IMG/VR virus record: IMGVR_UViG_3300042558_004148 | Location: 124,001-188,000 of that record | Length of the DNA: 64,000 bases | Strand: one strand, 5' to 3' | Shown: piece by piece, positions 1-64,000 of the stretch | How positions within the stretch are numbered: the first letter of the stretch is position 1 | How the letters are laid out: each line of letters begins with the position of its first letter | Made by a program: the position numbers and the translations under genes | Notes under the pieces: generated by a model | What the model was told of the DNA's origin: nothing | The model's database searches: none | The model's input: the letters and a program-made list of their open reading frames with translations, nothing else

Positions 1-291
1 CCTAAAGGATCAAGTAAAGAGGAGAAAAGTTCAAATAAGTTTACTAAGGACGAACTAAAAGCTAAAAAGACTGAAATCCTTAATAAATGGGAAAGGGATA
101 ATATTGGTGATAAAAAAGTTACCGATGCTGATGCTGAAAAGTTCTATAAATCTGGAGTGATCAAGGGTAAAAAATACTTCGGGAAGGATTTTGATCCAGC
201 AAACCCTAAGAATAAGGAAGAGGAAATGTACGCCGATTATATGAATGGTATAATGGAGAGGTATTATAAAAAGACAAGCAATGCACAATAA
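1..291 (+). CDS. hypothetical protein, 3' part (runs off the window)
   Basis: Frame 1 is open from base 1 to TAA at 289-291 (PKGSSKEEK...KTSNAQ*) and overlaps the next ATG; not in the ORF track. Confidence 0.6.
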   Translation, partial: PKGSSKEEKSSNKFTKDELKAKKTEILNKWERDNIGDKKVTDADAEKFYKSGVIKGKKYFGKDFDPANPKNKEEEMYADYMNGIMERYYKKTSNAQ

Positions 292-1204
292 AACGCTATC
301 ATTTAATAACTTTGTAATTTTATTAGAGGGTGGTGCCGCTATTAAAACATCTAGAAGAATAAGGGAGGATGAGTTTGAAGAAACACTAGCCTCAATAAAG
401 AGCATATTGTTGCCGATTATTGGTGTAAATCCCAATTCATCTGCTGGTGAATACATCGTTATTGGAAGCATAGGGAAAAAGAAAAATCCAGATGATACAT
501 CGGGTGATCTTGATCTTGGACTTGATTCTAATTTATTCAATGTGCCACTAAAGGAGGTATCTGGATATATTTATTCGATATTAAGTGGATCGGAAGAGCT
601 AACAAGCAAATTGGGATTCGAACCTGAAATAAATTATTTGAAGGGACTAAATATAGTAAGTATAGGATGGCCTATAAACGGTGATCAAACTAACGGAATT
701 GTACAGCTTGATTTAATACCCGTTGCTGATATGGAATGGGCAAAGTTTATCTACTATTCACCTGACTACAAAACATCTGAAAGTAAATATAAATCAGCTC
801 ATAGAAACTGGTTACTTGCTGCTATATTAGCAATACGTAGAATGGTATTGGATGTTAACGATGCTGGAGAAGTTATGGATTATGATTCACCTGTGCTGAT
901 ATTAAGCGATGGTTTATATTGGCATACTAAATCATACAGAGGCAAACTAAAACCTAGATTAAAGAATGCTGCCAAGATAAGCGGAAGCGAGAGATTTATA
1001 ACTAGAGATCCTCAGGAATTTATAGACTTTGCATTGGGTACAGGTTATTCAATCAATGACGTTAAAACATTCGAAAAGTTATACCAGATTATAGATTCAC
1101 CTAGTTTTGAACTTTATGATAAGGTTGGCGAAATAGAGGAAAAGTTCCTCGAATATATTACTAGAGCAAATTTAGAGAGGCCCTCCGAAATAAAAAGAGC
1201 TTAA
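281..1204 (+). CDS. Pol-beta-superfamily nucleotidyltransferase with N-terminal capsid-targeting-like motif
   Basis: GS..DxD signature (VIGSIGKK...SGDLDL) plus third Asp (VQLDLI); N-terminus KTLSFNNFVILLE. Confidence 0.65.
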   Translation: MHNKTLSFNNFVILLEGGAAIKTSRRIREDEFEETLASIKSILLPIIGVNPNSSAGEYIVIGSIGKKKNPDDTSGDLDLGLDSNLFNVPLKEVSGYIYSILSGSEELTSKLGFEPEINYLKGLNIVSIGWPINGDQTNGIVQLDLIPVADMEWAKFIYYSPDYKTSESKYKSAHRNWLLAAILAIRRMVLDVNDAGEVMDYDSPVLILSDGLYWHTKSYRGKLKPRLKNAAKISGSERFITRDPQEFIDFALGTGYSINDVKTFEKLYQIIDSPSFELYDKVGEIEEKFLEYITRANLERPSEIKRA

Positions 1205-1240
1205 TCTTATATAAATATAAAGATAAAATTAAAATTAAAT

Positions 1241-3322
1241 ATGTCTGGAATTAGCCACTTATATGATATTTACCATAAGAAAGGAAAAGAGTTTATTGAT
1301 AATCTCTTTAGTACTTATGTAACTGTTAATGAAAAAATGGATGGATCTGCTTTTGTTTTCGAAAGAGATGCTAACGATGGTAAATTTGTATTCTATAAGA
1401 GAGATCAGAGAAATCCGATAACAATGGTTGATAGAACCCTTATGAAATATTATGAGAAGCCTATCCAGTATATAGAATCTTTGAGTCCACACACAATAAG
1501 TAAAATCCCAAGAGGATGGAAATTTGGATTGGAATATTTTGCTAATAATAAGCCAGTCGAGATTGCTTACGATAGAATGCCAAAGAATAATCTTATATTG
1601 TCTTACGTTAGTCCTAAGGACTCTAAGCCTTCCAATAATTTTATAAATGACAAGGAGAAATTAGATACCTGGGCAGATCTTTTAGGAGTTGAGAGACCCC
1701 CGATTATTTTTCAAGGATATCTTAGTGAGGATCAGAAAGAAAAAATATCAGATTTTCTACGAACACCATTCGATGATTTGGTATCTGAGTATAAGACTAA
1801 GAGTTTTGTTAGGTATATCATAGGTGTACTAAATCCGGAAGCCAAGGAAAGCGCATTAAACGACGACCTTGATAAGGCCATAGAAGGAATAGTTTTTAAG
1901 TTTGGTGACGAGAAAGGTGAAGGTGAGACTGTTGTGTCAAAGATGGTAGATCCAGTATTTACCGAAATGGCAAAAAATAAAACCAAATTAAAGATTGAAA
2001 ATAAACCTAGTGATTTTCTGGGACTTACTGTTCTGGATGTTATGAATTTTATATTGGAATCTGGGGTTGATTCGTTTAGAATCGATGGAGATTCAGAAGA
2101 TGAGAGGTATATTTCGTTTGTTTCTGATGTATTTTCTAAATTCCTAGACGACTATGGCTATAAATATAAAGGTGCGGATTTTCAGGAACCTGATTATTTA
2201 AAGAAGGACGAATTCAGACTAAACAAGGAACTAATAAGAGATAGAAGAGTACTTAGCTATCTTGAGCAGGATGATTCATATGAATCATTATTTAAGTTAA
2301 TATTGAATTCTTTTAGAAAAATAAAGAAAAGAGCGGGTGGAATAATTACTGCTGGTATAATAAACCAGTTCAATATGCTGGTCTCTGATATACAAAAGGA
2401 AGTAGATAGAAAACAGACCCCAAAAATACAAGAATCCCAATCAGTCCCATCATTTTTTGATTTTAGAAAATCTAATATGTCAACCAAGAAAGTTGATTAT
2501 GTTACGTCTGAGAGTGAAAATGATGATCATAAGGACGATCACTTCTTTTCTTATAATGATTTTATATCAACATTGGAAACTATAGACACCAAGGAAAAGC
2601 CCGATGCTGAACCAATAGAAGAAAAAGATAAATCAGCCGAAAAGAAAGACAAAGAATTGCAGAAAGTAAATTTAATTGTTGGAAGATTTCAACCTTTCCA
2701 TAAAGGTCATCTTAAGATGGCTAATGACCTATTTAAAAAGAATAATCTGCCTTCGATAATAGCAGTAGTTCATCCTGGACATAATAAATCTGGTAAATCT
2801 CCATTTGATACTGATCTAGTTGATAAGTATATGGAATCAGTGGTTAGAGAGAATTCTAAAACTATATCCGGATATTTCATGGTAGATCGAGGATTACTCG
2901 GAATTATATACGGTAAAGCTAAACAGATGGGATACCTTCCCAAATATATAGGATGTGGTGATGATAGAACAGAAGATTACAAGAAGCAAGCAGAATATCT
3001 TAAGAAAGCTGGCGGTGATTTTCCTGATGATATAGAGATCATAGAGACTCCTAGAATCACCAGCGGATCGGAAGTTAGAGATATGATTGATGCGGAGGAT
3101 TTTGTAGCTTTTAAGAAGCTTGTTCCCCCATCAGTAGCATCGTTTTATCAGCAGTTAGTTTCTTCTAAGAAAGGAACCGGCGTTAATGAAGGTTTATCTG
3201 ACGATGAATTATCTGATTCTGAAAAAACGGATAAAACAGAAGTTATTAATTATCTGAATGAATATGGCGATGAGAAAACCATAGATGAGGTTAATAAAGA
3301 AATTAAAAATAACGAAGAATAA
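1241..3322 (+). CDS. fusion of RNA/DNA-ligase-type covalent nucleotidyltransferase and HIGH-family (cytidylyltransferase/NMNAT-like) domain
   Basis: Ligase motifs I EKMDG, III GLEYF, IV EGIVFK, V KMVD; C-terminal GRFQPFHKGH (HxGH) and TSGSEVR; acidic linker between the domains. Confidence 0.7.
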   Translation: MSGISHLYDIYHKKGKEFIDNLFSTYVTVNEKMDGSAFVFERDANDGKFVFYKRDQRNPITMVDRTLMKYYEKPIQYIESLSPHTISKIPRGWKFGLEYFANNKPVEIAYDRMPKNNLILSYVSPKDSKPSNNFINDKEKLDTWADLLGVERPPIIFQGYLSEDQKEKISDFLRTPFDDLVSEYKTKSFVRYIIGVLNPEAKESALNDDLDKAIEGIVFKFGDEKGEGETVVSKMVDPVFTEMAKNKTKLKIENKPSDFLGLTVLDVMNFILESGVDSFRIDGDSEDERYISFVSDVFSKFLDDYGYKYKGADFQEPDYLKKDEFRLNKELIRDRRVLSYLEQDDSYESLFKLILNSFRKIKKRAGGIITAGIINQFNMLVSDIQKEVDRKQTPKIQESQSVPSFFDFRKSNMSTKKVDYVTSESENDDHKDDHFFSYNDFISTLETIDTKEKPDAEPIEEKDKSAEKKDKELQKVNLIVGRFQPFHKGHLKMANDLFKKNNLPSIIAVVHPGHNKSGKSPFDTDLVDKYMESVVRENSKTISGYFMVDRGLLGIIYGKAKQMGYLPKYIGCGDDRTEDYKKQAEYLKKAGGDFPDDIEIIETPRITSGSEVRDMIDAEDFVAFKKLVPPSVASFYQQLVSSKKGTGVNEGLSDDELSDSEKTDKTEVINYLNEYGDEKTIDEVNKEIKNNEE

Positions 3323-3323
3323 A

Positions 3324-3863
3324 ATGACAAAAATTGCAACTTTCGGACAATTTGTAAGTAATATGAATGAGTCTGATGGATTTGGTACTTCCCCATTTCT
3401 AATGAAAAAAAACGGGGATTTATATCATTATTTCTTTAATCTTGATATGGAGAATGAAGAGGTTAGAGGATTCCACCTCATAATCGGGAAATATTCGGAT
3501 CATGGTAATATAGAAGGTGCTAAGAATTCGTATGGTGTACTAACATTAAATGAAATTTCACCGGAAGTAATAGAGGATATCGCTGTAGATAAGGAAGATA
3601 TCCCACAGACAGATAAGAATAAATTTAAGATGGGATCTAACGAGCTATCTAGGCTAATGGAGTATGTTTATAAATGTGTTACTGATTACTTGGAGCTTAA
3701 TTCAAAGGTAACTAGAATATATGACGAGATTCAAGATAATCTCCAGTATGAGGGTAAAGGTACATATATGGAATACATGAAATCTATGTCGGTTTCACAA
3801 TTAGGCGGAAATTGGTCAGTTCAGGAAGGATCTGATAAGAATTCAGTTATTCTTAGCAGATAA
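3324..3863 (+). CDS. hypothetical protein with capsid-targeting-like N-terminus
   Basis: ATG at 3324 right after the upstream stop; MTKIATFGQFVSNMNES. Confidence 0.6.
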   Translation: MTKIATFGQFVSNMNESDGFGTSPFLMKKNGDLYHYFFNLDMENEEVRGFHLIIGKYSDHGNIEGAKNSYGVLTLNEISPEVIEDIAVDKEDIPQTDKNKFKMGSNELSRLMEYVYKCVTDYLELNSKVTRIYDEIQDNLQYEGKGTYMEYMKSMSVSQLGGNWSVQEGSDKNSVILSR

Positions 3864-3914
3864 GGAAACATTTATTAAAAAGTTTATATAATTAATAATT
3901 AAAATAAATACAAA

Positions 3915-4094
3915 ATGGAAAAATTCGAACAAATTAAAGCTCTTATCGAGCAAACACAAGGTGATGTTGAAAAATTCGCATCTAAAGGAAACGGAGCAGC
4001 TGGTACTAGAGTTAGACAAGCTATGCAAGAACTTAAAAAACTTGCACAGGACTTAAGAGTTGAAGTACAGGAAGCAAAAAACAACAAAGCGTAA
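3915..4094 (+). CDS. histone H1-like (Hc1-family) small DNA-binding protein
   Basis: 59-aa ORF missed by the track: MEKFEQIK...KFASKGNGAAGTRVRQAMQELKKLAQDLR; GNxAAGTRxR motif typical of Hc1-like proteins. Confidence 0.8.
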   Translation: MEKFEQIKALIEQTQGDVEKFASKGNGAAGTRVRQAMQELKKLAQDLRVEVQEAKNNKA

Positions 4095-4119
4095 TTTTAA
4101 TCTCTAAAAAGAAAATCAA

Positions 4120-4356
4120 ATGAGTTACTATTTAGTAAAAGTAAATTTCGAGTCTGGTGAAGTTAATAAAGCAGGCGACCCAATGTACAAAAAATCCCAA
4201 TTCTTAGTTGCTGGAGAATCTATCATCGAGGTAGAAAAGAAAGTTGCTGAGTATATGGATGGAACCGTTGGAGGATTTGAAACCTTCCAGATCAATAAAA
4301 CTTTGATCGAAGCGGTTATATACGATAAAGACAAATATGAAGAAGAACTCCTCTAA
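4120..4356 (+). CDS. DUF4494-like protein
   Basis: YYLVKVNF...K..FLV...S..E.E.K pattern resembles the Bacteroidota DUF4494 family. Confidence 0.55.
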   Translation: MSYYLVKVNFESGEVNKAGDPMYKKSQFLVAGESIIEVEKKVAEYMDGTVGGFETFQINKTLIEAVIYDKDKYEEELL

Positions 4357-4588
4357 ATCTGCAGAAACTAGTTTCTATGCACCACCACAATCACCAATAG
4401 CTATACAGCCTGGAGATACCGGATTTGTTACGGTTGGTAAACAATATAACAGATTCATATGGACGTTTGGAGACTGGAAGAATCAGAAGAAGAGGATAAT
4501 AAATCCCGATACCAATTGGGATTTAGATTCTAAGCCCATTACTCAAAAAGAATGGAATAAAAAACAAAAAGACCTATTTTTAAAGTAG
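4337..4588 (+). CDS. hypothetical protein
   Basis: ORF overlapping the upstream gene and ending in a terminator. Confidence 0.5.
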   Translation: MKKNSSKSAETSFYAPPQSPIAIQPGDTGFVTVGKQYNRFIWTFGDWKNQKKRIINPDTNWDLDSKPITQKEWNKKQKDLFLK

Positions 4589-4600
4589 GTCTTTTTTTTT
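4566..4600 (+). terminator. intrinsic terminator
   Basis: AAAAAGACCTA...TAGGTCTTTTT stem followed by a T-run. Confidence 0.75.
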
Positions 4601-4630
4601 GATATATAGTCTGTAAAAAAATTAATAATT

Positions 4631-4984
4631 ATGCCATCATCGAGTGTAGCACAACAGAGATTAATGGGGCAGGCTTATGCTGTTAGAATAGGTGAACTTA
4701 AACCAGCAGACATAGACCCTAAATATAGAAAAGCGATAGTAGATCTTTCTAAAAGAATGACCGAGAAAGAGCTGAAAGCTTATGCATCAACAAAATATAA
4801 AAATCTACCAGATCACGTTGACGAGGATCTAGCTATAGTAACATCACCGAAAATACCGGATTTCTATCCTGGCGGACCAGCCAAGATAATGCCATTTTTG
4901 GATCCTGACTCAAAACAAAAATCCAAAGGTAAGAAGAACCTCCAGAATTTGAAGGATTATAGAGATTGGATTTCCTCTAAGTAA
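4631..4984 (+). CDS. DUF3008-like protein
   Basis: MPSxSxAQQRxMG..A...G..K and MTEKELxxYASTKxKxLPxHV pattern; GATATATA at 4601. Confidence 0.6.
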   Translation: MPSSSVAQQRLMGQAYAVRIGELKPADIDPKYRKAIVDLSKRMTEKELKAYASTKYKNLPDHVDEDLAIVTSPKIPDFYPGGPAKIMPFLDPDSKQKSKGKKNLQNLKDYRDWISSK

Positions 4985-5012
4985 TATATGATATAGCAGT
5001 TCAGATCACACA

Positions 5013-6875
5013 ATGGCTAATAAAATAAAATATAGCGGCTCCTCGCAATCTAATACAATTAAGAAGGGAAATATCCTGATTGGTATAAATAATGTCGATT
5101 ACGCACCAACCTCATCTACTGGTTTCTGGAACGGTATAACTCCAACATATGGTGGATATACGATATATCTAAATAAGACATCCAATGGACCATCGATTTA
5201 TGTTGCTTCCAATGACGCACAATTAATAGATTTAACTAATAAAATCGCGGGTACATCATATACCACGGTGGTGCAGTGTCTTAATTATTTTTCGTCGCAA
5301 TCGGATAGAGTTGTTCTGAATTTCGATTATGAGAATATATTAACGAGCGGGATGGTATTAAATCTGGATTCTGGTTTTTCAGTATCATATCCAACCTCAG
5401 GAACAACAATCTATGACATAAGCTCGGGTAATAATAATGCAACATTGGTAAATGGTATCTCATTTAACCCAAATGGGTCATCGTTTGATGGAGGTGGAAG
5501 TTTAACCTTCGATGGTGTTGACGATCGTGTGGATTTCTATGCACCGAATCTATCTGGTACCGCCAGTGTCGAGATGTGGTGTAAAATAGGATCAGATTAT
5601 AGTAATAGGATGTTCATGGGATGGCAATATTACGACGTATATACTGCGGGTGGATCAATTGGGTATAATACTGGGAATGGTGATGTCTATGGAATATCTC
5701 AATCCACTGTTAACTCATTGGGTATCGTTAACGAATGGGCTCATTATATATTTGAATTTAGGAGTGATGTTGCATATACAAATAATAAGATATATGTTAA
5801 TGGAGTTTCACAGACATTAAGTCAACAGTACTCCGGTGAAGCATCAGGTAACAGAAACTTTAATAGCGGCTACGGTAAGATTGCAACTTGGGGAGGTGGA
5901 GGATATAATATGATCATGGAATGTGCAGTTTTTAGAGTTTATAATAGATCACTAACACAATCAGAGATAACCCAGAATTATAATTCGCAAAAGGGAAGAT
6001 TCCAAAATTTTTATACCAATGGTAACTTTAAATTTTTAACTTCAGGAGGTGCACTCCAGAATTATTCTGGTGGATCTACTAATAGTACGACGACCCTTCC
6101 TGGATATAGTTACTCGTTGCAACTCCCTCAGACACAGTATGGGACATTTACTAGTGATACACCAGTTCAGGTTGATACAACAAAAAAATATAAGGTGACA
6201 GTTAAAAATAGGACTCTCACTAAGGGTGGGCCGGGAGATAATATACTTTCTGGAGGTTATACCGGATTCATGACACTTGATTCAAGCTACAGGTTCATTG
6301 ATCTGAGAATGTGTGGGGGAATTGCTAATACAACTTTGACTAGAAATTTGGTTGCTGGTGATTCATATGCATATGTTTCCAGTGTAAATAATCAATGGGT
6401 AGGTCCAGGTAATACCTATTACTTCAGACATTTTATGATGTACCCACCATCACATCCAGAATTTAATAAACCTTGGGAATATACTAGGATAGGTTATGGT
6501 GATGTGGATCTCTATTATAACGAGATAACTGATATTGGTGGAGGTGAATTGAGATTTAGATTTGCTGATTCTAATAATAATTGGGTTTCTTTCCCTGACA
6601 TAGGTTATCCCACACCAGCTGGTACACCAGTAATGAATGGTGTTGCTGGTGGAACATATAATTATGTATTCTATCCAACAGAAGCTCCTTTTGGTAGCTG
6701 GGGAACACACGAGAGTGGTGTATTTACTGGGGAAAACCGAAATAGCGGTTTGCCTTTTAGATATGGAACAAAATATGTCATGTTTTTGCATTTGATAAAT
6801 TATGCGGTACCTGGTGGAACATCTCCTCTACCAATTATGCTATTTGGTGACATAACATTGGAGGAAGTAAAATAG
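5013..6875 (+). CDS. LamG/concanavalin-A-like domain virion protein (fibre or decoration)
   Basis: LNLDSG...SYP..GT..YDIS...N.TLVNG...FDGVDD...YNRSL...EI.QNYN LamG signature; Gly/Asn/Thr/Ser rich. Confidence 0.75.
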   Translation: MANKIKYSGSSQSNTIKKGNILIGINNVDYAPTSSTGFWNGITPTYGGYTIYLNKTSNGPSIYVASNDAQLIDLTNKIAGTSYTTVVQCLNYFSSQSDRVVLNFDYENILTSGMVLNLDSGFSVSYPTSGTTIYDISSGNNNATLVNGISFNPNGSSFDGGGSLTFDGVDDRVDFYAPNLSGTASVEMWCKIGSDYSNRMFMGWQYYDVYTAGGSIGYNTGNGDVYGISQSTVNSLGIVNEWAHYIFEFRSDVAYTNNKIYVNGVSQTLSQQYSGEASGNRNFNSGYGKIATWGGGGYNMIMECAVFRVYNRSLTQSEITQNYNSQKGRFQNFYTNGNFKFLTSGGALQNYSGGSTNSTTTLPGYSYSLQLPQTQYGTFTSDTPVQVDTTKKYKVTVKNRTLTKGGPGDNILSGGYTGFMTLDSSYRFIDLRMCGGIANTTLTRNLVAGDSYAYVSSVNNQWVGPGNTYYFRHFMMYPPSHPEFNKPWEYTRIGYGDVDLYYNEITDIGGGELRFRFADSNNNWVSFPDIGYPTPAGTPVMNGVAGGTYNYVFYPTEAPFGSWGTHESGVFTGENRNSGLPFRYGTKYVMFLHLINYAVPGGTSPLPIMLFGDITLEEVK

Positions 6876-6882
6876 TGATAAT

Positions 6883-7116
6883 ATGATGAAATCTATAATT
6901 TTTAAAGTATACGAATTGGATAAGGTTGATTTTAATGAGGTTATACAAACTCCGGAGACATTAATTTATAGTGTAAATCAGGATAAAACATACGTTAGTT
7001 GGACCACTGTTGAAAATCCCGATTTTATTTCCACCATGGAAAGCGCTGAGGGTCCATATGATCAGAATCAATTATTAGGAATCACTGAGGGATATGAATG
7101 GCTATTAATCGTTTAG
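6883..7116 (+). CDS. small partner protein of LamG cassette 1
   Basis: Paralog of 9465..9743 (IF.V.EL..DF..V..T..T...SV.Q.KT.V.W...EGPY...EW). Confidence 0.6.
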   Translation: MMKSIIFKVYELDKVDFNEVIQTPETLIYSVNQDKTYVSWTTVENPDFISTMESAEGPYDQNQLLGITEGYEWLLIV

Positions 7117-7160
7117 TTATTTTATAATCGATTTTTAAATAAAACTAAATAAAATAAAAA

Positions 7161-9446
7161 ATGCCAAATTCAATAAAACATTCAACAACTGGTGATACAC
7201 AGTCATTAAAGAAGGGGAATTTCTTTTTTGGTGTGGGTGACGTTGGTAAGGGACCTTCAAGTTCATCTGGTCACTATAATGGAGTAACGCCGATGTCGGG
7301 TGGATACACCATTTATTCATATAACGTAAATGAAACATCCAAGATAAGCTTTCACACTGCGAACAGCGATCTTGAGCTAATATCATACACCAATATTATA
7401 TCAGGTCAGGGTTTCACTACAGCAGTACAATGTTTAAACTGGTATGCAACTCAAACAAATTATGCGTGTGTTAATAAAAATTACGAAGGAATAATTACTG
7501 ATGGTTTGGTCTTTAATGTTGATGCTGGGTTTATACCATCATATCCAACTAACGGCACTGGCTGGTATGATATATCACATAACGGAAATAATGCAACCCT
7601 TGTAAATGGACCGGCTTTTAGTTCCTTGAATGGCGGGTCTATAGTATTCGATGGAGCTGATGATGTTGTTAGTACTAATCTCGTTCAAACATTTACTAAT
7701 GAGCTTACTGTTGATACCTGGTATAGAGGAACTAAAACAACAAGGAATCACTTATGGAATTTCTACGGTAGTAATCTGAACTGTAATTTTAATGATTCAG
7801 GATATAGTCTTTGGATGTATTGGGAGGGTAACGGAGGTAATAGGATCTGGTGGACCTCTCCAAATTTTACTGACGGTAATATACACCATCTAGTATTTAG
7901 ACATTCGGGAAGCGTCAATCAAATTTATTTGGATGGTCAATTATTAACACCAAACCAAACAGCAGGCACGCAAACATTTTCCGGTGTTGGCGGTAGCGGT
8001 TATGATTTAGCTTCGCTTGGACCATTTGGTGGAAATATATATTCCAATAGAGTTTATAGTAGAGCATTATCATCATCAGAAATATTGCAAAACTACAACG
8101 CAGGATTAGCAAGATTTAACACCGCTAATATCGTAAAAAATAATTTGATGTTAAATCTTGATGCGTCCAATGCTATTTCATATCCAACGACTGGTACGAA
8201 GTGGAATGATTTGAGTGGATATGGAAATGTTGGTACATTAGCAAATGGACCAACATTTAACTCCACAACTAGGTCTATCGTATTTGATGGAGCTGATGAC
8301 TACGTATCAGATGGATCATCAACTTATGATATTACAAATCAATTCACAGTGGAAGTTTTATGTAACCCCACTCAAGAATATAATGGAATGTTTAATTTTG
8401 TAGGTCCTAATGGGTCTGATAGAGGAATGATGGCACATTGGCCTTGGGGTGGTGATTATGGATATTTCGATATCACCAATACTTCTAATGCATTTTTTAG
8501 ATGGTATAAAGCAGGTGCCGGAATATTAAACGTAAGAGCATTATATCACTTTATCTTAAACCCTAACGGTCAGGTGGTGGTAAAACAAAACAATCAGATA
8601 ATGACTCCATCCGGTACAGATACTTTTACTGGGAATGTTTCGCTGGGTTCATATAACACTATAGGTGCGTTTAGTTCAGCACAACTTCCCTGGAAAGGAG
8701 AGATGTCTAAATTTAGGGTCTATAATAGGGCATTAACCGATGCAGAGACTACTCAAAACTACTATGGTTCACCTATAATAACGGATGGTTTAATTATGGC
8801 GTTAGATGCTGGTAATTTCGTGTCTTATCCAGGATCAGGAACTACATGGAAAGATTTAACAACTAATGGTACTAATGGTACCTTAACAAACGGAACCACA
8901 TTTAATAGTTCAGATGGTGGAAGTATCGTGTTTGATGGGACTGACGATTATATGGTTGTACCTACATTTTCTAATAAACCAACAACCGCAATTACTTGCG
9001 AAAGTTGGATAAAACCAACTAAACTAACGGTTTCAGGAACGATAAGGGGCGGTGCGATATCTTCATCTAATAGTATGTATTTAGGTATCATTGATTCAAC
9101 GGATGGCGGTAATACGTTCTCAATGCATTGGGCAAACCAAACTAACAATAGTAGGGTATCTAATTGGAATGGTAGTATACCAAACAATTCTTGGTCTTAC
9201 TTAGTTGGTACTTATGACGGCACTATGGCAAGAGCATATCTTAATGGTGTTGAGATATGGTCAACCCCACAAACAGGTACGATACCCGATGCAACTTATT
9301 ATGTTGGAACTTATGGTGGTAGTGTTGTAGATGGGACTCATAATTTTAATGGACATATCCCAATTGCAAGAATATATAACCGAGCGTTAACCCCACAAGA
9401 AATATCACAAAACTATAATGCAGCCAAATCAAGATTTGGTTTATAA
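7161..9446 (+). CDS. triple-LamG domain virion protein
   Basis: Three repeats of (L/V)DA...SYP..G..W.D...NG.TL.NG..F...IVFDG.DD...Y(N/S)RAL...E..QNY; N-terminal ~110 aa shared with 5013..6875. Confidence 0.8.
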   Translation: MPNSIKHSTTGDTQSLKKGNFFFGVGDVGKGPSSSSGHYNGVTPMSGGYTIYSYNVNETSKISFHTANSDLELISYTNIISGQGFTTAVQCLNWYATQTNYACVNKNYEGIITDGLVFNVDAGFIPSYPTNGTGWYDISHNGNNATLVNGPAFSSLNGGSIVFDGADDVVSTNLVQTFTNELTVDTWYRGTKTTRNHLWNFYGSNLNCNFNDSGYSLWMYWEGNGGNRIWWTSPNFTDGNIHHLVFRHSGSVNQIYLDGQLLTPNQTAGTQTFSGVGGSGYDLASLGPFGGNIYSNRVYSRALSSSEILQNYNAGLARFNTANIVKNNLMLNLDASNAISYPTTGTKWNDLSGYGNVGTLANGPTFNSTTRSIVFDGADDYVSDGSSTYDITNQFTVEVLCNPTQEYNGMFNFVGPNGSDRGMMAHWPWGGDYGYFDITNTSNAFFRWYKAGAGILNVRALYHFILNPNGQVVVKQNNQIMTPSGTDTFTGNVSLGSYNTIGAFSSAQLPWKGEMSKFRVYNRALTDAETTQNYYGSPIITDGLIMALDAGNFVSYPGSGTTWKDLTTNGTNGTLTNGTTFNSSDGGSIVFDGTDDYMVVPTFSNKPTTAITCESWIKPTKLTVSGTIRGGAISSSNSMYLGIIDSTDGGNTFSMHWANQTNNSRVSNWNGSIPNNSWSYLVGTYDGTMARAYLNGVEIWSTPQTGTIPDATYYVGTYGGSVVDGTHNFNGHIPIARIYNRALTPQEISQNYNAAKSRFGL

Positions 9447-9464
9447 TAAAAAATATATAATAAT

Positions 9465-9743
9465 ATGGAAACACAAGTACAAGAATACGACAACAGAGAA
9501 TTTATGATTTTCAATGTAAGTGAATTGAATGAAATCGATTTCACTCAAGTTTTAGAAACATCAGCAGATACGGTTAGAAAATCTGTGGACCAAACAAAGA
9601 CATTTGTTAAGTGGGATGGTGTAATGCCAGAATGTGTAAGTAACCTAAATACAAAGGAAGGTCCTTATACATATGATGAAATTTTAATAATTTTGGCAAC
9701 ACCGGAATGGACCGATCCAAATCCACCGATGATGACTGCATAA
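9465..9743 (+). CDS. small partner protein of LamG cassette 2
   Basis: Paralog of 6883..7116. Confidence 0.6.
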   Translation: METQVQEYDNREFMIFNVSELNEIDFTQVLETSADTVRKSVDQTKTFVKWDGVMPECVSNLNTKEGPYTYDEILIILATPEWTDPNPPMMTA

Positions 9744-9773
9744 TCGACCAAATTATAGTTAGATATATAGATC

Positions 9774-10187
9774 ATGAGAAACATCAAGAGTTTTAAAGAC
9801 TATAATCCCAATGATGAATATAGGGTAGATTCAAGGAGGTCATTAGATCTTGATAGGGTAAGAAGAACCAAGGAATATAGAAGATTAATAAATCTTGGAT
9901 TTTCTGAGGAAACATCTGACCAGCAGGCTCTTAATAACACCATGAAGTTCGTAAGAACTAAACATAAGCAGAGGGAGAAGGGTCACAGTGATGTTTTTTA
10001 TACGATACATCCATCCGGAACAGTTAGAAGATATAATCCCATAAAATCCGATGATGTTCCACAGGGTAACGGTAACGATATAAAGAAATATATAATACCA
10101 TTCAGAAAATCATCAGATTATAAAAAGGCTCTAGATTACCTATGGCAATATATAAAGAGAAAAGAAGATAACGAAGACTTTAGATAA
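9774..10187 (+). CDS. hypothetical protein with capsid-targeting-like N-terminus
   Basis: MRNIKSFKDY; GATATATA at 9762-9769, only 4 nt before the ATG. Confidence 0.6.
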   Translation: MRNIKSFKDYNPNDEYRVDSRRSLDLDRVRRTKEYRRLINLGFSEETSDQQALNNTMKFVRTKHKQREKGHSDVFYTIHPSGTVRRYNPIKSDDVPQGNGNDIKKYIIPFRKSSDYKKALDYLWQYIKRKEDNEDFR

Positions 10188-10189
10188 CT

Positions 10190-10420
10190 ATGTGCGACTG
10201 TGGAGATCCTAGTATAAATCTAGGCAATATTAAAAAGGATCATTCGAAGGAGATTAGTCAAATACTTAATAAATGGGTATTGGATAACCTTGATCGAAAA
10301 TTACTAATACAGGAACCTATATATGATGGTTACCAAGATATAATAGGTTACATAACTAAAAACGAGAAGGGAAATATAGTCAGAATATTTTCGCATAATA
10401 TAAAAATAATATTAGATTAA
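10190..10420 (+). CDS. hypothetical protein
   Basis: Tightly packed ORF in operon. Confidence 0.5.
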   Translation: MCDCGDPSINLGNIKKDHSKEISQILNKWVLDNLDRKLLIQEPIYDGYQDIIGYITKNEKGNIVRIFSHNIKIILD

Positions 10421-10422
10421 AT

Positions 10423-10872
10423 ATGGTTTACCCGGATTTTAAGTCACATATAGGAGAATCAAGATGCTTAGTTTGCATGGATGATGAAAAAGATTCGATA
10501 GAAGAGGCACTAAATAGTTGCGATGAATCATGTTATGAGTGTTTAATGGAGTGCATGAATAAATGGCTGAATGAGAATTCTTACTGCGTCGAAAAATGGC
10601 AGCTAAAGGAATATTTAAAAAATAAAGGCTGTGAGATATCCGAAGACATGGACGGGGGTGGATTAGCAACCCTGGGTGATGTTGGCGGGATGGGAAATCC
10701 GGCAACACCAACTAACGATGGAACAAATGCTGGATTTTATAATCCGAATAACGTTGGATCTGGTGATAAATTTCCTTCTCTTACTGTGGGTACTGCAGCA
10801 GCAAACAAGAGAAAGAAAGTCATGAAGAAACTAAAATCATACCTGGAGTTTTCTAATAGAAATAAAAAATGA
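10423..10872 (+). CDS. hypothetical Cys-rich protein
   Basis: Several Cys in the N-half, Gly-rich middle, C-terminal KLKSYLEF motif. Confidence 0.55.
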   Translation: MVYPDFKSHIGESRCLVCMDDEKDSIEEALNSCDESCYECLMECMNKWLNENSYCVEKWQLKEYLKNKGCEISEDMDGGGLATLGDVGGMGNPATPTNDGTNAGFYNPNNVGSGDKFPSLTVGTAAANKRKKVMKKLKSYLEFSNRNKK

Positions 10873-10905
10873 CATTTCGTCAATTGGTAAACAATAAAAA
10901 TACCA

Positions 10906-10933
10906 GAAAGGTGACTTTTAGTCATCTTTTTTT
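10906..10933 (+). terminator. intrinsic terminator
   Basis: GAAAGGTGACT-ttt-AGTCATCTTTT then T-run. Confidence 0.65.
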
Positions 10934-10980
10934 GTATGGAGCGATTTTTGAAATAATTATATAAAAAATAATAATAAATT

Positions 10981-11367
10981 ATGAACACAAACCGATTCAG
11001 AACCATCTTCCCGATTATTAATTCGAATAATCTGACTGACTCCATATTGGACTCAATGTTTAATCAGAAACTTGATGATAAAAAATACGAGGTGTCAGAT
11101 AATGAAGATCTTGGATGGTTACTTAAATTACCCCTACCAGGTATAGAAAAGAGCGATATTAATATAGAAACTACAAACAAAAATTCTATTAAGATATCAA
11201 TCATCAACGGTAATACATGGGTTAAAAAATCAGATAGGCTTTTCACGCTACCTGATAACGCTGATAGTAATAATATATCAGCTGATTTTAAAAATGGTGT
11301 ATTGGTTATAGATATTCCTAAGATTAAGATTAAGAATCCAGATTCCAAGAAGATTACAATAAAATAA
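10981..11367 (+). CDS. small heat shock protein (Hsp20/alpha-crystallin)
   Basis: LPGIEKSDINI...FTLPDNAD...ISADFKNGVLVIDIPK. Confidence 0.9.
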   Translation: MNTNRFRTIFPIINSNNLTDSILDSMFNQKLDDKKYEVSDNEDLGWLLKLPLPGIEKSDINIETTNKNSIKISIINGNTWVKKSDRLFTLPDNADSNNISADFKNGVLVIDIPKIKIKNPDSKKITIK

Positions 11368-11376
11368 TAAGCTATA

Positions 11377-12066
11377 TTATAAGTTTATTAACATCTCTAT
11401 TAATCTGGGACATGGGTAAATATCATCACGATCCATTCTAACATTAGAGTGTGACCATATTCCAGGATAACCCTCAAGAGCTTTTTTATTTATTTCGAAC
11501 GCTAAATTTGCATCGGATAATGAAAGAAGCTCTTTTTTTATTCCCTTAGATAAATCTATATCGAATTTATTACTAAGTTCCAATATAAGTATTCTTAATG
11601 ATTCTATTTGTGAATCCGTGTATGCTTGATAATATAGATTGCCTCTAAATGGATTATCAAGAGTGGTTACTAGACTTTCGTCAATTTCAACTCTACTATT
11701 GGTATAAAATCTGCCCTCTTTGGATCTAATTAGTGGTCCATAGTTGCATAATTCTATAGCTATGCTTTTTTGATTGATGAAGGTGTTATTTTTAGATTTT
11801 ATCCCTAGATGGTGTGACCAATATTTAGGATCGAATGATTCGTATATTTCCCCGTTATATAAATCTGAGGTTCCCATCGAACTTAATCCACCAATAACAT
11901 ATGATTTTGCGCTTCTAACCTTGCTACCACCTGTTGTCTCTTGTCTATCCCACGATTTAATAGTCCAATCGGGTCTATATGCTCCATTGGAGTGGTGAAG
12001 ATATATTGAATCCTTGGGTGTTTGCGTGGCAAAGAATTCGTCTGTTTGTAGGTGCTTTATGTTCAT
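11377..12066 (-). CDS. N-acetylmuramoyl-L-alanine amidase (Amidase_2)
   Basis: IYLHHS, WSHHLG, SIAIELCN, YTDSQIESL, WSHSNVR..R.DIYP zinc-amidase motifs; GATATATA on the minus strand at 12073-12080. Confidence 0.85.
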   Translation of the reverse strand: MNIKHLQTDEFFATQTPKDSIYLHHSNGAYRPDWTIKSWDRQETTGGSKVRSAKSYVIGGLSSMGTSDLYNGEIYESFDPKYWSHHLGIKSKNNTFINQKSIAIELCNYGPLIRSKEGRFYTNSRVEIDESLVTTLDNPFRGNLYYQAYTDSQIESLRILILELSNKFDIDLSKGIKKELLSLSDANLAFEINKKALEGYPGIWSHSNVRMDRDDIYPCPRLIEMLINL

Positions 12067-12101
12067 ATCAATTATATATCAAATGAATATGATAATAATA
12101 T

Positions 12102-12132
12102 TTTTTTATTTCGTGGATTTTATCTATTTTTG
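12102..12132 (+). promoter_or_regulatory. Bacteroidota-type (-7 TAnnTTTG) early promoter
   Basis: T-run, CG at 12112-12113, 11 nt spacer, TATTTTTG at 12125-12132; same spacing at five other loci. Confidence 0.6.
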
Positions 12133-12136
12133 CTAA

Positions 12137-12529
12137 ATGGAAAGAGAAATTTTAATACAGGAGGAATATCTGGATTCACCATGGAAAATTATGGTTTGTT
12201 GCATATTATTGAATCAAACAAATAATAAACAGGTAAGACCGATTTTAAGCTCCGTATTTGATTTAATTCCAGATCCCATATCTACTATTGGATGTGATCC
12301 TTTGGATCTAGCAGCGGTCATAAAATGTACCGGATTTCAGAATATAAAGGCAAAGAGAATAATACAATTAAGTCAGAAATGGATATCTGGATTTACTGAC
12401 GTTAATGATTTACCTGGTATAGGTGTTTATGGTAGGGAATCCTGGGAAATATTCGTTAATAATAATATTTCAATAACACCAACCGATAAAAAATTAGCTA
12501 GATATATCAGTGATGTAACTGGATGCTAG
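12137..12529 (+). CDS. MBD4-like HhH-GPD DNA glycosylase (G:T/G:U mismatch)
   Basis: PWKIMVCCILLNQT, LPGIGVYGRESWEIF and PTDKKLARY align with the MBD4 glycosylase domain (PWKLLI..IFLNRT, LHGIGKYGNDSYRIF, PEDHKLNKY); no FeS cluster. Confidence 0.8.
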   Translation: MEREILIQEEYLDSPWKIMVCCILLNQTNNKQVRPILSSVFDLIPDPISTIGCDPLDLAAVIKCTGFQNIKAKRIIQLSQKWISGFTDVNDLPGIGVYGRESWEIFVNNNISITPTDKKLARYISDVTGC

Positions 12530-12831
12530 TTATTTTTTTTCGAACTTTTCTCGTTAAATGCCCCTTTGATATATTCAGCTACATCGGAGCCAGTTTTTTT
12601 ACCTTCCGATAGGAAATTATTAAATTCCTCTGATTTACCTTCGTTGTCTAGAAATTCATGGAAATACGAAGCTTCGTACATTGCATCCACCACTTCCGGT
12701 AAGGGTTGGTGTGCTGGTGTATAATTTCTGGAATTTACTCTTGGTGCATATTCGTTACCTGGAACATCAACGCTACCCGGAGCATCCAGCCATTCATTAA
12801 CACAATCTTTAAAGTTTTTGATATTTTTCAT
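12526..12831 (-). CDS. hypothetical protein with capsid-targeting-like N-terminus
   Basis: MKNIKNFKDCVNE; GATATATA on the minus strand at 12838-12845. Confidence 0.6.
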   Translation of the reverse strand: MKNIKNFKDCVNEWLDAPGSVDVPGNEYAPRVNSRNYTPAHQPLPEVVDAMYEASYFHEFLDNEGKSEEFNNFLSEGKKTGSDVAEYIKGAFNEKSSKKNN

Positions 12832-12906
12832 ATATTTTATATATCCGTACGGAACATAATTTTATTTCAGGATAAAACATTATAAAGAACCAGAAAAATA
12901 TAGTGA

Positions 12907-14307
12907 ATGATAATTGATATCGAAAACAAAGGATCATATTTAAAAGTCTCTCATTTCGGAGAAGAAGGCGAATTAGCATTTCTTAATGTACCAATAGCTG
13001 AAGATCAAAGATATAATTGGGAAAAGTGCGGTCCAAATGATCCCAAAAGGGATAAGGAATGGACTGATTGGACAGGTTTACCTGTAAGAAAAGCTAAGAC
13101 TGAAAGATACGATAAGTATCGAATGGCTCAGATATTAATAGAAGCACCCGAGGAATTAACTAAGCCATTATGGGAATTTCAAGAGCCTAAGAAATACTTT
13201 GTCGATATTGAGGTTGAGATAACTGAAGACATGGCAGCGGCATTGGATACAGAAAATGCTAGAAATCGTGTTTTATCAATAGGTATAGCTACCGATAAGA
13301 ATAAGATTATAGTTCTTGGATTAGATCCATTGACACCTGAACAACAAGCTAGCATATACAAGAAAACCAACGACTATTTTGCAAAAACTGGTGATACCTG
13401 GACTTTTAAATACAAACAGTTTGAAAGCGAGTATGACATGATGTACACATTCTTTAGAGAGCTTGGACCTAAAATGCCAGTTATAACTGGATGGAACTGG
13501 CTCGGATATGACTGGCCTTATTTAATGAACAGGGCAAAGAGACTTGGTATAGATCCAAAGATTATTTCACCTGGTAATTATTTAATAGGCAAAGCACAGT
13601 TACCTATGCACTTACTTATGTTTGACTACTTGGAAATCTACAAAAAATGGGATCGAGTAATCAAAATAAAGGAAAGTAATAGACTTGATTACGTTGCTGA
13701 AAAAGCAGCAGGATTTAAAAAGGTTGAATATAACGGAACACTTAGAGATTTATACCAATCCAATTTCGAAGACTTTATTTTCTATAACGCTGTCGATTGC
13801 GCACTTGTTCATTACATAGATCAGAAACTTAAAACAATGCAAACTTTCTTTAAGATTGCGATGATCTCGGGGGTGGAGATAAACAGATGTCTTTCACCAG
13901 TATGGTCAACGGAAGTTATGATGCTTAGAAAATTTCTTGATAGGAAACAGGTTTTTGTTGTTGAGAGAAAGGAAGAGGTTCATGTTAAGTTTGCTGGAGG
14001 ATACGTTAAGGAACCAATCAAGGGTCTGCATGAATGGATAGCATGCTACGATTTTGCTTCACTTTACCCTAATGCCATGGTTCAATGGGGGATTTCACCA
14101 GAAATATACAAGGGAAAAAATCTATCAAATCCCAGCGAGGATTGGGTGAAAACTGCATCCGGAGCATATTTTGGATCAGATGAAGAAAATCCAATTCTAA
14201 GAACGATCATTAAAGATCTATACTCCAGAAGGAGAAAAACAAAAGACAGAATGCTTGAGCTGGAGCTGGAAATAGACCAACTAAAAAAAGTTTTAGATAA
14301 AGAATAA
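12907..14307 (+). CDS. family-B DNA polymerase, N-terminal subunit (3'-5' exonuclease + motif A)
   Basis: ExoI VDIEVE, ExoII GWNWLGYDWPY, ExoIII YNAVD, GGYVKEP, motif A YDFASLYPN; ends in the fingers helix without motifs B or C. Confidence 0.9.
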   Translation: MIIDIENKGSYLKVSHFGEEGELAFLNVPIAEDQRYNWEKCGPNDPKRDKEWTDWTGLPVRKAKTERYDKYRMAQILIEAPEELTKPLWEFQEPKKYFVDIEVEITEDMAAALDTENARNRVLSIGIATDKNKIIVLGLDPLTPEQQASIYKKTNDYFAKTGDTWTFKYKQFESEYDMMYTFFRELGPKMPVITGWNWLGYDWPYLMNRAKRLGIDPKIISPGNYLIGKAQLPMHLLMFDYLEIYKKWDRVIKIKESNRLDYVAEKAAGFKKVEYNGTLRDLYQSNFEDFIFYNAVDCALVHYIDQKLKTMQTFFKIAMISGVEINRCLSPVWSTEVMMLRKFLDRKQVFVVERKEEVHVKFAGGYVKEPIKGLHEWIACYDFASLYPNAMVQWGISPEIYKGKNLSNPSEDWVKTASGAYFGSDEENPILRTIIKDLYSRRRKTKDRMLELELEIDQLKKVLDKE

Positions 14308-14405
14308 AAATTAACGAAGATTGGGTGAGGATAGGAAAAATCAGATGATATATAAAAACCTGGTGGAGCTAATCTAGACAATAAACCTAGTCAAAAATCA
14401 CAATT

Positions 14406-14885
14406 ATGGCAAATACAGACAATGAATGCAAAGATCTTCTCGTTGAGAATGACTACGTAAAGTCCACAAACCACCTGGATAAATTAATGACCCTTCAGAA
14501 GAGGACACAGGAGGGAGTTTATGGATACGATTTCAGTAACATGACTCTCGGTGAGATTAAAGATTTTTGGCTTTGGAATACCAGAGCTATTGATGATGAG
14601 GTCTCAGAAGCATACGATGCTTTAGGTGGTGTTTCTAATGATGGTGTAAATTCAATAGGAAATGCAGTTTGGAAACCTTGGAAAAGCAATCATAAGAAAG
14701 CTTATGAGATGAAAATCTCTGATCTTTCGGATGATGATCAAAAGGAGCTTAAGATGGAATTGGTTGACATCCAACATTTTATCTTTAATCTTATGATCTC
14801 AGTAGGCATGACAGCGGAGGAGCTTTACAATTACTACATTTCAAAAAACAAGGAGAATATCCGAAGACAAGAAAACAATTACTAA
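14406..14885 (+). CDS. T4 gp56-type dCTP/dUTP pyrophosphatase (dimeric all-alpha)
   Basis: NEC..L, IDDE..E...LG..S, AVWKPWK, ELVDI.HF..N....GM.AEE....Y..KNK.N..RQ.N.Y closely follow T4 gp56. Confidence 0.85.
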   Translation: MANTDNECKDLLVENDYVKSTNHLDKLMTLQKRTQEGVYGYDFSNMTLGEIKDFWLWNTRAIDDEVSEAYDALGGVSNDGVNSIGNAVWKPWKSNHKKAYEMKISDLSDDDQKELKMELVDIQHFIFNLMISVGMTAEELYNYYISKNKENIRRQENNY

Positions 14886-14894
14886 AAAGAAATA

Positions 14895-15878
14895 ATGGAA
14901 AATTTATACTCGTTACCTGAACCGATATTACAGGAAAATCCAAATAGATTCGTTCTATTCCCTATAGAACATCATGACATATGGAACATGTACAAACAAC
15001 AAGAAGCTTCCATATGGACTGCCGAAGAGATAGATTTAGCTCAGGATCTAAATGACTGGAGAAACAAGCTTACTGATGATGAAAGATATTTTGTTAAGAA
15101 TGTATTAGCTTTCTTTGCGGCATCCGATGGTATAGTTAATGAAAATTTGGCAGAGAATTTTGTTAGCGAGGTTCAATATACGGAGGCTAAATTTTTCTAC
15201 GGATTCCAGATAATGATGGAGAATATACATTCCGAAACATATTCGCTACTTATAGACACATACATTCAGGACAAGGACGAAAAAGACCATCTGTTCAAAG
15301 CTATCGATACAATTGATGCAGTTAAGAAAAAAGCTCAATGGGCTTTAAAATGGATAGATTCCCCACACTTTCAGGAAAGACTAGTAGCATTTGCTGCTGT
15401 TGAGGGTATATTTTTTAGCGGATCTTTCTGCTCTATCTTTTGGCTTAAGAAAAGAGGATTGATGCCTGGATTATCTTTCTCTAATGAACTTATATCTAGA
15501 GACGAAGGTTTACATTGCGATTTTGCTGTGATGTTACATAACAATCACCTAGCAAATAAGGTTTCTGAGGAAAGAATAAAAGAGATTATTACCAGTGCGC
15601 TAGAAATAGAAAAGGAATTCATTACTGAATCGTTGCCAGTTAGACTAATTGGTATGAATTCGGATTTAATGAAACAGTATCTTGAATTTGTTGCTGATAG
15701 ATTACTTGTTGAATTGGGATGCTCCAAGGTCTATAATTCTGAAAATCCATTTGACTTCATGGCAAACATTTCTTTGCAGGGTAAAACAAACTTTTTTGAG
15801 AAAAGAGTTGGAGAATATCAAAAATCTGGTGTTATGAATAAATCGGAGGATGCTTTTGGGTTTGATGCCGAATTTTAA
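14895..15878 (+). CDS. nrdB: class Ia ribonucleotide reductase beta subunit
   Basis: [47 protein letters not shown]. Confidence 0.97.
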
Positions 15879-15900
15879 AATTAAAAATAATAGATAATAA

Positions 15901-18390
15901 ATGCTTGTAATTAAGAGAGATGGTTCGAAGGAGCCGGTGAGATTTGAAAAAGTTTCAAATAGAATAAAAAAAATGACTTACGGGTTAAATCCTGATTATG
16001 TAGATGCAACAGAAATCGCTCAGAAGGTGATATCAGGTATCTATGATGGTATAACAACACAAGAGCTTGATAACCTAGCTGCTGAAACTGCAGCATCATT
16101 AATACCGAAACATCCGGACTATTCGATATTGGCTTCAAGAATTGCAGTATCTAGGCTACATAAGGTAACTAAAAAGAAATTTTCTGAGACCATACATGAT
16201 CTTTATAATTATATAGATCCTGAAACTAATGAGCCAGCTGGATTAATTAATGATGAAACGTATAATGCCGTAATTAAATACAAGCAGAAATTCGACGGCG
16301 CTATTATACACGAGAGAGATTTTGATTTTGAGTATTTCGGATTTAAAACTTTAGAAAAAAGTTATTTATTGAAGATGTATGGTCAGGTGGCTGAAAGTCC
16401 ACAACATATGTATATGAGAGTTGCAGTAGGAATATGGGGAGATGATATTAAGAACGCACTTAAAACTTATGAGCTGTTATCAAATCATATGATGACACAT
16501 GCAACACCTACATTATTTAATGCCGGAACAAAGAAACCACAACTATCATCTTGTTTCCTTCTTATGATGTCGGATGACTCCATACCTGGTATTTATAAAA
16601 CATTAACTGATGTTGCTATAATTTCTCAAAATGCAGGTGGTATCGGATTAGCAATACACAACGTTAGAAGTACGGGTTCTTATATCAAAGGAACTAATGG
16701 TACATCGAATGGTATTGTTCCGATGCTTAAGGTATTTAACGAAACCGCTAGATATGTTGATCAGGGTGGAGGAAAAAGAAAGGGGTCATTTGCTATGTAC
16801 ATGGAGCCATGGCATGCTGATATTGAGGATTTCTTGGATCTTAGAAAAAATACAGGTAAGGAAGAGATTAGAGCTAGAGATTTATTCCTTGCACTTTGGA
16901 CACCTGACCTATTTATGAAAAGAGTTGAAGAGGATGGACAATGGTCATTGTTTTCTCCATCTGATGTTCAAGGTCTTTGGGAATTATATGGTGATGAATT
17001 CGAGGATGCCTATGTTAAATATGAGACTTCGGGAAAAGCTAGAAAAGTAATGAAAGCTAGAGAGCTTTGGAGTAAAATTATCGATGCTCAAACTGAAACC
17101 GGTACACCATATATGATGTACAAGGATGCAGCTAATAAAAAATCAAATCAGAAAAATTTAGGTACGATTAAAAGTTCTAATCTTTGTACTGAGATTCTTG
17201 AATATACTGATAAGGACGAACAGGCTGTTTGTAATTTGGCTTCCATCCCCGTTAATAAATTTTTAAGATCAACAGATAACAGAACAGCCAAAATAGCTAG
17301 AGGTAAATGTGAAGTTGATCATAAAGCATTATATGATGTTGCTTATCAAACAACGATGAATCTTAATAAGGTTATAGATGTTAACTATTACCCGACACCG
17401 GAAACAAAAAGATCTAATATGAGACATAGACCGATAGGTATCGGTATTCAGGGTCTTGCTGATCTCTTTGCTATTGTTGGTATTCCTTTTACCTCACCTG
17501 AGGCTAAAAGAATTAACGAGGAAATATTTGAAACAATTTATTTTGCTTCGATGACAGCTTCCATGGATCTTGCTAAGAAAGATGGTAAGTACGAAACTTT
17601 CGATGGCTCTCCATTAAGTAAAGGTGAATTCCAATTTAACTTATGGGGCTTCAACGATTCGGATCTTTCAGGAAGATGGGATTGGACCAAGCTAAGAAAA
17701 GATGTTATGAAAAACGGGGCTAGGAATTCATTGTTATTAGCACCTATGCCAACAGCATCCACAGCACAAATTATGGGTAACAACGAGGCATTTGAACCAT
17801 TTACATCAAATATCTATACAAGAAGAACATTAAGCGGTGAATTTGTTATTATAAATAAACACCTAGTTAAAGATCTGATTGCTTTAGATCTTTGGGGAGA
17901 AGATATGAAGAATATGATCATTTTACATAAGGGATCGGTTCAGAATATAGCGCAAATCCCTGAATCTATAAGAGAAACATATAAAACTGTTTGGGAGATA
18001 AGACAGAAAGATCTTATTGATATGTCTGCTGACAGAGGTAAATTTATATGTCAATCCCAATCACTTAATTTATTTATAGAGAATGTTAATTCTGCTAAAT
18101 TAACTGCAGCTCATTTCCATTCATGGAAGATTGGACTTAAAACGGGGATGTATTATCTAAGAACAAAATCAGCTGTTGATGCAATTGCTGGATTGGGTGT
18201 AGATTTATCTAAGGCTAAGACCACAACAAGTAACGAAGCAGCATCACAACAGAGAGAAATAGCAAAAGAATCTATCTCAGCATCAATTGGTATGTCTAGT
18301 GAGGAATTAAGTAGGGCAGCGGAGGAAGCTACCGCAGGGATTACATGCAGCTTAGATAATCCTGAGGATTGTGAAATGTGTGGATCATAA
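15901..18390 (+). CDS. nrdA: class Ia ribonucleotide reductase alpha subunit with ATP cone
   Basis: VIKRDG ATP cone, [37 protein letters not shown]-terminal CEMC. Confidence 0.97.
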
Positions 18391-18405
18391 AAATAAATTA
18401 AACTA

Positions 18406-19035
18406 ATGGAATCTAAAATAAAAGCATTTAACGAATTTTTAAACGAAAGAGAACTTCCGGATAATCAGGGTAAAATCCTGGTTATTTTGGGAGCTCCCGG
18501 ATCAGGGAAGGGAACTCTATCAAAGGAACTAAATAAGGAATATGGTATACATCATATTTCAACCGGAGATCTTATTAGAAATTCAGACGATCCGGAATTA
18601 AAAAAAATAATATCAGGAGGCAACTTTATATCTGATGATATGATGGTAAAGATGCTAAGAGGTGAACTTAAAAAATTAGATCCTTCCAATGGAATTATTT
18701 TTGACGGATTTCCTAGAAATCTTAAGCAATCAAAAAAATTAGATTCAATCCTGGGAAAAATGGGGCTCGGTCTAAACCATGCCATATTTCTAGATCTGCC
18801 GGAGGATATCTCGAAGGAAAGAATTAGAGAAAGAGCTAAGAAGGAAAATAGAAAGGATGATGGTAGCGACGAGATAATAGATAAGAGATTCGAGGAATAT
18901 AATGATAAAACTTTACCTTTGTTGGACTTCTATAAGAAGAGCAGAAAATTAATTACAATAGATGCTAACACCGGGAGAGAAGGAGTCTTAAAATCAGTAG
19001 CTAAAAAACTAGGACTTAAAAAGCCAAAAAAATAA
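18406..19035 (+). CDS. adk: adenylate kinase (short LID) with capsid-targeting-like N-terminal extension
   Basis: GAPGSGKGT P-loop, HISTGDLIR, FDGFPR, R.DD; extension MESKIKAFNEFLNE. Confidence 0.9.
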   Translation: MESKIKAFNEFLNERELPDNQGKILVILGAPGSGKGTLSKELNKEYGIHHISTGDLIRNSDDPELKKIISGGNFISDDMMVKMLRGELKKLDPSNGIIFDGFPRNLKQSKKLDSILGKMGLGLNHAIFLDLPEDISKERIRERAKKENRKDDGSDEIIDKRFEEYNDKTLPLLDFYKKSRKLITIDANTGREGVLKSVAKKLGLKKPKK

Positions 19036-19039
19036 TTAT

Positions 19040-19684
19040 ATGAGAGATACTAGCGAAAAATTTGTTAGATCTCTTAAAGAGAAATTAGAAAAAAATAAAA
19101 ATCTGGAGAAGCTAAGGAGAAATATACTTGGAGATTCTCTGGATTTTATTTCTTATATGATAAGGAATTCTAATGATATCGAAATAAGAGAAATAAGAAA
19201 TTACGAAACCAGCGAGATATCATGTTTAATAAACCTATATAGTGATTCCGATGATTTAATATCATCCATCAGCAATATGCTATTATCCAAAAATCTTAGC
19301 TATAAGAAAAAGGAATTAAATCAGAAGAAAAGCCTATTTTTAGTTAATCTGGGGGAGAATATAATATCATCCGGTAAAAAAGATAATTGGTGCTTCCTTG
19401 AATTTGACTTTAAGGGAAAACATATATTTGATGTCAAGATAACTATAATGGATGATCCATTATCATATTCAATATACGATAAAAATTATTTTAGAGTTGA
19501 TTTTTGGATTTGCGAGGATCTCGACATTAAAAAATATGATATACAATTAAGATCAGCAAACAGGGATAAAAATAAATTAATAGTTCATATAGAACCAAAT
19601 TATAAAGCAACCCTATTTTTTGATGGCGTTGGTGAAATTGAGAAAATAAATATTTCCAAGAAAAAGGGAGAAAAAATAAACTAA
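19040..19684 (+). CDS. hypothetical protein
   Basis: ORF in operon, no recognisable motif. Confidence 0.55.
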   Translation: MRDTSEKFVRSLKEKLEKNKNLEKLRRNILGDSLDFISYMIRNSNDIEIREIRNYETSEISCLINLYSDSDDLISSISNMLLSKNLSYKKKELNQKKSLFLVNLGENIISSGKKDNWCFLEFDFKGKHIFDVKITIMDDPLSYSIYDKNYFRVDFWICEDLDIKKYDIQLRSANRDKNKLIVHIEPNYKATLFFDGVGEIEKINISKKKGEKIN

Positions 19685-19711
19685 GACACTATAACTACTA
19701 AATTATAATCA

Positions 19712-20986
19712 ATGACAAACAATAAGAATAAAAAGAAGCAATCTATGCCGATTAAGATGTCGGTTCCTATGAACATTCTACCCAAATCAAATCTGAAGCA
19801 AACAATATCATTATGTTTGGTTATGATTGTGAAAGACGAGGAAGACACCATGGAAAGGTGTTTGAAGGCTGTTGCACCTTATATAAAATATTGGGTAATA
19901 GTTGACACCGGATCAACTGACAAGACGAAGGAAGTTATTAAAACCACGATGGATTCGTTGGGTATTGAAGGGGAATTGCACGAGAGACCATGGGTAAACT
20001 TTGAGGTAAATAGAACTGAAAGTTTAAATTTGGCTAAAGATAAGTGTGACTATAGATGGATAATCGATGCGGATGATACTTTTTTTCCTGATACACCAGG
20101 AGTAAATCCATTTGCTGGATTGGACACACAAGCGGATTGCTATCAGCTTCTATATAAACTAAATGCTCTACAATATAACAGAGCACAGATAGTCAGATCA
20201 AACCAGAATTGGGTGTATCGAGGGGTTCTTCATGAGTATCTATTTCTTGATGAAGATAAGAAGGAAGTTCTGCAGTCTCCAATAAGAGGATGCCACGTTA
20301 TTGCTGATATTTCTCCACTTAAAAGAGCTGGTTCACTAGAGGAAAAATATTCAAATGATGCCAAGATATTGGAAGAAGCATTGATAAAAGAGCCGGGTAA
20401 CGAAAGATATATGTTTTATTTAGCACAGAGTTATAGAGATTCTGAACAGCTAGATAAAGCTATAGAAGCATATCAGAAGAGAATAGATATGGGTGGATGG
20501 GAAGAAGAGGTTTACTATTCCAAATATATGATAGCCAAGATAAGCGAGAAAAAGGGTAAACCAGATAACGAGCTTTCAGAATTATATTCCAAAGCATGGG
20601 AATATAGGCCATCCAGATTAGAGTGTGTTTTCCATACCATGAGAAAGCTTAGAGATCAGGGAAGACATCTTGTTGCATTTGCTTATGGTGATGTAGCTAT
20701 AAAAACTAAAGGAACATCGGATATTCTTTTTATTGAGCCTGAAATTTGGCAATGGAGACTTTTGGATGAATATTCACTGGCTGCTTATTATATAGGTAAC
20801 CCAGAAATTGCTATGGAAAAAACATCAGCTATTTTAAGTGCTCCTTTCTTTAAGGATATAGCACCAGCTGAACAAGCTAGGCTTAAGAAAAATATGGATT
20901 TCTATAAGAAAGGATCGGAGGAAAAATCCAAAAAGCTACAGATGATGCAACAGATGCAAAAAGCACAGGATAGCAGAAAGGTATAG
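19712..20986 (+). CDS. GT2-family glycosyltransferase with TPR repeats
   Basis: LCLVMIVKDEE, VDTGSTD, IIDADD (DxD), GVLHEY, then TPR-like FYLAQSY helices. Confidence 0.85.
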   Translation: MTNNKNKKKQSMPIKMSVPMNILPKSNLKQTISLCLVMIVKDEEDTMERCLKAVAPYIKYWVIVDTGSTDKTKEVIKTTMDSLGIEGELHERPWVNFEVNRTESLNLAKDKCDYRWIIDADDTFFPDTPGVNPFAGLDTQADCYQLLYKLNALQYNRAQIVRSNQNWVYRGVLHEYLFLDEDKKEVLQSPIRGCHVIADISPLKRAGSLEEKYSNDAKILEEALIKEPGNERYMFYLAQSYRDSEQLDKAIEAYQKRIDMGGWEEEVYYSKYMIAKISEKKGKPDNELSELYSKAWEYRPSRLECVFHTMRKLRDQGRHLVAFAYGDVAIKTKGTSDILFIEPEIWQWRLLDEYSLAAYYIGNPEIAMEKTSAILSAPFFKDIAPAEQARLKKNMDFYKKGSEEKSKKLQMMQQMQKAQDSRKV

Positions 20987-21017
20987 TGATATATAGAGAA
21001 AATAATTAGAAAGTAAA

Positions 21018-21569
21018 ATGAAACATCTTTTAGAATTTGATTCTTATTCTCCTATGGATGAAGCCGAGGTAAAAGCAGGAGTTCCAGTATATAACGAGGA
21101 TGAGTTCAATAAAAATACCAGTGCTAAACCAGCTATGGTCGTTAAAGTTCCTGAAATTATATCAGTTTTAAATAAATTTATTGCTGATCAGGAAAGTGGT
21201 GAAGTTGAAAAAATCGTAGTTCTAGCTGAGATTCCATCGCAAGGTAAAAATGCACCTAAGTATGTTCTTGATGATGCAGCAGCTGAAAGAGAAAGACAAA
21301 TACAAAGAAAAACCGCTATCTACGGAAGTAGAACGGAGAGATCTGATAGACCTGAAGACGACGAGCAAACAGATGCAATCAACATATTTGTTGATTCCGA
21401 GTTTATAGTAAAGGGAGTTATTAATAAATTAGGTAAAGATTATATTTTAGGTATCCCAGAATCTAAGAAAAAGAAAGCTGAATCTAGTAAAGAAATGATG
21501 GACTATTACACTGTTGAAATTGAACCTAGACAAGTATTTGAAATATTCTTCTCTCCTAAGGGAATGTAA
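21018..21569 (+). CDS. hypothetical protein with capsid-targeting-like N-terminus
   Basis: MKHLLEFDSY...DE; GATATATA at 20988-20995. Confidence 0.6.
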   Translation: MKHLLEFDSYSPMDEAEVKAGVPVYNEDEFNKNTSAKPAMVVKVPEIISVLNKFIADQESGEVEKIVVLAEIPSQGKNAPKYVLDDAAAERERQIQRKTAIYGSRTERSDRPEDDEQTDAINIFVDSEFIVKGVINKLGKDYILGIPESKKKKAESSKEMMDYYTVEIEPRQVFEIFFSPKGM

Positions 21570-21590
21570 TAAAAATCAACAATATAACGA

Positions 21591-21624
21591 AATCCCCAAT
21601 AATTTTTTATTATTGGGGATTTTT
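21591..21624 (+). terminator. intrinsic terminator
   Basis: AATCCCCAATAA...TTATTGGGGATT plus T-run. Confidence 0.75.
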
Positions 21625-21677
21625 ATTGAAATTAAATTGTGTAGGTGTGATATAAAATTAAAGTAAATTTCATATAC

Positions 21678-23459
21678 ATGAGCAAAGTTAATAAATCAAT
21701 AGAGGTTCTTACTGATTTCGAGCATATTATTAAGAGACCGACTATGTACGTCGGTTCGGTTAAAAAAAGCGACGAAGTGCTTCCTATTATAGGGGATGGC
21801 TTTATAAAATCAGTCACCAAGGAGCACTCCATAGGTATGTATAAACTCTTCGATGAGGTTTTTGCAAACTCGGTTGATGAGGCCAAGAGAATGCAATCAC
21901 CGATGAAGAAGATTACTGTTGAGATTAATAGCAAGGAAAATATGATGTCCATAACCGATTCGGGTGACGGATTTACTAATGGTTCAGTTATTAATAAGAA
22001 GAGTAAATTAAGCAATATAGAAACTGCGGTATCTATGCTTAGAGCTGGTTCTAATTTCGACAACGATTCAATAGACGAATCAATTGTCGGAACCAATGGT
22101 ATGGGAGTCAGTTTGGTTAACGCTTTATCTGTAATGTTTGAGATTGAAACTACAAACAGTAATGAAACCTATACGCAAACTTGGAAAAATTTTATAGCTT
22201 CCAAAGCAGATGTAAAAAGTAAGGTGAAGAGTAAGTCTACTGGTACTAGAGTTACCTTTATACCAAATGGATCGGTGTTTGATAAGTCCCAATGGGACTA
22301 TTCGACAATAAAATCATATCTCTGTCTGAAAAAGAGAGTATTGGAGTCGGAAGAAAAAACATCCAATCTGAAGATAGAATTTATATGGGATGGTAAGACT
22401 GAATTAGTTCAATCAGGTTTAAATCCTGATTGGTCAGCAAAAACTCCGATAGGCGAGCTTCTTATATGGGAGAAGAAACAGGACTCCGGCTCATTCTCTT
22501 TTGTTAATAGTGCTATATGTACTGGTATACATCAAAAGATCGTATACGATAAAATAAACAATGAATTGGACGATTCATTGGGGCATCACTTCTACGACAG
22601 CTTACTTATATTAAATCTTTCACCAAAGATAGTTAGATTCGGAGATCAGAATAAAACAAAATTTGTTTCCAAGAGAGAGGAAGTCGAACCAACGATAATA
22701 AGAAACTTTGATTCTCAACTTAATAAATTTTTTAGAAGTGAAACTTTTAAAAAAATTAAGAAAGCGGTAGATGATAGAAAAAAAGATACAGCACTAAAAA
22801 AAATTAGGAAAGAAAAAAAATCAATTAAGATAAAACATTCCAATAAATATTTTCCACCAACCTCGGGAAAAGCGGAAAATTTATTTATAGTTGAGGGACT
22901 AAGTGCGATGGGATCAATCTTACAAAAAAGAGATTCTAAGAAGGATGGTGTTTATGCGCTTAAAGGTAAAATTAAGAATGCCAGAAGTCTTGGGGATCTT
23001 TCTGATAACAGGGAGATTTTGGAACTTATGCAAATCTTAAATCTTGATCCTGAAGGTCCCGCATTAAATTGTCCATTCGATAAAGTTGTTATTGCAACGG
23101 ACCAGGATCCAGACGGAGCACATATAACATCCTTGTTAATAAATCTTTTCTATTCCTGGTTTCCCTGGATGGTTAAGCAAGGGAGAATACATTTCCTTGA
23201 AACCCCTCTGGTAACTGTTGGCGATAGAACTAAGAAATATTATTATTCATTAGACGAATTTAAGAAAGCTTCCAATAGAGGAGGAGCGGTTAGATACCTT
23301 AAGGGACTTGGTTCTCTTTCGATGGATGACTGGGATTATGTAATGAAAAACAAAAGAATAATAGCGCTGAAGGAGGATACACATACAAAGAAAAATCTGG
23401 AGATGGCCTTTGGTAAATCCGCGCAAGAAAGGAAAAAATGGTTAAGTAACCCATTATAA
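21678..23459 (+). CDS. type IIA DNA topoisomerase, ATPase/TOPRIM subunit (T4 gp39+60-like)
   Basis: EHIIKRPTMYVGS, DEVFANSVDE, GTNGMG, VEGLSA, LKGKIKN, TDQDPDGAHI, YLKGLGS. Confidence 0.93.
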   Translation: MSKVNKSIEVLTDFEHIIKRPTMYVGSVKKSDEVLPIIGDGFIKSVTKEHSIGMYKLFDEVFANSVDEAKRMQSPMKKITVEINSKENMMSITDSGDGFTNGSVINKKSKLSNIETAVSMLRAGSNFDNDSIDESIVGTNGMGVSLVNALSVMFEIETTNSNETYTQTWKNFIASKADVKSKVKSKSTGTRVTFIPNGSVFDKSQWDYSTIKSYLCLKKRVLESEEKTSNLKIEFIWDGKTELVQSGLNPDWSAKTPIGELLIWEKKQDSGSFSFVNSAICTGIHQKIVYDKINNELDDSLGHHFYDSLLILNLSPKIVRFGDQNKTKFVSKREEVEPTIIRNFDSQLNKFFRSETFKKIKKAVDDRKKDTALKKIRKEKKSIKIKHSNKYFPPTSGKAENLFIVEGLSAMGSILQKRDSKKDGVYALKGKIKNARSLGDLSDNREILELMQILNLDPEGPALNCPFDKVVIATDQDPDGAHITSLLINLFYSWFPWMVKQGRIHFLETPLVTVGDRTKKYYYSLDEFKKASNRGGAVRYLKGLGSLSMDDWDYVMKNKRIIALKEDTHTKKNLEMAFGKSAQERKKWLSNPL

Positions 23460-23460
23460 T

Positions 23461-23490
23461 TTTTCATTCCGCATTAATTTATTAATCTTG
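23461..23490 (+). promoter_or_regulatory. Bacteroidota-type early promoter
   Basis: TTTT...CCG-N11-TAATCTTG upstream of uvsE. Confidence 0.55.
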
Positions 23491-23505
23491 TAAAAAAAAT
23501 AAGAT

Positions 23506-24420
23506 ATGGATAGAAAGTATGGTTACTGCTGTATAAACATGACTCTAGCTGAAAGCAAGGAGAAAGTTACCACCAATAGAGGAATGGTCAAAAAAACATT
23601 TTTGGAGAGAGGAATAGATTATGTTTCTGATCTTGCTCTTTTAAATGTCAGAGATCTAAAAAAAATTATTGAATGGAACCATTCTAATTCTATATTCATG
23701 TACAGGATGTCCAGTGACATATTCCCGTGGTGCTCAGAATATGAAATATCCGAATTAAAGGATTATCCGGAGATCAAAGATATTCTTAAGGAATGCGGTG
23801 ATCTTGCTAAGAAATTTGATCAGAGAATAACTTTTCACCCATCACCATATGGTGTGCTTGCATCTGAAAGACCAGACGTTGTAATAAAAGCAATTAAGGA
23901 ATTATCGCAGCATGGTGAAATAATGGATATGATGGGTCTGGATAGATCCGTTTATTATCCTATAAACATCCACGTAAATACAACGAAACCAGATAAGGAA
24001 AGCGCAGCTAATAGATTCTGTGATAATTTTTCGTTATTGCCAGATTCTGTTAAGAGTAGACTTGTCGTGGAAGTTGACGATAAAAAATCCCAGTATACAT
24101 CGGTGGATCTATTTAATATGGTCCATTCGAAAATAGGAATACCTGTTACTTTCGATTATCTACACAATGAATGTAATAAACCAGATAATATGACGGAAGC
24201 CCAATCTTTATCTGTTTGTTTATCCACATGGCCGGAGGGTATACCAGCAATAACACACTACTCCGATTCAAGAAGATTAAACGAGGATTCTACAGCCAGA
24301 GAGGTTGCACATTCTGATTGGATTTGGAAAGCACCCGAAACATACGGATTAAACTTTGATATAGAGTTTGAAGTAAAGATGAAAGAAAGGGCTTTATTAA
24401 AATACCTAAATCAAATATAA
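23506..24420 (+). CDS. uvsE: UV DNA damage endonuclease
   Basis: GYCCIN, YRMSSDIFPW, RITFHP, INIH, RLVVEVDD, TFDYLH, HYS, AHSD, EVKMKE. Confidence 0.92.
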   Translation: MDRKYGYCCINMTLAESKEKVTTNRGMVKKTFLERGIDYVSDLALLNVRDLKKIIEWNHSNSIFMYRMSSDIFPWCSEYEISELKDYPEIKDILKECGDLAKKFDQRITFHPSPYGVLASERPDVVIKAIKELSQHGEIMDMMGLDRSVYYPINIHVNTTKPDKESAANRFCDNFSLLPDSVKSRLVVEVDDKKSQYTSVDLFNMVHSKIGIPVTFDYLHNECNKPDNMTEAQSLSVCLSTWPEGIPAITHYSDSRRLNEDSTAREVAHSDWIWKAPETYGLNFDIEFEVKMKERALLKYLNQI

Positions 24421-24425
24421 TTTTT

Positions 24426-24656
24426 ATGAAAAATAGTCAAGAGATAGAAGATTTCGAATCGCTACTAGCATCACAGGAAAATTCAAATATTAAATATAAC
24501 GTTGATACAGATATGGAGTCATTGGTTAAATATGACTACCTGATCGAAGTTTACGGTAAAGATTTGGTTGACTCCGTGGTTTATAAGAAGAATGATTTAT
24601 TTGATCCTGAATATTATAAGACTGTATTACTGGAATTAGAAAATAGAGGAATGTAA
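24426..24656 (+). CDS. hypothetical protein
   Basis: Packed ORF. Confidence 0.5.
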   Translation: MKNSQEIEDFESLLASQENSNIKYNVDTDMESLVKYDYLIEVYGKDLVDSVVYKKNDLFDPEYYKTVLLELENRGM

Positions 24657-25018
24657 TGTTTAAGGAGGAAGATAATAATCTAGAAAGTGGATATCCCATA
24701 GATAAACATCCACAGTATTCTATATTAAGAAAGCATATAGAAAGATCCGTACAAGATCTATTTTTAATTTCACTAAGAAATCAAAATAGTGATATTTTTT
24801 ATGTTTTCGAAAAAGAAGAACAGATAGATGCATTTCTTGAAAGAATGCTTAAGTATTGGGAAAAATACGAGAAGTACGAAACTTGCCAGGAAATAGTTAA
24901 GCTTGGGAAGAAGTTGAAGAAGAAGTGGAAAACCAGAGAATCAAATCCGGAAACAGCCGGCGAGATAAGAATAAAAGATATATTTAGATCAACATTTGAT
25001 GACGAAAGATTACTATAG
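24656..25018 (+). CDS. hypothetical protein with UVR-like motif
   Basis: [17 protein letters not shown] resembles the UvrB/UvrC (UVR) helix pair. Confidence 0.5.
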
Positions 25019-26018
25019 AATATTAGATGTATCTAAAGATGCTACAGCGGATGATATAAAAAAGGCATATCGTAAATTAGCTATCAAGTACCACCCAGAT
25101 AAAACTGGGAATGATAAGGTGGCGGAAGAAAAATTTAAGGAGATATCGGAAGCCTATGAGATATTATCCGACCCAGCAAAAAGATCGTCTCACGACAGAC
25201 CACCATTCAGTGGATTCTGGGACGGAAGTAATCCATACCAGACTGGTGATTTTTCATCATTCTTTACGGCACAGCAAAGACAGAGCGAACCAAGGGTACA
25301 TAAGGGTAGAAACATTAGCATTTATGTTTCTGTTACTCTGGAGGAAATGATGACGGGAACTAGCAAAAAAGTAAAGATAACAAGGAAGACTCAATGTAGG
25401 GATTGCTCCGGAACCGGCGCAGAAAATGCGGATCTACAAAAATGTAATGAATGTGGTGGTATAGGTAAGGTTAATAGAACTGTACATCATGCATTCGGTG
25501 AGGTTGTTATGCAGGAAGACTGTAAATATTGCTATGGCTCGGGAACAAGGTCTAAATCGAATTGTAAATCATGCTTTGGTTCTGGTACAATAAGGAGAGA
25601 AGAGGAGATTGACGTAAACATACCGAAGGGATCTATTTCCGGAGTCTCTTATTTAATAGTCGGTAAAGGAGACTGGGAAAAATCTCCATCCAACCCAGGT
25701 GATTTGGTAATAAACGTAGAGGAATATTTACATCCGATTTATACCAGGGATGGCATAAATCTAATTCACGAAAAAAAGGTTTCTTTTAAGGATCTTTGCG
25801 TTGGAATAGAAGCTGAAATTCCTAACTTAAAAGGATCCAATTGGAGAATAAAAATACCTGCAGGATCTTCTCCTGGTAGGCTATTCAGATTACCTGGAAA
25901 GGGAATACCCGAATTTAATGGATTTGGTAGCGGTGATATACTCGTTAAATTAAACCTAAATGTTCCTAAGGATCTCACCGAGGAACAAATAGAAGCATTA
26001 GAAAACTTTAAAGATTAA
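24999..26018 (+). CDS. dnaJ: DnaJ chaperone
   Basis: J-domain DYY..L...[13 protein letters not shown]; four CxxCxGxG repeats; C-terminal GDL domain. Confidence 0.95.
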
Positions 26019-26021
26019 AAT

Positions 26022-26333
26022 ATGGAAATGATATTATTATTCCTTTTTATAGGATGGACCTTTGCAACTACCATAGTTAATGGATCTATTTTTGATAGAA
26101 TTAGAAATTGGCTGCTAGTTAGAATTCCGCTATTAGGTAAACTTTTTTCTTGCATAAGATGCCTTAGTTTCTGGACTGGATTATTCATATTTGGTATGCT
26201 TACCAAATATGACTATATACACGAAATTTTTGGACTGCCATTATATTTCAATTTTATAATATATCCATTTATACAGAGTGGGGTTTCAGTAATTATCGAA
26301 TCATTCGTTATATTTCTTAGAAAATCAAATTAA
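26022..26333 (+). CDS. DUF1360-like membrane protein
   Basis: Three hydrophobic segments; IFD.IR and L.SC..C.SFW motif. Confidence 0.6.
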   Translation: MEMILLFLFIGWTFATTIVNGSIFDRIRNWLLVRIPLLGKLFSCIRCLSFWTGLFIFGMLTKYDYIHEIFGLPLYFNFIIYPFIQSGVSVIIESFVIFLRKSN

Positions 26334-26409
26334 AATTAGTGTAGATGTGGAAATAAAGACCATAGCAGCACTATAAATTAGAAATCATATAAAACCAAGT
26401 ACAAGCAAG

Positions 26410-27804
26410 ATGAATAAGAATTTGAGCATATCTGATCAAATAAACACACAATACAGAACATATGCGCTGTATGTTTTACAAAGCAGAGGTATACCTAATT
26501 TCTATGATGGACTTACTCCGGTTCAGAGATTGATCCTGGAAAACTCACCTTCCCGATTTAATAAAACTGTGGGTCTTGTTGGTGAAGTCATTAAAACCGG
26601 ATTATATCACCATGGGGATTCTTCTTTAGCAGGTGCCATCTCAAAATTGGCGAGACCTTTTGGATGTGCATATGGTATATTGGAAGGAGATGGATATTTT
26701 GGATCTCCAGTTAATCCAAGTCCAGCCGCTCCGAGATATACATCGGTTAGAATCAACAGTAAAATTAAAGATATACTTTCCAAAAATTCCGACCTAAACG
26801 AAAAGAATGAGGAGGGTGGACATGATTGGATTCATACTGAAGTCCCATTGGGATTACTTACTCACGTGGTTGGTATTGCAGTTGGATACAGAAGTAATAT
26901 ACTTCCCAGAAAGTTTGAGGATATAATCGAATATCTACAGGGAACACCAAAGTTACTAAAACCTTACTTCAAGGACTTTACTGGGAAGATCAGTAAATAT
27001 ATGGGTGAAGAAAATACGTGGCTTATAGAAAGCTCGTTTGTAGCAGACCCAAACAAAAAAACAATTACCATAGCGGATCTTCCGCCAGTGATGAGGTACG
27101 ATAGTTTCATTAATAAACTGGACGATAAACTTGAAAGACTCGGATTTGATTATAGAATAGAAAACAGATCACAGAGTAAATGTGAGCTGGTTGTTTCACT
27201 AAGAGGAATCACACCCGATAATTTTAAGTATGTTTGTGAGGTAGTATCCAAGATATGTAAGATCATAGTTAAGGAGGACGTTATTCTTATTAAGGACGGG
27301 AATGTAATGGAATTTGGTTCGGTGAAAGAATATCTAGATCATTTCAAGGAGCATCTCGAATTGGTTAAACTGAAGAGATTATTAAGAGACGAATCTGATT
27401 ATTCTAGAGAGCTTACTTTCTTAGAGGCAAAATTAAAGTTTCTTAATTTTATGATAACCAAAAAAAGAACAAATCCCGAGATTATTAAATTTTTGGATGA
27501 ATTTGAATCGTGGATTTCTTCACGACTTGGTAAAATAGAATTGGTTAAATTATCAGTTGAACATATAAAACAAACTGAGAACGAAATAGCTGAACTTAAG
27601 AAAAAAATTATACAGGTCAGAAAAGAAATAAAAGAACAGGACAAGATCTATAAGACTATGTGTAAGGAAGTTCTTAAACTTGAAAAAACTAGACATAAGA
27701 AAATCATAAATTCTTTATTTGAACCTGAACAATCCAATGGTATTGAAATATTCCAGGTGGAAGAAGAAGAAATTGAAATTAAGCAGGAAGAGGACGAAAT
27801 TTAA
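26410..27804 (+). CDS. type IIA DNA topoisomerase, breakage-reunion subunit (gp52/GyrA-like)
   Basis: RGIPNFYDGLTPVQR, YHHGDSS, AAPRYT catalytic Tyr, GIAVGY. Confidence 0.92.
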   Translation: MNKNLSISDQINTQYRTYALYVLQSRGIPNFYDGLTPVQRLILENSPSRFNKTVGLVGEVIKTGLYHHGDSSLAGAISKLARPFGCAYGILEGDGYFGSPVNPSPAAPRYTSVRINSKIKDILSKNSDLNEKNEEGGHDWIHTEVPLGLLTHVVGIAVGYRSNILPRKFEDIIEYLQGTPKLLKPYFKDFTGKISKYMGEENTWLIESSFVADPNKKTITIADLPPVMRYDSFINKLDDKLERLGFDYRIENRSQSKCELVVSLRGITPDNFKYVCEVVSKICKIIVKEDVILIKDGNVMEFGSVKEYLDHFKEHLELVKLKRLLRDESDYSRELTFLEAKLKFLNFMITKKRTNPEIIKFLDEFESWISSRLGKIELVKLSVEHIKQTENEIAELKKKIIQVRKEIKEQDKIYKTMCKEVLKLEKTRHKKIINSLFEPEQSNGIEIFQVEEEEIEIKQEEDEI

Positions 27805-27842
27805 AATAAAAAGAGAACTAGAACTATTAAATAAATAAAATA

Positions 27843-28616
27843 ATGAAATTAAGAATTACGAGCATACCGAATTTAATTGCTTTCCTTAAGAGATTGAAAG
27901 CTGTAGACAAGAGTGTAATATTAGAAATAACCGACGATATGGTTTTTTCCAAGGTTCATACTCCGGATAAATCAATCATGAAATATTCTAGCGTAAAGAT
28001 AGGGGATGTTTTAGAGGGAGATATTGATTGGAAAGGATTAAAGACAGACAGAGTTAAAATAGGTATTATAGATGCTACCAGATTAATGGATGCATTTAAG
28101 CACTTTAGACCTGAAGAAGAGGTATTTTTGGAACTTGTAACAGACCAAGTGGACGGATCTTGCGTAGCGACGGAGGTAAAATTAGTATCTGCATCACTTA
28201 ATATCAAATTAAGATGCGCTGATCTGAATTTATTATCATATATCGAGGATAAGATACTTTCTCTTGTTCACAGTAAGGAAGATTATTTAGTTAATTTTAA
28301 AATATACCAATCTGATTTTACCACGGTACTTTCACTATGTGGATTGGAAAATAACTCGGAGGAGATACTTTCATTCCAGATAAGTGATAAGAATGCGCAT
28401 GCTGTAGGTGATTCTTTCAACTATAAGTTAAACATAGGTGCATCCGAAATATTATTTCATGATGACTCAATTAACAAGGTGGAGCCAAACGTGTACAAGA
28501 ATCAACTATCACACATGGAGGCTGAAACATGCCAGGTTTATGTACATGAGAACAGATTTGTTTTATTCTCTGAACAATCATCAACTTCGATAGCAATCGG
28601 ATTGGTAGAAAAATAA
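27843..28616 (+). CDS. putative DNA sliding clamp
   Basis: 257 aa alternating alpha/beta pattern; directly upstream of the PolB C-subunit, which ends in a clamp-binding-like INALF. Confidence 0.5.
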   Translation: MKLRITSIPNLIAFLKRLKAVDKSVILEITDDMVFSKVHTPDKSIMKYSSVKIGDVLEGDIDWKGLKTDRVKIGIIDATRLMDAFKHFRPEEEVFLELVTDQVDGSCVATEVKLVSASLNIKLRCADLNLLSYIEDKILSLVHSKEDYLVNFKIYQSDFTTVLSLCGLENNSEEILSFQISDKNAHAVGDSFNYKLNIGASEILFHDDSINKVEPNVYKNQLSHMEAETCQVYVHENRFVLFSEQSSTSIAIGLVEK

Positions 28617-28621
28617 TATAA

Positions 28622-29770
28622 ATGAGTCCAGAAGAAAAAATAGAGATTAAGAAAAAGATAGAGAGACTTACCTCACTTAAGAATGAACTTAAGAATGAGG
28701 AGCAGGCTATCAAGTTAACCATGAACTCCATCTATGGAGCGATTGGTAATAACTGGTTTATTTGCTTCAATACTGACGTTGCCGAATCAGTAACTCTGCA
28801 GGGACAGGACTTAATTAAGTATTCTGAAAAGATACTCGACAAGTATTTTCATGAACATTGGCATCTAGATACAGAATTACACGAGAGATTAGGTATTACT
28901 AAGGTAAAGAAAGTTGTAAAACCCTTGGTTGTATATGGTGACACTGATTCGAATTATGTGACCTTTCAGGAGGTTGTAGATTCCTGTGATTACCAGGGGG
29001 AGGACAAGGATCTTATTATTAAAATCAATGAATATAGATTAAATGAGTATCTTAGAAAGTGCTTTGATATTTACTCCAAAAAATGGAACACCACGAACTA
29101 TCAGGATTTTGAGTTAGAAACTCTTTCATATAACGGTATATTTTTGGGTAAGAAAAAATATGTAGTGAACCTAGCATATGATTCTGGACTTCATATGGAT
29201 CCACTTCAACAACTCAAGTTCACTGGGGTTGAAATGATTAAAGGCGGTACCCCTCCATTCGTTAGAGAAAAATTAATATATCTAACTAAATTTATATTCT
29301 CCAAAGGTAGGTCATTTGACATAAGAGAATTTGTTAAGGAGCTTAAAACCATCAAGAAGGAATTTAAAACTCAGGAGCCCAAGAATATATCGGCATCAGT
29401 TAATATAAACAATTATGAAAAGTTTATATTAAATGATACTACCGGATTCGAGGTTTCGAAGGGATGCCCGATTCACGTAAGAGCTTCAGGATATCATAAT
29501 TATTTACTAAATGCATCAAAATACAAAAGTAAATATTCACTCATAAGAAGCTCTGAAAAAATAAATTACTATTTTGTTAAAGTTAAATCAATATCGGAGA
29601 ATAACGTTTTTGCTTACCCGCAGGGAACTTATCCATACGAATTTGCTCCACCTATTGATTATGATGAGCAATTTACAAAGACCATACTCGATCCGATAAA
29701 CAGATTCATAGAGGTCATGGGATATAATAGGATAAGTCCAAATTTATTCATGATAAACGCACTATTTTAA
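28622..29770 (+). CDS. family-B DNA polymerase, C-terminal subunit (motifs B, C and thumb)
   Basis: KLTMNSIYG, VTLQGQ, YGDTDS, KKKY, GVE, PIHVRAS; C-terminal INALF resembles the T4 gp43 clamp peptide. Confidence 0.92.
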   Translation: MSPEEKIEIKKKIERLTSLKNELKNEEQAIKLTMNSIYGAIGNNWFICFNTDVAESVTLQGQDLIKYSEKILDKYFHEHWHLDTELHERLGITKVKKVVKPLVVYGDTDSNYVTFQEVVDSCDYQGEDKDLIIKINEYRLNEYLRKCFDIYSKKWNTTNYQDFELETLSYNGIFLGKKKYVVNLAYDSGLHMDPLQQLKFTGVEMIKGGTPPFVREKLIYLTKFIFSKGRSFDIREFVKELKTIKKEFKTQEPKNISASVNINNYEKFILNDTTGFEVSKGCPIHVRASGYHNYLLNASKYKSKYSLIRSSEKINYYFVKVKSISENNVFAYPQGTYPYEFAPPIDYDEQFTKTILDPINRFIEVMGYNRISPNLFMINALF

Positions 29771-29958
29771 TGAGCTTTAATAAAAGATTTTTACCCGAGG
29801 TGGATGTACTTGAAAAAAGAAGGGAACAGTATGATAATGATCTTGATTTCTTTAATTCGATTGTAGGAAAGGCTGATTGCTTTATAGGATCGGAGGAATC
29901 TATAGAATATCTGGACAGATTGGAAAAAAAGCTCTTTGGTGATGAAGAAGAAAAATAG
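29770..29958 (+). CDS. hypothetical protein
   Basis: MSFNKRFL small ORF, stop/start overlap. Confidence 0.5.
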   Translation: MSFNKRFLPEVDVLEKRREQYDNDLDFFNSIVGKADCFIGSEESIEYLDRLEKKLFGDEEEK

Positions 29959-30241
29959 CATTGAGATAAATTTTAATCCAGTGGACGATAATATTTTCTA
30001 TGATTACTATAACGAATATAGAACGCTGATGATCCACGAGGCGGAAGGTATACTTAGTAATAAACCAAGTTACATCCTACATACTCCAATACCCATACAG
30101 GATAAGATTGCCAGAATATCAGATCTCTTGGATTTTTTTGTACTTGAAAATGAACAAGATATTGTGGATGATCTAATTATGACTAGAAATTCGATAAAAA
30201 TCAAGATGTTCATCAACCTGCAGATTAATGAATTAATTTAA
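29936..30241 (+). CDS. hypothetical protein
   Basis: Packed ORF. Confidence 0.45.
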   Translation: MVMKKKNSIEINFNPVDDNIFYDYYNEYRTLMIHEAEGILSNKPSYILHTPIPIQDKIARISDLLDFFVLENEQDIVDDLIMTRNSIKIKMFINLQINELI

Positions 30242-30305
30242 GAAAGTCCAATTATAGATCTAATTGATCTTGATATATAGATGGTAAAATAATTAATATT
30301 AATTG

Positions 30306-31766
30306 ATGTTATTAAATAAGAAGGTATTAAATTTCGTTTCTTTCTTGAATGAATCAAAGACTGACGGAATAAAGGTTATAGTTCTTACTGGGAATGTAAA
30401 GGGTAGTAAAACATCTGAATCATTCAAGGAAGAATGTGAAAAAATGGGAGCTGAATGTCACGTTGTTGATGTGAACGAAGCTGTATTGGAAGCCGTGTAT
30501 AACGGACATCTTATAAAGATGGACGGAGAACAGATTCTGATAGATCCAAATTCGACTGTGATTGTTCCGCGAAGAGGTGTATTGGAAAATTCACACACTA
30601 AGCAAATATTGCTATCTTTGGAGGAAGCAAGGTATTTTACAGTAAATAGCTTGGAATCGATGGAGGTTTGCGAAAATAAATTCATTACATCGAAGATAAT
30701 GGAAGAGCATGGATTACCTGTTCCTAAATATGCTCTAGTACCCAACGAGGATGCACTTGATAGAGCACTTGAAGAGATTGGTGGTAAATTCCCGGTTATA
30801 ATGAAATTATTATCAGGAACACAAGGAATCGGAGTTTCTATAGTTGATTCCTATGCATCTTTAAAATCTGTATATCAAACAATCAGAAAACTTGATGATA
30901 CAAATGAGATATTGATACAGGAGAAAATTGATTCAAAATCTGATTTAAGAATTCAGGTAATAACCAAAAAAATAGATCCACTAAATCCAACTAAAGACAA
31001 TTGTATTATACTGGGATCTATGAAAAGGGATGCTGTTGATAAGGACTTTAGAACTAATTACTCTTTAGGTGGAAGCGTTTCTAAATACGAAATAGACGAT
31101 GAACTAGTAGATATCGCATGCAGAGCAGCTAATGCAGTAGGATGTCATTGGTGTGGAGTTGATATTATGATTGATAGTAAGACTAAAAAGCCTTACATTC
31201 TGGAAGTTAATTCATCCCCCGGTACTGAGGGTATATCTAAAGCTATAGGTAAACCGATTGTGGAGGATGTTCTTGATTATATACTAAACAAAGACAACTG
31301 GTCACAATCTGACCTTGAAATAGGATATCTCGAAACATTAACAGTTCCTGGAATTGGTAGAATGGTTGCTAAGTTTGATACTGGTAACGGTGCTAGATCT
31401 TGCACATTACATGCAGACGAAGTAGAAGAGCTGGATGGAAAATTAGTTTGGCAGGTTGGTAAGAAAAAATTTGTCAATGAAATAATTGAATATTCGGATG
31501 CTGAAGTTGGTAGGGACGTACACACAAGACCAGTTATAGAAATTGATTTAGTTTTTAATAATGTAACTGTACCTAAAGTAAAGGTATCTCCCGTTGATAG
31601 AACAGAGAAGAGCACACCGTTTTTAGCAAATAGAGCATTTATGAGAAAACTTGGATTAGTAGTTAATCCAGATAAAGCTTTCGTAGTAAGTGGTGAGCTA
31701 GAAGATAAATATAGTGCAGGATCATCTAAGGGTGAAGCCCATGCAGGAATAGAATTTGAAAAATAA
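30306..31766 (+). CDS. RimK-family ATP-grasp ligase fused to a RimB-like retropepsin protease
   Basis: ENKF, FPVIMK..GTQGIGV, IQE.I, DFRTNYSLGG, GVDIM, LEVNSSPG; C-terminal AKFDTGN...S..LHA...RPVI...DR....PFL.NR; N-terminus KVLNFVSFLNES; GATATATA at 30272. Confidence 0.88.
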   Translation: MLLNKKVLNFVSFLNESKTDGIKVIVLTGNVKGSKTSESFKEECEKMGAECHVVDVNEAVLEAVYNGHLIKMDGEQILIDPNSTVIVPRRGVLENSHTKQILLSLEEARYFTVNSLESMEVCENKFITSKIMEEHGLPVPKYALVPNEDALDRALEEIGGKFPVIMKLLSGTQGIGVSIVDSYASLKSVYQTIRKLDDTNEILIQEKIDSKSDLRIQVITKKIDPLNPTKDNCIILGSMKRDAVDKDFRTNYSLGGSVSKYEIDDELVDIACRAANAVGCHWCGVDIMIDSKTKKPYILEVNSSPGTEGISKAIGKPIVEDVLDYILNKDNWSQSDLEIGYLETLTVPGIGRMVAKFDTGNGARSCTLHADEVEELDGKLVWQVGKKKFVNEIIEYSDAEVGRDVHTRPVIEIDLVFNNVTVPKVKVSPVDRTEKSTPFLANRAFMRKLGLVVNPDKAFVVSGELEDKYSAGSSKGEAHAGIEFEK

Positions 31767-31776
31767 TATAATATAA

Positions 31777-32004
31777 ATGGAAAATTTAAAAGAGTTTGGT
31801 AGTGTTGATATACAACCTATGCACGAGTCTTCTCAGGACGAAAAAACTGAAAAAATACAGGTACTTCTTTCCAAAGAGGATCTAACCGATTTAAGTAGAA
31901 AAATCTCGAAAGAAGCATTGGCAAAAGGTGAAGCACCTGTATCAATTTCTCATTATGTAAGAATACTTATTAGAAGAAATCTTGGTAAAACTACCTCTGA
32001 TTAA
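31777..32004 (+). CDS. ribbon-helix-helix-like small protein
   Basis: KIQVLLS...L......VSISHYVRILIRR pattern. Confidence 0.45.
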   Translation: MENLKEFGSVDIQPMHESSQDEKTEKIQVLLSKEDLTDLSRKISKEALAKGEAPVSISHYVRILIRRNLGKTTSD

Positions 32005-32342
32005 TTTCTAAAGAAATCCTCAAATGATAATACTCTATTCGAATCAACGGATGGAGTATTTTTTTGATCATCGGAATCATCTTCTGTGTCTTCTTCAGAA
32101 TCATCAGATGTAAAATCTGAATCCTCTTCGGAAGAATCATATGATTCCTCATCGTTCGAGGTATAATCAGAATCATCATCAGATGTAACTTCAGCCTCTT
32201 CGTTATCTTCTAAAGGATCTGTGTCATCAAATGATTCTTCGTTGTCCCATGAGCCAGCGCCATCTAATTGGCCTTCCTCTTGGTTTAATCTGTTCTCTGT
32301 TTCCTGCGATTCAGATTCTTGTGGATTAAATTCTGTTTCCAT
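32001..32342 (-). CDS. highly acidic low-complexity protein with C-terminal VLSFEDF motif
   Basis: D/E/S rich; GATATATA on the minus strand at 32367-32374. Confidence 0.6.
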   Translation of the reverse strand: METEFNPQESESQETENRLNQEEGQLDGAGSWDNEESFDDTDPLEDNEEAEVTSDDDSDYTSNDEESYDSSEEDSDFTSDDSEEDTEDDSDDQKNTPSVDSNRVLSFEDFFRN

Positions 32343-32376
32343 TTTTAAATTTTAAAATTAGTTAAATATATATCAC

Positions 32377-32697
32377 ATGAAAAAAATACTAGAATTTGAA
32401 GATTTTTTAGAGAATGATCTTGAATTAGACGAAGCTCAGAAAGCAATGCTTAGAGATTGGATCACTAAATATGAGAAATACTTTAATTTCCATGATAGTG
32501 GTAGTTTTATCGATTCCATAGACGATATAACTAATGATGCAATAGCACAATTAGGCATAGATAAGAGTAAGCATGATGCTGTCCAGAGTTACCTTGAAAG
32601 CCTATATGATCTCTCCGATGGCATATCAGTTATAATGGCTCCCGGAATAGAATTTCAATATACGAACATAGACCAGGTTCAGAGATTCCAATATTAA
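32377..32697 (+). CDS. hypothetical protein with capsid-targeting-like N-terminus
   Basis: MKKILEFEDFLE; AATATATA at 32365. Confidence 0.6.
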   Translation: MKKILEFEDFLENDLELDEAQKAMLRDWITKYEKYFNFHDSGSFIDSIDDITNDAIAQLGIDKSKHDAVQSYLESLYDLSDGISVIMAPGIEFQYTNIDQVQRFQY

Positions 32698-32753
32698 TTA
32701 TATTTTTATTGAAATAATTGCATTTTTTTATGTATAATTATTAAATATTTTTA

Positions 32754-33674
32754 ATGAATAAAATTGAGGCAGTGTATGTGGATTGGCATGCACCCAGAAA
32801 ATTCAGAGGAGCATCTTCACCGGTTAAAAAACCATGGGAGATTGCATTAATAATTAGAAGTACATATTTTGCTAGGGAAGCAAATTCCTGGTCTCCTGTT
32901 TTATATTGTGACGAAATAACATATGCGTATTACGATAAGATAGGACTTCTTGACCACTTCGATAAAGTTTATCCGATATTACCTCTTACTGATATAGGTT
33001 TCGATCCGAATATATTTTGGGCTGGTGCTAAATTTATAGCAATGAAAAATTGCGATTCGCCGTTTGTAATGATGGATTTGGATGCAGAAATTCGTTTTGA
33101 AGTAGATCTTTCCGCTTATGATGCATTTTTCACACATTATGAGGGTATTATTCCCGGAGATATTAAATTTTATCCGGATCCTGAATATCTTGATACTGAT
33201 GGATTTTTTAAAGAAAGATATTCTTTTGAATGGGGTGAAAAAGCTTTCAATACATGTATTTTCCATATTAAGGATCTTATATTAGCAAAGGAATACGCAA
33301 ATGCAGCTCTAGATTTTATGTATGGTGTTAGCTCAGTTAATCCAGCATTTGAAAAAGTACCGTATATACTTTTAGCTGAACAGAGATTCGTGTATGAATT
33401 CTGTAAAATAAAGAATTTGAAAGTCGGTACTCTAATAAAAGGAGAGTATATACCAACCAACTATATGCACGGAGTTGATTCCTTCATTAATTCAGATTTA
33501 GCTGAGATTGGCGAGAAAGGATTTTTGCATGTTTGGGGATATAAAAGCAATCTAAATGGTAACGATGAGGAAGCGGAAAGCTTTTTTGGTAATCTTATTT
33601 CGACAGCACCTCAACTAAGTAAGCATATAGTTAATTCGGTTTCTCTAAATACTGAATTAACTTTGGATAAATAG
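32754..33674 (+). CDS. putative GT-A fold sugar transferase (DUF6734-like)
   Basis: LYCD, FWAGAK, PFVMMDLD (DxD), FNTCI, LAEQ, HVWG. Confidence 0.5.
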   Translation: MNKIEAVYVDWHAPRKFRGASSPVKKPWEIALIIRSTYFAREANSWSPVLYCDEITYAYYDKIGLLDHFDKVYPILPLTDIGFDPNIFWAGAKFIAMKNCDSPFVMMDLDAEIRFEVDLSAYDAFFTHYEGIIPGDIKFYPDPEYLDTDGFFKERYSFEWGEKAFNTCIFHIKDLILAKEYANAALDFMYGVSSVNPAFEKVPYILLAEQRFVYEFCKIKNLKVGTLIKGEYIPTNYMHGVDSFINSDLAEIGEKGFLHVWGYKSNLNGNDEEAESFFGNLISTAPQLSKHIVNSVSLNTELTLDK

Positions 33675-33761
33675 TTAACTTCCAATCAAACAATATTCGC
33701 AATAAATATTTATTTTTGTGAAGTGAAACATTTAGAGATTCAAGTACTTTAAATAATATAT

Positions 33762-34218
33762 GGGGCTGACCAGGTATTGATTGGCAGCATTAGTTCTTTG
33801 AGACGCAGGCAGAGTTAGTATCGGAAACTCTTTAATAACCTATACAAAGCTTTAAACGGCAAAACAAATGTTTGGGAAGCGATCAACTCGTTTGGTGCTC
33901 CCGTATCTCAAGTTGAGTTCGCAGTAGCGGCTTAATTGTCGGGTCTCAGTTACCTAGGAACAGAAATCTGAAAGCGGGAAAAAGGGTTAATAGTACCACA
34001 AATCGATGAGCATCAGTAACCCTGAGCGAAAGCGACAGTCCACGGAGAAATCTAAGGAGCGCTGTTAATGTGATTCAAATGGAAGATTAGTTCACGATAA
34101 ACCGAACCATTTAATAAGGGAATCGTAAATTTTGTTTATTTAGAAAAATAAACTAAGCCTGTGAATGAGTCCTTAGGGTTAACTGAGCAAGACTAGGGTT
34201 CGATTCCCTACAGCTCCA
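33762..34218 (+). ncRNA. ssrA: tmRNA (about 457 nt), CCA not encoded
   Basis: GGGGCTG/CAGCTCC-A Ala acceptor stem with G3:U; T-arm TAGGG-TTCGATT-CCCTA; internal tag ORF 33858-33935 GKTNVWEAINSFGAPVSQVEFAVAA*. Confidence 0.93.
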
Positions 34219-34230
34219 CTGACGCGATTT

Positions 34231-34269
34231 TGTACTTTAGTTTGGATATATAATCTAAACTAAAGTATA
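34231..34269 (+). promoter_or_regulatory. hairpin with GATATATA promoter at its apex, upstream of the homing endonuclease
   Basis: TGTACTTTAGTTTGGA / TCTAAACTAAAGTATA 16-bp stem; GATATATA at 34245-34252; ATG at 34273. Confidence 0.7.
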
Positions 34270-34272
34270 GAA

Positions 34273-35115
34273 ATGGCAAGAAAGGAACATAAATACCACT
34301 ACATCTACAAAATAACTTGCACCAGAACCAAAAGATATTATATTGGAATGCACTCAACCGATAAACTAAATGATGGTTATATGGGCGGAGGAAAAAGAAT
34401 AAGAAATTCGATAAGAAGACATGGCAAGGAAGCACACACTAAGGAGATTTTGGAATATTTCAATGACAGGGAATCATTAAGAAACAGAGAGATTGTATTA
34501 GTTAATGAAGATCTATTGAATGATCCGATGTGTATGAATTTACAACCAGGAGGTGGAGGAGGAATAATAAACGAAAAACATCTGAAGGATTTTTGCCAGG
34601 CTGGAAATAAAGCATTCGTCGAGAAATTAAAGGATGATGTCTATATGAATAGATTCATCGAGTGTACAAAAGAGGGAAGAAAAAAGGCAGTTGCTAAAGC
34701 CAAAGAACTCTATGAAAATGGTACATACAGACTGGACACTTTTAAAGACCGAACGCATACACCCGAAACGATTTTAAAAATGAAGGAAGCAAAGAAATTT
34801 CATGGATCCGGTGATAAAAATTCCCAGTTTGGAAAAAAATGGATAAAAAATTCAGAAACTATGGAATGCATAAAGATAGATGCATCCGAATATGAAAATT
34901 ATATAGTTCTGGGATGGGAAAGCGGGAGATTCCCAAGTTCAGCTGGATTAACTGTTAAATTAACAGAATCCCAGATTAGCGAAATAAAAACTATGCTATC
35001 CGATAATATTATGGTATCTGAAATAGCTAAGAATTTCCAAACATCGGTAACAACGATCAGAAAAATAAAACGTGGAGATACTTGGAGACATGTTAATATA
35101 GAAGGGCTGGAATAA
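34273..35115 (+). CDS. free-standing GIY-YIG homing endonuclease (Seg-like, NUMOD3 + HTH)
   Basis: YIYKIT...YYIGMH, YMGGG, F..RTHTPETILKM NUMOD3-like, C-terminal HTH. Confidence 0.85.
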   Translation: MARKEHKYHYIYKITCTRTKRYYIGMHSTDKLNDGYMGGGKRIRNSIRRHGKEAHTKEILEYFNDRESLRNREIVLVNEDLLNDPMCMNLQPGGGGGIINEKHLKDFCQAGNKAFVEKLKDDVYMNRFIECTKEGRKKAVAKAKELYENGTYRLDTFKDRTHTPETILKMKEAKKFHGSGDKNSQFGKKWIKNSETMECIKIDASEYENYIVLGWESGRFPSSAGLTVKLTESQISEIKTMLSDNIMVSEIAKNFQTSVTTIRKIKRGDTWRHVNIEGLE

Positions 35116-35118
35116 TGT

Positions 35119-35146
35119 CCTATTTTCGATGAGAATAGGCTTTTTT
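35119..35146 (+). terminator. intrinsic terminator
   Basis: CCTATTTTC-gat-GAGAATAGG plus T6. Confidence 0.6.
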
Positions 35147-35195
35147 ATTGAAACTTTATTTTATAAAGATATATAATTTTAAAATAAATTTATAC

Positions 35196-35543
35196 ATGGA
35201 AAACATTATTATCTCAATCTTTGGAGTTATCTTATTATTTGTTATAGCTATTTTTGCTACAAATTGGAAAGAAAAGAAAGAAGATCAAAAAATTGATACC
35301 TCTATCAGAACTAAAAAAACATCATCTAATGTTAATTCATCTGGAGCAACTTCAGGATCGGGCGGAAAAGGTTATATCGGAACTATCGATAAGAACTCAG
35401 AAAAAGTAAAGCCGAAGAAAAAAACACCTAAAGCGAAGGCATCTAAACCTGAATTTCCGATCACTGACAATAAACCAAAACCAGGAGCTAAAAGAGGTAG
35501 AAAACCTAAAAAAGATAAAGGTAACGATCTATTATTAAGCTAA
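35196..35543 (+). CDS. membrane-anchored Lys/Pro-rich protein
   Basis: N-terminal TM helix, basic tail with KRGRKPK (AT-hook-like). Confidence 0.55.
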   Translation: MENIIISIFGVILLFVIAIFATNWKEKKEDQKIDTSIRTKKTSSNVNSSGATSGSGGKGYIGTIDKNSEKVKPKKKTPKAKASKPEFPITDNKPKPGAKRGRKPKKDKGNDLLLS

Positions 35544-35561
35544 TATAAATATACAGCATTC

Positions 35562-35594
35562 AAATCCCAATCTTCTCAGATTGGGATTTTTTTT
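35562..35594 (+). terminator. intrinsic terminator
   Basis: AAATCCCAATCT/AGATTGGGATTT plus T-run. Confidence 0.75.
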
Positions 35595-35601
35595 GATTTT
35601 A

Positions 35602-35633
35602 TTTTTTTGTCCCGTAATTTTTACTTAACTTTG
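35602..35633 (+). promoter_or_regulatory. Bacteroidota-type early promoter
   Basis: TTTTTTGTCCCG-N11-TAACTTTG. Confidence 0.65.
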
Positions 35634-35653
35634 TATAAATTAAAAAAAAAGAT

Positions 35654-36106
35654 ATGAACCTTAGAAGATTGAAGAAAAGAATGAGTCTAAATTTCGTTAG
35701 ATTCTCTAGAATAGCCACTGGGAGATCCTCGGAGATTAAGCATAGGAGAAGCAAGAACGAGAGAATGATTATCAGAATTGTTAGATCAGTCATTAATGTA
35801 CCCGATAGTAGGGTATATTATTCACCTAAGAGTTCTAGATTTTTTCTGCATACGAAGGATCGGAGATATATTATATCAATGGATTCAGAATCCATTAGGA
35901 TAACGAATCATCATTTCTTTTTCAATAGTGATCTTAGAAGCAGTGTTTCGGATGAGCTGATGGGTCTTGCATTTTCCAGAATCGAGGAGGATATGATAAA
36001 ACTGGAATCTGCATCTATCTTTAATGAGAACATATTTCTTAATGAGGTTTATTCATCGATTAAGGAAAATAGTGAGATAATGGTCGGAATGCCGGTAGAA
36101 GAATAA
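35654..36106 (+). CDS. hypothetical protein
   Basis: ORF downstream of promoter. Confidence 0.55.
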   Translation: MNLRRLKKRMSLNFVRFSRIATGRSSEIKHRRSKNERMIIRIVRSVINVPDSRVYYSPKSSRFFLHTKDRRYIISMDSESIRITNHHFFFNSDLRSSVSDELMGLAFSRIEEDMIKLESASIFNENIFLNEVYSSIKENSEIMVGMPVEE

Positions 36107-36122
36107 AAATAAAAAGCAGTGA

Positions 36123-36500
36123 ATGAGAATAGCGGTAATAGCACACGATAACAAGAAGGCAGATATGGTTGCATTCGTAATGAAGCGACTGGATTTCTTT
36201 TCAAAAATTGAAATTGTAGCAACTGGAACTACAGGAACACACATAGAACATGCGGGTTTAGATGTAGATCTAAAAAAATCAGGACCTCAAGGAGGTGATG
36301 CACAAATTGCAGCTGAACTTGTGGAGGGAAAGATCGATATGATATTATTTTTCATAGATCCATTAACATCCCATGCACATGAAGTTGACGTACAAATGTT
36401 ATTAAGATTGTGTAATGTGTATAATATACCGATTGCTACAAACTACTCCACTGCTGATCTTCTAATAAGATCAATCAAAAATAACAAATCGCAGGAATGA
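36123..36500 (+). CDS. mgsA: methylglyoxal synthase
   Basis: IAVIAHDNKK, ATGTTG, SGPQGGDAQI, DPL...HEVDV..LLR.C.V.NIPIATN. Confidence 0.93.
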   Translation: MRIAVIAHDNKKADMVAFVMKRLDFFSKIEIVATGTTGTHIEHAGLDVDLKKSGPQGGDAQIAAELVEGKIDMILFFIDPLTSHAHEVDVQMLLRLCNVYNIPIATNYSTADLLIRSIKNNKSQE

Positions 36501-37153
36501 GAATAATTTTTATATCAGATACACACACCCAACATCATGAGCTCGATTCACACTTGGACTCATTATATTTGGAGGACAATAACAGCATACTAGTACACTG
36601 TGGTGATATCTCATCAAGAGGTAGAGGATATGAAGTTGAGGATTTTTTTATCTGGTATGATTCATTACCTTTTAAAAATAAGATAATGATCGCGGGTAAC
36701 CATGATTTTCTTTTTGAGAAAAATCCAGATGCAGCCAAAAATCTACTGGATGAATACGGAAAATCAATAATTTACTTGGAGGACAGTGGTGTAGAAATAG
36801 AAGGCGTTAAATTCTGGGGAAGCCCAGTAACCCCTTGGTTTTATGACTGGGCATTTAATAGAAGAGAGGATATACAGAATCATTGGGATCTTATACCTGA
36901 AGACACAAACGTTCTAATAACTCATGGCCCACCATTCGGTATTCTCGATGTTACATATAGGGAGAGAATGCATGTTGGCTGCCCATTATTGAGAAGCAAA
37001 ATAGAAACTCTGAAAGACCTTAAAATTAGCGCTTTTGGGCATATACACGAGGCTTTCGGTACTGATAATATAAATGATGTTCATTATGTTAATGCGAGCT
37101 TTGTAACGCTTAGATATGACCCGTTAAACCATCCCATCGTAATAGATTTATAA
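36497..37153 (+). CDS. calcineurin-like metallophosphoesterase
   Basis: SDTH, HCGD, AGNHD, THGPP, FGHIHE. Confidence 0.9.
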   Translation: MRIIFISDTHTQHHELDSHLDSLYLEDNNSILVHCGDISSRGRGYEVEDFFIWYDSLPFKNKIMIAGNHDFLFEKNPDAAKNLLDEYGKSIIYLEDSGVEIEGVKFWGSPVTPWFYDWAFNRREDIQNHWDLIPEDTNVLITHGPPFGILDVTYRERMHVGCPLLRSKIETLKDLKISAFGHIHEAFGTDNINDVHYVNASFVTLRYDPLNHPIVIDL

Positions 37154-37223
37154 AAATTACATTTTTTTTATTTGTTTATGAAATATAATCAACCAAATGT
37201 GATAGAATTAATAAACCAAATAA

Positions 37224-38003
37224 ATGAAGACTTTTTATAAACCCTCGGTAGCAATCAAATGGACTAAGGACCGATTGAAAGATTATGGCTACACAGTAAA
37301 AACAGAGAAATGGCAAGGTATAGATTCGCCAGATGATATGTGGGAGGTGATGAATCACTCTTTCCAATTTTTTATACCTCATACTCTGGAAGAACTTGTA
37401 AGCGAGGTTAAACCGAATCTTCCCTGGGCAGATGACCATTTCAGGGAAAGAGTAGGTGGTCTTCCGTTAAATCCTCCACCCTCTCATGAATGGTGGCCCT
37501 TTTCTCAGAAGAATAATGAACAGTTCGGCGGAAACACACAATTTTCTCATACGTATCCTGAAAGAATATGGCCGAAAAATTCTGGGCCAGACGGGGATTC
37601 AGTACATTTGGAGGGTATCAGATTTAAGTATGGCGATCTTGGTGACGTTGTTAATCTATTGGAAAAAGAACCTTATACTAGACAAGCATTCTTACCGATT
37701 TGGTTCCCTGAAGATACCGGAACCGTACATGGGGAAAGGGTACCATGCACCATAGGATATCAATTTATGAGGAGAGGGGATCATTTCCATATGGTTTATT
37801 ATATAAGATCCTGTGATTATATTAGGCATTTTAGAGACGACGTTTATATGGCTTGCAGAAAGCTTATGTGGATTCTTGATATATTGAAGGAAAGAAATCC
37901 TGATCTGTGGGGAAATGTTACACCCGGATATTTCGCCATGCACATAACTTCCCTGCATTGTTTTAATAGCGAGAAGACAGTTTTAAAAATGAATAATAAA
38001 TAA
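37224..38003 (+). CDS. divergent thymidylate-synthase-family enzyme with dCMP-type Asp (putative cytosine nucleotide modifier)
   Basis: TYPER, TRQA, catalytic VPC, RSCDYIRHFRDD (Asp where ThyA has Asn), SLHCF. Confidence 0.75.
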   Translation: MKTFYKPSVAIKWTKDRLKDYGYTVKTEKWQGIDSPDDMWEVMNHSFQFFIPHTLEELVSEVKPNLPWADDHFRERVGGLPLNPPPSHEWWPFSQKNNEQFGGNTQFSHTYPERIWPKNSGPDGDSVHLEGIRFKYGDLGDVVNLLEKEPYTRQAFLPIWFPEDTGTVHGERVPCTIGYQFMRRGDHFHMVYYIRSCDYIRHFRDDVYMACRKLMWILDILKERNPDLWGNVTPGYFAMHITSLHCFNSEKTVLKMNNK

Positions 38004-38004
38004 T

Positions 38005-38163
38005 ATGGAAAAGTGTATAAAAGATTGCTTAAGAGCTATAGAAAAAACCTATCCAAATAATTATGAGTATGGAAGTAAAATGAGAATTTTTATGGATTAC
38101 ATAAAGGAGGAAAGAACAGAAGAAGAAATTTTAATTTTTACCGAAACACTTAATAAAAAATAG
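38005..38163 (+). CDS. small hypothetical protein
   Basis: 52-aa ORF fills the gap exactly; not in the track. Confidence 0.45.
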   Translation: MEKCIKDCLRAIEKTYPNNYEYGSKMRIFMDYIKEERTEEEILIFTETLNKK

Positions 38164-38166
38164 ATT

Positions 38167-38457
38167 ATGAGTCAAGAAATGAACCCATCAAAAGCATACT
38201 TTAAGCTAATTAAAGAACCTACGGAATCGATGGCTGAATATTACGTTAAGATGTTTAGAAGAAATCAGATGAAGTTTATAAGAAGATCAAGTTTAGATGT
38301 TGATCACTTAGGATCCGAATTTTCATACGAAGGTCTTAATCTAAAAATTCTTGGTGCATCTGATACTAGCACCATGGTGGTTAAGGATATAGATAATGAT
38401 AAATACTATCTTATACACTCCGACATAGTTACCAATTCAATCTTAATAAACAATTAG
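38167..38457 (+). CDS. hypothetical protein
   Basis: Packed ORF. Confidence 0.5.
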   Translation: MSQEMNPSKAYFKLIKEPTESMAEYYVKMFRRNQMKFIRRSSLDVDHLGSEFSYEGLNLKILGASDTSTMVVKDIDNDKYYLIHSDIVTNSILINN

Positions 38458-38460
38458 GCC

Positions 38461-38682
38461 TTGATTGAATATATTATAAAGACTGATAATCCTGAGATTC
38501 ACATACAGGTATGTGAAATAATATCCATAATGGGTGTTACAATAATCGATGATAAATTCGGCGAATCTGAGGATGGATTTTATGGTTATTTTAGATTGAA
38601 CGGTAACGAGGATTCATTTGAGATACTTTCAGAATTTCCAAATGTTGTCCTGGAGCTTCCAAAGGATAAAATACTGAGATAA
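38461..38682 (+). CDS. hypothetical protein
   Basis: TTG-start ORF in operon. Confidence 0.45.
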   Translation: MIEYIIKTDNPEIHIQVCEIISIMGVTIIDDKFGESEDGFYGYFRLNGNEDSFEILSEFPNVVLELPKDKILR

Positions 38683-38767
38683 AATAATATATCAACTTTA
38701 TTTAGATCACTTCTTCATATCCGACATGATATATAGTTAGGATATTCTTTTGATTGGGCAAAACCAA

Positions 38768-39163
38768 ATGATTATCATGGAGGAAAATAACAACATTAGT
38801 CAGACACTTCTGATGAAGCAAATTTTAGACGAGATTTCTAGATTGAAGTCCACGATGCCTAATGGTGAGTTAAAACACCTACAGGATGCAGTCGAGGGAC
38901 TTAGACTAGATCAAAAATCCTTGAAGGAGGATGTTTCTGATATAAAGAAGAAATTACTTGATCCAGATACTGGTGTTATCGTTAAGGTTAACGAGAACAC
39001 CAAGTTTAGGGTACAAGAGGAAAGTAGATATGAGGACTATTTGCAATTTAACGTTGATCTTAATGATCTTAAGAAATGGCAAAGCGGAATAAATAAAGCA
39101 ATGTGGATTATATTCACTGCTATAGCTGCTATTGCTCTTAAGGTTATATTCGGTGTTGGATAA
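38768..39163 (+). CDS. coiled-coil protein with C-terminal TM helix (holin- or XhlA-like)
   Basis: Heptad pattern then WIIFTAIAAIALKVIFG; GATATATA at 38728. Confidence 0.5.
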   Translation: MIIMEENNNISQTLLMKQILDEISRLKSTMPNGELKHLQDAVEGLRLDQKSLKEDVSDIKKKLLDPDTGVIVKVNENTKFRVQEESRYEDYLQFNVDLNDLKKWQSGINKAMWIIFTAIAAIALKVIFGVG

Positions 39164-39184
39164 CACTAATTAAAAACTATTTTT

Positions 39185-39481
39185 ATGGAATCCTGGTTTT
39201 TTAAAGATATAATTGGTTCTAAATCTGAAAGTAGATCACTTCTAGGTGATGCGATTTACGAGAAAGTAAAAGAAGCGATATTGGATAATTATGATAGGAT
39301 AGAAATATTTACTCTCCTATCCAAATCTAGTCACGAATCACCTATTTCTGGGATCACATTTAGTCTCGATAACAAGCAATTTTATTTATTTTTAGAAAAT
39401 TATCTGAAAGTTTGCGAGGATAGAGAGGAGTATGAAAAGTGCAGGGAAATATTGGATCTCACTGAACTAATAACTGGATGA
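39185..39481 (+). CDS. UVR-like motif protein
   Basis: C-terminal YLKVCEDREEYEKCREILDL. Confidence 0.5.
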   Translation: MESWFFKDIIGSKSESRSLLGDAIYEKVKEAILDNYDRIEIFTLLSKSSHESPISGITFSLDNKQFYLFLENYLKVCEDREEYEKCREILDLTELITG

Positions 39482-39678
39482 TACCTATGAAAGTGGCAGA
39501 TATTCAGAAATATGACGACAATTTATCAAGATACTCATTGATAGTAAGAGGAGTAATAAAATCCAGTGATGAGATAGTAGATTGTATAAGAATTTTTGAA
39601 TACTTTGAGGATTATGAAAAATGTAAGCATCTAAGGGATATATTACTTAATAGTAAAGATGGAGAAAAAATTAGATAG
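39478..39678 (+). CDS. UVR-like motif protein
   Basis: CIRIFEYFEDYEKCKHLRDIL. Confidence 0.5.
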   Translation: MIPMKVADIQKYDDNLSRYSLIVRGVIKSSDEIVDCIRIFEYFEDYEKCKHLRDILLNSKDGEKIR

Positions 39679-39895
39679 ACAGATTTTTGAGAATGCCCTT
39701 AGTAGCATGGTAAAATATGGTAGCATAAGTATTATGAGCGAACGCATATATTACAGGAGAGAATTGCTTAAAAAGTCAATGCTGGCTTACTATGAATCAA
39801 CTGAAGAGTTTGAAAAATGTAGATATCTCGTATGGTTTTTTAATTCGGTTGAGATCGATAATCAGGTAGGAGCTACTGGTGAATATGTGGAATAA
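39659..39895 (+). CDS. UVR-like motif protein
   Basis: MLAYYESTEEFEKCRYL. Confidence 0.5.
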   Translation: MEKKLDRQIFENALSSMVKYGSISIMSERIYYRRELLKKSMLAYYESTEEFEKCRYLVWFFNSVEIDNQVGATGEYVE

Positions 39896-39997
39896 TCCTC
39901 ATATAATGTGGATAAAAATAGTAATTATGGGTTTCTTTTTGAAACCTTTATTTTTGTTGGTGGTATAAAACATAACCAACAAAAAGTAAATAGATTA

Positions 39998-41575
39998 ATG
40001 AAATTTTCAGAACTTACTGCAGAACAAATCTTTGAAATTTCGGAAATATATTGGAATAGAAAGGCTTCTTGGGACGAACGAATGAAGCAACTAAGTCAAT
40101 ATCTTGGAAAATCCGAAAGAACAGTTCAGAGTTGGATCTCCAAATTAGGGATCACAGAAAAATCGATACAAGAATCACCACAACTCATAAAAGCCAAAGA
40201 GAGGAAATTCGATAAGAAGAAAAAAAGATTTATCATAACTTGGGCTCAAAATGACACCCCTGTTCATGATGTATTCTTTTCAAATCTTGAAGAATATGCT
40301 AATTTCATTGGAGCTGATATACACGTAATAGCGGGTAGATACAAAAATCCAACTTCAGTATTTTCTGATAAGAAATATGATACTTGGGCCCCTAGAATAG
40401 AACCATTCCTGGATGCGAATAGACATGAGGTTCATAAACATATGTGGATTATGTCTGATGTGAAGATACAGCCAACAGCTGTTGATCCAATGACTGGACT
40501 ACAAGGTATGAGCGGAGTTAATTCATGCGTATTTGGATCTCCAAAGGTACACATGGAAACCATTCCTGTACTAGAGGGTAATCTTCCGAAGATGATGATG
40601 ACCACTGGAGCATGTACGGTTAAAAATTATACAGATTCAAAATCTGGAAAGAAAGGAGAATTCCACCACACTCTAGGGTTTGTTGTTGTTGAGATAAAGG
40701 ATTCAAAAATATTCTTTGCAAGACAAGTAACAGCAACGGACGACGGTGATTTCCACGATCTTTATCATTCGGTTAAATATAATCCTGATAGTAACATTAG
40801 TGAGGTTACTAGGATAACTAAAATACCAGCAGCGATATTAGGGGATTTACACTACGGTCAACATGATCCGGAAGTTATAAAGAAAACATTGGAGCTTTTT
40901 AGTAACTTAGAACCTGAAAATGTAGTTTTGCATGATGTTTTTGATGGACTTTCAATAAATCATCACGAATCAAACGATCCATTTATACAGTATCATAGAG
41001 AAATGGACGGTACAAATTCTCTAAGAAAGGAAATAGATGCAATGCTAATTGGTCTGGAGGATTTCGAGAAATATAACGTTACTATAGTTAGAAGTAACCA
41101 TGATGATTTCTTAGATAGATGGCTTAAAAACACAGATTGGAGAAAAGCAAGTACGCTGAAGAATTCCATAGAATATATGGAATTTAGTGCATTGCTATTA
41201 AAAGGTGAGGCACCTAAGGGGATTATACCGCATCTTATAAATAAAAGATTTCCTACATTCAAAACATTAGACCGAAGTGATAGCTTCGTTATAAATGGAT
41301 GGGAATTAGGACAGCACGGGGACATAGGATCAAATGGATCCAGAGGTTCACTTCTGCAATTCAGAAAGCTAAACACTAAAATAGTAGTTGGTCACTACCA
41401 CTCACCCGGTAGAAAGGATGGTGCTTTAGCTGTCGGTACATCAACCAAACTTAGAGTTAATTATAATCTAGGCCCTAGTGGATGGTTACAATCACACGTT
41501 ATAGTTCATGCTGATGGTAAGGCTCAACACATAAATTTCATTAAAGGTGAATTCACCACTATAAAACTCAAATAA
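39998..41575 (+). CDS. T5 A1-like protein (HTH + calcineurin-like nuclease/phosphoesterase)
   Basis: KRFIIT.AQN.T..H, TTG..T.KNY...K.G.K.E.HH, GDLH, HDVFD...NHH, SNHD, HG..G.NGSRG, GHYHS, YN.G.S.W match phage T5 A1; start placed after the promoter at 39941-39968. Confidence 0.8.
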   Translation: MKFSELTAEQIFEISEIYWNRKASWDERMKQLSQYLGKSERTVQSWISKLGITEKSIQESPQLIKAKERKFDKKKKRFIITWAQNDTPVHDVFFSNLEEYANFIGADIHVIAGRYKNPTSVFSDKKYDTWAPRIEPFLDANRHEVHKHMWIMSDVKIQPTAVDPMTGLQGMSGVNSCVFGSPKVHMETIPVLEGNLPKMMMTTGACTVKNYTDSKSGKKGEFHHTLGFVVVEIKDSKIFFARQVTATDDGDFHDLYHSVKYNPDSNISEVTRITKIPAAILGDLHYGQHDPEVIKKTLELFSNLEPENVVLHDVFDGLSINHHESNDPFIQYHREMDGTNSLRKEIDAMLIGLEDFEKYNVTIVRSNHDDFLDRWLKNTDWRKASTLKNSIEYMEFSALLLKGEAPKGIIPHLINKRFPTFKTLDRSDSFVINGWELGQHGDIGSNGSRGSLLQFRKLNTKIVVGHYHSPGRKDGALAVGTSTKLRVNYNLGPSGWLQSHVIVHADGKAQHINFIKGEFTTIKLK

Positions 41576-42153
41576 TGATGGATATTAGCAGTTATAAATT
41601 TATTGCGGGGGTTGACGAAGTTGGACGCGGGGGACTTAGTGGACCTGTAGTTGCAGCCGCTGTTATATTGCCAGCGGATTTTCATGACAGCCGGATTAAG
41701 GACAGTAAAACTATCAAAAGTCTAAAGAAGCGAGAGGAGCTGGAGCTATTAATAAAGGATAATGCAATATCTTGGGGTATTGGAGCAGCATCTCCGCAGG
41801 AAATAGATCAGATGAACATTTTACAAGCCACATTCTTAGCTATGAAAAGAGCTATTGATGCATGCTCACATAAGCCAGATTTTCTTTATATTGATGGTGA
41901 TAGATTTCCTGGTCATCAGGGAATACCTTATGAATGCGTCATTAAAGGTGATTCTAAAATCTTTAGTATCTCAGCTGCGTCGATATTAGCTAAAGTCCAT
42001 AGGGACAAGCTGATGAGAGAATTAGATTCACAGTACCCAAAATATCTATGGTCAAGAAATGTAGGATATGGAACAGCTGATCATATTAAGGCCATCAGGG
42101 AGACTGGAATAACCAAACATCACAGAAAAACATTTTGTCAAAATTTTATTTAA
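41575..42153 (+). CDS. rnhB: ribonuclease HII
   Basis: AGVDEVGRG..SGPVVAAAV, DSK, IDG, KGD..I.SISAASILAKV.RD, GYGT..H. Confidence 0.95.
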   Translation: MMDISSYKFIAGVDEVGRGGLSGPVVAAAVILPADFHDSRIKDSKTIKSLKKREELELLIKDNAISWGIGAASPQEIDQMNILQATFLAMKRAIDACSHKPDFLYIDGDRFPGHQGIPYECVIKGDSKIFSISAASILAKVHRDKLMRELDSQYPKYLWSRNVGYGTADHIKAIRETGITKHHRKTFCQNFI

Positions 42154-42159
42154 TAAATC

Positions 42160-42522
42160 ATGGAAAATAAAGAATTAGATGTAAACATCAATCCTCTAAC
42201 GGGGGAAGTTATTATCGATCCAGTAATGGATGAATCTGAGGAGATGGAAATCCTTGGTATAGAGGAATTTGATAGAGCCGAGTGGGTTTGCCAATTCGAC
42301 GAGGAAGATCCAATAGTTATAGCATGGAGCAATGACAAGACTGAACCTGGAGAATTATCATTCGTGCTAAAAGCAAGGTCGGATTCTAGTTTAATCTTTC
42401 AATCTGGAGATGGTCAGAAAACTTTTAGATTGTTCGCTAGAAGAATGCCAGATGAGAGAAGATCTGAACTTGATCAACACGAAGAAACTGAAAGAAAACT
42501 GAGAGAAGAAAATAATCTTTAA
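42160..42522 (+). CDS. hypothetical acidic protein
   Basis: Packed ORF. Confidence 0.55.
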   Translation: MENKELDVNINPLTGEVIIDPVMDESEEMEILGIEEFDRAEWVCQFDEEDPIVIAWSNDKTEPGELSFVLKARSDSSLIFQSGDGQKTFRLFARRMPDERRSELDQHEETERKLREENNL

Positions 42523-42525
42523 GAA

Positions 42526-43584
42526 ATGCAACCTAAACAACCAAAGTTTGATTTTAATGACATCCTAATTTCACCTGCTATCATAACTGATATCAGTACC
42601 AGAAAGCAGGTGAATGTTCTATACGATGATGAATATCTTCCTATATTTACTGCTCCAATGGACACGGTAGTATCTAGTGAAAATAAGGATTTCTTTTTCA
42701 GAAACGGTATCAAGGTCGTAATGCCAAGAACTGAAAAGCTGGGTAATGTTATCGTAACATCCCATGATTTATTTAGATCTGTGGGAATGGATGAATTTGA
42801 ATCGATATTTCTTGGAGAAATTTCTATAGAAGGAGGTCCTTTTTACATGTTGATTGATATAGCGAATGGACATATGAACAAGCTACTTGATATAACAAGG
42901 AGAGCAAAGGAGCAGTATGGAAATTCCATGATATTAATGGTTGGTAATATAGCACATCCGGAAACTTATAGGCTTTTCTCGTCAGCTGGAGCTGATTACA
43001 TTAGAATTGGTATAGGTAATGGGGCTGGTTGCTTAACAACAGTCCAGACTGGAGTTGGCTATCCCATGGCATCGCTAATTAAGGAATGCTATGATGTAAG
43101 CTGCACCATAGACAATCCAGCAAAGATTGTTGCTGATGGTGGATTTAAAAACTACTCCGATATTATAAAGGCGCTAGCATTAGGTGCTGATTATGTTATG
43201 TTGGGATCAATACTGAATAAAGCTTTAGAAAGTTGCGGTGAAACCTATCTTAGTAATAGAAGTATCAATTATGATAGTAAAGTAAACCAATATTCTGTTG
43301 ACACGGAGAACCTATTTAAAAACGGTGCTAAGATGTTTAAAAATTTTAGAGGGATGAGTACCAAGGAGGCACAGACCGCTATGGGTAAATCTATATTAAA
43401 GACCAGTGAGGGAGTTACTAGGGTGCAGGAGGTTGAATATACGATATCAGGATGGACAGATAACTTCAAAAGTTATCTAAGTTCTGCAATGAGCTATTCT
43501 AATGCAACAACACTGGAAGACTTTATAGGTAAAGCCGAATGGAATATGATAACCGTGAATTCATATGACAGGTTCAAAAAATAA
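42526..43584 (+). CDS. IMP dehydrogenase / GMP reductase family protein (no CBS domains)
   Basis: APMDTV, IDIANGH, GIGNGAGCLT catalytic Cys, ADGG, VMLGS, FRGMS, SEG. Confidence 0.88.
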   Translation: MQPKQPKFDFNDILISPAIITDISTRKQVNVLYDDEYLPIFTAPMDTVVSSENKDFFFRNGIKVVMPRTEKLGNVIVTSHDLFRSVGMDEFESIFLGEISIEGGPFYMLIDIANGHMNKLLDITRRAKEQYGNSMILMVGNIAHPETYRLFSSAGADYIRIGIGNGAGCLTTVQTGVGYPMASLIKECYDVSCTIDNPAKIVADGGFKNYSDIIKALALGADYVMLGSILNKALESCGETYLSNRSINYDSKVNQYSVDTENLFKNGAKMFKNFRGMSTKEAQTAMGKSILKTSEGVTRVQEVEYTISGWTDNFKSYLSSAMSYSNATTLEDFIGKAEWNMITVNSYDRFKK

Positions 43585-43620
43585 AAACTTTTTTTGGTAT
43601 ATAGTTAAAAAAATAACAAA

Positions 43621-44070
43621 ATGAAATCTAATTATCTACTAACTATAGAGTTAATATCAAAAAACAAATTCACTAAAGGTGAAATAGAGGGAATAAAGGA
43701 TATCTTAGATCTTGGTGTTGATAACACCCCATTTAGATCTATTTTTAACGATAGTCTTTCAATCAATTTTAATAGCTATCTTGAAGTTTATGCGGAGGAT
43801 ATAATATTTGATGCTGATGTACAGGAAGAACTTGGTAATTTAATTGAAAATATAGATTCGATTATACCAGGTGGATGGGAAAACGATTCCAAGATAGAAT
43901 GGGTAAGTGAATATCAACACACATCTTCTGTTTGGTACAAGGATGGTCAGAAATGGATCAACGTTATCAAGGAAAATGATAGAGGAATATTAGGAGAAGA
44001 TGAAGAATGGAATGAAGAACTTGATGACCATGGTTACGGTTCGGATTTCGATGACGATGAATGGAACTAA
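43621..44070 (+). CDS. hypothetical acidic protein
   Basis: ORF after GGTATATA variant promoter. Confidence 0.55.
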   Translation: MKSNYLLTIELISKNKFTKGEIEGIKDILDLGVDNTPFRSIFNDSLSINFNSYLEVYAEDIIFDADVQEELGNLIENIDSIIPGGWENDSKIEWVSEYQHTSSVWYKDGQKWINVIKENDRGILGEDEEWNEELDDHGYGSDFDDDEWN

Positions 44071-44094
44071 TTTTTTAATTAGGATATATAATTT

Positions 44095-44176
44095 AAGGGT
44101 GCCTTTCGTGCTTAGTGTCCCGGGTCAGAGTGGCCTTAGAATTGTTCATGTATAATGAGCAGTGATGGGATTTTAA
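44095..44176 (+). ncRNA. candidate structured 5' leader RNA (three-way junction plus long-range pairing arm)
   Basis: GC-rich island after GATATATA (44083-44090): P1 44112-44122/44166-44176, P2 44123-44127/44131-44135, P3 44141-44149/44155-44163; 44095-44108 complementary to 45064-45077. Confidence 0.55.
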
Positions 44177-44193
44177 AAAATAAAAAAGGTAAA

Positions 44194-45048
44194 ATGAAAA
44201 CAAACAAAACAATGCAGGGGCTAAATTCTCCTGAAGCTTGGGTAGCCGTAGCCAGCAATAGACAAAAAATATACGGAGCAAACGAGGATCTGGTTTACCT
44301 TGACGATAACCAGGAATTTCAGATTGAGTTATTTAATCCAACATCTGAAAAATACCTAGCTAAAATTTATCTTAATGATAAATTGATTAGCAACACTGGC
44401 TTAGTTCTTAAGCCGGGACAGAGATACTTCCTTGATAGATACCTGGACGAAAAGAAGAAATTCTTATTTTCAACCTATGAGGTAGATTCGTCTGATGAAG
44501 TAAAGGCTGCAATCAGAAATAATGGTAAGGTTAAGGTTGAGTTCTTTAAGGAGATACCAGTATTCAATAATCCGATCTCTATTAATACCGGGACTGCAAT
44601 ATTCACCCAATATCCAACAAATCCGTGGTACGGTGGAAGCTGGGGTGGAAGTTTTGGCGGGAATGTTTATTGTGGTACAACACTATCCGGTACAACGGGT
44701 ACAACTTTTACCACGACCTCTGCCGCTAATAATAACATATCTTTTACATCATCTCTTTCCTCAGGGAATACCGCTTATTATAGCTCTCCTGTAGCTGGAT
44801 CTGCTAATGTATCAGGAACTTTAGAAACCGGTATGGTAGAGAAGGGAAGTAAATCGGATCAGTCTTTTGGTAATGATAGCGGATCTTATTCTCTGTACAG
44901 CTCATACACTAGTGAATATCAAATATTACCAAGATCCACTAAGCCAGTAGAGGTATCTGAAATCAGATCATACTGCACAGGCTGTGGAACAAGAATGAAA
45001 AAGAAAACATGGAAATTCTGTCCAAACTGCGGAGAATCCATGGAATAA
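44194..45048 (+). CDS. zinc-ribbon domain protein (beta-rich N-domain, low-complexity linker, CxxC...CxxC)
   Basis: EFQIELFNPT...GLVLKPGQRYFLDRY, ETG.VEKG..S.QSF, YCTGCG...KFCPNCG; ATG at 44194 follows an A-rich initiation region. Confidence 0.7.
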   Translation: MKTNKTMQGLNSPEAWVAVASNRQKIYGANEDLVYLDDNQEFQIELFNPTSEKYLAKIYLNDKLISNTGLVLKPGQRYFLDRYLDEKKKFLFSTYEVDSSDEVKAAIRNNGKVKVEFFKEIPVFNNPISINTGTAIFTQYPTNPWYGGSWGGSFGGNVYCGTTLSGTTGTTFTTTSAANNNISFTSSLSSGNTAYYSSPVAGSANVSGTLETGMVEKGSKSDQSFGNDSGSYSLYSSYTSEYQILPRSTKPVEVSEIRSYCTGCGTRMKKKTWKFCPNCGESME

Positions 45049-45063
45049 TAAATTAATTTAATT

Positions 45064-45077
45064 CGGAAGGCACCCTT
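45064..45077 (+). repeat. 3' arm of a 14-bp inverted repeat flanking the zinc-ribbon gene
   Basis: CGGAAGGCACCCTT pairs with AAGGGTGCCTTTCG (44095-44108): 13 Watson-Crick pairs and one G:U. Confidence 0.8.
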
Positions 45078-45146
45078 TTATTCAACCGAATATAAAATTA
45101 TAATATAGGGTTAATACTGATGATATATAGGCTAAAACAATTTTAA

Positions 45147-45746
45147 ATGAAAGCCAAAACGTTATTATTATTAACCCTATTATTTTCAACCAATCTTTTA
45201 TTTTCTCAGGTTCTTAGGGATTCGGTTAAAGTTAAAACTGATATCTATGAGGTTATCTACAGTGAGAAGCTGGAGCAACCAAGATTCATAAAATATGATG
45301 TGCTATGTCCCACTGGAACAGCATCTAGAGCTGGTATGGACTTCTATACCAACGACAGTATAAAAACCTCAGACAATCTGGATTATGTCAAAAATCTGTA
45401 CGATAAAGGACATCTAGCACCCGCTGCTGATTTTAATTGTACCAAAGACATGCTTAAGAAGACATTCAGTTACCTCAATTGCGCATTACAGGATCAATAC
45501 CTTAACAGAGGAGTTTGGCGAATCCTTGAAGAATATGAAAGAGAATTAGCTAAAAGCAGTAAAGTTACAGTGACAATAGAATTAGTATTTACCGCAAAAT
45601 CTAAGAAGCTACCAACAGGAGCCACTGTTCCCGACGGATTTTATAAGACGATATACGTCGAAAAAACCAAAAAAGTGTATAAATACTATTTTCCCAACAT
45701 AAAACCAACCAAACTCAAATATAGCGACTACTTATTAGGAAACTAA
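45147..45746 (+). CDS. secreted DNA/RNA non-specific endonuclease (NucA/EndoG-type)
   Basis: Signal peptide; YDKGHLAPAAD, TFSYLN..LQ...LNRGVWR.LE, VPDGFYK; GATATATA at 45122. Confidence 0.9.
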   Translation: MKAKTLLLLTLLFSTNLLFSQVLRDSVKVKTDIYEVIYSEKLEQPRFIKYDVLCPTGTASRAGMDFYTNDSIKTSDNLDYVKNLYDKGHLAPAADFNCTKDMLKKTFSYLNCALQDQYLNRGVWRILEEYERELAKSSKVTVTIELVFTAKSKKLPTGATVPDGFYKTIYVEKTKKVYKYYFPNIKPTKLKYSDYLLGN

Positions 45747-45782
45747 TATGGTATACCGATATATAATAAAAAAAGAAAACCT

Positions 45783-46223
45783 ATGAATAAAATAGCTTCA
45801 TTCGAAGATTTTAAAAAATCAAAAGCTGCACCTTCTATTAAGGAGGAGCATGGAGAAGAACATGGTGGTGATCCACAACATTATATGTTCTTTCAGAATC
45901 TTGCATCTATCAAACATTATATTGATGAGATTCTTAAAATGGAACCAGAGCAAGTTGATAACATGCTGAAAAATGGGCATGATTGGGCAGCTGATCATAT
46001 CGCTACATCTAAAGATGATATTCAGGAAGTTGCTGAGTGGATTAGAAATGAAATGGAAAATCCAGGTCACGAGGAGGAAAGCGGAGACGACGAACTAGCT
46101 GAACCTGAGGTAGATAATATCATCGTTAATATCGAGGGTGAAGATGATGATAAGGAAGATGAAGAAGAGGAAGACGACGATGAAGATGAAGATGATGACG
46201 AAGAGGAGGAAGAAGAAGCTTAA
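45783..46223 (+). CDS. acidic-tail protein with capsid-targeting-like N-terminus
   Basis: MNKIASFEDF; GHDWAADHI core; poly-D/E tail; GATATATA at 45758. Confidence 0.65.
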   Translation: MNKIASFEDFKKSKAAPSIKEEHGEEHGGDPQHYMFFQNLASIKHYIDEILKMEPEQVDNMLKNGHDWAADHIATSKDDIQEVAEWIRNEMENPGHEEESGDDELAEPEVDNIIVNIEGEDDDKEDEEEEDDDEDEDDDEEEEEEA

Positions 46224-46237
46224 TCTTTAAAAAATAT

Positions 46238-46274
46238 AAAAAAGGCCGATATCAATCAGATTTCGGCCTTTTTT
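46238..46274 (+). terminator. intrinsic terminator
   Basis: AAAAAAGGCCGA...TCGGCCTTTTTT. Confidence 0.75.
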
Positions 46275-46322
46275 GTGAAACTAATTAGAGCAAACCGTAT
46301 ATGATTTTAAAATTAATATACC

Positions 46323-46958
46323 ATGGAAGTAAATTTCTCCGATTCGTTTGCAAAGAGCCTTAAGAGGTTAACATGGCACGAAAGTAAATTATATAAAACG
46401 TATTCGGTATTTCGCTATGATATACCAAGATTTATCAGGAATGTTTGGAGGTTTAGAAAACCACTGATGAATCACTACTGGTGGGACCATCATTCAACTC
46501 TGGAATTTGTAAGAATCTCATTGGATCATATGTCAGTTAATCTCGAAGAGAAAGGATTGGAAATAGATAAACCTAGAATGAAAAAGGTTAATGCCATGAG
46601 AAGAGCTTCACAGATCATTCAAAATTACAACGAGGACAATTACATAGAGATGGCCGAGGCAGAGCTTGGCGAAATTATACATCATCCATGGGAATTCGAA
46701 GACGTTGAAGGAAAGCCTGGGCTTAGTAGATTGGTTGATAAGGATACTGAAGAGGAAAAAATTCATAATAGAAAAGTTTATGATAGAACCAGGGAGATCT
46801 CTGAGGCTGAATGGAAGGAGCTTTGGATCATATTCAGTGGACAAAATCATGATGAATATAAGGAAATATACGAAAAATTAAATGAGGAGGAAAAGAAAGA
46901 AGAAAACCACTACTACAATTGGTTTGACGGAACCGATATGCGAGGATGGTGGGATTAA
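46323..46958 (+). CDS. hypothetical protein
   Basis: ORF after GAAAC-type promoter; ends GWWD. Confidence 0.6.
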   Translation: MEVNFSDSFAKSLKRLTWHESKLYKTYSVFRYDIPRFIRNVWRFRKPLMNHYWWDHHSTLEFVRISLDHMSVNLEEKGLEIDKPRMKKVNAMRRASQIIQNYNEDNYIEMAEAELGEIIHHPWEFEDVEGKPGLSRLVDKDTEEEKIHNRKVYDRTREISEAEWKELWIIFSGQNHDEYKEIYEKLNEEEKKEENHYYNWFDGTDMRGWWD

Positions 46959-47571
46959 TCCTACCAAAATAAAGCATTCGGAAAAGAGCATACAGAAACT
47001 TCTCGAGAGCAGATTTGATATAAGTAACATTAAATTCGTTGTTTCAAATCTCTACCTATTTAGACATAATTGGGAAAGCGATTTTCTGGTGGTCCAGAGA
47101 AATTCTGGATATTGCTATGAGATAGAGATCAAAATAAGTAGAGCGGATTTCCTTAATGACTCTAAAAAAGTCGATAAACATTCTATATTGAAAGACGGTA
47201 CATACCTGGTTAAGAAATATAAATACCGATGGGATAAGGAACTTAATAAAAGTGTTAGCGAACATAATTTCATACCTACAGAATGGAAATTTAGACCTAA
47301 TAAATTTTATTATTGTGTACCCGAGGGACTTATTAAACCAGAGGAAGTTCCTGAATATGCCGGACTTATGTACGTTAATGAGTTTGGTGTAACTACAGTA
47401 AAGGAGCCAAAATTTATTCATAAGGAAAAGCTAGCTCTAGAAAAGCCTCTATGTGATAAATTTTATTATTATTGGAGGAATGAGAAAAATAATAACATCT
47501 CGCTAATAAAGGAGATTGCTAAATTCAAAAATGAAATTGGTATCCTTAACGAGAAGCTAAATAAAAATTGA
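46882..47571 (+). CDS. PD-(D/E)XK nuclease-like (MmcB-like) protein; start uncertain
   Basis: ESDFL...YEIEIKISRADF..D, PNKFYYCVP, PEYAGL. Confidence 0.65.
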   Translation: MRRKRKKKTTTTIGLTEPICEDGGINPTKIKHSEKSIQKLLESRFDISNIKFVVSNLYLFRHNWESDFLVVQRNSGYCYEIEIKISRADFLNDSKKVDKHSILKDGTYLVKKYKYRWDKELNKSVSEHNFIPTEWKFRPNKFYYCVPEGLIKPEEVPEYAGLMYVNEFGVTTVKEPKFIHKEKLALEKPLCDKFYYYWRNEKNNNISLIKEIAKFKNEIGILNEKLNKN

Positions 47572-47574
47572 TAT

Positions 47575-47988
47575 ATGGAAGATTCAATAATGGAGAGATA
47601 CGTTTCGTTTATATGCGAAGAAATACCAGGATCGATGAAAGTCCGTATATCACCTCCACCGCCAAAAGATGATGGTACATTGGGATATAACATAATGCCT
47701 AAAATTGGACCCTGGGTAAATCGTAATGTCGGAATTGAGATTATAGAGAAATACACCAGATCAGCTAAAATAAGACTGTCTTTTGATTCATATACCGACG
47801 AATCAATATATTACATGTCCAGAAGGAAAGGACCAGAAACTATATTGGATGAGATCCATAATAAGATAGTAAAAATAGTGAATGTTAGATTCAAGGAAGA
47901 AGACAGAACTGAAGATATTAGAGAAGAATACTCAAAGTTATCTGGTATTTTTGAAAAAATGAAAATAAAAAATAATAAAGATCAGTAG
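47575..47988 (+). CDS. hypothetical protein
   Basis: Packed ORF. Confidence 0.5.
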   Translation: MEDSIMERYVSFICEEIPGSMKVRISPPPPKDDGTLGYNIMPKIGPWVNRNVGIEIIEKYTRSAKIRLSFDSYTDESIYYMSRRKGPETILDEIHNKIVKIVNVRFKEEDRTEDIREEYSKLSGIFEKMKIKNNKDQ

Positions 47989-47990
47989 AT

Positions 47991-48218
47991 ATGAAAAAGA
48001 CAAGAGTAATAGCAGCCTTAAAAGCTCAGGCATTAGCAGACAGAGAAAAAGCATTAATGGCTTTAGATTTATTGGAGAACCAGGCAGTTGGTATCGGAGA
48101 TCATACAGCGAATGATTTTTTAAAGGATGCCACTGAATCATTACAGTTATTAGCGGAAGCTGAGGATAGACTGGATATGATCAAAAAGTATTTTAGCGGT
48201 GGTGAATCTTCTTCCTAA
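47991..48218 (+). CDS. hypothetical helical-hairpin protein
   Basis: Two helices around VGIGDH. Confidence 0.55.
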   Translation: MKKTRVIAALKAQALADREKALMALDLLENQAVGIGDHTANDFLKDATESLQLLAEAEDRLDMIKKYFSGGESSS

Positions 48219-48222
48219 AAAT

Positions 48223-48435
48223 ATGGGGACGTTCATTAAAAAAACTATTTGTAAGATTCGTGGACATAAATATTCCTATAATTTTGGATGGATGCCAACC
48301 AAATGTACATGCAAGAGATGCGGGATGAAATGGAAGACCGTTAATAATCCAGAGTACATTCCAGGTAAATCAAATCCACTAGAGATTGATATTTATACAT
48401 GGGTAGAGGATGATCAAAATAGTGTCAATGAGTGA
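48223..48435 (+). CDS. small Cys/His zinc-finger-like protein
   Basis: ICKIRGHKY...CKRCG. Confidence 0.5.
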   Translation: MGTFIKKTICKIRGHKYSYNFGWMPTKCTCKRCGMKWKTVNNPEYIPGKSNPLEIDIYTWVEDDQNSVNE

Positions 48436-48580
48436 AATAAACCTAGTTGAGGAGGAATTATGGGATCACTACAGTGGATTACCAAATCCTCTATGGTATC
48501 AATACAAAAAAGAATTGGTCAATGAAGAGGATGATACAAGTGATAGTCCTGATTTGGGAAATGATGTTAAAGAGATTTAA
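48428..48580 (+). CDS. small hypothetical protein
   Basis: 50-aa ORF MSEINLVEEELWDHYSGLPNP... fills the gap; not in the track. Confidence 0.45.
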   Translation: MSEINLVEEELWDHYSGLPNPLWYQYKKELVNEEDDTSDSPDLGNDVKEI

Positions 48581-48598
48581 ACGAAGAAAGAAAAGTAT

Positions 48599-48793
48599 AT
48601 GGGAATTGTAAATAAAATAAAGGAGCATGTTCGTGTTTTATTTTCGGTGGAAGATTCAAATTATGATTTTGTGTCTGTTCTTAATGATGAGAGTGGCTAT
48701 GAATTTATTAGCTGCGAAAGAATTGAAAATGTAACTAATTCTAGCTGGCCTAAATGGTCAATTATTATAAACTATAAAAGATATAAGAAATGA
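48599..48793 (+). CDS. hypothetical protein
   Basis: Packed ORF. Confidence 0.4.
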   Translation: MGIVNKIKEHVRVLFSVEDSNYDFVSVLNDESGYEFISCERIENVTNSSWPKWSIIINYKRYKK

Positions 48794-50010
48794 ATAGGTT
48801 GGACAAACAATACCAAGAACTCCTACAGGATATTCTCGATAATGGGGTAACAAAAGGTGATAGAACCGGAACTGGAACAATCTCAGTATTCGGAAGACAA
48901 ATCAGACACAAAATGTCAGAAGGATTCCCTTTACTTACAACCAAAAAAATGCCATGGAAAACAATCGTAACAGAATTACTTTGGTTCTTACGCGGTGATA
49001 CAAACATCAAATTCCTTGTTGATAATAATTGTCATATTTGGGATGGTGATGCTTATAAGAATTATAAATTAAAAGCAGAGGGTTCTTCCACTTATAGTAA
49101 AATGTCAGAAAAAGAATTTATTCAATGGATTAAAATGGATAAAGCATTTGCTGCAGAATGGGGAGAATTAGGTCCAATTTATGGTAGGCAGTGGAGACAA
49201 TGGGGAGGATTACAAGATTTAACAGATGACAGTAAACCTATCTATTTAGACCAAATCCAAAATCTAATTAACGATCTTAAAACAAACCCAGATTCTAGAC
49301 GATTAATGGTTAATGCTTGGAATGTTGGAGAATTAGACCAAATGGTTTTACCACCTTGTCATTATGGGTTTCAAGTTTATACAAGAGAGTTGAGTTTGAA
49401 TGAAAGAGGTGAATTGTTTAGAAAAACATATCCAAACAAATCCGTTGATGACTTCAAACCAAATGGAATGGAAATACAATCAATGACACACCAATTAGAC
49501 ACGAGATACACTAATGCAAATATTCCAAAAAGAACAATCTCTCTAATATGGAATCAACGTTCAGTAGATACATTCTTAGGTTTACCCTTTAACATTGCTT
49601 CTTATGGTTTGTTATTAGAAATCATTGCTAGGGAAGTTAACATGGTTCCTGATGAATTGATTGGAAATCTTGGTGATGTTCACTTATATTCAAATCATAT
49701 TGAACAAGCAGAGGAACAGATTGGACGAGATTTAACTGATGAGGAGAGATATAATATTTGGTTTAATAATAATTACGAAACAGGAATGGAAAGATATTTT
49801 AATCCAAATGATTTACCGGATTTTGATAATGACTATTATACTTCAACGCCAAAAAGAACAAGAGAACCATATCTATTACCCACATTACAAATCATGGATT
49901 ATGATTCGGGACTTACAATCTTAGGAAGCATGGAAAACTGGGGATCTGATGATTTTGTTATCAAAAACTATCAATCACATACCGCAATTAAAGCACCCTT
50001 AAGTAACTAA
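48790..50010 (+). CDS. thyA: thymidylate synthase (canonical, with insertions)
   Basis: DRTGTGT, FPLLTTK, ELLWFLRG, GPIYGRQWR, DSRR, LPPCH, QRSVDTFLGLPFN, DVHLY. Confidence 0.96.
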   Translation: MNRLDKQYQELLQDILDNGVTKGDRTGTGTISVFGRQIRHKMSEGFPLLTTKKMPWKTIVTELLWFLRGDTNIKFLVDNNCHIWDGDAYKNYKLKAEGSSTYSKMSEKEFIQWIKMDKAFAAEWGELGPIYGRQWRQWGGLQDLTDDSKPIYLDQIQNLINDLKTNPDSRRLMVNAWNVGELDQMVLPPCHYGFQVYTRELSLNERGELFRKTYPNKSVDDFKPNGMEIQSMTHQLDTRYTNANIPKRTISLIWNQRSVDTFLGLPFNIASYGLLLEIIAREVNMVPDELIGNLGDVHLYSNHIEQAEEQIGRDLTDEERYNIWFNNNYETGMERYFNPNDLPDFDNDYYTSTPKRTREPYLLPTLQIMDYDSGLTILGSMENWGSDDFVIKNYQSHTAIKAPLSN

Positions 50011-50024
50011 AAATAATATAGCAT

Positions 50025-50246
50025 ATGAGCGTAGAAGAAACCATGGAGCTTGTTTTGAAATCATCAAATTCCAATCCATATAGTGGTAGATTATCAAAAT
50101 TGGATAACTATATAGCAGCAATTGAATTATCGGAGCTCTGTAAACATTTTGCTAAAAAAGGACAAATTGAAGAAGCCATGAATTTGGATGCAGCTCATTG
50201 GGACGAAGTTATTGGTAGACTTAAATCACAACAAATAAAAATATAA
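50025..50246 (+). CDS. hypothetical protein
   Basis: Packed ORF. Confidence 0.5.
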   Translation: MSVEETMELVLKSSNSNPYSGRLSKLDNYIAAIELSELCKHFAKKGQIEEAMNLDAAHWDEVIGRLKSQQIKI

Positions 50247-50249
50247 GCA

Positions 50250-50642
50250 ATGGCACAAAAGATGGCAAAATATTATAATGAAGAAATAAGGGAATTAATA
50301 AGAGAATCGATTAAGACTAAATCTGCTGGTAATAAAAAATCAGATTTCGGTAAATTTAGTACCGATGTGAGATTAAACGAAAAATACTACAAAGGTAACA
50401 AGGGATGGGAAATATCAGAAAGCCCTAATAACAAAATCGTAGAGGATAAGTCTAGCAAGGATTCGATATTAAATCATCTTTTTATCTATGATATTACTAC
50501 GAAATTGGTTTTATTAGGTACTGAATTATTAGGCTCTGCTATAAAAAATGTTTATAAAAGTATCAGAAACTCGGAAGCTAAACCATCAAATATACAATTG
50601 AATAAATTAGAGGAAGTTAAATCTGCTATAAAAACAAAATAA
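50250..50642 (+). CDS. hypothetical protein
   Basis: Packed ORF. Confidence 0.5.
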   Translation: MAQKMAKYYNEEIRELIRESIKTKSAGNKKSDFGKFSTDVRLNEKYYKGNKGWEISESPNNKIVEDKSSKDSILNHLFIYDITTKLVLLGTELLGSAIKNVYKSIRNSEAKPSNIQLNKLEEVKSAIKTK

Positions 50643-50643
50643 T

Positions 50644-51090
50644 ATGATACTGGACATTTTTAAGAAAAAAAAATCAGTTGGATCATCCGGAGAGATGGAA
50701 GAGATAGCATCCGTAATAAAAACTAAAATACCAAAAAATCATAAACATGATACACCTACATTCATTAAGAGTAATACAATAGGTGGTCAGTTTAATGACA
50801 TGCCCATTGGTGACCGCAAAAACTTTAGTTGTAGCTCCGGATTTAAGAGTATGTCATGTAATATAGGAATTAGAAATTCCTGCTCAAGTTATATTGGGGT
50901 TCCTAGCGAAATAAAGGCCAAATTACTACGACACCCAATAATAATAATTGACAGCAAGGACGTAATAGATTTACCCGGATTTAGTTATATAGGAAATTCC
51001 ATGGCTGATGGTAATTCAATGTACCACTACATTAACGGTGATCTGAAACAACTGATAAAAATGGGATATAATTATGAGGAATTAATCTAA
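50644..51090 (+). CDS. hypothetical protein
   Basis: Packed ORF. Confidence 0.5.
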   Translation: MILDIFKKKKSVGSSGEMEEIASVIKTKIPKNHKHDTPTFIKSNTIGGQFNDMPIGDRKNFSCSSGFKSMSCNIGIRNSCSSYIGVPSEIKAKLLRHPIIIIDSKDVIDLPGFSYIGNSMADGNSMYHYINGDLKQLIKMGYNYEELI

Positions 51091-51096
51091 AGAATC

Positions 51097-51225
51097 ATGA
51101 AATTTATAAAATCTTTAAATTGGCAGGCAATAATAGTTTGGATAGTGATATTCTCAATAAGTTATCTACTTGGTAGATTATGGATAGCTCCACTGTTTAA
51201 ATTTATATCGGATAGTATAAATTAA
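51097..51225 (+). CDS. small single-TM peptide
   Basis: 42-aa ORF MKFIKSLNWQAIIVWIVIFSISYLLG...; not in the track. Confidence 0.45.
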   Translation: MKFIKSLNWQAIIVWIVIFSISYLLGRLWIAPLFKFISDSIN

Positions 51226-51440
51226 TATTGATTTCTATCAGGAAACATCGGATCAGGAAGTATTTCATGATCCTTTTTATTTTTTAGATATTCCATCGCG
51301 GTTCTACCTAATTGCTCCTCAAATGAAGGAAGACTATAGTCCAAATTACATGATCCCTCTGAACTTGAATTTGAGATACCAGGATTCATGGCTTCCAACC
51401 TTTTTATTATATGATCTAAATATTCCTTACTTGGCTTCAT
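51222..51440 (-). CDS. hypothetical protein
   Basis: GATATATA on the minus strand at 51445-51452, just upstream. Confidence 0.5.
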   Translation of the reverse strand: MKPSKEYLDHIIKRLEAMNPGISNSSSEGSCNLDYSLPSFEEQLGRTAMEYLKNKKDHEILPDPMFPDRNQY

Positions 51441-51455
51441 TTATTATATATCCAA

Positions 51456-51487
51456 TTTTTTTATACCGTATCTAATGATTATATTTG
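51456..51487 (+). promoter_or_regulatory. Bacteroidota-type early promoter
   Basis: TTTTTTTATACCG-N11-TATATTTG. Confidence 0.65.
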
Positions 51488-51550
51488 CATACTAATAAAT
51501 AGGAAAGCGAAACAAAAACTATAAAGTCCCTTTAATAATAAAAAGATAAC

Positions 51551-52021
51551 ATGGAATATTCCAGATTTGCAGAGATTATATTAAGACTCAAAAAACAGCA
51601 AGAAAAATCTGATGCAGCTTATAAATTGAAGATAGATCTGATAGACTTTAATGACGATCTAAATCGTATAATAGATATACTGATCAGAGAGGTTTATGGT
51701 GACGAAGGATATGATTGGTTTAGTTGGTTTTGTTACGAGAGTGACTTTGGAGAGAAAGATTGGAGTCTATTTCCATGCTATAAAATGATCGATGGTAAGA
51801 TGGTTAAGATCCATGAGGAAGGGGAAATAAGATATGGAGCAAGTGACGAGGATGGGAATCCAATATGTCATTCAGTCGAATCCACATGGGAGTATCTCGA
51901 GACAAATTATTCGAATAACAAAAAGAAAACAAATAAACCAAAGAAAGGTGAATCCATATGGGAAGACCTTGCTAAGGATTTTGGAACAGATAATAAAAAC
52001 AAAGGAAAGAAAGATGAATAA
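51551..52021 (+). CDS. hypothetical protein
   Basis: DWFSWFCYESDFG motif, common in phage early genes. Confidence 0.55.
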   Translation: MEYSRFAEIILRLKKQQEKSDAAYKLKIDLIDFNDDLNRIIDILIREVYGDEGYDWFSWFCYESDFGEKDWSLFPCYKMIDGKMVKIHEEGEIRYGASDEDGNPICHSVESTWEYLETNYSNNKKKTNKPKKGESIWEDLAKDFGTDNKNKGKKDE

Positions 52022-52289
52022 GACTCTAACTATTTTTTTAATCACTATCTCTACTGTGGCATATTCACAAAGGAGAGAAACACCTCAAGCACCAGTAAAG
52101 TTTGCTGATTTTGCATATGCAACCGAATCTAGGGACACGCTCTTCCTTGCGGAGAATGATCCAAGTTCCATCAATACGATGAAGGTCTGGAATGCTGATC
52201 CCGAATGGAACGGAACAAATCCGGTTATTATTATGATACCGCAGGTTGATCTTGACAGAAAAAAGAAGGCTCTTTTGCCAAAATATTAA
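52014..52289 (+). CDS. secreted hypothetical protein
   Basis: Signal peptide MNKTLTIFLITISTVAYS-Q. Confidence 0.5.
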   Translation: MNKTLTIFLITISTVAYSQRRETPQAPVKFADFAYATESRDTLFLAENDPSSINTMKVWNADPEWNGTNPVIIMIPQVDLDRKKKALLPKY

Positions 52290-53297
52290 ATGAGAAAGAT
52301 AATAGAAGATCTTATATTAACCAACAGAAGGATTAAAATAATAAAAAAGAAAGATATGCTAGAAAACAGATACCTATCAGATGATGAATTAAGACATCCC
52401 CATGAGGAGGAGGAGACGGAAAAAATTAATTTTCATCAATGGTCAATAGTTGGCGATGGAAGCTTCTTACCTTCACCAGAAACTGTCAGAGCTCTAAAGC
52501 CTGGATTATATGAACCCCAATATAATAACAGATCTGGTGAATGGGCGATAAGAAGACAGCAGATAAACACCGATGAGCTATACGAATTGCCAACTAAGGA
52601 GATTGCAGTAATTCTAAATGATCTTAAAAGCTTCTGGGAAAGAAGAGAGACATATTCTAAATATAAGCTGATGCACAAAAGAGGAATTCTTTTATATGGA
52701 GATCCTGGAGCGGGTAAATCAGGTATACTGCAGCTGTGTATGAAACACATCATCGAGGAGCTTAGCGGTTTAGTTATTAATATAAAAGACGAGGATACAG
52801 TTAGAGGTTATTTAGATCTTGTCCCTAAATTAAGACAAATCGAACCAATCAGACCGATTGTAGTTATTATTGAGGATATTGATTCAATCGCAGGAGAAAG
52901 CAGCTACATCACTTCACAGCTTCTTAATATGCTGGATGGTATTAAACAGATAGAAAATGTTGTTTATATTGCAACAACTAATTACCCAGAAAAATTGGAA
53001 GAGCGTATTACAAATCGTCCATCAAGATTTGATAGAAGATATTATATTGCTCCACCAAGTAATGAGGTAAGAAAAGCATATCTGGAAAGAAAACTTGGTG
53101 AGGATGCTAAAGTTGATATTGAGAGATGGGTTTCTGATACAGATGGAATGTCGATGTCACACCTTAAGGAGCTATTCATTTCAGTATTCCTTCTGGATGT
53201 AGCATATGACGATGCTATAGACCATCTTAAGGAGATGAAGAAAAAACCTAGAGGTAAAGGTCAGAAGAGCGTTGGTTTTGGTAATTCATCAAATTAA
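52290..53297 (+). CDS. AAA+ ATPase
   Basis: Walker A GDPGAGKS, Walker B IIEDID, TTNYPE.L, RPSRFD. Confidence 0.9.
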   Translation: MRKIIEDLILTNRRIKIIKKKDMLENRYLSDDELRHPHEEEETEKINFHQWSIVGDGSFLPSPETVRALKPGLYEPQYNNRSGEWAIRRQQINTDELYELPTKEIAVILNDLKSFWERRETYSKYKLMHKRGILLYGDPGAGKSGILQLCMKHIIEELSGLVINIKDEDTVRGYLDLVPKLRQIEPIRPIVVIIEDIDSIAGESSYITSQLLNMLDGIKQIENVVYIATTNYPEKLEERITNRPSRFDRRYYIAPPSNEVRKAYLERKLGEDAKVDIERWVSDTDGMSMSHLKELFISVFLLDVAYDDAIDHLKEMKKKPRGKGQKSVGFGNSSN

Positions 53298-53303
53298 TCT
53301 GAG

Positions 53304-53633
53304 ATGAGCGGGGGAGCATTTGATTATAATCAATATAAGATAGGCTATATAGCTGATCAGATAGAACATGAGATTGAAAGAAGCGGAAGACCTAAGACTC
53401 AGGAGGAGATAAAGGACGATTTTAGAGATCCTAGTTGGTACGAAAAGTACCCGGAGGATCTAAACCATTACCAATATCCCGATGACGTCATAAACGAGTT
53501 TAAAAATGCCGTTAAAGCGCTTAGAATAGCGGAAGTCTATGCTCAAAGAGTTGATTGGCTGCTAAGCGGAGACGATGGAGAAGAAAGTTTTAGAACTAGA
53601 CTTTATGAGGAGTTAAATAAATTAGAAAAATAG
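53304..53633 (+). CDS. hypothetical protein
   Basis: MSGGAFDY...DWLLSGDDGEESF, a phage-type small protein. Confidence 0.6.
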   Translation: MSGGAFDYNQYKIGYIADQIEHEIERSGRPKTQEEIKDDFRDPSWYEKYPEDLNHYQYPDDVINEFKNAVKALRIAEVYAQRVDWLLSGDDGEESFRTRLYEELNKLEK

Positions 53634-53637
53634 AAAT

Positions 53638-53901
53638 ATGAAAAAAGTATTAGCAATCGCTTTAGTAGCTATCACATTAGCTTCATGCACAGAAAATGCT
53701 CGAGTAAAATCTTGGGGCGGAGAAGGTACAATCAATTTACCCAAAGGACAAAAATTAGTTACCATCACTTGGAAAGAAACTCAAGTTTGGTATTTAACAC
53801 GTCCGATGAATTCAACAGATAAAGCAGAAACTTACAAATTCCAGGAGGAATCAAGTCTTGGTGTAATGGAAGGAACATATAATATCGTTGAGACCAAATA
53901 A
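53638..53901 (+). CDS. lipoprotein
   Basis: Lipobox LASC after a hydrophobic signal. Confidence 0.7.
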   Translation: MKKVLAIALVAITLASCTENARVKSWGGEGTINLPKGQKLVTITWKETQVWYLTRPMNSTDKAETYKFQEESSLGVMEGTYNIVETK

Positions 53902-53910
53902 ATTACTAAT

Positions 53911-54168
53911 ATGAAAACTCACACAAGGGGTAATATCATAGTGGAAGACATCAAGATTGGTGATATACACTATGAATATGAATACGGGGTAGGTATTAAA
54001 TGTGAGGTGATAAGCTTGCCTGAATTGAATGCTGAGGGACAATATGAGTGGAAGAGCAAAAATATTAATAGTGGAAAAGTGATAGATTATTTAGTTGATC
54101 CTAAATACTCACATTACTCGGCTAATCTATACGATTACGAGGCTTATAAAGTTAATACTTATCTATGA
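53911..54168 (+). CDS. hypothetical protein
   Basis: Packed ORF. Confidence 0.5.
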   Translation: MKTHTRGNIIVEDIKIGDIHYEYEYGVGIKCEVISLPELNAEGQYEWKSKNINSGKVIDYLVDPKYSHYSANLYDYEAYKVNTYL

Positions 54169-54800
54169 TGAAGAATAAAGGAATATTATGGAACAAGCAC
54201 GGGTGGATAATTGAATATACCACCTATGGAGGTCCTGGAAAGGAATCAATAAGATCCGTTGTTCTTATTGATTCAGACAAGTCAGATCATAGATTATTGG
54301 AATTGGAGGGCAAGGAAGTTTCATTCTACCACTTAAAGATTAATCCATTAGGAAGACAGGTAGATCCTTTTGATTTAACGCAGAATCAATCTGGATGCAA
54401 ATGGGTTGCTAGAATAGAATTTAGTGAAACCATCCCTGTCATTGATGAGCCGGTTAAGAATAAAAAATCCAGAGAATATATTCTATGTGCTGCGATCTGG
54501 TACAAAGACATTACTCTGAAAAAAGAAATTCCACAAGTTCTACCAAAGAATTGCGATAGAGGTTTGGTGGTGTTAGGGCATAGGCACGGACAGGCTATGT
54601 GGACCATGAGCTGTCTAACCGGACTAAGAAGTGTTGAAAATGCTGAAGATGGTGTTGGAGAACATGAGCAGGGATTCCTAACGAATACAAATAGATTTGT
54701 TGGACGTGAGGAAGCACTGGAAATTGCGATTAGAGAAGATCAAGTTATGGATCACAATGAAATCAGAGGAGATAGATTATTCTCCGAGGACCTATATTAA
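54165..54800 (+). CDS. hypothetical protein
   Basis: C-half CAAI...GHRH...QGFLT..NRFV.REEA motif. Confidence 0.55.
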   Translation: MMKNKGILWNKHGWIIEYTTYGGPGKESIRSVVLIDSDKSDHRLLELEGKEVSFYHLKINPLGRQVDPFDLTQNQSGCKWVARIEFSETIPVIDEPVKNKKSREYILCAAIWYKDITLKKEIPQVLPKNCDRGLVVLGHRHGQAMWTMSCLTGLRSVENAEDGVGEHEQGFLTNTNRFVGREEALEIAIREDQVMDHNEIRGDRLFSEDLY

Positions 54801-54811
54801 TATTAAATGTT

Positions 54812-55381
54812 ATGAAAATTTTGTTCCTGGATAATGACGGAGTAATATGTCTTCATAATAATTGGGGAGGCAGAACGAAAAAGTGGTCTAAATATAGATC
54901 GGCTAATCCTGAGAGTAGTCCAAATTTAAAAGATGCACCAGTCGAAATCCGTTTTGATGATTTTGATAAAAAAGCAATCAAGATTCTAAATGAGATACTT
55001 CAGGAGACCGGTGCTGAAATTGTTGTGAGCTCGGATTGGAAACTTCATGCAACACTAGAGGAGCTTGGTGATTACTATGAAGCACAGGGTATTATTAAAA
55101 GACCCATTGCAATTACACCAAATTTGGATGAATTTGATCCAAATGCCAACGACCTGTTTGTGTGGAAATGGTGGTTGGAAAAAAAGAGAATATTGGAGAT
55201 CCAGGAGTATCTTGAAAAAAATCCCGATATAACACATTGGGTTGCTATCGACGATCTTAATATGAGTCCAGGAGCAAACGGTGGATATGGGTTAGAAAAC
55301 TTTGTTCTAACACCAAGATCGACTGAAGGAATTAAACAATTGGGAATTAAAGAAAAAATAAATAATTTTTTAACTAAATAA
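54812..55381 (+). CDS. HAD-family phosphatase (Swiss-Army-Knife RNA-repair type)
   Basis: FLDNDGV, IVVSSDW, EI..YL, WVAIDD. Confidence 0.8.
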   Translation: MKILFLDNDGVICLHNNWGGRTKKWSKYRSANPESSPNLKDAPVEIRFDDFDKKAIKILNEILQETGAEIVVSSDWKLHATLEELGDYYEAQGIIKRPIAITPNLDEFDPNANDLFVWKWWLEKKRILEIQEYLEKNPDITHWVAIDDLNMSPGANGGYGLENFVLTPRSTEGIKQLGIKEKINNFLTK

Positions 55382-55390
55382 TAATAAATA

Positions 55391-56131
55391 ATGATTAAAT
55401 TTTTAAAAAGAGTCTTGAGACTCAATCGAGCATTGAAAGAAGAAAATGCTCTTTTTGGTACGCCTTCATCGAATGATGGACTAGACGAAACTTTCCTGTT
55501 TGACTTTAAAAATTACAGCTCCGGATACAGAGGCGGAACCGGAATAAATACATTTCTGACCGTCGGATCATCCTTATCTAGTGATGATAGCAAAGACTCC
55601 GAACCTGTATCTAAGAAAATAGCAATGAAGCCAATTGATATCTTGGGTGAATTGGAAACTATACCAACTCCTTGGACTATGGCTAATCTAGATGACAAAA
55701 TCGAAGTTCTTAAATACAAGAGAGATTTGATCACTCAAAAGTATTCACGCAGAGAAGTAGAAGCTCTAATCGAAAGACTAGAAAACCGTAAGAAGTATGA
55801 CAAATTCCACGCTTTTTTCAACGGTTTTCAAAACACTACTGACGAGAAGATTGATGTCTTACTAGAAAAGTATGATGTAGTCATGAACACTTCGGATCTA
55901 TTTGTCCCAGAATTTCCAGATGATGCTATACAGACCATGAAAAGCTACACTGATAATATGATGAAGCTTTGTAAAAAGAAGCCAGTATTCTATGTTATTG
56001 CTGAACCTGATAAATTTAGAAAAGCATATGAAAAAAGGGATCCTATTTTATTAGTACAGAGTCCATTTGGATTTTATTGGCAAATTTTGGGTGCCTGGGA
56101 TAAAGAAATGATGCTTTTGAGCGAACTGTAA
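55391..56131 (+). CDS. hypothetical protein
   Basis: Long ORF with C-terminal DPILLVQSPFG..W.ILGAWD. Confidence 0.6.
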   Translation: MIKFLKRVLRLNRALKEENALFGTPSSNDGLDETFLFDFKNYSSGYRGGTGINTFLTVGSSLSSDDSKDSEPVSKKIAMKPIDILGELETIPTPWTMANLDDKIEVLKYKRDLITQKYSRREVEALIERLENRKKYDKFHAFFNGFQNTTDEKIDVLLEKYDVVMNTSDLFVPEFPDDAIQTMKSYTDNMMKLCKKKPVFYVIAEPDKFRKAYEKRDPILLVQSPFGFYWQILGAWDKEMMLLSEL

Positions 56132-56154
56132 TTAAATAAACTGATATATACTGC

Positions 56155-57564
56155 ATGGAAAAAGTATATAATTTTAATCAGTTTTCAAAACTGTACGAAT
56201 CGCAATCTTCTAATTTACAAAATATTATAATTGGAGATTCTCTAACCCCGCTAATTGCTAAGAATTCTATTGATGTGGATATTTTAGGTCCGGTTGGATC
56301 TGAAGCTAACTTATGGAAATCCGGTGTTAATACAGAATGGCTTAAAAAAGCTGTTGCTAAATTTCCAACAACACAATCCATCAAGAATGTAGTAATAAAA
56401 ATTGGTACTAATAGCGGATTTAGTATCAGGGATGACGTGAGAGGTCTATTTATAGAGCTAAGAAGGGCATTCCCAGAAGCCAAATTCTTTGTGGTACAGG
56501 GATCTTGGGGATGGGGGAATAACAAGAATGTTACTGCTGCCAAAGTGAAAGCTTATTATGAGCTTTTCTCTAAAGAGGGAGCAACGGTAATAGAACCGCC
56601 AGTTGGATATTCACCAACATCTGCAAAGGCACATAGTGAAACTCAAGCAATTAAGGAGATCGGTAAGAATTTAGACCTTGCTATACAGGAGAGTGTAAAT
56701 AATTCAATTTTGGAAACCCCGACACTGACAGATTCAGAGATAATTGTAAGAAAGGGTGATCCATATAAATATAAGGTTGTTAATGATCATTGGTTAGCTA
56801 AGAGAGACGACCAGTCAAGATGGTATGAAATTACAGGTAAGGATTTCAAACCAGGATTTCAGGTATCCATAAATATTCTAGATTCAGAAAATCCAACGCT
56901 TAGATCAAACGTTGCACCAAAGAGAGAAAATAGAATTAAATCAGGAGAGGTTAACAAGGATATTGAAACTGACGAAACATTTCTACCACTAGGTCTCGGT
57001 GCTGATCCAGAAAAGATAGATCCTAGAATTGCAGAAAAATATAATTTCCATATAATCCCGGACGGTAAAAAAACTAATTACAGGAGTGCTCAGTTTCCTC
57101 TTGATATCATGAGGAACGTTTATACTAAATATAACGTTAAAAACGTAATTAGGTTAAATGATGATGGGAAGGATGGTAAACATCTACCTCTTCAGAGATC
57201 AGTTTCAATAGAAAAAGAGATGGAATTATGCAAAGAAATAGGATGCGATTTCTATAAGCTCTCGCCAACGGAAGATCAGGATAAGATAAATGAATTATTA
57301 TCCAAGGGAAACACACTAATACATTGTGCACATGGATCTGATAGAACTGGAGGATCTGTTGGGGGATATCTATATAAAACTAAATTAAATCCAGAATTAT
57401 CTACCACTGAAAATATATGGAAATATACAACCCAATATAATGATTGGAATAGCATCGTTACTAAGAATCCGGATGATTTTTTGGATGATGTTTATTTGAA
57501 ACAAGCTCAGAAATTCGGAGTAAAAGATATAGAGGATGCAAAAAGACTCGCTAAACTAAATTAA
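56155..57564 (+). CDS. SGNH-like domain + protein-tyrosine/dual-specificity phosphatase fusion with capsid-targeting-like N-terminus
   Basis: IIIGDSL and IGTN (SGNH blocks); YRSAQ and IHCAHGSDRTG (CX5R); MEKVYNFNQFSKLYES; GATATATA at 56143. Confidence 0.75.
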   Translation: MEKVYNFNQFSKLYESQSSNLQNIIIGDSLTPLIAKNSIDVDILGPVGSEANLWKSGVNTEWLKKAVAKFPTTQSIKNVVIKIGTNSGFSIRDDVRGLFIELRRAFPEAKFFVVQGSWGWGNNKNVTAAKVKAYYELFSKEGATVIEPPVGYSPTSAKAHSETQAIKEIGKNLDLAIQESVNNSILETPTLTDSEIIVRKGDPYKYKVVNDHWLAKRDDQSRWYEITGKDFKPGFQVSINILDSENPTLRSNVAPKRENRIKSGEVNKDIETDETFLPLGLGADPEKIDPRIAEKYNFHIIPDGKKTNYRSAQFPLDIMRNVYTKYNVKNVIRLNDDGKDGKHLPLQRSVSIEKEMELCKEIGCDFYKLSPTEDQDKINELLSKGNTLIHCAHGSDRTGGSVGGYLYKTKLNPELSTTENIWKYTTQYNDWNSIVTKNPDDFLDDVYLKQAQKFGVKDIEDAKRLAKLN

Positions 57565-57569
57565 TAAAT

Positions 57570-57857
57570 ATGAAATTAGAAGTAATTGATTTTTATGCTG
57601 AATGGTGTGGACCATGTAAAGCAATGGCTCCAGCTTTCGAGAGCTTAAAAAGTGAATATCCGGAAGGAAATGATAGTGGTGTAGTTATTACTAAGCTTAA
57701 TGTTGATGAACATCAGGAAGTTGCTCAGAAATACTCCGTTAGAAATATACCAACCTTGGTTTACCTTAAAGATGGTGTTGAGGTACATCGAGTATCGGGA
57801 ATGCAAACTAAATCTGCTATGGATACAAAAATCAAAGAGATTTTAGCGGAAGCTTAA
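57570..57857 (+). CDS. trxA: thioredoxin
   Basis: DFYAEWCGPCK, VRNIPT. Confidence 0.93.
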   Translation: MKLEVIDFYAEWCGPCKAMAPAFESLKSEYPEGNDSGVVITKLNVDEHQEVAQKYSVRNIPTLVYLKDGVEVHRVSGMQTKSAMDTKIKEILAEA

Positions 57858-57875
57858 TATTTTCAAATATCAAAT

Positions 57876-57906
57876 AAAAAGGACACTAATATTAGTGTCC
57901 TTTTTT
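57876..57906. terminator. bidirectional terminator
   Basis: AAAAAGGACACTAAT/ATTAGTGTCCTTTTT between convergent genes. Confidence 0.8.
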
Positions 57907-57921
57907 GTATCCGGCATTTAA

Positions 57922-58062
57922 TTACCTTCCCTGACCTTTATAAGCTTTCTTATAATTCTTGGAGCTCTTATTTTTGGAAGTACCGCTCTTAGAGTGTCTG
58001 TCACAAGATGTGTTTGTTTTTTTAACAAACGAAACTGCTGATTGTGTTTTTGCCTTTGCCAT
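57922..58062 (-). CDS. small basic protein ending YKGQGR
   Basis: 46-aa ORF MAKAKTQ...KNYKKAYKGQGR missed by the track; AATATATA on the minus strand at 58091-58098. Confidence 0.65.
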   Translation of the reverse strand: MAKAKTQSAVSFVKKTNTSCDRHSKSGTSKNKSSKNYKKAYKGQGR

Positions 58063-58116
58063 TACGGGTTAATATTTTTTGAATTTTATCTATATATTTT
58101 TTTGATATAAAGTTTT

Positions 58117-58689
58117 TTAACTCTTTCTCCTAAAATTCATACTGATTACAATACGTTGTTCATTGCTGAAATTCTTTGTGACGTAATGCGGCAGGGTGCT
58201 ATCAAACATCGCAAATTTACCGGCTTCAGCTACAATCTCTTTATGACATGTTCTGTATGGGTTAATCTGATATTGAAATACTAGATTTCCACTGTCTTTG
58301 GGAACCTGAATCCAAATAGCAGCACTTACGTGAGCTCCTCCCTCATAGTTATCCTGTGTCTCGTGGGAATGCAGATTTGTAGATTCATTGTGATTGTGGA
58401 TAACAGCCCAGAATGCGGAATTTGGATCCTGACCCTCCTGATTTTGCCAACAAAGTTCTATTTCCTCTCCAAACGAAGAAAACCACTCGTTACAGAGGAC
58501 TTGTACTATCCCCTGTACCTGTGGTGTAAAATTTATTCTGATATCCTCATACCTTATATTAGTAATATCCTTTGACATGTTTCTCCCCTCTTTATGGTTT
58601 GATAATATCATTTCTACGAGGGGATTTAGATCCTCTTGTAAATGGCCTATAAGATATTCAGTTTTTGTAAGAGTAATTACTTCTGACAT
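58117..58689 (-). CDS. putative 2OG-Fe(II) oxygenase
   Basis: W....HSH, G.LVF, FDS.LPHYV..N....RIVISMNF. Confidence 0.75.
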   Translation of the reverse strand: MSEVITLTKTEYLIGHLQEDLNPLVEMILSNHKEGRNMSKDITNIRYEDIRINFTPQVQGIVQVLCNEWFSSFGEEIELCWQNQEGQDPNSAFWAVIHNHNESTNLHSHETQDNYEGGAHVSAAIWIQVPKDSGNLVFQYQINPYRTCHKEIVAEAGKFAMFDSTLPHYVTKNFSNEQRIVISMNFRRKS

Positions 58690-58692
58690 AGA

Positions 58693-59595
58693 TTACCATT
58701 TAAAAGCTTTCTTGAATCCTTTATCTATTTGGTTTCCTGCGTCTTTAAATGCATTATCAGCTTCTCTTGCTAATCTCTCGGTTTCTCTGGCTGCAGCATC
58801 AGCTTCTTCCTGAGCAGCTCTAGCTTGTCTGTCAAATTCTTCCTGAGCTTCTCTAGCTAATCTTTCAGTTTCTCTTTGAGCTTCTGCAGCTTGTTCTGCT
58901 AATACCCTATCAGCCTCATCAGCTAATCTTTTTGCTTCTGCAGCTTGTTCTTCAGCTAATTTTTGTGCTGCAGCGGCATCTTCTGCTATTTGATTTGTAT
59001 CAATACTAACGCTTAGGTCAACATCAACACCAAGTAGTACTGCTACTTCACCGCTAACTCCGATTGTTGCAACTCCATCAACATAAGTAGCTTCGCCACC
59101 TCCACCGATTCCAACTTGTTCACCAACTGATACTCCTGCACCGGCTGTAACTGAACCTTCTCTTAAATCTAATGTTCCTTCTCCATCTACACCAGCCGCT
59201 GATCCCGCTGATACGCTTCCATTTGCTACTACACCTTCATCACCTGCTCTTACTTCAAGTTCAGCTTCGTTTCCTGTTTTAACATAAGCATCTACTGTAC
59301 CACTAGCACCAAATCCTTCAGCATTAGCTTGACCATCTACTGTAATATGAGCTTCAGTCGTATCTGAATAACTTGCTTCCACATAAACGTTATTACCATC
59401 TAAACCACCCTCAACAGATGCTTCAGTTCCGGTTTTAACAGATGCTTCAATACCGATTGAGGCATTTTCATCTCCTGTTGATACTCCTGCAGATGCAGTT
59501 GTTGTAGTATCAATCGATGCACCGCCTGAAGTTCCATCTGAGTGGGTTTCAGCCGATTGATTGTTTTCAAAATTTGTGTTTGTTTCTGTTGACAT
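58693..59595 (-). CDS. Gly/Ala/Val-rich beta-repeat protein with repeated acidic coiled-coil tail
   Basis: Alternating small/hydrophobic strands, then EQAAEA and RETERLAREA repeats. Confidence 0.6.
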   Translation of the reverse strand: MSTETNTNFENNQSAETHSDGTSGGASIDTTTTASAGVSTGDENASIGIEASVKTGTEASVEGGLDGNNVYVEASYSDTTEAHITVDGQANAEGFGASGTVDAYVKTGNEAELEVRAGDEGVVANGSVSAGSAAGVDGEGTLDLREGSVTAGAGVSVGEQVGIGGGGEATYVDGVATIGVSGEVAVLLGVDVDLSVSIDTNQIAEDAAAAQKLAEEQAAEAKRLADEADRVLAEQAAEAQRETERLAREAQEEFDRQARAAQEEADAAARETERLAREADNAFKDAGNQIDKGFKKAFKW

Positions 59596-59611
59596 AATTT
59601 ATTTTTTATTT

Positions 59612-59902
59612 TTATTTTAATTCGTTTATTGCATCCTCAGCATACTTGTCCCTCTGGTCCTCCAGATATTTAATCCTGTCTAGCATAATGGATTTATCCT
59701 CCTTGTTAGTCTGTTCAATATAGGCTTTCTGCTCTTCATATAATTTCTGCCAATATGCTACTCGCTCTTCCATCATTCTACCTTGATACCAAATAACACC
59801 TATCATGAGTACTATGGTAAATGATTGTTCTTTTAGTTTAGATAGAAATACGTCGGCGAATCCTGATATATTCGAATTGCCATTTGTTTCTTTTGCTTCC
59901 AT
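59612..59902 (-). CDS. single-TM coiled-coil protein (holin-like, lysis cassette)
   Basis: FTIVLMIGVIWY TM segment; immediately downstream of the endolysin. Confidence 0.45.
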   Translation of the reverse strand: MEAKETNGNSNISGFADVFLSKLKEQSFTIVLMIGVIWYQGRMMEERVAYWQKLYEEQKAYIEQTNKEDKSIMLDRIKYLEDQRDKYAEDAINELK

Positions 59903-59947
59903 ATTCTTAATATTTTAGATATTTGAAAATTATATATTATAATAAGT

Positions 59948-59976
59948 AAAAAGGCCCGGGGATAACCGAGCCTTTT
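59948..59976 (-). terminator. intrinsic terminator
   Basis: AAAAGGC.CGG...CCG.GCCTTTT stem after the endolysin. Confidence 0.65.
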
Positions 59977-59996
59977 GGTGTTATTTGTTATTCAAA

Positions 59997-60818
59997 TTAT
60001 TTTAAAAGAGAATAATACTCTTTGAAGTGCTTAATTCTATCAGCTAAGCCAATTGTACCTCCATTAACTCTTTTAGTAACTGAGGTAACAACAGCATCAG
60101 TAGCTCCTTGATCACAAATAGACCAAAGTTTATTGTTGTTGAAGAACCAAGCTGCAGAAGCCAATGGATATTTAGTTGAAACTAAATCTGGATTTGCTAA
60201 GATATCATCATCAACGAATTTATCGAATGAAGTGTAATTAGCTTTACCTGTTAATTGGATATAACCTCTACCTCTAAATTTAAAACCTTCTTTAGAAGCT
60301 TCGTCACCGTTACCCATTCTTCCACCATAAACTCTTGCAGCAATCTTTTCAGGTTGTCTTGCATAAGATTCATTAAGTGTACCTGGGAAATATTTTGGAA
60401 AAATCTTTTTAAGACCATCCGCAGAGTAGTTAAGGTTTTCACTAACTGCTTTAAATCCGCCAGATTCATGACCACACTGAGCTAAAAAGTGAGCAAGTCT
60501 TAGTACATTACTAATCCCAAATTTTGAAGCAGTAGCAGGAATTTGTGCAATAACTGCATCAGGAATATGACCTTTAAGAGCTGCCAATTTAAAATCAGAA
60601 GCAGGTATAGCAACTGGAGCAGCAGCAACTGGAGCAGCACCAAATAATTTAGTCCATGTTCCATCACCAACAACGCCATCAGCAGTTAATCCATTAGCTG
60701 CTTGCCATGCTTTAACCTTAGCTTCAGTACCCGGACCGAAAGCTCCATCAGCAGCTAATCCTAATTTAGCTTGGAGTTTTTTTACGTCTTCTCCTTTAGA
60801 CCCATTCTTTAATAACAT
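59997..60818 (-). CDS. endolysin: PG_binding_1 domain + GH19 (chitinase-like) muramidase
   Basis: LKNGSKGEDVKKLQ...DG.FGPGT; AHFLAQCGHESGGF, ENLNYS, RGRGYIQLTG, VNGGTIGL.DR. Confidence 0.93.
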   Translation of the reverse strand: MLLKNGSKGEDVKKLQAKLGLAADGAFGPGTEAKVKAWQAANGLTADGVVGDGTWTKLFGAAPVAAAPVAIPASDFKLAALKGHIPDAVIAQIPATASKFGISNVLRLAHFLAQCGHESGGFKAVSENLNYSADGLKKIFPKYFPGTLNESYARQPEKIAARVYGGRMGNGDEASKEGFKFRGRGYIQLTGKANYTSFDKFVDDDILANPDLVSTKYPLASAAWFFNNNKLWSICDQGATDAVVTSVTKRVNGGTIGLADRIKHFKEYYSLLK

Positions 60819-60872
60819 ATTAGTTTTGGTTTTTTATTTTATATATTCCCATAACCAAAAAAAATACGTACA

Positions 60873-60904
60873 TTTTTTTGTTCCGTAATCATAAATTACA
60901 TTTG
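60873..60904 (+). promoter_or_regulatory. Bacteroidota-type early promoter
   Basis: TTTTTTTGTTCCG-N11-TACATTTG. Confidence 0.65.
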
Positions 60905-60923
60905 CATGAAAATAAAAAGACGT

Positions 60924-61283
60924 ATGAAAAAAATAATGCCTTTATTGATCCTGGTTATTGCTATTTCCAGTTGTAATAATGTTGAATATCCGATGTATCA
61001 ATATGGTGAGGAATCTGAAATTCCTGATTCACTGAGAGTGAAATATGCAGAGTGGGTTACGGAGACAGTTAAAGCCTCCAATAACAACATGACCGGTGGT
61101 GATTATGAGGATCCGGAGGATGTTGTTGCACAGGTTGAGATTACTGGTCATAATATATTCTCTGTTAAAGTGGAAGGAATGCACGTTACTAATTGTGCCG
61201 AATGTATGTGGGAATTCGTCCCAGTATATAAAATGACACCCCGACAGATTTCAATTTTTAAAAAACTAAAGGAACAAAGATAA
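60924..61283 (+). CDS. lipoprotein
   Basis: MKKIMPLLILVIAISSC lipobox. Confidence 0.65.
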   Translation: MKKIMPLLILVIAISSCNNVEYPMYQYGEESEIPDSLRVKYAEWVTETVKASNNNMTGGDYEDPEDVVAQVEITGHNIFSVKVEGMHVTNCAECMWEFVPVYKMTPRQISIFKKLKEQR

Positions 61284-61302
61284 TATATCGAATATAAATA
61301 AT

Positions 61303-61995
61303 ATGAAATACTTATCAATAGACATCGAGACCACCGGACTTAATCCGGAAAAAAATGAAATCCTATCAATCGGAGTTATTGTAGAGGATACAAACAACAA
61401 GCTTCCATTTGAGGACATCCCAAAATTCCACGTTGCAATTAAAAGGGAAGAAATCACTGGATCCCCATTTGCTATCAATATGAATAAGGATCTCATCGAG
61501 GCTATAGTTCATTATCAGGAGGCAGAATCACTGGATGAAAAGAATGATTTGGTTCATATGACCGGTATGCAATTTTTAAATGAAAGCGATGTTGCTGATG
61601 CCCTATTTAGATTCCTGTATGATAATGGAATGGTTAAAAAGGAAGATACCAGCGGATGGAGCCATGCGCAAACTGGTGAGCATTTTAGAATCATTAACGG
61701 CAAGTCATATCCGGTATTAAAATCTAACATGAATCCTGTCTCTCTAAATGTAGCAGGTAAAAACTTTGGTACATTTGATAAATTGTTTATCGAGAAACTT
61801 CCGAGATGGAAACAAATATTCAGAATTAAGCAAAGAATTATTGATCCATCGATATTATTTACCAATTGGATCGAGGATGATTCATTGCCTTCATTAAATC
61901 AATGTAAGCAGAGAGCTAAGATAGATGGAGCAGTTACTCATAATGCTTTGGAAGATGCATGGGATGTTGTAGAATTACTACGAACACAGTATTAG
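61303..61995 (+). CDS. DEDDh 3'-5' exonuclease
   Basis: IDIETTGL, AGKN...FD, HNALEDA. Confidence 0.88.
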   Translation: MKYLSIDIETTGLNPEKNEILSIGVIVEDTNNKLPFEDIPKFHVAIKREEITGSPFAINMNKDLIEAIVHYQEAESLDEKNDLVHMTGMQFLNESDVADALFRFLYDNGMVKKEDTSGWSHAQTGEHFRIINGKSYPVLKSNMNPVSLNVAGKNFGTFDKLFIEKLPRWKQIFRIKQRIIDPSILFTNWIEDDSLPSLNQCKQRAKIDGAVTHNALEDAWDVVELLRTQY

Positions 61996-62107
61996 TATAA
62001 GCTAAAATAAAAGCTTTTAGTGACGTCTTTTATTTTTACTGATGTAGATGCATTAAAATGTATTTAATCCGGTAGGGATAAAAAAAATCAATAAAAAATC
62101 AATAAAA

Positions 62108-62139
62108 TTTTTTTATCCCGAGTTGTGGTCTTATATTTG
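62108..62139 (+). promoter_or_regulatory. Bacteroidota-type early promoter
   Basis: TTTTTTTATCCCG-N11-TATATTTG. Confidence 0.7.
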
Positions 62140-62172
62140 TAATGTATTTAAAAACAAAAACAATTAAGAGAT

Positions 62173-62694
62173 ATGAAAAAGTTAATCGCAATCGCAGTTT
62201 TAATTATCGCATCGGTAACAACTGCACAGGTAAATGCTCAATCTAAAGAAACAGCATTTGAAAAAGAATTAATTAAATTCGTAGATAGCACAGTTAGTGC
62301 ATCAGGTAAAAATCTTACAAAGCTAGATAGATTTAAGGAAGGATGCTATACCCACGTGAAAGTAAAAAAATTCGGGGAAGCAGATACGCCATATAGTAGA
62401 TCTAAAGCACCTAGTCACAATATATTTAGCTACACCGCAGATAGTGAAGGTAATGGGAATATTAATCCGGAAAAATATGGTATTGAATTGGTTGAAAAAA
62501 CATATGCTTCACGAATCTCTAAGATATTAAATGATCCAGCAAATATTGAAGCGGGTTATGATTCATATTACTTCACAATTGTAACAATAAAAGGCTCTTA
62601 CTACTTAGTTTTTGCAATGGGATATTTAGATCCAGTAGACACGGACGAAAGAATGAATGCAGAATTTAATAAGTCAATGGAAACTACAAATTAG
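62173..62694 (+). CDS. secreted hypothetical protein
   Basis: Signal peptide MKKLIAIAVLIIASVTTAQVNA-Q. Confidence 0.6.
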   Translation: MKKLIAIAVLIIASVTTAQVNAQSKETAFEKELIKFVDSTVSASGKNLTKLDRFKEGCYTHVKVKKFGEADTPYSRSKAPSHNIFSYTADSEGNGNINPEKYGIELVEKTYASRISKILNDPANIEAGYDSYYFTIVTIKGSYYLVFAMGYLDPVDTDERMNAEFNKSMETTN

Positions 62695-62702
62695 AATCCA
62701 TA

Positions 62703-62754
62703 TAAAAACAAAAAACCCTAGATAAAATATTATCTAGGGTTTTTTTGTTTTTTA
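62703..62754. terminator. bidirectional terminator
   Basis: AAAAAACCCTAGATAA/TTATCTAGGGTTTTTT between convergent genes. Confidence 0.8.
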
Positions 62755-62762
62755 TGTTACGA

Positions 62763-63956
62763 TTAAGCTATAACGCTAGAATTTAATTGAATTACTGCCT
62801 GAGCTATAATGATTTTATCAGCCTTGTTTGAATCTTCAGATGCCATATAAACTAATTCAGGAGTTGTTTTATCAACTGGTGCTAAATATTCACCCTCAAC
62901 ATTAAGTGTAACTCTTCTCCAGGTCTTTCTGTCTTCAGTACTTGCTTTTGGTTGAATGTCTAATTTATCAGAAACCTTAACATCAGCAGCCTTGAAAGAG
63001 GTAGTTGATTTAATATAATCAGCAACCGCTTGAGCTCTTTCTTTACAAAGTGCTTCGTTTCTAGCTTTATCACCTTCTTGTGATGCACCACCAGTAACAG
63101 TAATACTATTAGCTGAAGCAACGTTACCTAGTGCTGCTAATATTGCAGCTTTACCTTCTTCTTTAAGAACTGATTTATTAACATCAAAAAGAGTGTTATC
63201 ATCCTGAATAACGATAGGTTTTAATGTTTCTGCAGTTGTTGTTTTTTGTCTTACGAACTGTATAATCTCCCTAGATTCATATTCAACACCACCTTGTGGA
63301 ACGATCTTAACAGGGTAATAGAAATAGTATTGTACAGATACATCTGATGAACCTTTTCTATCGGCAGGCTGTGGCTCGCTAACGAATCCAGATGGTGTCT
63401 TTAATAATTGATTCTTAACTGGACTATCATATCTCCACACTTTAGCGTCAAGTTTAGCTTGATTATCTACAATAAGGTATTGATTAACTGGACCTGATCC
63501 CGAAAGGAAATCACCATCATTTTTCTCACCTGATGTGAATTTCTTTTTACCGCTATCGTAATATGGATCCTTAAATCCACCAATATTTTTTAGGTTTAAT
63601 TTGGCTAAATATTGGGCAAACCCTATTCTTTTACCCGATCCATCAAGAACTGAACCACCCAAAAGATTCTTATATTCAAATTCTTGTAGATCGAAATCGA
63701 TGCTAGAAATCTCAGTTGCATCGGTTCTTGTCATATCTGATAGACAGCTACTAATACGACCCAAAGGTATTGCTTGTGAATAATTACCCTGATTAATTAC
63801 TTCCTCGATAGCACCTAATGCCTTTCTTCCTTTAGCATCCAGACCTTCAGCAGCTAATGCTGTTTTAAGTTCAGTGAAATCGCTTACTTTTAATCCTTCA
63901 TTAATAGCAAATTTTAAGAACTCGCTAAAGCTCTCGAATACTGGTTTATTTTCCAT
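62763..63956 (-). CDS. OmpA-C-like peptidoglycan-binding domain protein with capsid-targeting-like N-terminus
   Basis: LFDVNKSVLK...ITVTGGAS.EG...RN..L...RAQAVADY...RRV; no signal peptide; MENKPVFESFSEFLKFAINE; GATATATA on the minus strand at 63987-63994. Confidence 0.7.
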   Translation of the reverse strand: MENKPVFESFSEFLKFAINEGLKVSDFTELKTALAAEGLDAKGRKALGAIEEVINQGNYSQAIPLGRISSCLSDMTRTDATEISSIDFDLQEFEYKNLLGGSVLDGSGKRIGFAQYLAKLNLKNIGGFKDPYYDSGKKKFTSGEKNDGDFLSGSGPVNQYLIVDNQAKLDAKVWRYDSPVKNQLLKTPSGFVSEPQPADRKGSSDVSVQYYFYYPVKIVPQGGVEYESREIIQFVRQKTTTAETLKPIVIQDDNTLFDVNKSVLKEEGKAAILAALGNVASANSITVTGGASQEGDKARNEALCKERAQAVADYIKSTTSFKAADVKVSDKLDIQPKASTEDRKTWRRVTLNVEGEYLAPVDKTTPELVYMASEDSNKADKIIIAQAVIQLNSSVIA

Positions 63957-64000
63957 TATATTATTGTTTTTATTTTTATTATTTATTATATATCTACTCC

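What the first reader, a model, noticed from the sequence alone, without database searches (positions are those of the whole stretch)
281..3322. Three unrelated nucleotidyl-transfer chemistries in one two-gene locus
Seen: a Pol-beta-type NTase (GS..DLD) lies next to a protein fusing a ligase-type KxDG adenylyltransferase with a HIGH (HKGH) cytidylyl/adenylyltransferase. The acidic linker holds two internal copies of the targeting-like motif (VPSFFDF, FFSYNDF..LE) and xES/xNE sites, suggesting a polyprotein cut during head maturation. Inference: a packaged module for RNA/tRNA end repair, NAD or nucleotide cofactor regeneration against NAD-depleting defences, or synthesis of a signalling nucleotide. 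I cannot assign a substrate, and I know of no characterised function for this architecture.
Basis: partly seen in the sequence, partly recalled or inferred. Interest (0 to 1): 0.7.

Follow-up and report, generated by a model that had tools for sequence, protein, structure and literature searches.

The report
Phage fill-and-seal nucleic-acid repair module
Two adjacent genes of a 373-kb freshwater jumbo phage encode a small polymerase-X-like nucleotidyltransferase and a fusion of an RNA-ligase-like domain with an NMN-adenylyltransferase-like domain. This is a widespread, uncharacterised variant of the known 'nucleotidyltransferase plus RNA ligase' repair pairing, it lies among the replication genes, and nothing indicates a packaged polyprotein.

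Summary
Gene 1 (281-1204) has the Pol-beta motif G62-S63...D76xD78...D144. Its model resembles the palm and thumb of family-X polymerases (ASFV Pol X Z 9.7). Gene 2 (1241-3322) joins an Rnl2-like ligase domain (E31-K32-x-D34-G35, PF09414 just under cut-off) to a HIGH-type adenylyltransferase domain (GRFQPFHKGH...SGSEVR; Z 12-15 to NadD/NMNAT/NadM).

The three activities are linked. Synteny holds in about 70 of 80 related loci. The NTase is fused elsewhere to this HIGH clade and to two other families that carry a KxDG motif. The ligase-HIGH fusion occurs in 114 of 118 distant relatives.

The locus always lies in the replication block (gp32, primase, UvsW ... PolB, RNR). The 'targeting-like' VPSFFDF motif is the conserved C-terminal edge of the ligase-like domain.

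The complete genome already has a DNA ligase, Rnl1 with a phosphoesterase, a canonical Rnl2, a class II CCA enzyme, 33 tRNAs, Nampt and a second NadM-like protein.

Best reading: a fill-in-and-seal module for broken RNA or RNA/DNA ends, analogous to RlaP plus RNA ligase, with an accessory NMNAT-like AMP transferase whose substrate is unresolved.

One unexpected result: a third of the wider family lacks the ligase lysine but keeps the HIGH motifs.

Verdict: new variant of a known kind; moderate interest.

The parts
1..291 (+). 3' part of a conserved 183-aa gene of unknown function ('up183'). Its stop codon overlaps the start of gene 1 by 11 nt.
   Evidence: The full ORF is seen in the identical record L010:4500-5051. 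It is syntenic in about 70 of 80 related loci. No Pfam family above cut-off.
281..1204 (+). Gene 1: a 307-aa Pol-beta-superfamily nucleotidyltransferase with a family-X-like palm and thumb. Catalytic G62-S63 (nt 464-469), D76/D78 (nt 506-514), D144 (nt 710-712).
   Evidence: Motifs invariant and at least 90% conserved in the wide family. AF2 pLDDT 87. ASFV Pol X Z 9.7 with 164 of 176 residues aligned; TdT, Pol beta and Pol lambda Z 8.8-9.5 over residues 21-268. No Pfam, NCBIfam or RlaP match.
1241..2425 (+). Gene 2, residues 1-395: RNA-ligase-like (Rnl2 / PF09414-type) adenylyltransferase domain plus a helical extension. Motif I lysine K32 lies at nt 1334-1336.
   Evidence: PF09414 E 2.4e-5, 25 bits against cut-off 27, profile positions 2-162 of 171. 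26.2 bits (27 with neighbouring stretches in the frame) in the genome search. Motifs I, III, IV and V invariant in the clade. Motif I aligns with T4 Rnl2 EKIHG. ESM Atlas neighbours are RNA ligases. The AF2 model is poor here.
2426..2650 (+). Gene 2, residues 396-470: acidic, mostly disordered linker carrying the conserved motifs IQES..PSFxDF and DxFYSYNEFISxLETID.
   Evidence: pLDDT below 50. Motif 1 is conserved down to 25%-identity homologues that lack the HIGH domain. Motif 2 is kept in relatives of 54% identity or more (F/Y-S-F/Y form in most, degenerate in L047), recognisable in the L085/L088 lineage, and absent from the 48%-identity L081, L089 and L004.
2651..3178 (+). Gene 2, residues 471-646: HIGH-superfamily adenylyltransferase domain, NMNAT/NaMNAT-like. 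H487-x-G-H490 at nt 2699-2710; S608-G-S-E-V-R613 at nt 3062-3079.
   Evidence: PF01467 22.7 bits against cut-off 21. PDB profile hits to archaeal NMNAT 1f9a at E 8e-5, with both motifs aligned. VIA Z 14.9 (NadD), 13.7 (1f9a), 11.9 (NadM, NadR) over residues 473-646. NCBIfam NMNAT models reach only 28 bits against cut-offs of 127-181.
3179..3322 (+). Gene 2 acidic C-terminal tail (residues 647-693) and stop codon.
   Evidence: Variable in length and sequence among homologues; low pLDDT.
3324..3863 (+). Conserved 179-aa downstream gene ('d192'; the longer ORF starts at 3285) of unknown function. It begins 1 nt after the gene 2 stop.
   Evidence: Syntenic in most related loci. It lies in one open frame with gene 2 in L039, L059 and L071. 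No informative family or Atlas match.

Best explanation
The locus is a nucleic-acid end-repair ('fill in, then seal') module belonging to the replication/repair gene block of a T4-like freshwater jumbo phage.

Proposed mechanism:
- Gene 1 is a minimal polymerase-X-like nucleotidyltransferase. It would add the missing nucleotide(s) to a 3'-OH at a break or gap.
- The N-terminal domain of gene 2 is an Rnl2-type ligase. It would self-adenylylate on K32, transfer AMP to the 5'-phosphate and seal the nick. The most likely substrate is RNA or an RNA/DNA hybrid.
- The C-terminal domain of gene 2 is an NMN-adenylyltransferase-like enzyme that transfers AMP from ATP to the 5'-phosphate of a nucleotide. 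Its substrate could be free NMN, giving NAD+ together with the phage's own Nampt, or the 5'-phosphorylated end itself.

Shown: the three folds and their catalytic residues, their evolutionary linkage, and the genomic setting.

Inferred: the substrates, the order of the reactions, and the role of the HIGH domain.
For: Folds and motifs.

Linkage of the three activities:
- The gene order up183, NTase, ligase-HIGH, d192 is kept in about 70 of 80 IMG/VR loci of 43-100% identity.
- NTase homologues are fused to the same HIGH clade (P0266, P0293, P0298 at E 1e-22 to 1e-24; P0243 also carries Nudix). They are also fused to two other families that carry a ligase-type KxDG motif: DUF6267 in P0275, P0280 and P0307, and the 'u430' family in P0290.
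- Unfused but neighbouring arrangements occur in independent lineages: HIGH, 143 aa, NTase ... ligase-HIGH in L118; HIGH, 355 aa, NTase in L120; Metallophos, NTase, 474 aa, RNA_ligase on the P0274 contig.
- The NTase is present once in all 7 related records of at least 90% completeness (plus G001) whose ligase lysine is intact. It is absent from the whole 462-kb record LR756500, where that lysine is Asn.

Setting: gp32, primase and UvsW upstream; PolB, RNR and topoisomerase II downstream. This holds here and in relatives of 30-45% identity.

The phage has a separate DNA ligase, so the Rnl2-like domain is not the replicative ligase.

[quoted passage not shown] The genome has no PF10127 RlaP, so gene 1 could fill that role.

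NAD link: a bona fide Nampt is encoded in the complete genome (E 1e-116 to solved Nampt). Nampt is present in 6 of 8 complete or near-complete genomes that carry the module.
Against: - No biochemical data exist for any member of these families.
- The ligase-domain fold rests on a sub-threshold Pfam hit, the motifs and language-model neighbours. The AF2 model of that domain is poor and profile searches of the PDB found nothing.
- In about 40 of 118 distant ligase-HIGH proteins the catalytic lysine is Q, N, M or R, and motifs III-V also decay. Classical ligation therefore cannot be the ancestral or universal function of the fusion.
- The phage already has Rnl1 with a phosphoesterase, a canonical Rnl2 and a CCA-adding enzyme. 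A further RNA repair pathway needs a distinct substrate.
- The NTase resembles DNA polymerases rather than RNA-specific NTases, so the substrate could be DNA rather than RNA.
- For the NAD reading: Nampt lies 113 kb away. A second, somewhat better NadM-like candidate exists (P0390). Two complete genomes, G002 and G006, have the module but no Nampt. NMNAT equivalog cut-offs are missed by a wide margin.
Confidence: 0.5

Rival explanations
1. NAD+ reconstitution. The HIGH domain is the phage's NMN adenylyltransferase. It works with the phage Nampt (a NARP2-like pathway) to rebuild NAD+ against NAD-depleting defences. The ligase-like domain and the NTase are accessory or regulatory.
For: - The closest sequence and structure relatives are NMNAT, NaMNAT, NadM and NadR.
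- Nampt is present in the complete genome and in 6 of 8 complete genomes that carry the module.
- Phage NadM always co-occurs with NadV (PMC9503650, section 3.6), and 94% of phages with Nampt have an Nmnat (bioRxiv 10.1101/2024.02.11.579819).
- One distant fusion protein (P0243) joins NTase, HIGH and Nudix.
Against: - Two complete genomes have the module without Nampt.
- A separate NadM-like protein, P0390, scores better against NadM models (36 bits against 28) and sits next to a P-loop kinase.
- Gene 2 has no Nudix domain.
- This HIGH clade is tied to ligase-like and Pol-X-like domains and to the replication block, not to Nampt. Nampt is 113 kb away.
- This reading does not explain the NTase or the ligase domain.
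Confidence: 0.3
2. Bipartite ligase. The NMNAT-like domain directly adenylylates the 5'-phosphate end (ATP + 5'-P-N gives A5'pp5'N + PPi, the same chemistry as NMN to NAD+). The ligase-fold domain then only joins the strands.
For: - About a third of the wider family has lost the ligase lysine while keeping RQP[HT]xGH...S[AG][ST]xxR.
- In the fused proteins inspected in detail, at least one of the two AMP-transfer centres looks intact: HIGH is dead only where the lysine is kept (L081), and the lysine is lost where a T/NxGH motif is kept (L004, L085, L088).
- From general knowledge: lysine mutants of T4 Rnl2 still seal pre-adenylylated ends.
Against: - No HIGH-family enzyme is known to adenylylate a polynucleotide end.
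- The window's own clade keeps every ligase motif, so it does not need this route.
- The complementary pattern rests on a few lineages.
Confidence: 0.12
3. DNA repair in the strict sense: a Pol X plus ligase short-patch gap-filling pair, like the ASFV Pol X / ligase base-excision repair or bacterial LigD, acting on phage DNA during replication and recombination.
For: - The NTase is closest to family-X DNA polymerases, including the thumb.
- Some structural relatives carry Pfam DNA_pol_B_palm.
- The locus lies between UvsW/gp32/primase and PolB.
- An HhH-GPD glycosylase-like gene lies nearby in L122.
Against: - The ligase domain matches the RNA-ligase family, not PF01068.
- A separate T4-type DNA ligase exists.
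- The NTase has no 8-kDa lyase or DNA-binding helix-hairpin-helix domain.
Confidence: 0.2
4. Packaged polyprotein. Gene 2 is cut in its linker by the prohead protease, and the enzymes are injected with the DNA.
For: - The linker is disordered and acidic and holds conserved I-Q-E-S and L-E-T strings.
- LamG-type putative virion proteins lie 1.7 kb downstream.
Against: - The genomic placement is with replication genes in all relatives.
- The 'targeting' motif is a domain edge conserved in stand-alone homologues.
- There is no N-terminal targeting peptide.
- No proteomic data exist.
Confidence: 0.04
5. tRNA maturation or signalling. Gene 1 is a CCA-adding or tailing enzyme for the 33 phage tRNAs, or a CD-NTase-like signal synthase.
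For: - None of the 33 phage tRNA genes is followed by an encoded CCA in the genome sequence.
- Archaeal class I CCA enzymes and CD-NTases share the palm.
Against: - The genome has its own class II CCA-adding enzyme.
- CCA enzymes and CD-NTases align only over about 95-105 palm residues at Z 5-6.4, against Z 9-10 over palm and thumb for Pol X.
Confidence: 0.05

Closest known systems
[quoted passage not shown]
   Same: A Pol-beta-superfamily NTase is genomically coupled to RNA-ligase-family proteins. The predicted logic is to restore lost nucleotides and then ligate. It occurs in large phages with many tRNAs.
   Different: Gene 1 does not match PF10127. It has a family-X-like thumb. The partner ligase is fused to a HIGH adenylyltransferase. 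The locus sits in the replication block rather than in a recognisable RNA-repair operon.
Minimal family-X polymerase plus ligase repair pairs (ASFV Pol X with ASFV ligase; functionally also bacterial LigD)
   Same: Palm-plus-thumb-only architecture. ASFV Pol X is the best structural match (Z 9.7, 164 of 176 residues). The pairing of a small gap-filling NTase with a ligase is shared.
   Different: Sequence identity is only 11-16%. No PolX Pfam model matches gene 1. The ligase partner is RNA-ligase-like. Template dependence is untested.
T4 RNA ligase 2 (Rnl2, PF09414)
   Same: Motif I E-K-x-[DH]-G is in register with T4 Rnl2 EKIHG. Equivalents of motifs III, IV and V are present.
   Different: The score is just below the Pfam cut-off. 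There is no T4_Rnl2_C domain; a different helical extension of about 150 aa follows instead. It is fused to a HIGH domain. The lysine is lost in many relatives. The phage has a canonical Rnl2 elsewhere.
NadM / archaeal NMNAT, and the phage NAD+ salvage pathway NadV + NatV of Vibrio phage KVP40 (NARP2)
   Same: GRFQPFHxGH and SGTxVR-type motifs, the same fold including the C-terminal subdomain, and Nampt in the same genome.
   Different: No Nudix domain. Far below the equivalog cut-offs. Not adjacent to Nampt. Fused to a ligase-like domain. Retained in two complete genomes without Nampt.

Membership tests
Family X DNA polymerases (Pol beta / lambda / ASFV Pol X) | Pol-beta palm with hG[GS] and three catalytic carboxylates | tested here: met
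   G62-S63, D76, D78 and D144 are invariant and at least 90% conserved in 65 distant relatives.
Family X DNA polymerases (Pol beta / lambda / ASFV Pol X) | Thumb (nucleotide-selection) subdomain following the palm | tested here: inconclusive
   The top 8 VIA matches are all Pol X enzymes, aligned over residues 21-274 at Z 8.8-9.7, while other NTases align over the palm only. However, TM scores are about 0.4 and Foldseek E-values are 1e-3 to 1e-2.
Family X DNA polymerases (Pol beta / lambda / ASFV Pol X) | Match to the PolX sequence models; 8-kDa / HhH DNA-binding domains | tested here: not met
   No Pfam or NCBIfam family at E up to 1 or 0.1. Only about 25 residues precede the palm. ASFV Pol X also lacks these domains.
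Family X DNA polymerases (Pol beta / lambda / ASFV Pol X) | Template-directed DNA synthesis | not testable with these tools
   Needs an enzyme assay.
RlaP (PF10127) | Match to the family model | tested here: not met
   No hit for gene 1 and none anywhere in the complete genome at E up to 0.1.
RlaP (PF10127) | Genomic association with RNA-ligase-family genes | tested here: met
   Adjacency in about 70 of 80 loci. The P0274 contig has Metallophos, NTase and RNA_ligase. The NTase is fused to KxDG-bearing families.
Rnl2-type RNA ligase (PF09414) | Match to the family model above its cut-off | tested here: inconclusive
   25.0 bits against 27 for the protein. 26.2 bits in the six-frame search, or 27 with neighbouring stretches in the frame, which the tool counts as over the cut-off. 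One close homologue, P0114, carries a precomputed PF09414 hit.
Rnl2-type RNA ligase (PF09414) | Covalent nucleotidyltransferase motifs I (KxDG), III, IV and V | tested here: met
   K32, D34, G35, E98, E215, G216 and K234 are invariant in 30 homologues. They are not conserved across the wider family.
Rnl2-type RNA ligase (PF09414) | Ligase nucleotidyltransferase fold | tested here: inconclusive
   AF2 pLDDT is 30-55 over residues 1-395. No PDB profile hit. ESM Atlas: 61 of 100 feature neighbours and several structure neighbours are RNA ligases.
Rnl2-type RNA ligase (PF09414) | T4 Rnl2 C-terminal domain (PF18043) | tested here: not met
   No match.
NadM / archaeal NMN adenylyltransferase | (H/T)xGH and SxTxxR motifs, and the HIGH Rossmann fold with its C-terminal helical subdomain | tested here: met
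   Both motifs align with 1f9a and 1ej2. Z 13.7 (1f9a), 11.9 (NadM 2qjo, 2qjt) and 11.8 (NadR) over residues 473-646.
NadM / archaeal NMN adenylyltransferase | Score above the curated equivalog or subfamily cut-offs | tested here: not met
   28 bits against cut-off 127 (NF002243), 21 against 181 (TIGR01527), 17 against 397 (NadM-Nudix). Only the generic cyt_tran_rel domain passes.
NadM / archaeal NMN adenylyltransferase | NMN as substrate | not testable with these tools
   NaMNAT, PPAT and NMNAT match about equally well by fold.
NARP2 (Nampt + NMNAT phage NAD+ reconstitution) | Nampt and an NMNAT encoded by the same phage | tested here: inconclusive
   Nampt is present in G001 and in 6 of 8 complete genomes carrying the module. 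It is absent from the complete genomes G002 and G006. A second NadM-like candidate, P0390, exists.
Capsid-packaged, protease-processed internal proteins | Encoded with head genes; carry a targeting peptide; cleaved by the prohead protease | tested here: not met
   The gene lies in the replication block in all relatives. The proposed motif is a conserved domain edge. Cleavage itself cannot be tested here.

The most novel reading that the evidence does not exclude
The ligase-HIGH fusion is a two-centre ligase. The NMNAT-like domain makes the A5'pp5'N intermediate directly on a 5'-phosphorylated nucleic-acid end, which is the same chemistry as NMN + ATP to NAD+. The ligase-fold domain then only closes the phosphodiester bond. 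This would explain why the ligase lysine is dispensable in a third of the family while the HIGH motifs persist. The Pol-X-like NTase would prepare the 3' end.
Probability: 0.12. Interest if true: 0.85.

Novelty: new variant of a known kind. Interest (0 to 1): 0.55.

Why it matters
Hundreds of metagenomic clusters from lake, estuary and marine phages, including megaphages, carry this ligase-HIGH fusion. Databases label it only 'cytidyltransferase-like' or 'hypothetical'. The Pol-X-like NTase has no Pfam family at all.

If the module is a repair pathway, it adds a third kind of RNA or RNA/DNA end repair to large phages, and it ties that repair to AMP or NAD chemistry. That would be relevant to how phages survive anticodon nucleases and NAD-depleting defences.

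The decay of the ligase lysine alongside retention of the HIGH centre gives a directly testable question: can an NMNAT-like enzyme activate polynucleotide 5' ends? Small, thumb-bearing Pol-X-like enzymes and unusual ligases are also of practical interest as reagents.

Tried and rejected
- AF2 of the whole gene 2 protein gave an unusable N-terminal domain (pLDDT 30-55).
- Profile searches of the PDB with A2 and A3 found nothing for residues 1-395.
- hhalign against a single T4 Rnl2 sequence put motif I in register, but at negligible probability.
- Complex prediction of gene 1 with gene 2 gave no verdict (score 0.00). This is not evidence either way.
- DUF6267 and the 'u430' family carry KIDGAP and TEKxDGQ strings. 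hhalign to the ligase domain (E about 0.1), the PDB and the Atlas did not establish that they are ligases. They are treated as leads only.
- The 350-500-aa C-terminal extensions of about 37 relatives, the 355- and 388-aa neighbours in L120, up183 and d192 gave no family.
- A link through Tpt1/KptA (NAD-dependent 2'-phosphate removal) was rejected, because the genome has no PF01885.
- An NAD-dependent LigA partner was rejected, because the genome has no PF01653.
- A CCA-adding role was rejected.
- A CD-NTase role was rejected.
- Metatranscriptome contigs from one estuary sample cover only about 160-nt pieces of genes 1 and 2. That is too little to claim transcription or operon structure.

Full report
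**What the window is.** The window is the reverse strand of positions 29160-93159 of a 218-kb IMG/VR record. That record is 100% identical over 217 kb to a complete 373,485-bp genome with direct terminal repeats, called G001 here. GC content is 34%. Near-identical DNA occurs in many lake-water metagenomes and in estuary samples. The RNR is closest to those of Tenacibaculum and Cellulophaga phages. An Hc1-type histone-like gene lies just downstream, so a Bacteroidota host is likely. The replication genes are T4-like: gp32, primase, UvsW, PolB, RNR and topoisomerase II.

**The observation.** ORFs lie at 281-1204 (307 aa) and 1241-3322 (693 aa) on the + strand.

- Gene 1 overlaps the stop of a conserved upstream 183-aa gene by 11 nt.
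- A conserved 179-aa gene starts 1 nt after the gene 2 stop. The four genes look co-translated.
They are invariant among homologues of 60-92% identity: GS...DLD plus D144 in gene 1; EKMDG, E98, EG215-216 and K234, together with GRFQPFHKGH and SGSEVR, in gene 2.

**Gene 1.**

- No Pfam, PHROG or NCBIfam family matches it.
- An exhaustive HMMER search found 526 clusters of relatives. The catalytic Asp triad is at least 90% conserved across 65 of them at 25-69% identity.
- The AlphaFold model is confident (pLDDT 87).
- In an all-against-PDB structural search the eight best matches are all family-X polymerases: ASFV Pol X Z 9.7 with 164 of its 176 residues aligned, then TdT, Pol beta, Pol lambda and Thermus PolX at Z 8.8-9.5. 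These cover both palm and thumb (model residues 21-274).
- TUTases, OAS/cGAS-like enzymes, CD-NTases and CCA-adding enzymes align only over about 100 palm residues at Z 5-8. Foldseek agrees.
- In the ESM Atlas the same fold (TM 0.6-0.87) occurs fused to DUF6267, to CTP_transf_like and to a PD-(D/E)xK nuclease. A few relatives carry Pfam DNA_pol_B_palm.
- Gene 1 is therefore a minimal, Pol-X-like member of the Pol-beta superfamily. It does not match RlaP (PF10127), and the complete genome holds no RlaP.

**Gene 2, C-terminal domain (residues 471-646).**

- PF01467 is above its cut-off.
- A family profile hits archaeal NMNATs in the PDB, with both the HxGH and the SGTxxR motifs aligned.
- The domain model is good (pLDDT about 80-87). 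Its best structural matches are pyridine-nucleotide adenylyltransferases over the full domain: NadD Z 14.9, M. jannaschii NMNAT 13.7, NadM 11.9, NadR 11.8. Cytidylyltransferases cover only the core.
- NCBIfam NMNAT models match only the N-terminal motif region, at scores far below their cut-offs.
- It is an NMNAT-like HIGH adenylyltransferase, but substrate specificity is not established.

**Gene 2, N-terminal domain (residues 1-395).**

- PF09414 (RNA_ligase) matches profile positions 2-162 of 171 at 25 bits against a cut-off of 27, in all six close homologues tested. In the six-frame genome search it scores 26.2 bits (27 with neighbouring stretches in the frame), which the tool counts as over the cut-off.
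- Motif I aligns with EKIHG of T4 Rnl2.
- ESM Atlas neighbours, by features and by shape, are mostly RNA ligases.
- The AF2 model is unusable here and PDB profile searches find nothing.
- I accept 'RNA-ligase-like' as probable, not proven.

**The linker.** Residues 396-470 are disordered and acidic.

- The 'VPSFFDF' string is the conserved [SG]F.DF C-terminal edge of the ligase-like domain. It is present in megaphage homologues of 25-38% identity, including stand-alone ones without a linker or HIGH domain.
- The second string (FYSYNEFIS.LETID) is kept in relatives of 54% identity or more (degenerate in L047), is recognisable in L085/L088, and is absent from the 48%-identity L081, L089 and L004.
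- Nothing identifies either string as a capsid-targeting signal.

**Are the three activities linked?** Yes, on several independent lines.

1. Synteny. Among 80 IMG/VR loci of 43-100% identity, the order up183, NTase, ligase-HIGH, d192 and four small genes is kept in about 70. In three loci d192 is in frame with gene 2.
2. Fusions of the NTase.
   - Distant NTase homologues are fused to the same HIGH clade: P0266, P0293 and P0298 at E 1e-22 to 1e-24. P0243 has three NTase copies plus HIGH and Nudix.
   - They are also fused to DUF6267 (P0275, P0280, P0307).
   - They are also fused to a 430-aa family, 'u430' (P0290).
   - Both of these partner families carry a ligase-type KxDG string. That is only a lead.
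3. Unfused neighbours recur in other lineages: HIGH, 143 aa, NTase ... ligase-HIGH in L118; Hc1, HIGH, 355 aa, NTase in L120/L121; Metallophos, NTase, 474 aa, RNA_ligase on the P0274 contig.
4. The ligase-HIGH fusion itself is old. 114 of 118 distant relatives (about 30-45% identity to the query profile) have both domains.
5. The genomic position is conserved: gp32, primase, UvsW, a roughly 190-aa gene, gene X, ligase-HIGH ... Hc1 ... PolB, RNR. X is the NTase in L125, as in the window, or u430 in L123 and L124. u430 also lies directly upstream of the fusion in L004. In L122 two small unassigned genes occupy the slot.
6. Presence and absence. The NTase is present once in all 7 related records of at least 90% completeness (plus G001), whose ligase lysine is intact where examined. 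It is absent from the entire 462-kb LR756500 record, whose ligase lysine is Asn.

**An unexpected pattern.** Across the 118 distant ligase-HIGH proteins the HIGH motifs (RQP[HT]xGH...S[AG][ST]xxR) are kept in the great majority. The ligase lysine is replaced by Q, N, M or R in about 40 of them, and motifs III, IV and V also drift. In the lineages examined in detail, HIGH is dead only where the lysine is kept (L081), and the lysine is lost where a T/NxGH motif is kept (L004, L085, L088). The window's own large clade (54% identity or more) keeps everything. So the HIGH centre is the constant catalytic element of the family. The ligase-fold domain is either a true ligase, as here, or in other lineages a lysine-less module.

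**Genome context that constrains function.** The complete genome also encodes:

- a T4-type DNA ligase;
- no LigA and no Tpt1;
- an Rnl1 followed by a Metallophos phosphoesterase, and a canonical Rnl2 at 93.7 bits;
- a class II CCA-adding-type enzyme;
- 33 tRNA genes, none followed by an encoded CCA;
- a Nudix protein;
- a bona fide Nampt, E 1e-116 to solved Nampt structures;
- a second small NadM-like HIGH protein, P0390 (GRWQPLHPGH...ISATAVR), next to an APS-kinase-like P-loop kinase.

Nampt is found in 6 of 8 complete or near-complete genomes carrying the module. It is missing from two complete ones, G002 and G006.

**Interpretation.** The best-supported reading is a fill-in-and-seal repair module for broken nucleic-acid ends. 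It is analogous to the RlaP plus RNA-ligase pairing that comparative genomics has already described for jumbo phages (PMC7824862, section 3.4.9; PMC9503650, section 3.7.3). It is built from a different, Pol-X-like NTase and a divergent Rnl2-like ligase.

- Its fixed place beside UvsW, gp32 and primase, together with the DNA-polymerase-like NTase, leaves open whether the substrate is RNA, an RNA/DNA hybrid nick (the substrate T4 Rnl2 prefers, from general knowledge) or DNA.
- The role of the HIGH domain is the weakest link. It may make NAD+ with the phage Nampt (NARP2-like; bioRxiv 10.1101/2024.02.11.579819). It may instead act on the 5'-phosphorylated end itself.
- NMN to NAD+ and 5'-P-RNA to AppRNA are the same reaction type, which makes the second possibility chemically reasonable. 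It would also explain the dispensable lysine. It has no precedent.
- The packaged-polyprotein, CCA-adding and signalling-nucleotide readings are not supported.

**Novelty.** I found no paper describing a ligase-NMNAT-like fusion or a phage Pol-X-like NTase family. Database names are only 'cytidyltransferase-like' or 'hypothetical'. The individual folds, and the NTase-plus-RNA-ligase logic, are known. I therefore rate it a new variant of a known kind, of moderate interest. The lysine/HIGH pattern is the part most worth an experiment.

Noticed in passing
window 3915-4094 (+): A 59-aa protein with the Bacteroidota-type histone-H1-like (Hc1, PF07432) signature. Orthologous small genes in relatives are annotated Hc1. 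This hints at a Bacteroidota host.
   Followed up: partly
window 5013-6875 and 7161-9446 (+): Two large repeat-rich proteins match phrog_24074 and phrog_8510 ('virion structural protein'). They are LamG/lectin-like and lie directly downstream of the small-gene cluster. They are present only in the closest relatives.
   Followed up: no
G001 (complete genome of the same phage), 303-335 kb; loci L107-L108: A cluster of 33 tRNA genes, none followed by an encoded 3'-CCA. ARAGORN also makes one odd call with a two-base anticodon at 330202-330272. A class II CCA-adding-type gene lies at 218.3 kb.
   Followed up: partly
G001 about 6.9-7.8 kb (= L003:1294-2117, - strand): A 134-aa NadM-like HIGH protein (GRWQPLHPGH...ISATAVR) is translationally coupled to a 148-aa APS-kinase-like P-loop kinase. 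This may be a split NadR-like NAD salvage pair, which would compete with gene 2 for the role of Nampt partner.
   Followed up: partly
G001 201.2-203.0 kb (L114): An Rnl1-type RNA ligase (PF09511) is immediately followed by a Metallophos phosphoesterase. A canonical Rnl2 lies at 210.9 kb. The phage therefore carries four ligase-superfamily genes in all.
   Followed up: partly
L123:6705-7997, L124:6702-7994, L004:2704-3966: A 420-430-aa phage family ('u430') with N-terminal EGGAxGHMxHPFDD and a TEKxDGQ string occupies the slot of the NTase upstream of ligase-HIGH. It is fused to the NTase in P0290. It may be another ligase-like enzyme, and it has no Pfam family.
   Followed up: partly
P0280:530-897, P0275, P0307: Pfam DUF6267, a phage-only family of unknown function, carries a conserved S-x-K-I-D-G-A-P string about 40 residues into the domain and is fused to the Pol-X-like NTase. 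It may be a covalent nucleotidyltransferase.
   Followed up: partly
L122:4200-5228: The UvsW-like helicase of one relative carries Hint / intein-splicing domains, i.e. an intein inserted in the helicase.
   Followed up: no
G000 212.9-217.9 kb against G001 2-4 kb and 371.9-373.5 kb: Arrays of about 75-85% identical repeats lie at the genome ends, inside or next to the terminal repeats (BLAST).
   Followed up: no
P0405, P0422-P0467 (about 37 proteins): Many distant ligase-HIGH proteins carry an extra 350-500-aa C-terminal region with no detectable family. It is unrelated to d192 or the NTase at the sequence level.
   Followed up: partly

What the first reader, a model, noticed from the sequence alone, without database searches (positions are those of the whole stretch)
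281..63956. Genome-wide set of enzymes tagged with a T4 capsid-targeting-like motif: a possible packaged, injected enzyme cargo
Seen: a motif of roughly K-[ILV]-x-x-[FY]-x-x-[FYW], often followed within about 6 aa by [LMIVY]-x-E, starts unrelated proteins: 281 KTLSFNNF..LLE, 3324 KIATFGQF..MNE, 9774 NIKSFKDY, 12831(-) NIKNFKDCVNE, 18406 KIKAFNEFLNE, 21018 HLLEFDSY, 30306 KVLNFVSFLNE, 32377 KILEFEDFLE, 45783 KIASFEDF, 56155 KVYNFNQF..LYE, 63956(-) VFESFSEF..INE. Most sit directly behind GATATATA/AATATATA. Known: T4 internal proteins carry MKT[YF]xEF..E, are packaged into the head, cleaved after Glu by gp21 and injected. Inference: this phage packages catalytic cargo (nucleotidyltransferase, adenylate kinase, RimK-protease, SGNH-phosphatase, OmpA-like protein) that acts before any phage transcription. 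In Adk and RimK the motif is an extension in front of the normal enzyme start.
Basis: partly seen in the sequence, partly recalled or inferred. Interest (0 to 1): 0.8.

Follow-up and report, generated by a model that had tools for sequence, protein, structure and literature searches.

The report
Capsid-address tags on many phage proteins
A huge uncultivated T4-like phage puts the same short N-terminal peptide on about 30 unrelated proteins, and that peptide matches both phage T4's capsid-targeting tag and the repeat unit of this phage's own scaffold, so these proteins (several of them enzymes) are probably loaded into the head and delivered with the DNA, though no experiment has shown this.

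Summary
All 11 N-termini read as reported. The window's contig is part of a complete 373-kb genome. In the 155 kb of that genome that nobody had looked at, 12 more strict tags occur against 0.16 expected. In total about 30 strict (42 loose) of 541 genes carry the tag. Apart from one paralogous pair, the rest of each tagged protein is unrelated to the others.

The tag has two parts: an aromatic pair at i and i+3, then hydrophobic-x-Glu (mostly L-N-E) within 12 residues. Orthologues conserve it at the amino-acid level with free synonymous change. It maps residue for residue onto T4's MKTYQEFIAE, where residues 4 and 7 target and 8 and 10 are processed.

The phage has a gp23-type capsid protein, whose propeptide ends YCHYHSLNE|S, and a gp21-type protease fused to a scaffold. 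That scaffold contains 12 to 14 copies of YSEYLAE, which is the tag heptad.

Identified cargo: adenylate kinase, RimK-type ligase, Pol-beta-like nucleotidyltransferase, SGNH plus Cys-phosphatase, two SLT, CHAP, and PG-binding and OmpA-like proteins.

The mechanism is the known T4 one, in an expanded form. Packaging, cleavage and injection are inferred, not shown.

The parts
281..1204 (+). Tagged gene, 307 aa, Pol-beta-like nucleotidyltransferase. Tag MHNKTLSFNNFVILLE|GG (nt 281-328).
   Evidence: In 21 orthologues F8, F11, E16 and the GS..DLD motif are invariant. In the AF2 model residues 1-17 are disordered, and the fold matches Cid1, CutA, GLD-2 and TdT.
3324..3863 (+). Tagged gene, 179 aa, function unknown. 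Tag MTKIATFGQFVSNMNE|SD (nt 3324-3371).
   Evidence: No Pfam or PHROG match. The ATG lies 2 nt after the stop of the preceding gene.
9762..9769 (+). GATATATA promoter-like box, 4 nt before the ATG at 9774.
9774..10187 (+). Tagged gene, 137 aa, unknown. N-terminus MRNIKSFKDYNPNDE. No clear hydrophobic-x-E close by.
12526..12831 (-). Tagged gene, 101 aa, unknown. Tag MKNIKNFKDCVNE|W (nt 12831-12793).
12838..12845 (-). GATATATA box, 6 nt before the ATG at 12831.
18406..19035 (+). Tagged adenylate kinase, 209 aa. Tag MESKIKAFNEFLNE|RELPD (nt 18406-18447). The enzyme fold starts at residue 27.
   Evidence: PF00406, E 6e-37, residues 27-179. The 15 distinct orthologous sequences keep I-K-x-F-x-x-F (both Phe in 15/15), and 13 of them have L-N-E-RELPD, with synonymous codon changes. 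It lies downstream of both ribonucleotide reductase subunits.
20988..20995 (+). GATATATA box, 22 nt before the ATG at 21018.
21018..21569 (+). Tagged gene, 183 aa, unknown. Tag MKHLLEFDSYSPMDE|AE (nt 21018-21062).
30272..30279 (+). GATATATA box, 26 nt before the ATG at 30306. Conserved upstream of the orthologues.
30306..31766 (+). Tagged RimK-type ATP-grasp ligase, 486 aa. Tag MLLNKKVLNFVSFLNE|SK (nt 30306-30353). The pre-ATP-grasp domain starts at residue 23.
   Evidence: PF08443, E 3.6e-35. In 31 orthologues (49-100% identity) N and E of the tag are invariant, and Leu uses 6 codons.
32365..32372 (+). AATATATA box, 4 nt before the ATG at 32377. Being palindromic, it also faces the divergent gene on the other strand.
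32377..32697 (+). Tagged gene, 106 aa, unknown. Tag MKKILEFEDFLE|ND.
45758..45765 (+). GATATATA box, 17 nt before the ATG at 45783.
45783..46223 (+). Tagged gene, 146 aa, unknown. N-terminus MNKIASFEDFKKSKAAPSIKE|EH.
56143..56150 (+). GATATATA box, 4 nt before the ATG at 56155.
56155..57564 (+). Tagged two-domain enzyme, 469 aa. Tag MEKVYNFNQFSKLYE|SQ. An SGNH-type hydrolase (IIIGDS, GTN blocks) is followed by a Cys phosphatase (invariant HCAHGxDRTGG).
   Evidence: Orthologues at 51-58% identity keep F-x-x-[FY]-x-x-[IL]-x-E. Foldseek on a low-confidence model hits PAF-AH, TesA, CE2 and Siw14.
62763..63956 (-). Tagged OmpA-like peptidoglycan-binding protein, 397 aa. N-terminus MENKPVFESFSEFLKFAINE|G.
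   Evidence: PF00691, E 1.3e-8, residues 256-338..
63987..63994 (-). GATATATA box, 30 nt before the ATG at 63956.

Best explanation
The motif is a capsid (prohead-core) targeting propeptide of the T4 type, used much more widely than in T4.

Proposed steps:
1. Tagged genes are transcribed from [GA]ATATATA promoters, the same box that precedes the head and tail genes.
2. The N-terminal peptide is an aromatic pair at i and i+3 on a short amphipathic stretch. It is one copy of the unit that the scaffold repeats 12-14 times (YSEYLAE) and that ends the capsid protein's propeptide (YCHYHSLNE). It therefore binds the growing scaffold core, and the protein is enclosed when the shell closes.
3. The gp21-family protease, made as the N-terminal part of the scaffold protein, cuts after Glu in hydrophobic-x-Glu. 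This chops the scaffold, matures the capsid protein and releases each cargo protein from its tag.
4. The freed proteins stay in the head and leave through the tail with the DNA.

On this model, peptidoglycan-active cargo (2 SLT, CHAP, PG-binding, OmpA-like) would act in the envelope. Cytoplasmic enzymes (adenylate kinase, ATP-grasp ligase, nucleotidyltransferase, SGNH-phosphatase) would act at the very start of infection.

Shown by sequence: the tag, its selection, its portability, the protease and capsid genes, and the shared heptad. Inferred: binding, cleavage, retention, ejection, and what the enzymes do.
For: - Tag enrichment holds up in an unseen part of the genome.
- Only one paralogous pair exists among the 42 mature parts.
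- Orthologues conserve the tag at the protein level with synonymous variation.
- The tag lies outside the enzyme folds.
- The genome has a gp23-family capsid protein and an S77/S80 protease fused to the scaffold.
- In T4 IPIII, residues 4 and 7 (Y, F) target and residues 8 and 10 (I, E) are processed (PMC9026906; sequence MKTYQEFIAE in PMC8442874, and in the T4 genome). This is the same layout as F-x-x-F-L-N-E.
- Hydrophobic-x-E follows 26 of 30 tags, mostly L-N-E.
- The capsid propeptide ends HSLNE|SAGAY unchanged in the ~50 distinct capsid N-termini that include this region.
- The strict heptad occurs 46 times in the proteome against 20.7 expected. The whole excess is 14 N-terminal copies plus 12 scaffold copies.
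- Scaffolds of 49 relatives have 10-14 copies each.
- PTm1 and Lak-C1 scaffolds have none, and those phages show no tag enrichment. LR756500 has degenerate copies and 28 tags against 10.7 expected.
- In T4 the same heptad sits exactly at the gp23 maturation site, FGSFLTE.
- Three tagged genes directly follow the capsid gene.
- Promoter association has P 7e-8.
- Five tagged proteins are peptidoglycan-active, which suits ejected proteins.
Against: - There are no protein data of any kind. Packaging, cleavage and injection are untested.
- Adenylate kinase sits in a ribonucleotide reductase operon, where an ordinary intracellular role would be enough.
- Mature cargo is not basic (median pI 6.2 against 5.7 for other proteins), unlike the T4 internal proteins.
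- Depletion of internal L-N-E sites in the cargo is only a trend (0 against about 2-3 expected, P about 0.06).
- Four of 30 strict tags lack a nearby hydrophobic-x-E.
- Thirty to forty different packaged proteins with one short tag has no precedent.
- The timing of the GATATATA promoter is assumed.
Confidence: 0.65

Rival explanations
1. The tag does bring proteins into the prohead core and is cut by the protease. However, most tagged proteins are assembly helpers or core fillers that are degraded or expelled at maturation. They are not a delivered enzyme cargo.
For: - In T4, gp22, gp67 and gp68 enter the core and are cut to fragments that leave (PMC5694885).
- The three tagged genes next to the capsid gene include a 380-aa coiled-coil protein.
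- Most tagged proteins have no recognisable function.
- Generic hydrophobic-x-E sites are common inside the cargo, 18.8 per 1000 aa.
Against: - Folded enzymes with intact catalytic motifs (P-loop, ATP-grasp, GS..DLD, GDS, CX5R) are conserved behind the tag.
- The preferred L-N-E site is absent from the mature parts.
- Cell-wall hydrolases have no obvious job inside a prohead.
Confidence: 0.17
2. The peptide is an address or docking signal for something other than the head. Examples are a replication or nucleotide-synthesis complex, a membrane site, or a phage-made compartment. Alternatively it is a pro-sequence removed by a Glu-specific protease to activate proteins in the cytoplasm.
For: - Adenylate kinase lies in the ribonucleotide reductase operon, and the window is a replication and nucleotide module.
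- The GATATATA box is not limited to structural genes.
- The cargo is not basic.
Against: - The same heptad builds the scaffold and ends the capsid propeptide.
- T4 gives an experimentally proven precedent for exactly this layout.
- The tagged proteins mix periplasm-acting and ATP-dependent enzymes, which no single cellular destination suits.
- Phages whose scaffolds lack the heptad show no tag enrichment.
Confidence: 0.12
3. The motif is not a protein signal at all. It is either a by-product of AT-rich codon usage at gene starts or an RNA-level element for translation of short-leader mRNAs.
For: - The genome is 35% GC.
- Leaders are very short (4-30 nt after the box) and have no Shine-Dalgarno sequence.
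- The motif is rich in Lys, Asn, Ile and Phe.
Against: - Shuffles and internal windows give about 4 against 19 observed.
- The AT-richer controls PTm1 (30% GC) and Lak-C1 (26% GC) show no enrichment.
- Orthologues keep the amino acids while the codons vary: Leu uses 6 codons, and Asn is AAT 17 times and AAC 14 times.
- The distance from the ATG to the motif varies.
- The same heptad occurs 12 times inside the scaffold protein.
Confidence: 0.02

Closest known systems
[quoted passage not shown]
   Same: - An N-terminal propeptide of 10-20 residues with an aromatic pair at i and i+3, then hydrophobic-x-Glu.
- A gp21-family protease and a gp23-family capsid protein.
- The tag is the only part shared among otherwise unrelated proteins.
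- The heptad also sits at the capsid protein's maturation site.
   Different: - About 30-40 tagged genes here, against a handful in T4.
- The P2 residue is mostly Asn.
- The spacer between the aromatic pair and the cut site varies from 0 to 8 residues.
- The cargo is not basic and includes metabolic and cell-wall enzymes.
- The scaffold is fused to the protease and is built of tag-like repeats.
- Capsid-protein identity to its nearest named relatives is only 31-46%, and the host is probably a member of the Bacteroidota.
T4 Alt, a packaged ADP-ribosyltransferase
   Same: It is an enzyme carried in the head, processed by gp21 after Glu and injected with the DNA (PMC5694885).
   Different: Alt loses only 6 N-terminal residues (ITE-6) and also a C-terminal propeptide. 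None of the enzymes identified here is an ADP-ribosyltransferase.
Ejection and inner-body proteins of phiKZ, 201phi2-1 and SPN3US
   Same: These are jumbo phages with dozens of head proteins. Many are cut after Glu by a gp21-related protease and ejected. The protease here also matches Pfam S80.
   Different: Their cut motif has a small residue at P3 (S/A/G-x-E). Their propeptides are often over 100 residues. No short common N-terminal tag is described for them.
T7 gp16 internal core protein with a lytic transglycosylase domain
   Same: It is a head-internal, ejected protein carrying an SLT domain that opens the cell wall (general knowledge, not tested here). Two tagged SLT proteins occur in this phage.
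   Different: T7 has no targeting tag or prohead protease of this kind. The relation is functional analogy only.

Membership tests
T4-type capsid targeting sequence (CTS) propeptide | Lies at the extreme N-terminus, is about 10-20 residues long and sits outside the folded domain | tested here: met
   The motif starts at residues 2-8. The ADK fold starts at residue 27 and RimK_N at residue 23. Residues 1-17 of the nucleotidyltransferase model have pLDDT below 50.
T4-type capsid targeting sequence (CTS) propeptide | Targeting determinants are two aromatic residues three apart (T4 IPIII residues 4 and 7) | tested here: met
   [FY]-x-x-[FYWC] is present in all 11 window tags. F8 and F11 are invariant in 21 orthologues. 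F is present in 29/31 and 28/31 RimK orthologues. The T4 rule comes from PMC9026906.
T4-type capsid targeting sequence (CTS) propeptide | Processing site is hydrophobic-x-Glu right after the targeting residues (T4 residues 8 and 10) | tested here: met
   Present within 12 residues in 26 of 30 tags against 125 of 511 controls (P 7e-12). P3 is mostly L and P2 mostly N. This is sequence only; cleavage was not observed.
T4-type capsid targeting sequence (CTS) propeptide | The genome encodes a gp21-family prohead protease and a gp23-family capsid protein with a propeptide ending in the same motif | tested here: met
   PF03420, 32-34 bits, above the cut-off. PF07068, E 2e-40. The propeptide ends YCHYHSLNE|SAGAY in every relative whose capsid N-terminus was recovered.
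T4-type capsid targeting sequence (CTS) propeptide | The tag is portable: it is shared by proteins that are otherwise unrelated | tested here: met
   There is one BLASTP pair at E < 1e-3 among the 42 mature parts. The folds include ADK, ATP-grasp, Pol-beta nucleotidyltransferase, SGNH, SLT, CHAP and OmpA.
T4-type capsid targeting sequence (CTS) propeptide | The tag is sufficient to bring a protein into the head, is removed by the protease, and the protein is injected | not testable with these tools
   This needs virion proteomics or reporter fusions. The phage is known only from metagenomes.
T4 internal proteins IPI-IPIII (small basic DNA-associated proteins) | The mature protein is small and strongly basic | tested here: not met
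   The mature parts have median pI 6.2, and one third are above pI 8. Lengths run from 67 to 486 aa.
phiKZ-type processed head proteins | Cleavage motif S/A/G-x-E with a small P3 residue | tested here: not met
   P3 is L, V, I, F or M in 26 of 26 predicted sites. The motif rule comes from PMC9026906.
Adenylate kinase (PF00406) | Full-length match above the curated cut-off, with a P-loop | tested here: met
   127.5 bits against a cut-off of 26.8, profile positions 1-149 of 151. The sequence GAPGSGKGT is present.
RimK-type ATP-grasp ligase (PF08443) | Full-length ATP-grasp match above the curated cut-off | tested here: met
   121.7 bits against a cut-off of 21, profile positions 2-188 of 188. 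The C-terminal 160 residues are unassigned.

The most novel reading that the evidence does not exclude
This clade of huge phages has turned the T4 capsid-targeting peptide into a general address label that is a single copy of its own scaffold repeat. With it the phage loads 30 or more different proteins (about 7,000 residues of distinct sequence) into the head. These include ATP-using metabolic enzymes, a nucleotidyltransferase, a phosphatase and several cell-wall enzymes. If so, the virion arrives with a ready-made takeover kit, and the packaged proteome of an uncultivated phage can be read directly from its genome.
Probability: 0.45. Interest if true: 0.8.

Novelty: new variant of a known kind. 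Interest (0 to 1): 0.62.

Why it matters
Which proteins a phage injects with its DNA is usually learned only from virion proteomics of cultured phages. Here a short, testable sequence rule predicts the packaged set for a whole family of uncultivated phages of up to about 430 kb.

The predicted set is unusual. It includes adenylate kinase, a RimK-like ligase, a nucleotidyltransferase, an SGNH-phosphatase and five peptidoglycan-active proteins.

The match between the tag, the scaffold repeat and the capsid propeptide end also suggests how targeting works physically: the tag mimics the scaffold repeat unit. The T4 papers read here do not describe how the tag binds the core, so this may bear on T4 as well.

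The tag could also serve as a tool for loading foreign proteins into such capsids, as the T4 tag already does.

Tried and rejected
- Near-identical DNA search against named phages found nothing. No isolate is closer than 46% capsid-protein identity, so no virion proteome could be borrowed.
- A matrix trained only on the 11 window tags and tested on the rest of the contig gave weak significance (4 against 0.86, P 0.011). It was replaced by the test on the unseen 155 kb and by a neutral pattern.
- Scoring the T4 tag with my matrix was invalid, because the T4 tag begins too close to the Met. I compared the two directly instead.
- The test for depletion of internal L-N-E sites in the cargo was inconclusive.
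- The idea that cargo would be basic like the T4 internal proteins was rejected.
- I looked for the tag in PTm1 and Lak-C1 and found no enrichment. They now serve as negative controls.
- Pfam, PHROGs and a PDB profile search gave nothing for most small tagged proteins or for the phosphatase half of the gene at 56155.
- The AF2 model of that protein is low confidence (pLDDT 61), so its fold matches are supporting evidence only.
- Literature searches for a capsid-targeting tag in megaphages or jumbo phages from metagenomes found no prior description.
- I did not use read mapping, the large protein-database searches or RNA tools, because none bears on packaging.
Full report
WHAT THE WINDOW IS

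The 64-kb window is the reverse strand of positions 29160-93159 of a 217,893-bp viral contig with 34.6% GC. That contig is 99.94% identical to positions 155721-373456 of a complete 373,467-bp genome with direct terminal repeats (handle G001).

The phage is T4-like in its head genes:
- It has a gp23-family major capsid protein (PF07068, E 2e-40).
- It has a gp21-family prohead protease (PF03420, above the cut-off).

No named phage matches at the DNA level. The nearest capsid proteins are:
- an uncultured 462-kb phage, LR756500, at 46% identity;
- the Prevotella Lak megaphages, at 44%;
- Flavobacterium and Tenacibaculum phages, at 31%.

Together with the lack of Shine-Dalgarno sequences, this points to a host in the Bacteroidota. 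That is an inference. IMG/VR holds a large family of relatives with 72-100% capsid-protein identity and contigs up to 434 kb.

The window itself is a replication and nucleotide-metabolism module. It carries a split family-B DNA polymerase, a dUTPase-like gene, both ribonucleotide reductase subunits, topoisomerase II, UvdE, DnaJ, thymidylate synthase, an IMPDH/GMP-reductase-like gene and an RNA-ligase-like gene.

CHECK OF THE OBSERVATION

All eleven N-termini read as reported. Eight have [GA]ATATATA 4-30 nt upstream.

The motif is far more common than chance allows:
- It occurs in 19 of 253 genes, against 3.9 +/- 1.9 in shuffled N-termini and 4.3 predicted from internal windows.
In the 155.7 kb of the complete genome that lies outside the contig, a scoring matrix at threshold 12 finds 12 of 287 N-termini against 0.16 expected (P 4e-19).
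- In the whole genome about 30 genes are tagged at a strict threshold and 42 at a loose one, out of 541.
- A pattern that makes no use of this phage's preferences (aromatic pair, then hydrophobic-x-Glu) gives 40 N-terminal hits against 10.8 expected here, and 28 against 10.7 in LR756500.
- The same pattern gives no excess in T4 (7 against 4.7), Tenacibaculum phage PTm1 (4 against 6) or Lak-C1 read with TAG as Gln (10 against 8.4). The last two are even more AT-rich, so base composition is not the cause.

THE TAG IS A SELECTED, PORTABLE PEPTIDE

- Among the 42 tagged proteins, the parts behind the tag share only one paralogous pair, two SLT-domain proteins.
- The tag persists in orthologues from other contigs while codons change freely. 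In 31 RimK orthologues (49-100% identity) the consensus is V-L-[DN]-F-x-S-F-L-N-E-[AS]. Asn and Glu are invariant, Leu is written with six codons, and Asn is split 17 AAT to 14 AAC.
- The 15 distinct adenylate kinase orthologues keep I-K-x-F-x-x-F (both Phe invariant), and 13 of them continue L-N-E-RELPD.
- The nucleotidyltransferase family keeps F8, F11 and E16 in 21 of 21 sequences.
- The SGNH-phosphatase family keeps F-x-x-[FY]-x-x-[IL]-x-E at only 51-58% overall identity.
- The tag lies in front of the enzyme folds and is predicted to be disordered.

An RNA-level or compositional explanation is therefore rejected.

ANATOMY OF THE TAG

The tag has two parts. First comes a hydrophobic residue and an aromatic pair spaced i and i+3. 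Then, 0-8 residues later, comes hydrophobic-x-Glu. That site is present in 26 of 30 strict tags against 125 of 511 other N-termini (P 7e-12). P3 is mostly Leu, P2 is Asn in 12 of 26, and P1' is mostly Ala or Ser.

There is a short class (F-x-x-F-L-N-E) and a long class (F-x-x-F-x-x-L-x-E).

LINK TO THE HEAD

1. The T4 rule. In T4 the ten-residue capsid targeting sequence MKTYQEFIAE is sufficient to load foreign proteins into the head. Residues 4 and 7 carry the targeting and residues 8 and 10 the processing by gp21 (PMC8442874; PMC9026906). I confirmed the sequence at two genes in the T4 genome. The layout Y-x-x-F-I-x-E is the short class here, position for position.

2. The capsid protein. 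Its N-terminal region aligns with the T4 gp23 propeptide and ends YCHYHSLNE|SAGAY, unchanged in every one of the ~50 distinct relative N-termini that include this region. This is a long-class tag at the expected maturation site. In T4 the same heptad, FGSFLTE, sits exactly at the known gp23 cleavage site.

3. The protease and scaffold. The protease is the N-terminal third of a 656-aa protein. The rest of that protein is a scaffold holding twelve exact copies of Y-x-x-Y-[LVI]-x-E in a 14-residue repeat (YSEYLAENLDKNIS), followed by several L-N-E sites.

4. Where the heptad excess lies. Across the whole proteome the strict heptad occurs 46 times against 20.7 +/- 4.5 in shuffles. The whole excess is 14 copies at N-termini and 12 in the scaffold. 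Scaffolds of 49 relatives carry 10-14 copies each.

5. Comparison across phages. LR756500, which has the tag excess, has degenerate copies in its scaffold. PTm1 and Lak-C1, which have no excess, have none. This is two genomes against two, so it is suggestive only.

6. Gene neighbourhood and promoter. Three tagged genes follow the capsid gene directly. Tagged genes are tied to the [GA]ATATATA box: 13 of 17 against 33 of 236, P 7e-8. The box also precedes the capsid, scaffold, portal-region and tail genes. Inside the replication module of the window, about half of these boxes belong to tagged genes. This reads as though each tagged gene carries its own promoter of the structural class.

WHAT THE TAGGED PROTEINS ARE

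- By Pfam: adenylate kinase and a RimK-type ATP-grasp ligase.
- By Pfam: an OmpA-like protein and an SLT transglycosylase.
- By Pfam, in the unseen part of the genome: a second SLT, a CHAP peptidase and a PG_binding_1 protein.
- The 307-aa protein at 281 has the GS...DLD signature of Pol-beta-type nucleotidyltransferases. Its model (pLDDT 80) matches only such enzymes, although weakly.
- The 469-aa protein at 56155 has SGNH blocks and an invariant HCAHGxDRTGG Cys-phosphatase loop. A low-confidence model hits SGNH esterases and the Siw14 phosphatase.
- About two thirds of the tagged proteins have no assignable function.
- The mature parts are not basic.

MOST LIKELY MECHANISM

The tag is a single copy of the unit by which the scaffold and the capsid propeptide interact in the prohead core. 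It recruits the protein into the core. The protease then cuts after Glu, destroying the scaffold and freeing the cargo, which stays in the head and leaves with the DNA.

The envelope-active cargo fits a role in crossing the cell wall. The cytoplasmic enzymes fit a role at the start of infection.

Confidence levels:
- That the peptide is a real, selected signal: about 0.97.
- That it is a prohead-targeting, protease-cut propeptide: about 0.65-0.7.
- That the enzymes are delivered and act early: about 0.45-0.5.

POINTS AGAINST, AND OPEN QUESTIONS

- There are no protein-level data.
- Adenylate kinase lies in the ribonucleotide reductase operon, behind a GATATATA box. Either that box is not strictly late, or these genes are also expressed late.
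- Internal L-N-E sites are absent from the cargo, but the deficit is not significant.
- Four strict tags lack a clear cut site.
- The number of tagged proteins is larger than in any described system.

COMPARISON WITH WHAT IS KNOWN

The mechanism is that of the T4 capsid targeting sequence. The T4 literature already notes that related phages use it to pack varied proteins, so this is not a new kind of system.

What is new:
- the phylogenetic distance from T4;
- the roughly tenfold larger repertoire;
- the enzyme content of the cargo;
- the observation that the tag equals the scaffold repeat.

I found no description of this in papers on megaphages or jumbo phages.

Noticed in passing
window 12907-14307 (+) and 28622-29770 (+): The family-B DNA polymerase is split into two genes 14 kb apart. 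The first holds the exonuclease domain and polymerase profile positions 16-152, the second positions 132-451. Ribonucleotide reductase, adenylate kinase, topoisomerase II, UvdE and DnaJ lie between them.
   Followed up: partly
L160:7-1977 (-), which is contig positions 164306-166276, outside the window: The prohead protease and the scaffold are one 656-aa reading frame. Two in-frame internal ATGs each lie behind their own [GA]ATATATA box, which suggests nested shorter scaffold products. Its N-terminus, MPTTQKLNE, has a cut-type site at Glu9, where T4 gp21 has LIE-9. PTm1 is annotated with the same protease-scaffold fusion.
   Followed up: partly
window 9762-9774, 32365-32377, 56143-56155: In several genes the [GA]ATATATA box ends only 4 nt before the ATG. 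If the box acts like the T4 late -10 element, these mRNAs would have almost no leader. The box is palindromic and in places faces divergent genes on both strands, for example at window 32365.
   Followed up: no
T4 genome NC_000866, 18966-19130 (-), locus L269: The T4 hypothetical protein gp61.1 (54 aa) starts MKTFKEFIKE. This is close to the internal-protein targeting sequence MKTYQEFIAE.
   Followed up: partly
contig positions about 212900-215000 and 216450-217893 (G001 about 368600-373460), outside the window: The self-alignment shows many offset matches at 78-88% identity near the genome end. This indicates a block of diverged tandem repeats next to the terminal repeat.
   Followed up: no
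window 24996-26018 (+), 42526-43584 (+), 48790-50010 (+): The window encodes a full-length DnaJ with J, zinc-finger and C-terminal domains, an IMPDH/GMP-reductase-like protein, and a thymidylate synthase of 406 aa. The thymidylate synthase match stretches over residues 6-326 for 235 profile positions, which suggests an insertion.
   Followed up: no
window 59997-60818 (-) and 11377-12066 (-): Two genes behind [GA]ATATATA boxes have no tag and look like cell-wall enzymes from their N-terminal sequences only. One begins with a PG-binding-like LQAKLGLAADGAFG. They may be the true endolysins, as distinct from the tagged SLT and CHAP proteins. I did not run family searches on them.
   Followed up: no
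window 1241-3322 (+): A 693-aa protein lies between two tagged genes. It has weak matches to RNA ligase (below the cut-off) and to a cytidylyltransferase-like domain (just above it). It sits in the same operon as the tagged nucleotidyltransferase.
   Followed up: no

What the first reader, a model, noticed from the sequence alone, without database searches (positions are those of the whole stretch)
12137..38003. Dispersed cytosine-modification system with an MBD4-like repair glycosylase
Seen: besides canonical ThyA (RSVDTFLGLPFN) there is a second TS-fold enzyme with RSCDYIRHFRDD, a T4 gp56-like dCTPase/dUTPase beside the polymerase, an MBD4-like glycosylase directly upstream of the polymerase, and two sugar-transferase-like genes (19712, 32754). 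Known: Asn177 (E. coli ThyA) versus Asp179 (T4 gp42) sets dUMP versus dCMP specificity; gp56 removes dCTP so modified C is incorporated; MBD4 excises T, U and 5hmU opposite G, the deamination products of 5mC, C and 5hmC. Inference: the genome contains a C5-modified cytosine and the phage supplies its own deamination repair. The unusual RH in place of xG and H-x-F in place of H-x-Y suggest chemistry or substrate different from T4. Caveats: gp56 homologs also occur in phages with unmodified C, and the genes are not clustered.
Basis: partly seen in the sequence, partly recalled or inferred. Interest (0 to 1): 0.75.

Follow-up and report, generated by a model that had tools for sequence, protein, structure and literature searches.

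The report
Phage cytosine-replacement genes with MBD4-like repair
A large uncultured phage carries the enzymes expected for replacing cytosine in its DNA with a C5-modified cytosine, made by an uncharacterised branch of the thymidylate-synthase family, plus a small MBD4-like glycosylase that in cultured phages is found only where such an enzyme is present, probably to repair deaminated modified cytosines.

Summary
The divergent TS-fold gene is at 37224-38003 and carries RSCDYIRHFRDD. The T4 gp56 homolog is at 14406-14885, 41% identical to gp56. The 130-aa MBD4-like glycosylase is at 12137-12529, with TM 0.9 to MBD4 and the catalytic Asp conserved. Two GT-A glycosyltransferases lie at 19712 and 32754. 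Canonical ThyA is at 48790-50010, outside the given range.

The TS-like protein keeps the catalytic Cys, Arg166, Asp169 and Tyr94. It has an invariant Asp at the Asn177 position, which indicates a cytosine nucleotide as substrate. It also has family-wide changes: Glu58 to Asn, Leu143 to Arg, Gly173 to His.

This clade occurs in more than 100 cultured phages, including Muddy, Serbin and Zuko. There it sits in a module of NTP-pyrophosphatase, TS-like, dCMP deaminase and polymerase.

The MBD4-like gene is rare: 15 phage records. Every cultured lineage that has it also has an Asp177 TS homolog. These include the XP12 group, whose DNA has 5mC in place of C.

The three genes co-occur in related jumbo-phage contigs. 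The modification itself is unproven, its chemistry is unknown, and nothing links the glycosyltransferases to DNA. I rate this a new variant of a known kind.

The parts
37224..38003 (+). Divergent thymidylate-synthase-fold enzyme (259 aa), the predicted (d)CMP C5-modifying enzyme. Cys175 is the catalytic Cys. Arg195, Ser196 and Asp198 correspond to R166, S167 and D169. Asp206 sits at the Asn177 position, Arg172 at the Leu143 position, His202 at the Gly173 position and Asn65 at the Glu58 position.
   Evidence: The motif is confirmed. Pfam PF00303 scores only E 3e-4, below the cut-off. The AF2 model has pLDDT 93.6. Foldseek top hits are MilA CMP hydroxymethylase (TM 0.69-0.74), HY126 dCMP hydroxylase, TS and T4 dCH. 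hhalign against classical TS homologs gives 97.7% probability.
14406..14885 (+). T4 gp56-like all-alpha NTP pyrophosphohydrolase (159 aa), a candidate dCTPase/dUTPase.
   Evidence: It is 41% identical to T4 gp56, E 5e-28. It matches phrog_173 at 1e-18. It hits 1444 phage records, the best of them Straboviridae gp56 'dCTP pyrophosphatase'.
12137..12529 (+). MBD4-like HhH-GPD DNA glycosylase (130 aa, catalytic domain only). Asp117 corresponds to human MBD4 Asp560 and Lys119 to Lys562.
   Evidence: It matches PDB MBD4 domains at E 1e-14. The AF2 model has pLDDT 94.9, and the 16 best PDB matches are all MBD4 at TM 0.88-0.90. The catalytic Asp is invariant in homologs.
18406..19035 (+). Nucleoside-monophosphate kinase of the adenylate / UMP-CMP kinase family (209 aa). 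It is a candidate kinase for the modified dCMP. This role is inferred only.
   Evidence: PF00406 ADK scores 6e-37. TIGR01359 UMP-CMP kinase family scores 5e-33, below the cut-off. The gene lies directly after the ribonucleotide reductase genes.
48790..50010 (+). Canonical ThyA (406 aa, with insertions), Asn at position 177. It supplies dTMP, so the TS-like enzyme is not needed for thymidylate.
   Evidence: The motif RSVDTFLGLPFN is confirmed. PF00303 scores 283.6 bits.
12907..14307 (+). N-terminal half of a split family-B DNA polymerase (exonuclease plus start of the polymerase domain). This is the polymerase that would have to accept the modified dCTP.
   Evidence: Pfam PF03104 and PF00136 positions 16-152.
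28622..29770 (+). C-terminal half of the split family-B DNA polymerase.
   Evidence: Pfam PF00136 positions 132-451.
19712..20986 (+). GT2 glycosyltransferase with TPR repeats (424 aa). Membership in the system is doubtful.
   Evidence: PF00535 scores 1e-8 with TPR. It matches phrog_13126. Atlas clusters of phage GT2/SunS-like proteins match. There is no evidence of a DNA substrate.
32754..33674 (+). DUF6734 protein with a GT-A (GT8-like) fold (306 aa). Membership in the system is doubtful.
   Evidence: PF20508 scores 5.6e-5, below the cut-off. Atlas feature and structure matches are to DUF6734 and nucleotide-diphospho-sugar transferases. It is syntenic in close relatives only.

Best explanation
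The phage replaces deoxycytidine in its DNA, wholly or largely, by a C5-substituted deoxycytidine made at the nucleotide level.

Proposed steps:
1. The gp56 homolog hydrolyses dCTP (and dUTP) to the monophosphate. This keeps dCTP out of the pool and feeds dCMP.
2. The divergent TS-fold enzyme attacks C6 of (d)CMP with Cys175 and installs a substituent at C5. Asp206 at the Asn177 position selects cytosine.
3. A phage NMP kinase (candidate: ORF 18406) and host NDP kinase raise the product to the triphosphate.
4. The split family-B polymerase incorporates it.
5. Thymidylate comes separately, from the canonical ThyA and a dCMP deaminase encoded elsewhere in the genome.
6. The MBD4-like glycosylase removes T or 5-substituted U opposite G. 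These arise when the modified cytosine is deaminated, either spontaneously or by the phage's own deaminase acting on single-stranded DNA. Base-excision repair then restores the modified C:G pair.

Shown: the folds, the conserved residues, the homologies and the co-occurrence. Inferred: every enzymatic activity, the identity of the substituent (methyl or hydroxymethyl are the default guesses), and the presence of the modified base in virions. The two glycosyltransferases are not part of the supported model.
For: TS-like enzyme:
- It has a full TS fold: pLDDT 93.6, with the best PDB matches being cytosine-nucleotide enzymes (MilA, HY126 dCMP hydroxylase) and TS.
- The catalytic Cys, Arg166, Ser167, Asp169, Tyr94 and His207 equivalents are kept. 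Asp at the Asn177 position is invariant in 59 diverse homologs.
- Asn177 to Asp is the established dUMP-to-dCMP switch (PMC13326640; PMC8670742).
- A canonical ThyA is also present, so this enzyme is not needed for dTMP.

gp56 homolog: 41% identical to T4 gp56.

Gene neighbourhood of more distant homologs (47-55% identical):
- They lie immediately beside a dCMP deaminase, with a gp56-type or XP12-type NTP pyrophosphatase upstream and a DNA polymerase downstream.
- That arrangement is reported as enriched in metavirome contigs with modified cytosine (bioRxiv 10.1101/2024.12.05.627091).

MBD4-like glycosylase:
- TM 0.9 to MBD4 with the catalytic Asp and Lys conserved.
- Only 15 of 50,697 phage records carry it.
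- Each lineage checked also has an Asp177 TS homolog: the XP12 group (XP12 and Donnerlittchen checked) and cyanophage S-TIM54.
- In XP12 and Donnerlittchen it heads the operon of pyrophosphatase, TS, deaminase and DHFR.

Co-occurrence in IMG/VR:
- 16 of 31 contigs with the glycosylase also carry the TS-like gene.
- Five of these contigs checked here are rated complete, and all five have both genes.
- gp56-like, glycosylase and TS-like occur together in G007, G008 and G009.

Other:
- Phage dCMP-deaminase homologs deaminate 5mC and 5hmC in ssDNA in vitro, which gives a source of G:T and G:hmU lesions.
- Inteins and LAGLIDADG insertions in TS-like homologs mark it as a conserved, needed enzyme.
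Against: - No chemical evidence for a modified base exists for this phage, or for any phage with this TS-like clade, in the literature I could search.
- The enzyme lacks Glu58 (Asn) and Arg127 (Gln), and has no counterpart of the DRTG loop that holds Arg21 in classical TS. Tyr209 is Phe. So nucleotide and folate binding may differ from all characterised family members.
- The gp56 homolog could be just the dUTPase. No trimeric dUTPase is present here or in 5 complete relatives.
- The genes are dispersed over 25 kb, so operon evidence is lacking in this genome.
- One complete relative (G006) has TS-like and gp56-like but no glycosylase. The glycosylase is therefore dispensable.
- Weak palindrome avoidance is compatible with protected DNA but is not specific.
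Confidence: 0.6

Rival explanations
1. The genes are unrelated housekeeping functions. The gp56 homolog is the phage's dUTPase. The MBD4-like enzyme is a general G:U/G:T repair glycosylase. The TS-like protein has some other role. Virion DNA carries ordinary cytosine.
For: The genes are dispersed. There is no trimeric dUTPase in the genome or in 5 complete relatives, so a dUTPase role for the gp56 homolog is plausible. The phage carries other repair genes such as UvdE. One complete relative lacks the glycosylase.
Against: The invariant Asp at the Asn177 position alongside a canonical ThyA argues for a distinct cytosine substrate. The MBD4-like gene is restricted to phage lineages with Asp177 TS homologs, three independent lineages with three different TS clades. 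TS-like homologs elsewhere sit in the pyrophosphatase, TS, deaminase, polymerase module.
Confidence: 0.15
2. The TS-like enzyme methylates dCMP only as a route to thymidylate: dCMP to 5-methyl-dCMP or dCTP, then deaminase, then dTMP or dTTP, as proposed for part of the XP12 pool. Little or no modified cytosine ends up in DNA.
For: TS-like homologs in small phages lie directly beside a dCMP deaminase. XP12-type deaminases convert 5mdCTP to dTTP. This genome also encodes a dCMP deaminase.
Against: This phage has its own canonical ThyA, so a second thymidylate route is redundant. A dCTPase homolog and a T:G-type glycosylase make more sense if modified C is in DNA. In XP12 the same route coexists with full 5mC replacement.
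Confidence: 0.1
3. The TS-like enzyme acts on a ribonucleotide or another small molecule, in the manner of MilA (CMP hydroxymethylase of mildiomycin biosynthesis), and not on a DNA precursor.
For: The best sequence-profile and structure matches are to MilA. Two of the phosphate-binding arginines (R21, R127) and the Tyr209 hydroxyl that binds the 3'-OH are lost.
Against: The gene is phage-borne. In many phages it is embedded between an NTP pyrophosphatase, a dCMP deaminase, a thymidylate-kinase-like gene and the DNA polymerase. No antibiotic-type biosynthetic genes are nearby. MilA itself also binds dCMP (PDB 5jp9).
Confidence: 0.1

Closest known systems
T4 cytosine-replacement pathway (gp56 dCTPase, gp42 dCMP hydroxymethylase, gp1 kinase, glucosyltransferases)
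   Same: There is a true gp56 homolog (41% identity). The TS-fold enzyme has the catalytic Cys, Asp at the Asn177 position and Thr at the His147 position, as in gp42. A separate canonical TS and a dCMP deaminase are present.
   Different: The TS-like protein is only about 13-15% identical to gp42. It has Asn instead of the catalytic Glu60 and Arg instead of the acidic residue at the Leu143 position. It has His at the Gly173 position. No gp1-family kinase or GT-B DNA glucosyltransferase was identified. The genes are dispersed.
Xanthomonas phage XP12 group (5-methylcytosine genomes; dCMP methylase TS homolog, 5mdCTP deaminase)
   Same: It has an Asp177 TS homolog and shares the MBD4-like glycosylase (30-33% identical, with the same catalytic Asp and Lys). 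Homologs of the TS-like gene in small phages have the same order: pyrophosphatase, TS, deaminase.
   Different: The TS clade is different: XP12 keeps Glu58, the DRTG loop and the LG/Y motifs. In XP12 the genes form one operon with DHFR, whereas here they are scattered. The pyrophosphatase here is gp56-type, not XP12-type.
Eukaryotic MBD4 glycosylase domain (T, U and 5hmU opposite G)
   Same: The fold matches at TM 0.88-0.90 and rmsd 1.4-2.0 A, with 28-30% identity. The HhH GIG hairpin is present, as are the catalytic Asp560 and Lys562 equivalents. There is no iron-sulfur cluster domain.
   Different: There is no methyl-CpG-binding domain; the protein is the 130-aa catalytic core only. The Arg468 wedge residue is Gln (Leu in XP12 and S-TIM54).
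5-hydroxy-dCMP synthases of RB69, DLP3 and HY126 (flavin-dependent TS homologs, PMC13326640)
   Same: It is a TS-fold, Asp177, phage-encoded enzyme acting before replication. This family is the precedent that small active-site signatures in TS homologs can mean new chemistry.
   Different: The diagnostic D169N change is absent here (Asp198 is retained).
MilA CMP 5-hydroxymethylase (mildiomycin pathway)
   Same: It is the best structural and profile match, and has Asp at the Asn177 position.
   Different: MilA is a bacterial antibiotic-pathway enzyme with 13-15% identity. The context here is phage DNA-precursor metabolism.

Membership tests
Thymidylate synthase superfamily (ThyA fold) | TS alpha/beta fold | tested here: met
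   The AF2 model has pLDDT 93.6. More than 390 PDB matches at E<=0.001 were found, and all 50 listed are TS-family chains. hhalign probability is 97.7%.
Thymidylate synthase superfamily (ThyA fold) | Catalytic Cys146, with Arg166, Ser167, Asp169 and Tyr94 | tested here: met
   The equivalents are Cys175, Arg195, Ser196, Asp198 and Tyr111. All are invariant or at least 90% conserved in 59 homologs.
Canonical ThyA (dUMP to dTMP) | Asn177, Glu58, His147, and the DRTG loop with Arg21 | tested here: not met
   Asp206, Asn65 and Thr176 occupy these positions, and there is no DRTG loop. Pfam PF00303 scores below its gathering score.
T4 gp42-type dCMP hydroxymethylase | Asp at the Asn177 position | tested here: met
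   Asp206 is invariant.
T4 gp42-type dCMP hydroxymethylase | Catalytic Glu60, and an acidic residue at the Leu143 position | tested here: not met
   Asn65 and the invariant Arg172 occupy these positions. The criteria come from PMC13326640.
5-hydroxy-dCMP synthase | Asn at the Asp169 position (D169N) | tested here: not met
   Asp198 is retained in at least 90% of the family. The criterion comes from PMC13326640.
T4 gp56 dCTPase/dUTPase | Sequence homology over the catalytic all-alpha core | tested here: met
   41% identity over 113 aa, E 5e-28. phmmer gives 2.5e-28.
T4 gp56 dCTPase/dUTPase | Hydrolysis of dCTP, not only dUTP | not testable with these tools
   This needs an enzyme assay.
MBD4 glycosylase domain | HhH-GPD fold of the MBD4 type without an Fe-S cluster | tested here: met
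   TM 0.88-0.90. The 16 best PDB matches are all MBD4. Sequence E-value is 1e-14.
MBD4 glycosylase domain | Catalytic Asp560 and Lys562 | tested here: met
   The equivalents are Asp117 and Lys119 in the PTDKKL motif. Asp is invariant in 31 homologs and is also present in XP12 and S-TIM54.
MBD4 glycosylase domain | Arg468 intercalating wedge | tested here: not met
   Gln27 occupies this position and is invariant in the jumbo-phage group. XP12 and S-TIM54 have Leu.
MBD4 glycosylase domain | Excision of T, U and 5hmU opposite G | not testable with these tools
   This needs a glycosylase assay.
Phage DNA glycosyltransferases | Homology to T4 AGT/BGT or JGT-like GT-A DNA transferases, or linkage to the TS gene across unrelated phages | tested here: inconclusive
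   Both ORFs have GT-A folds. Synteny with TS-like is seen only in close relatives. No comparison with known DNA glycosyltransferases was run.
Cytosine-replaced phage genome | Modified deoxycytidine in virion DNA | not testable with these tools
   This needs LC-MS or long-read signal data.

The most novel reading that the evidence does not exclude
The TS-like clade is defined by Asn at the Glu58 position, an invariant Arg at the Leu143 position, His at the Gly173 position and Asp at the Asn177 position. It may catalyse a C5 chemistry on dCMP that is neither methylation, hydroxymethylation nor hydroxylation. That would yield an undescribed cytosine derivative present in this jumbo-phage group and in more than 100 cultured phages, including the therapeutic mycobacteriophage Muddy. 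In the same reading, the MBD4-like protein is the first phage-encoded mismatch glycosylase dedicated to maintaining a modified-cytosine genome.
Probability: 0.25. Interest if true: 0.85.

Novelty: new variant of a known kind. Interest (0 to 1): 0.62.

Why it matters
Nucleotide-level cytosine replacement is a major phage counter-defence. It also blocks or biases sequencing, cloning and CRISPR tools.

This TS-like clade scores below Pfam's threshold, so it would be missed by screens that rely on PF00303. It is labelled plain 'thymidylate synthase' in more than 100 cultured phages, among them Muddy, which is used therapeutically. If it makes a modified dCMP, those genomes are modified without anyone having looked. 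The 2026 finding that D169N homologs are flavin hydroxylases shows that such active-site signatures can hide new chemistry.

I found no report of the link between an MBD4-like glycosylase and Asp177 TS homologs in three unrelated phage lineages. It points to a simple principle: a genome made of easily deaminated modified cytosines needs its own G:T or G:hmU repair. That matters all the more when the phage also carries a deaminase that acts on single-stranded DNA. All of this can be tested directly with cultured phages and standard assays.

Tried and rejected
- Near-identical DNA search of the phage collection found nothing.
- I considered that the TS-like enzyme belongs to the 5-hydroxymethyl-dU (thymidine hypermodification) pathways, because of its neighbours (thymidylate kinase, dUTPase_2, deaminase, PolA). 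I rejected this because Asp, not Asn, is invariant at position 177. The relevant papers do not mention these phages either.
- I considered the 5-hydroxy-dCMP synthase reading and rejected it, because D169N is absent.
- At first sight the catalytic Asp of MBD4 seemed replaced by Glu ('GND' against 'GRE'). Counting residues back from the C-terminus of human MBD4, written from memory, places Asp560 in 'PEDHKL'. That motif aligns with 'PTDKKL', so the Asp is conserved.
- The partner 'hypothetical protein' found upstream of TS-like in Serbin, Strzyga and Zuko has no homolog in this genome and no Pfam match.
- No C5 DNA methyltransferase (PF00145) is present in the genome, so post-replicative methylation is unlikely.
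- The palindrome and restriction-site analysis gave only weak, non-specific signals.
- Literature searches found nothing on a phage MBD4-like glycosylase, on DUF6734, or on DNA modification in Muddy, Gordonia or Serratia phages with this gene.
I rebuilt the alignment without them.
- I did not use sequencing-run tools, since short reads cannot show the modification.

Full report
**Setting.** The window is part of a single 217,893-base virus record with 34.6% G+C, rated 79% complete. IMG/VR holds contigs of 343-373 kb with identical genes, one of them with terminal repeats. The polymerase is most similar to those of uncultured huge phages, Lak phages, Chryseobacterium phage MA9V and Sphingomonas phage PAU. 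This is a jumbo phage.

**Gene map of the flagged range**:

| Coordinates | Product |
|---|---|
| 12137-12529 | HhH-GPD glycosylase |
| 12907-14307 | N-terminal half of a family-B DNA polymerase |
| 14406-14885 | all-alpha NTP pyrophosphatase |
| 14895-18390 | ribonucleotide reductase, small and large subunits |
| 18406-19035 | adenylate / UMP-CMP-type kinase |
| 19712-20986 | GT2 glycosyltransferase with TPR |
| 21678-23459 and 26410-27804 | topoisomerase II subunits |
| 23506-24420 | UvdE |
| 24996-26018 | DnaJ |
| 28622-29770 | C-terminal half of the polymerase |
| 30303-31766 | RimK-like ATP-grasp protein |
| 32754-33674 | DUF6734 protein |
| 34273-35115 | GIY-YIG/HTH endonuclease-like ORF |
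| 36123-36500 | methylglyoxal synthase |
| 36497-37153 | metallophosphoesterase |
| 37224-38003 | divergent TS-fold protein |

**Checking the observation.** Both peptide motifs are present exactly as written. The canonical ThyA lies at 48790-50010, outside the stated range. One correction: the 'polymerase' next to the glycosylase and the gp56 homolog is only half of a split gene.

**The TS-like enzyme.**
- Pfam recognises it only below threshold, E 3e-4.
- A model built on 59 diverse homologs is confident (pLDDT 93.6) and is a full TS fold. The best PDB matches are MilA CMP hydroxymethylase (TM 0.69-0.74), the phage HY126 dCMP hydroxylase, thymidylate synthases and T4 dCMP hydroxymethylase.
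- A family profile also finds MilA first, at 4e-9.
- I aligned it with the window's own ThyA, T4 gp42 and the XP12 dCMP methylase, first by MAFFT and then profile against profile. Both give the same residue map.

Residues kept:
- catalytic Cys146: Cys175
- Arg166, Ser167, Asp169: Arg195, Ser196, Asp198
- Tyr94: Tyr111
- His207: His245

Residues changed, in the whole family:

| Position in classical TS | Residue here | Note |
|---|---|---|
| Asn177 | Asp206 | invariant |
| His147 | Thr | as in gp42 |
| Leu143 | Arg172 | invariant |
| Gly173 | His202 | |
| Glu58 | Asn65 | |
| Arg127 | Gln154 | |
| Tyr209 | Phe | |
| DRTG loop with Arg21 | absent | |

Asn177 to Asp is the established switch from dUMP to dCMP (PMC13326640; PMC8670742). 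The D169N signature of 5-hydroxy-dCMP synthases is absent. So is the acidic residue at position 143 that marks hydroxymethylases.

The substrate base is therefore very probably cytosine. The product cannot be read from known signatures. Loss of Glu58 and gain of Arg and His close to C5 leave room for unfamiliar chemistry.

**Distribution of the TS-like clade.**
- It is abundant in metagenomes: 4234 clusters in the word-based search and 677 representatives at 50% identity.
- In the cultured-phage collection it occurs in 121 records at about 40-46% identity. These include 72 Gordonia phages, mycobacteriophages Muddy and FF47, the Serratia phage Serbin group, Streptomyces phage Zuko, Brevundimonas phages and Pseudomonas phages. 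Almost all are annotated 'thymidylate synthase'.
- In these small phages the gene order is thymidylate-kinase-like gene, NTP pyrophosphatase, a hypothetical gene, TS-like, dCMP deaminase, DNA polymerase.
- The same adjacency to a deaminase and a pyrophosphatase appears in distant IMG/VR homologs.
- The pyrophosphatase is either gp56-type or XP12-type.
- A preprint reports that exactly this arrangement (PRA-PH/MazG-type pyrophosphatase, Asp177 TS, dCMP deaminase, PolA) is enriched in metavirome contigs with modified cytosine. It also reports that such TS homologs make 5mdCMP in five of seven tested cases (10.1101/2024.12.05.627091). Whether any tested enzyme belongs to the present clade I could not determine.
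- Some homologs carry an intein at the catalytic cysteine, or LAGLIDADG insertions. That is typical of conserved, needed enzymes.

**The gp56 homolog.** It is 41% identical to T4 gp56 over the catalytic core, E 5e-28. Its best matches among 1444 phage records are Straboviridae gp56 proteins, including phages with 5hmC and 5-hydroxycytosine derivatives. Neither this genome nor five complete relatives has a trimeric dUTPase. A plain dUTPase role would therefore be enough to explain its presence.

**The glycosylase.**
- The 130-aa protein matches only the catalytic domain of MBD4, at E 1e-14.
- Its model has pLDDT 94.9 and superposes on MBD4 at TM 0.88-0.90 and rmsd 1.4-2.0 A. The 16 best PDB matches are all MBD4, followed by the archaeal thymine glycosylase Mig.
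- I placed human Asp560 in the motif PEDHKL by counting back from the C-terminus of human MBD4, which I wrote from memory, so this numbering rests on my own knowledge. That motif aligns with PTDKKL here.
- The Asp and the following Lys are conserved in all phage homologs. The Arg468 wedge is Gln.

**The key comparative result.**
- In 50,697 phage records the gene is found in only 15. These are the XP12 group (Xanthomonas and Stenotrophomonas phages, and Janthinobacterium phage Donnerlittchen), cyanophage S-TIM54 and one weak fragment.
- XP12 DNA has 5-methylcytosine in place of cytosine.
- In XP12 and Donnerlittchen the glycosylase gene heads the operon of pyrophosphatase, TS homolog, dCMP deaminase and DHFR. 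Their TS homologs have Asp at position 177.
- S-TIM54 also has an Asp177 TS homolog, RSNDMATGVPLD.
- With the jumbo-phage group, that makes three unrelated lineages with three different TS clades. In each, the MBD4-like gene accompanies an Asp177 enzyme.
- I found no paper that notes this.

**Co-occurrence among relatives.**
- Of 31 IMG/VR contigs with the glycosylase, 16 also carry the TS-like gene. The rest are short or incomplete.
- Five glycosylase-bearing contigs checked here are rated complete (G001, G007, G008, G011 and the 250-kb contig of L020/L063). All five have TS-like.
- Of five large TS-like contigs tested, four have the gp56 homolog and three have the glycosylase. The order glycosylase, polymerase N-half, gp56-like is the same in those three.
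- One complete relative has TS-like and gp56-like but no glycosylase. The glycosylase is an accessory to the pathway, not a requirement.

**Mechanism proposed.**
1. dCTP is hydrolysed by the gp56 homolog.
2. dCMP is modified at C5 by the TS-like enzyme.
3. The product is phosphorylated. The kinase at 18406, of the family that includes UMP-CMP kinases, is the candidate.
4. The product is incorporated by the split polymerase.
5. ThyA and a dCMP deaminase, encoded about 97 kb away, make thymidylate.
6. Deamination of 5-substituted cytosine gives T or a 5-substituted U opposite G. Host uracil glycosylase cannot correct these back to the modified base pair. An MBD4-type enzyme removes exactly these bases.
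7. Phage dCMP-deaminase homologs deaminate 5mC and 5hmC in single-stranded DNA in vitro. A phage that carries such a deaminase may therefore damage its own replicating genome, which would explain why the glycosylase sits in the deaminase operon in XP12.

These steps are inference from homology and gene association. No activity has been measured.

**What is not supported.** The two glycosyltransferases are GT-A fold proteins of families common in phages. They are syntenic with TS-like only in close relatives. I found nothing that ties them to DNA. No C5 DNA methyltransferase is present. Restriction-site palindromes are barely avoided, apart from CGCG and CATG. That fits protected DNA but is not specific.

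**Verdict.**
A nucleotide-level cytosine modification with dedicated mismatch repair is the best reading, at about 0.6.
- The chemistry is open, and the sugar step is unsupported.
- The pathway logic is known from T4 and XP12.
- Two things are new: this TS-like clade is uncharacterised, and I found no earlier report of the association of an MBD4-like glycosylase with Asp177 TS homologs.

Noticed in passing
window 12907-14307 and 28622-29770: The family-B DNA polymerase is split into two genes 14.3 kb apart. The first holds the exonuclease and the start of the polymerase domain, and the second holds the rest. Ribonucleotide reductase, a kinase, a glycosyltransferase, topoisomerase II, UvdE and DnaJ lie between them.
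   Followed up: partly
window 36123-36500: A phage-encoded methylglyoxal synthase lies two genes upstream of the TS-like gene. It scores 168.8 bits against the NCBIfam equivalog NF003559, whose cut-off is 84. It is conserved at that place in relatives.
   Followed up: partly
window 48790-50010: The canonical ThyA is 406 aa, with two large insertions relative to ordinary ThyA. A similar 418-aa form is present in a related contig (G003).
   Followed up: no
window 34273-35115: An ORF resembling a GIY-YIG plus HTH_7 homing endonuclease is present in some close relatives and absent from others at the same position. It is probably a mobile element.
   Followed up: partly
proteins P0121, P0167, P0201, P0227 (homologs of window 37224-38003): Some homologs of the TS-like enzyme are interrupted by an intein at the catalytic cysteine region, or by LAGLIDADG endonuclease insertions.
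   Followed up: partly
phage records NC_022054 (Muddy), NC_021063 (FF47), HQ403646 (GTE2), MK608336 (Serbin), MN204493 (Zuko): The same Asp177 TS-like clade, 40-46% identical, is annotated as ordinary thymidylate synthase in more than 100 cultured phages. These include the therapeutic mycobacteriophage Muddy. I found no report on the state of their DNA.
   Followed up: partly
L005:8914-9396 (XP12), L134:6914-7384 (Donnerlittchen), L006:3995-4381 (S-TIM54): XP12-group phages and cyanophage S-TIM54 encode the MBD4-like glycosylase, labelled hypothetical or endonuclease III. In XP12 and Donnerlittchen it is the first gene of the operon of pyrophosphatase, TS, deaminase and DHFR.
   Followed up: yes
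whole genome G000: The record is rated 79% complete at 218 kb, while IMG/VR contigs with identical genes reach 343-373 kb. CGCG (observed/expected 0.35) and CATG (0.70) are the only clearly avoided 4-base palindromes. The CpG odds ratio is 0.71.
   Followed up: partly
window 23506-24420, 24996-26018, 30303-31766: The phage encodes a UV-damage endonuclease UvdE, a full-length DnaJ chaperone and a RimK-like ATP-grasp ligase.
   Followed up: no
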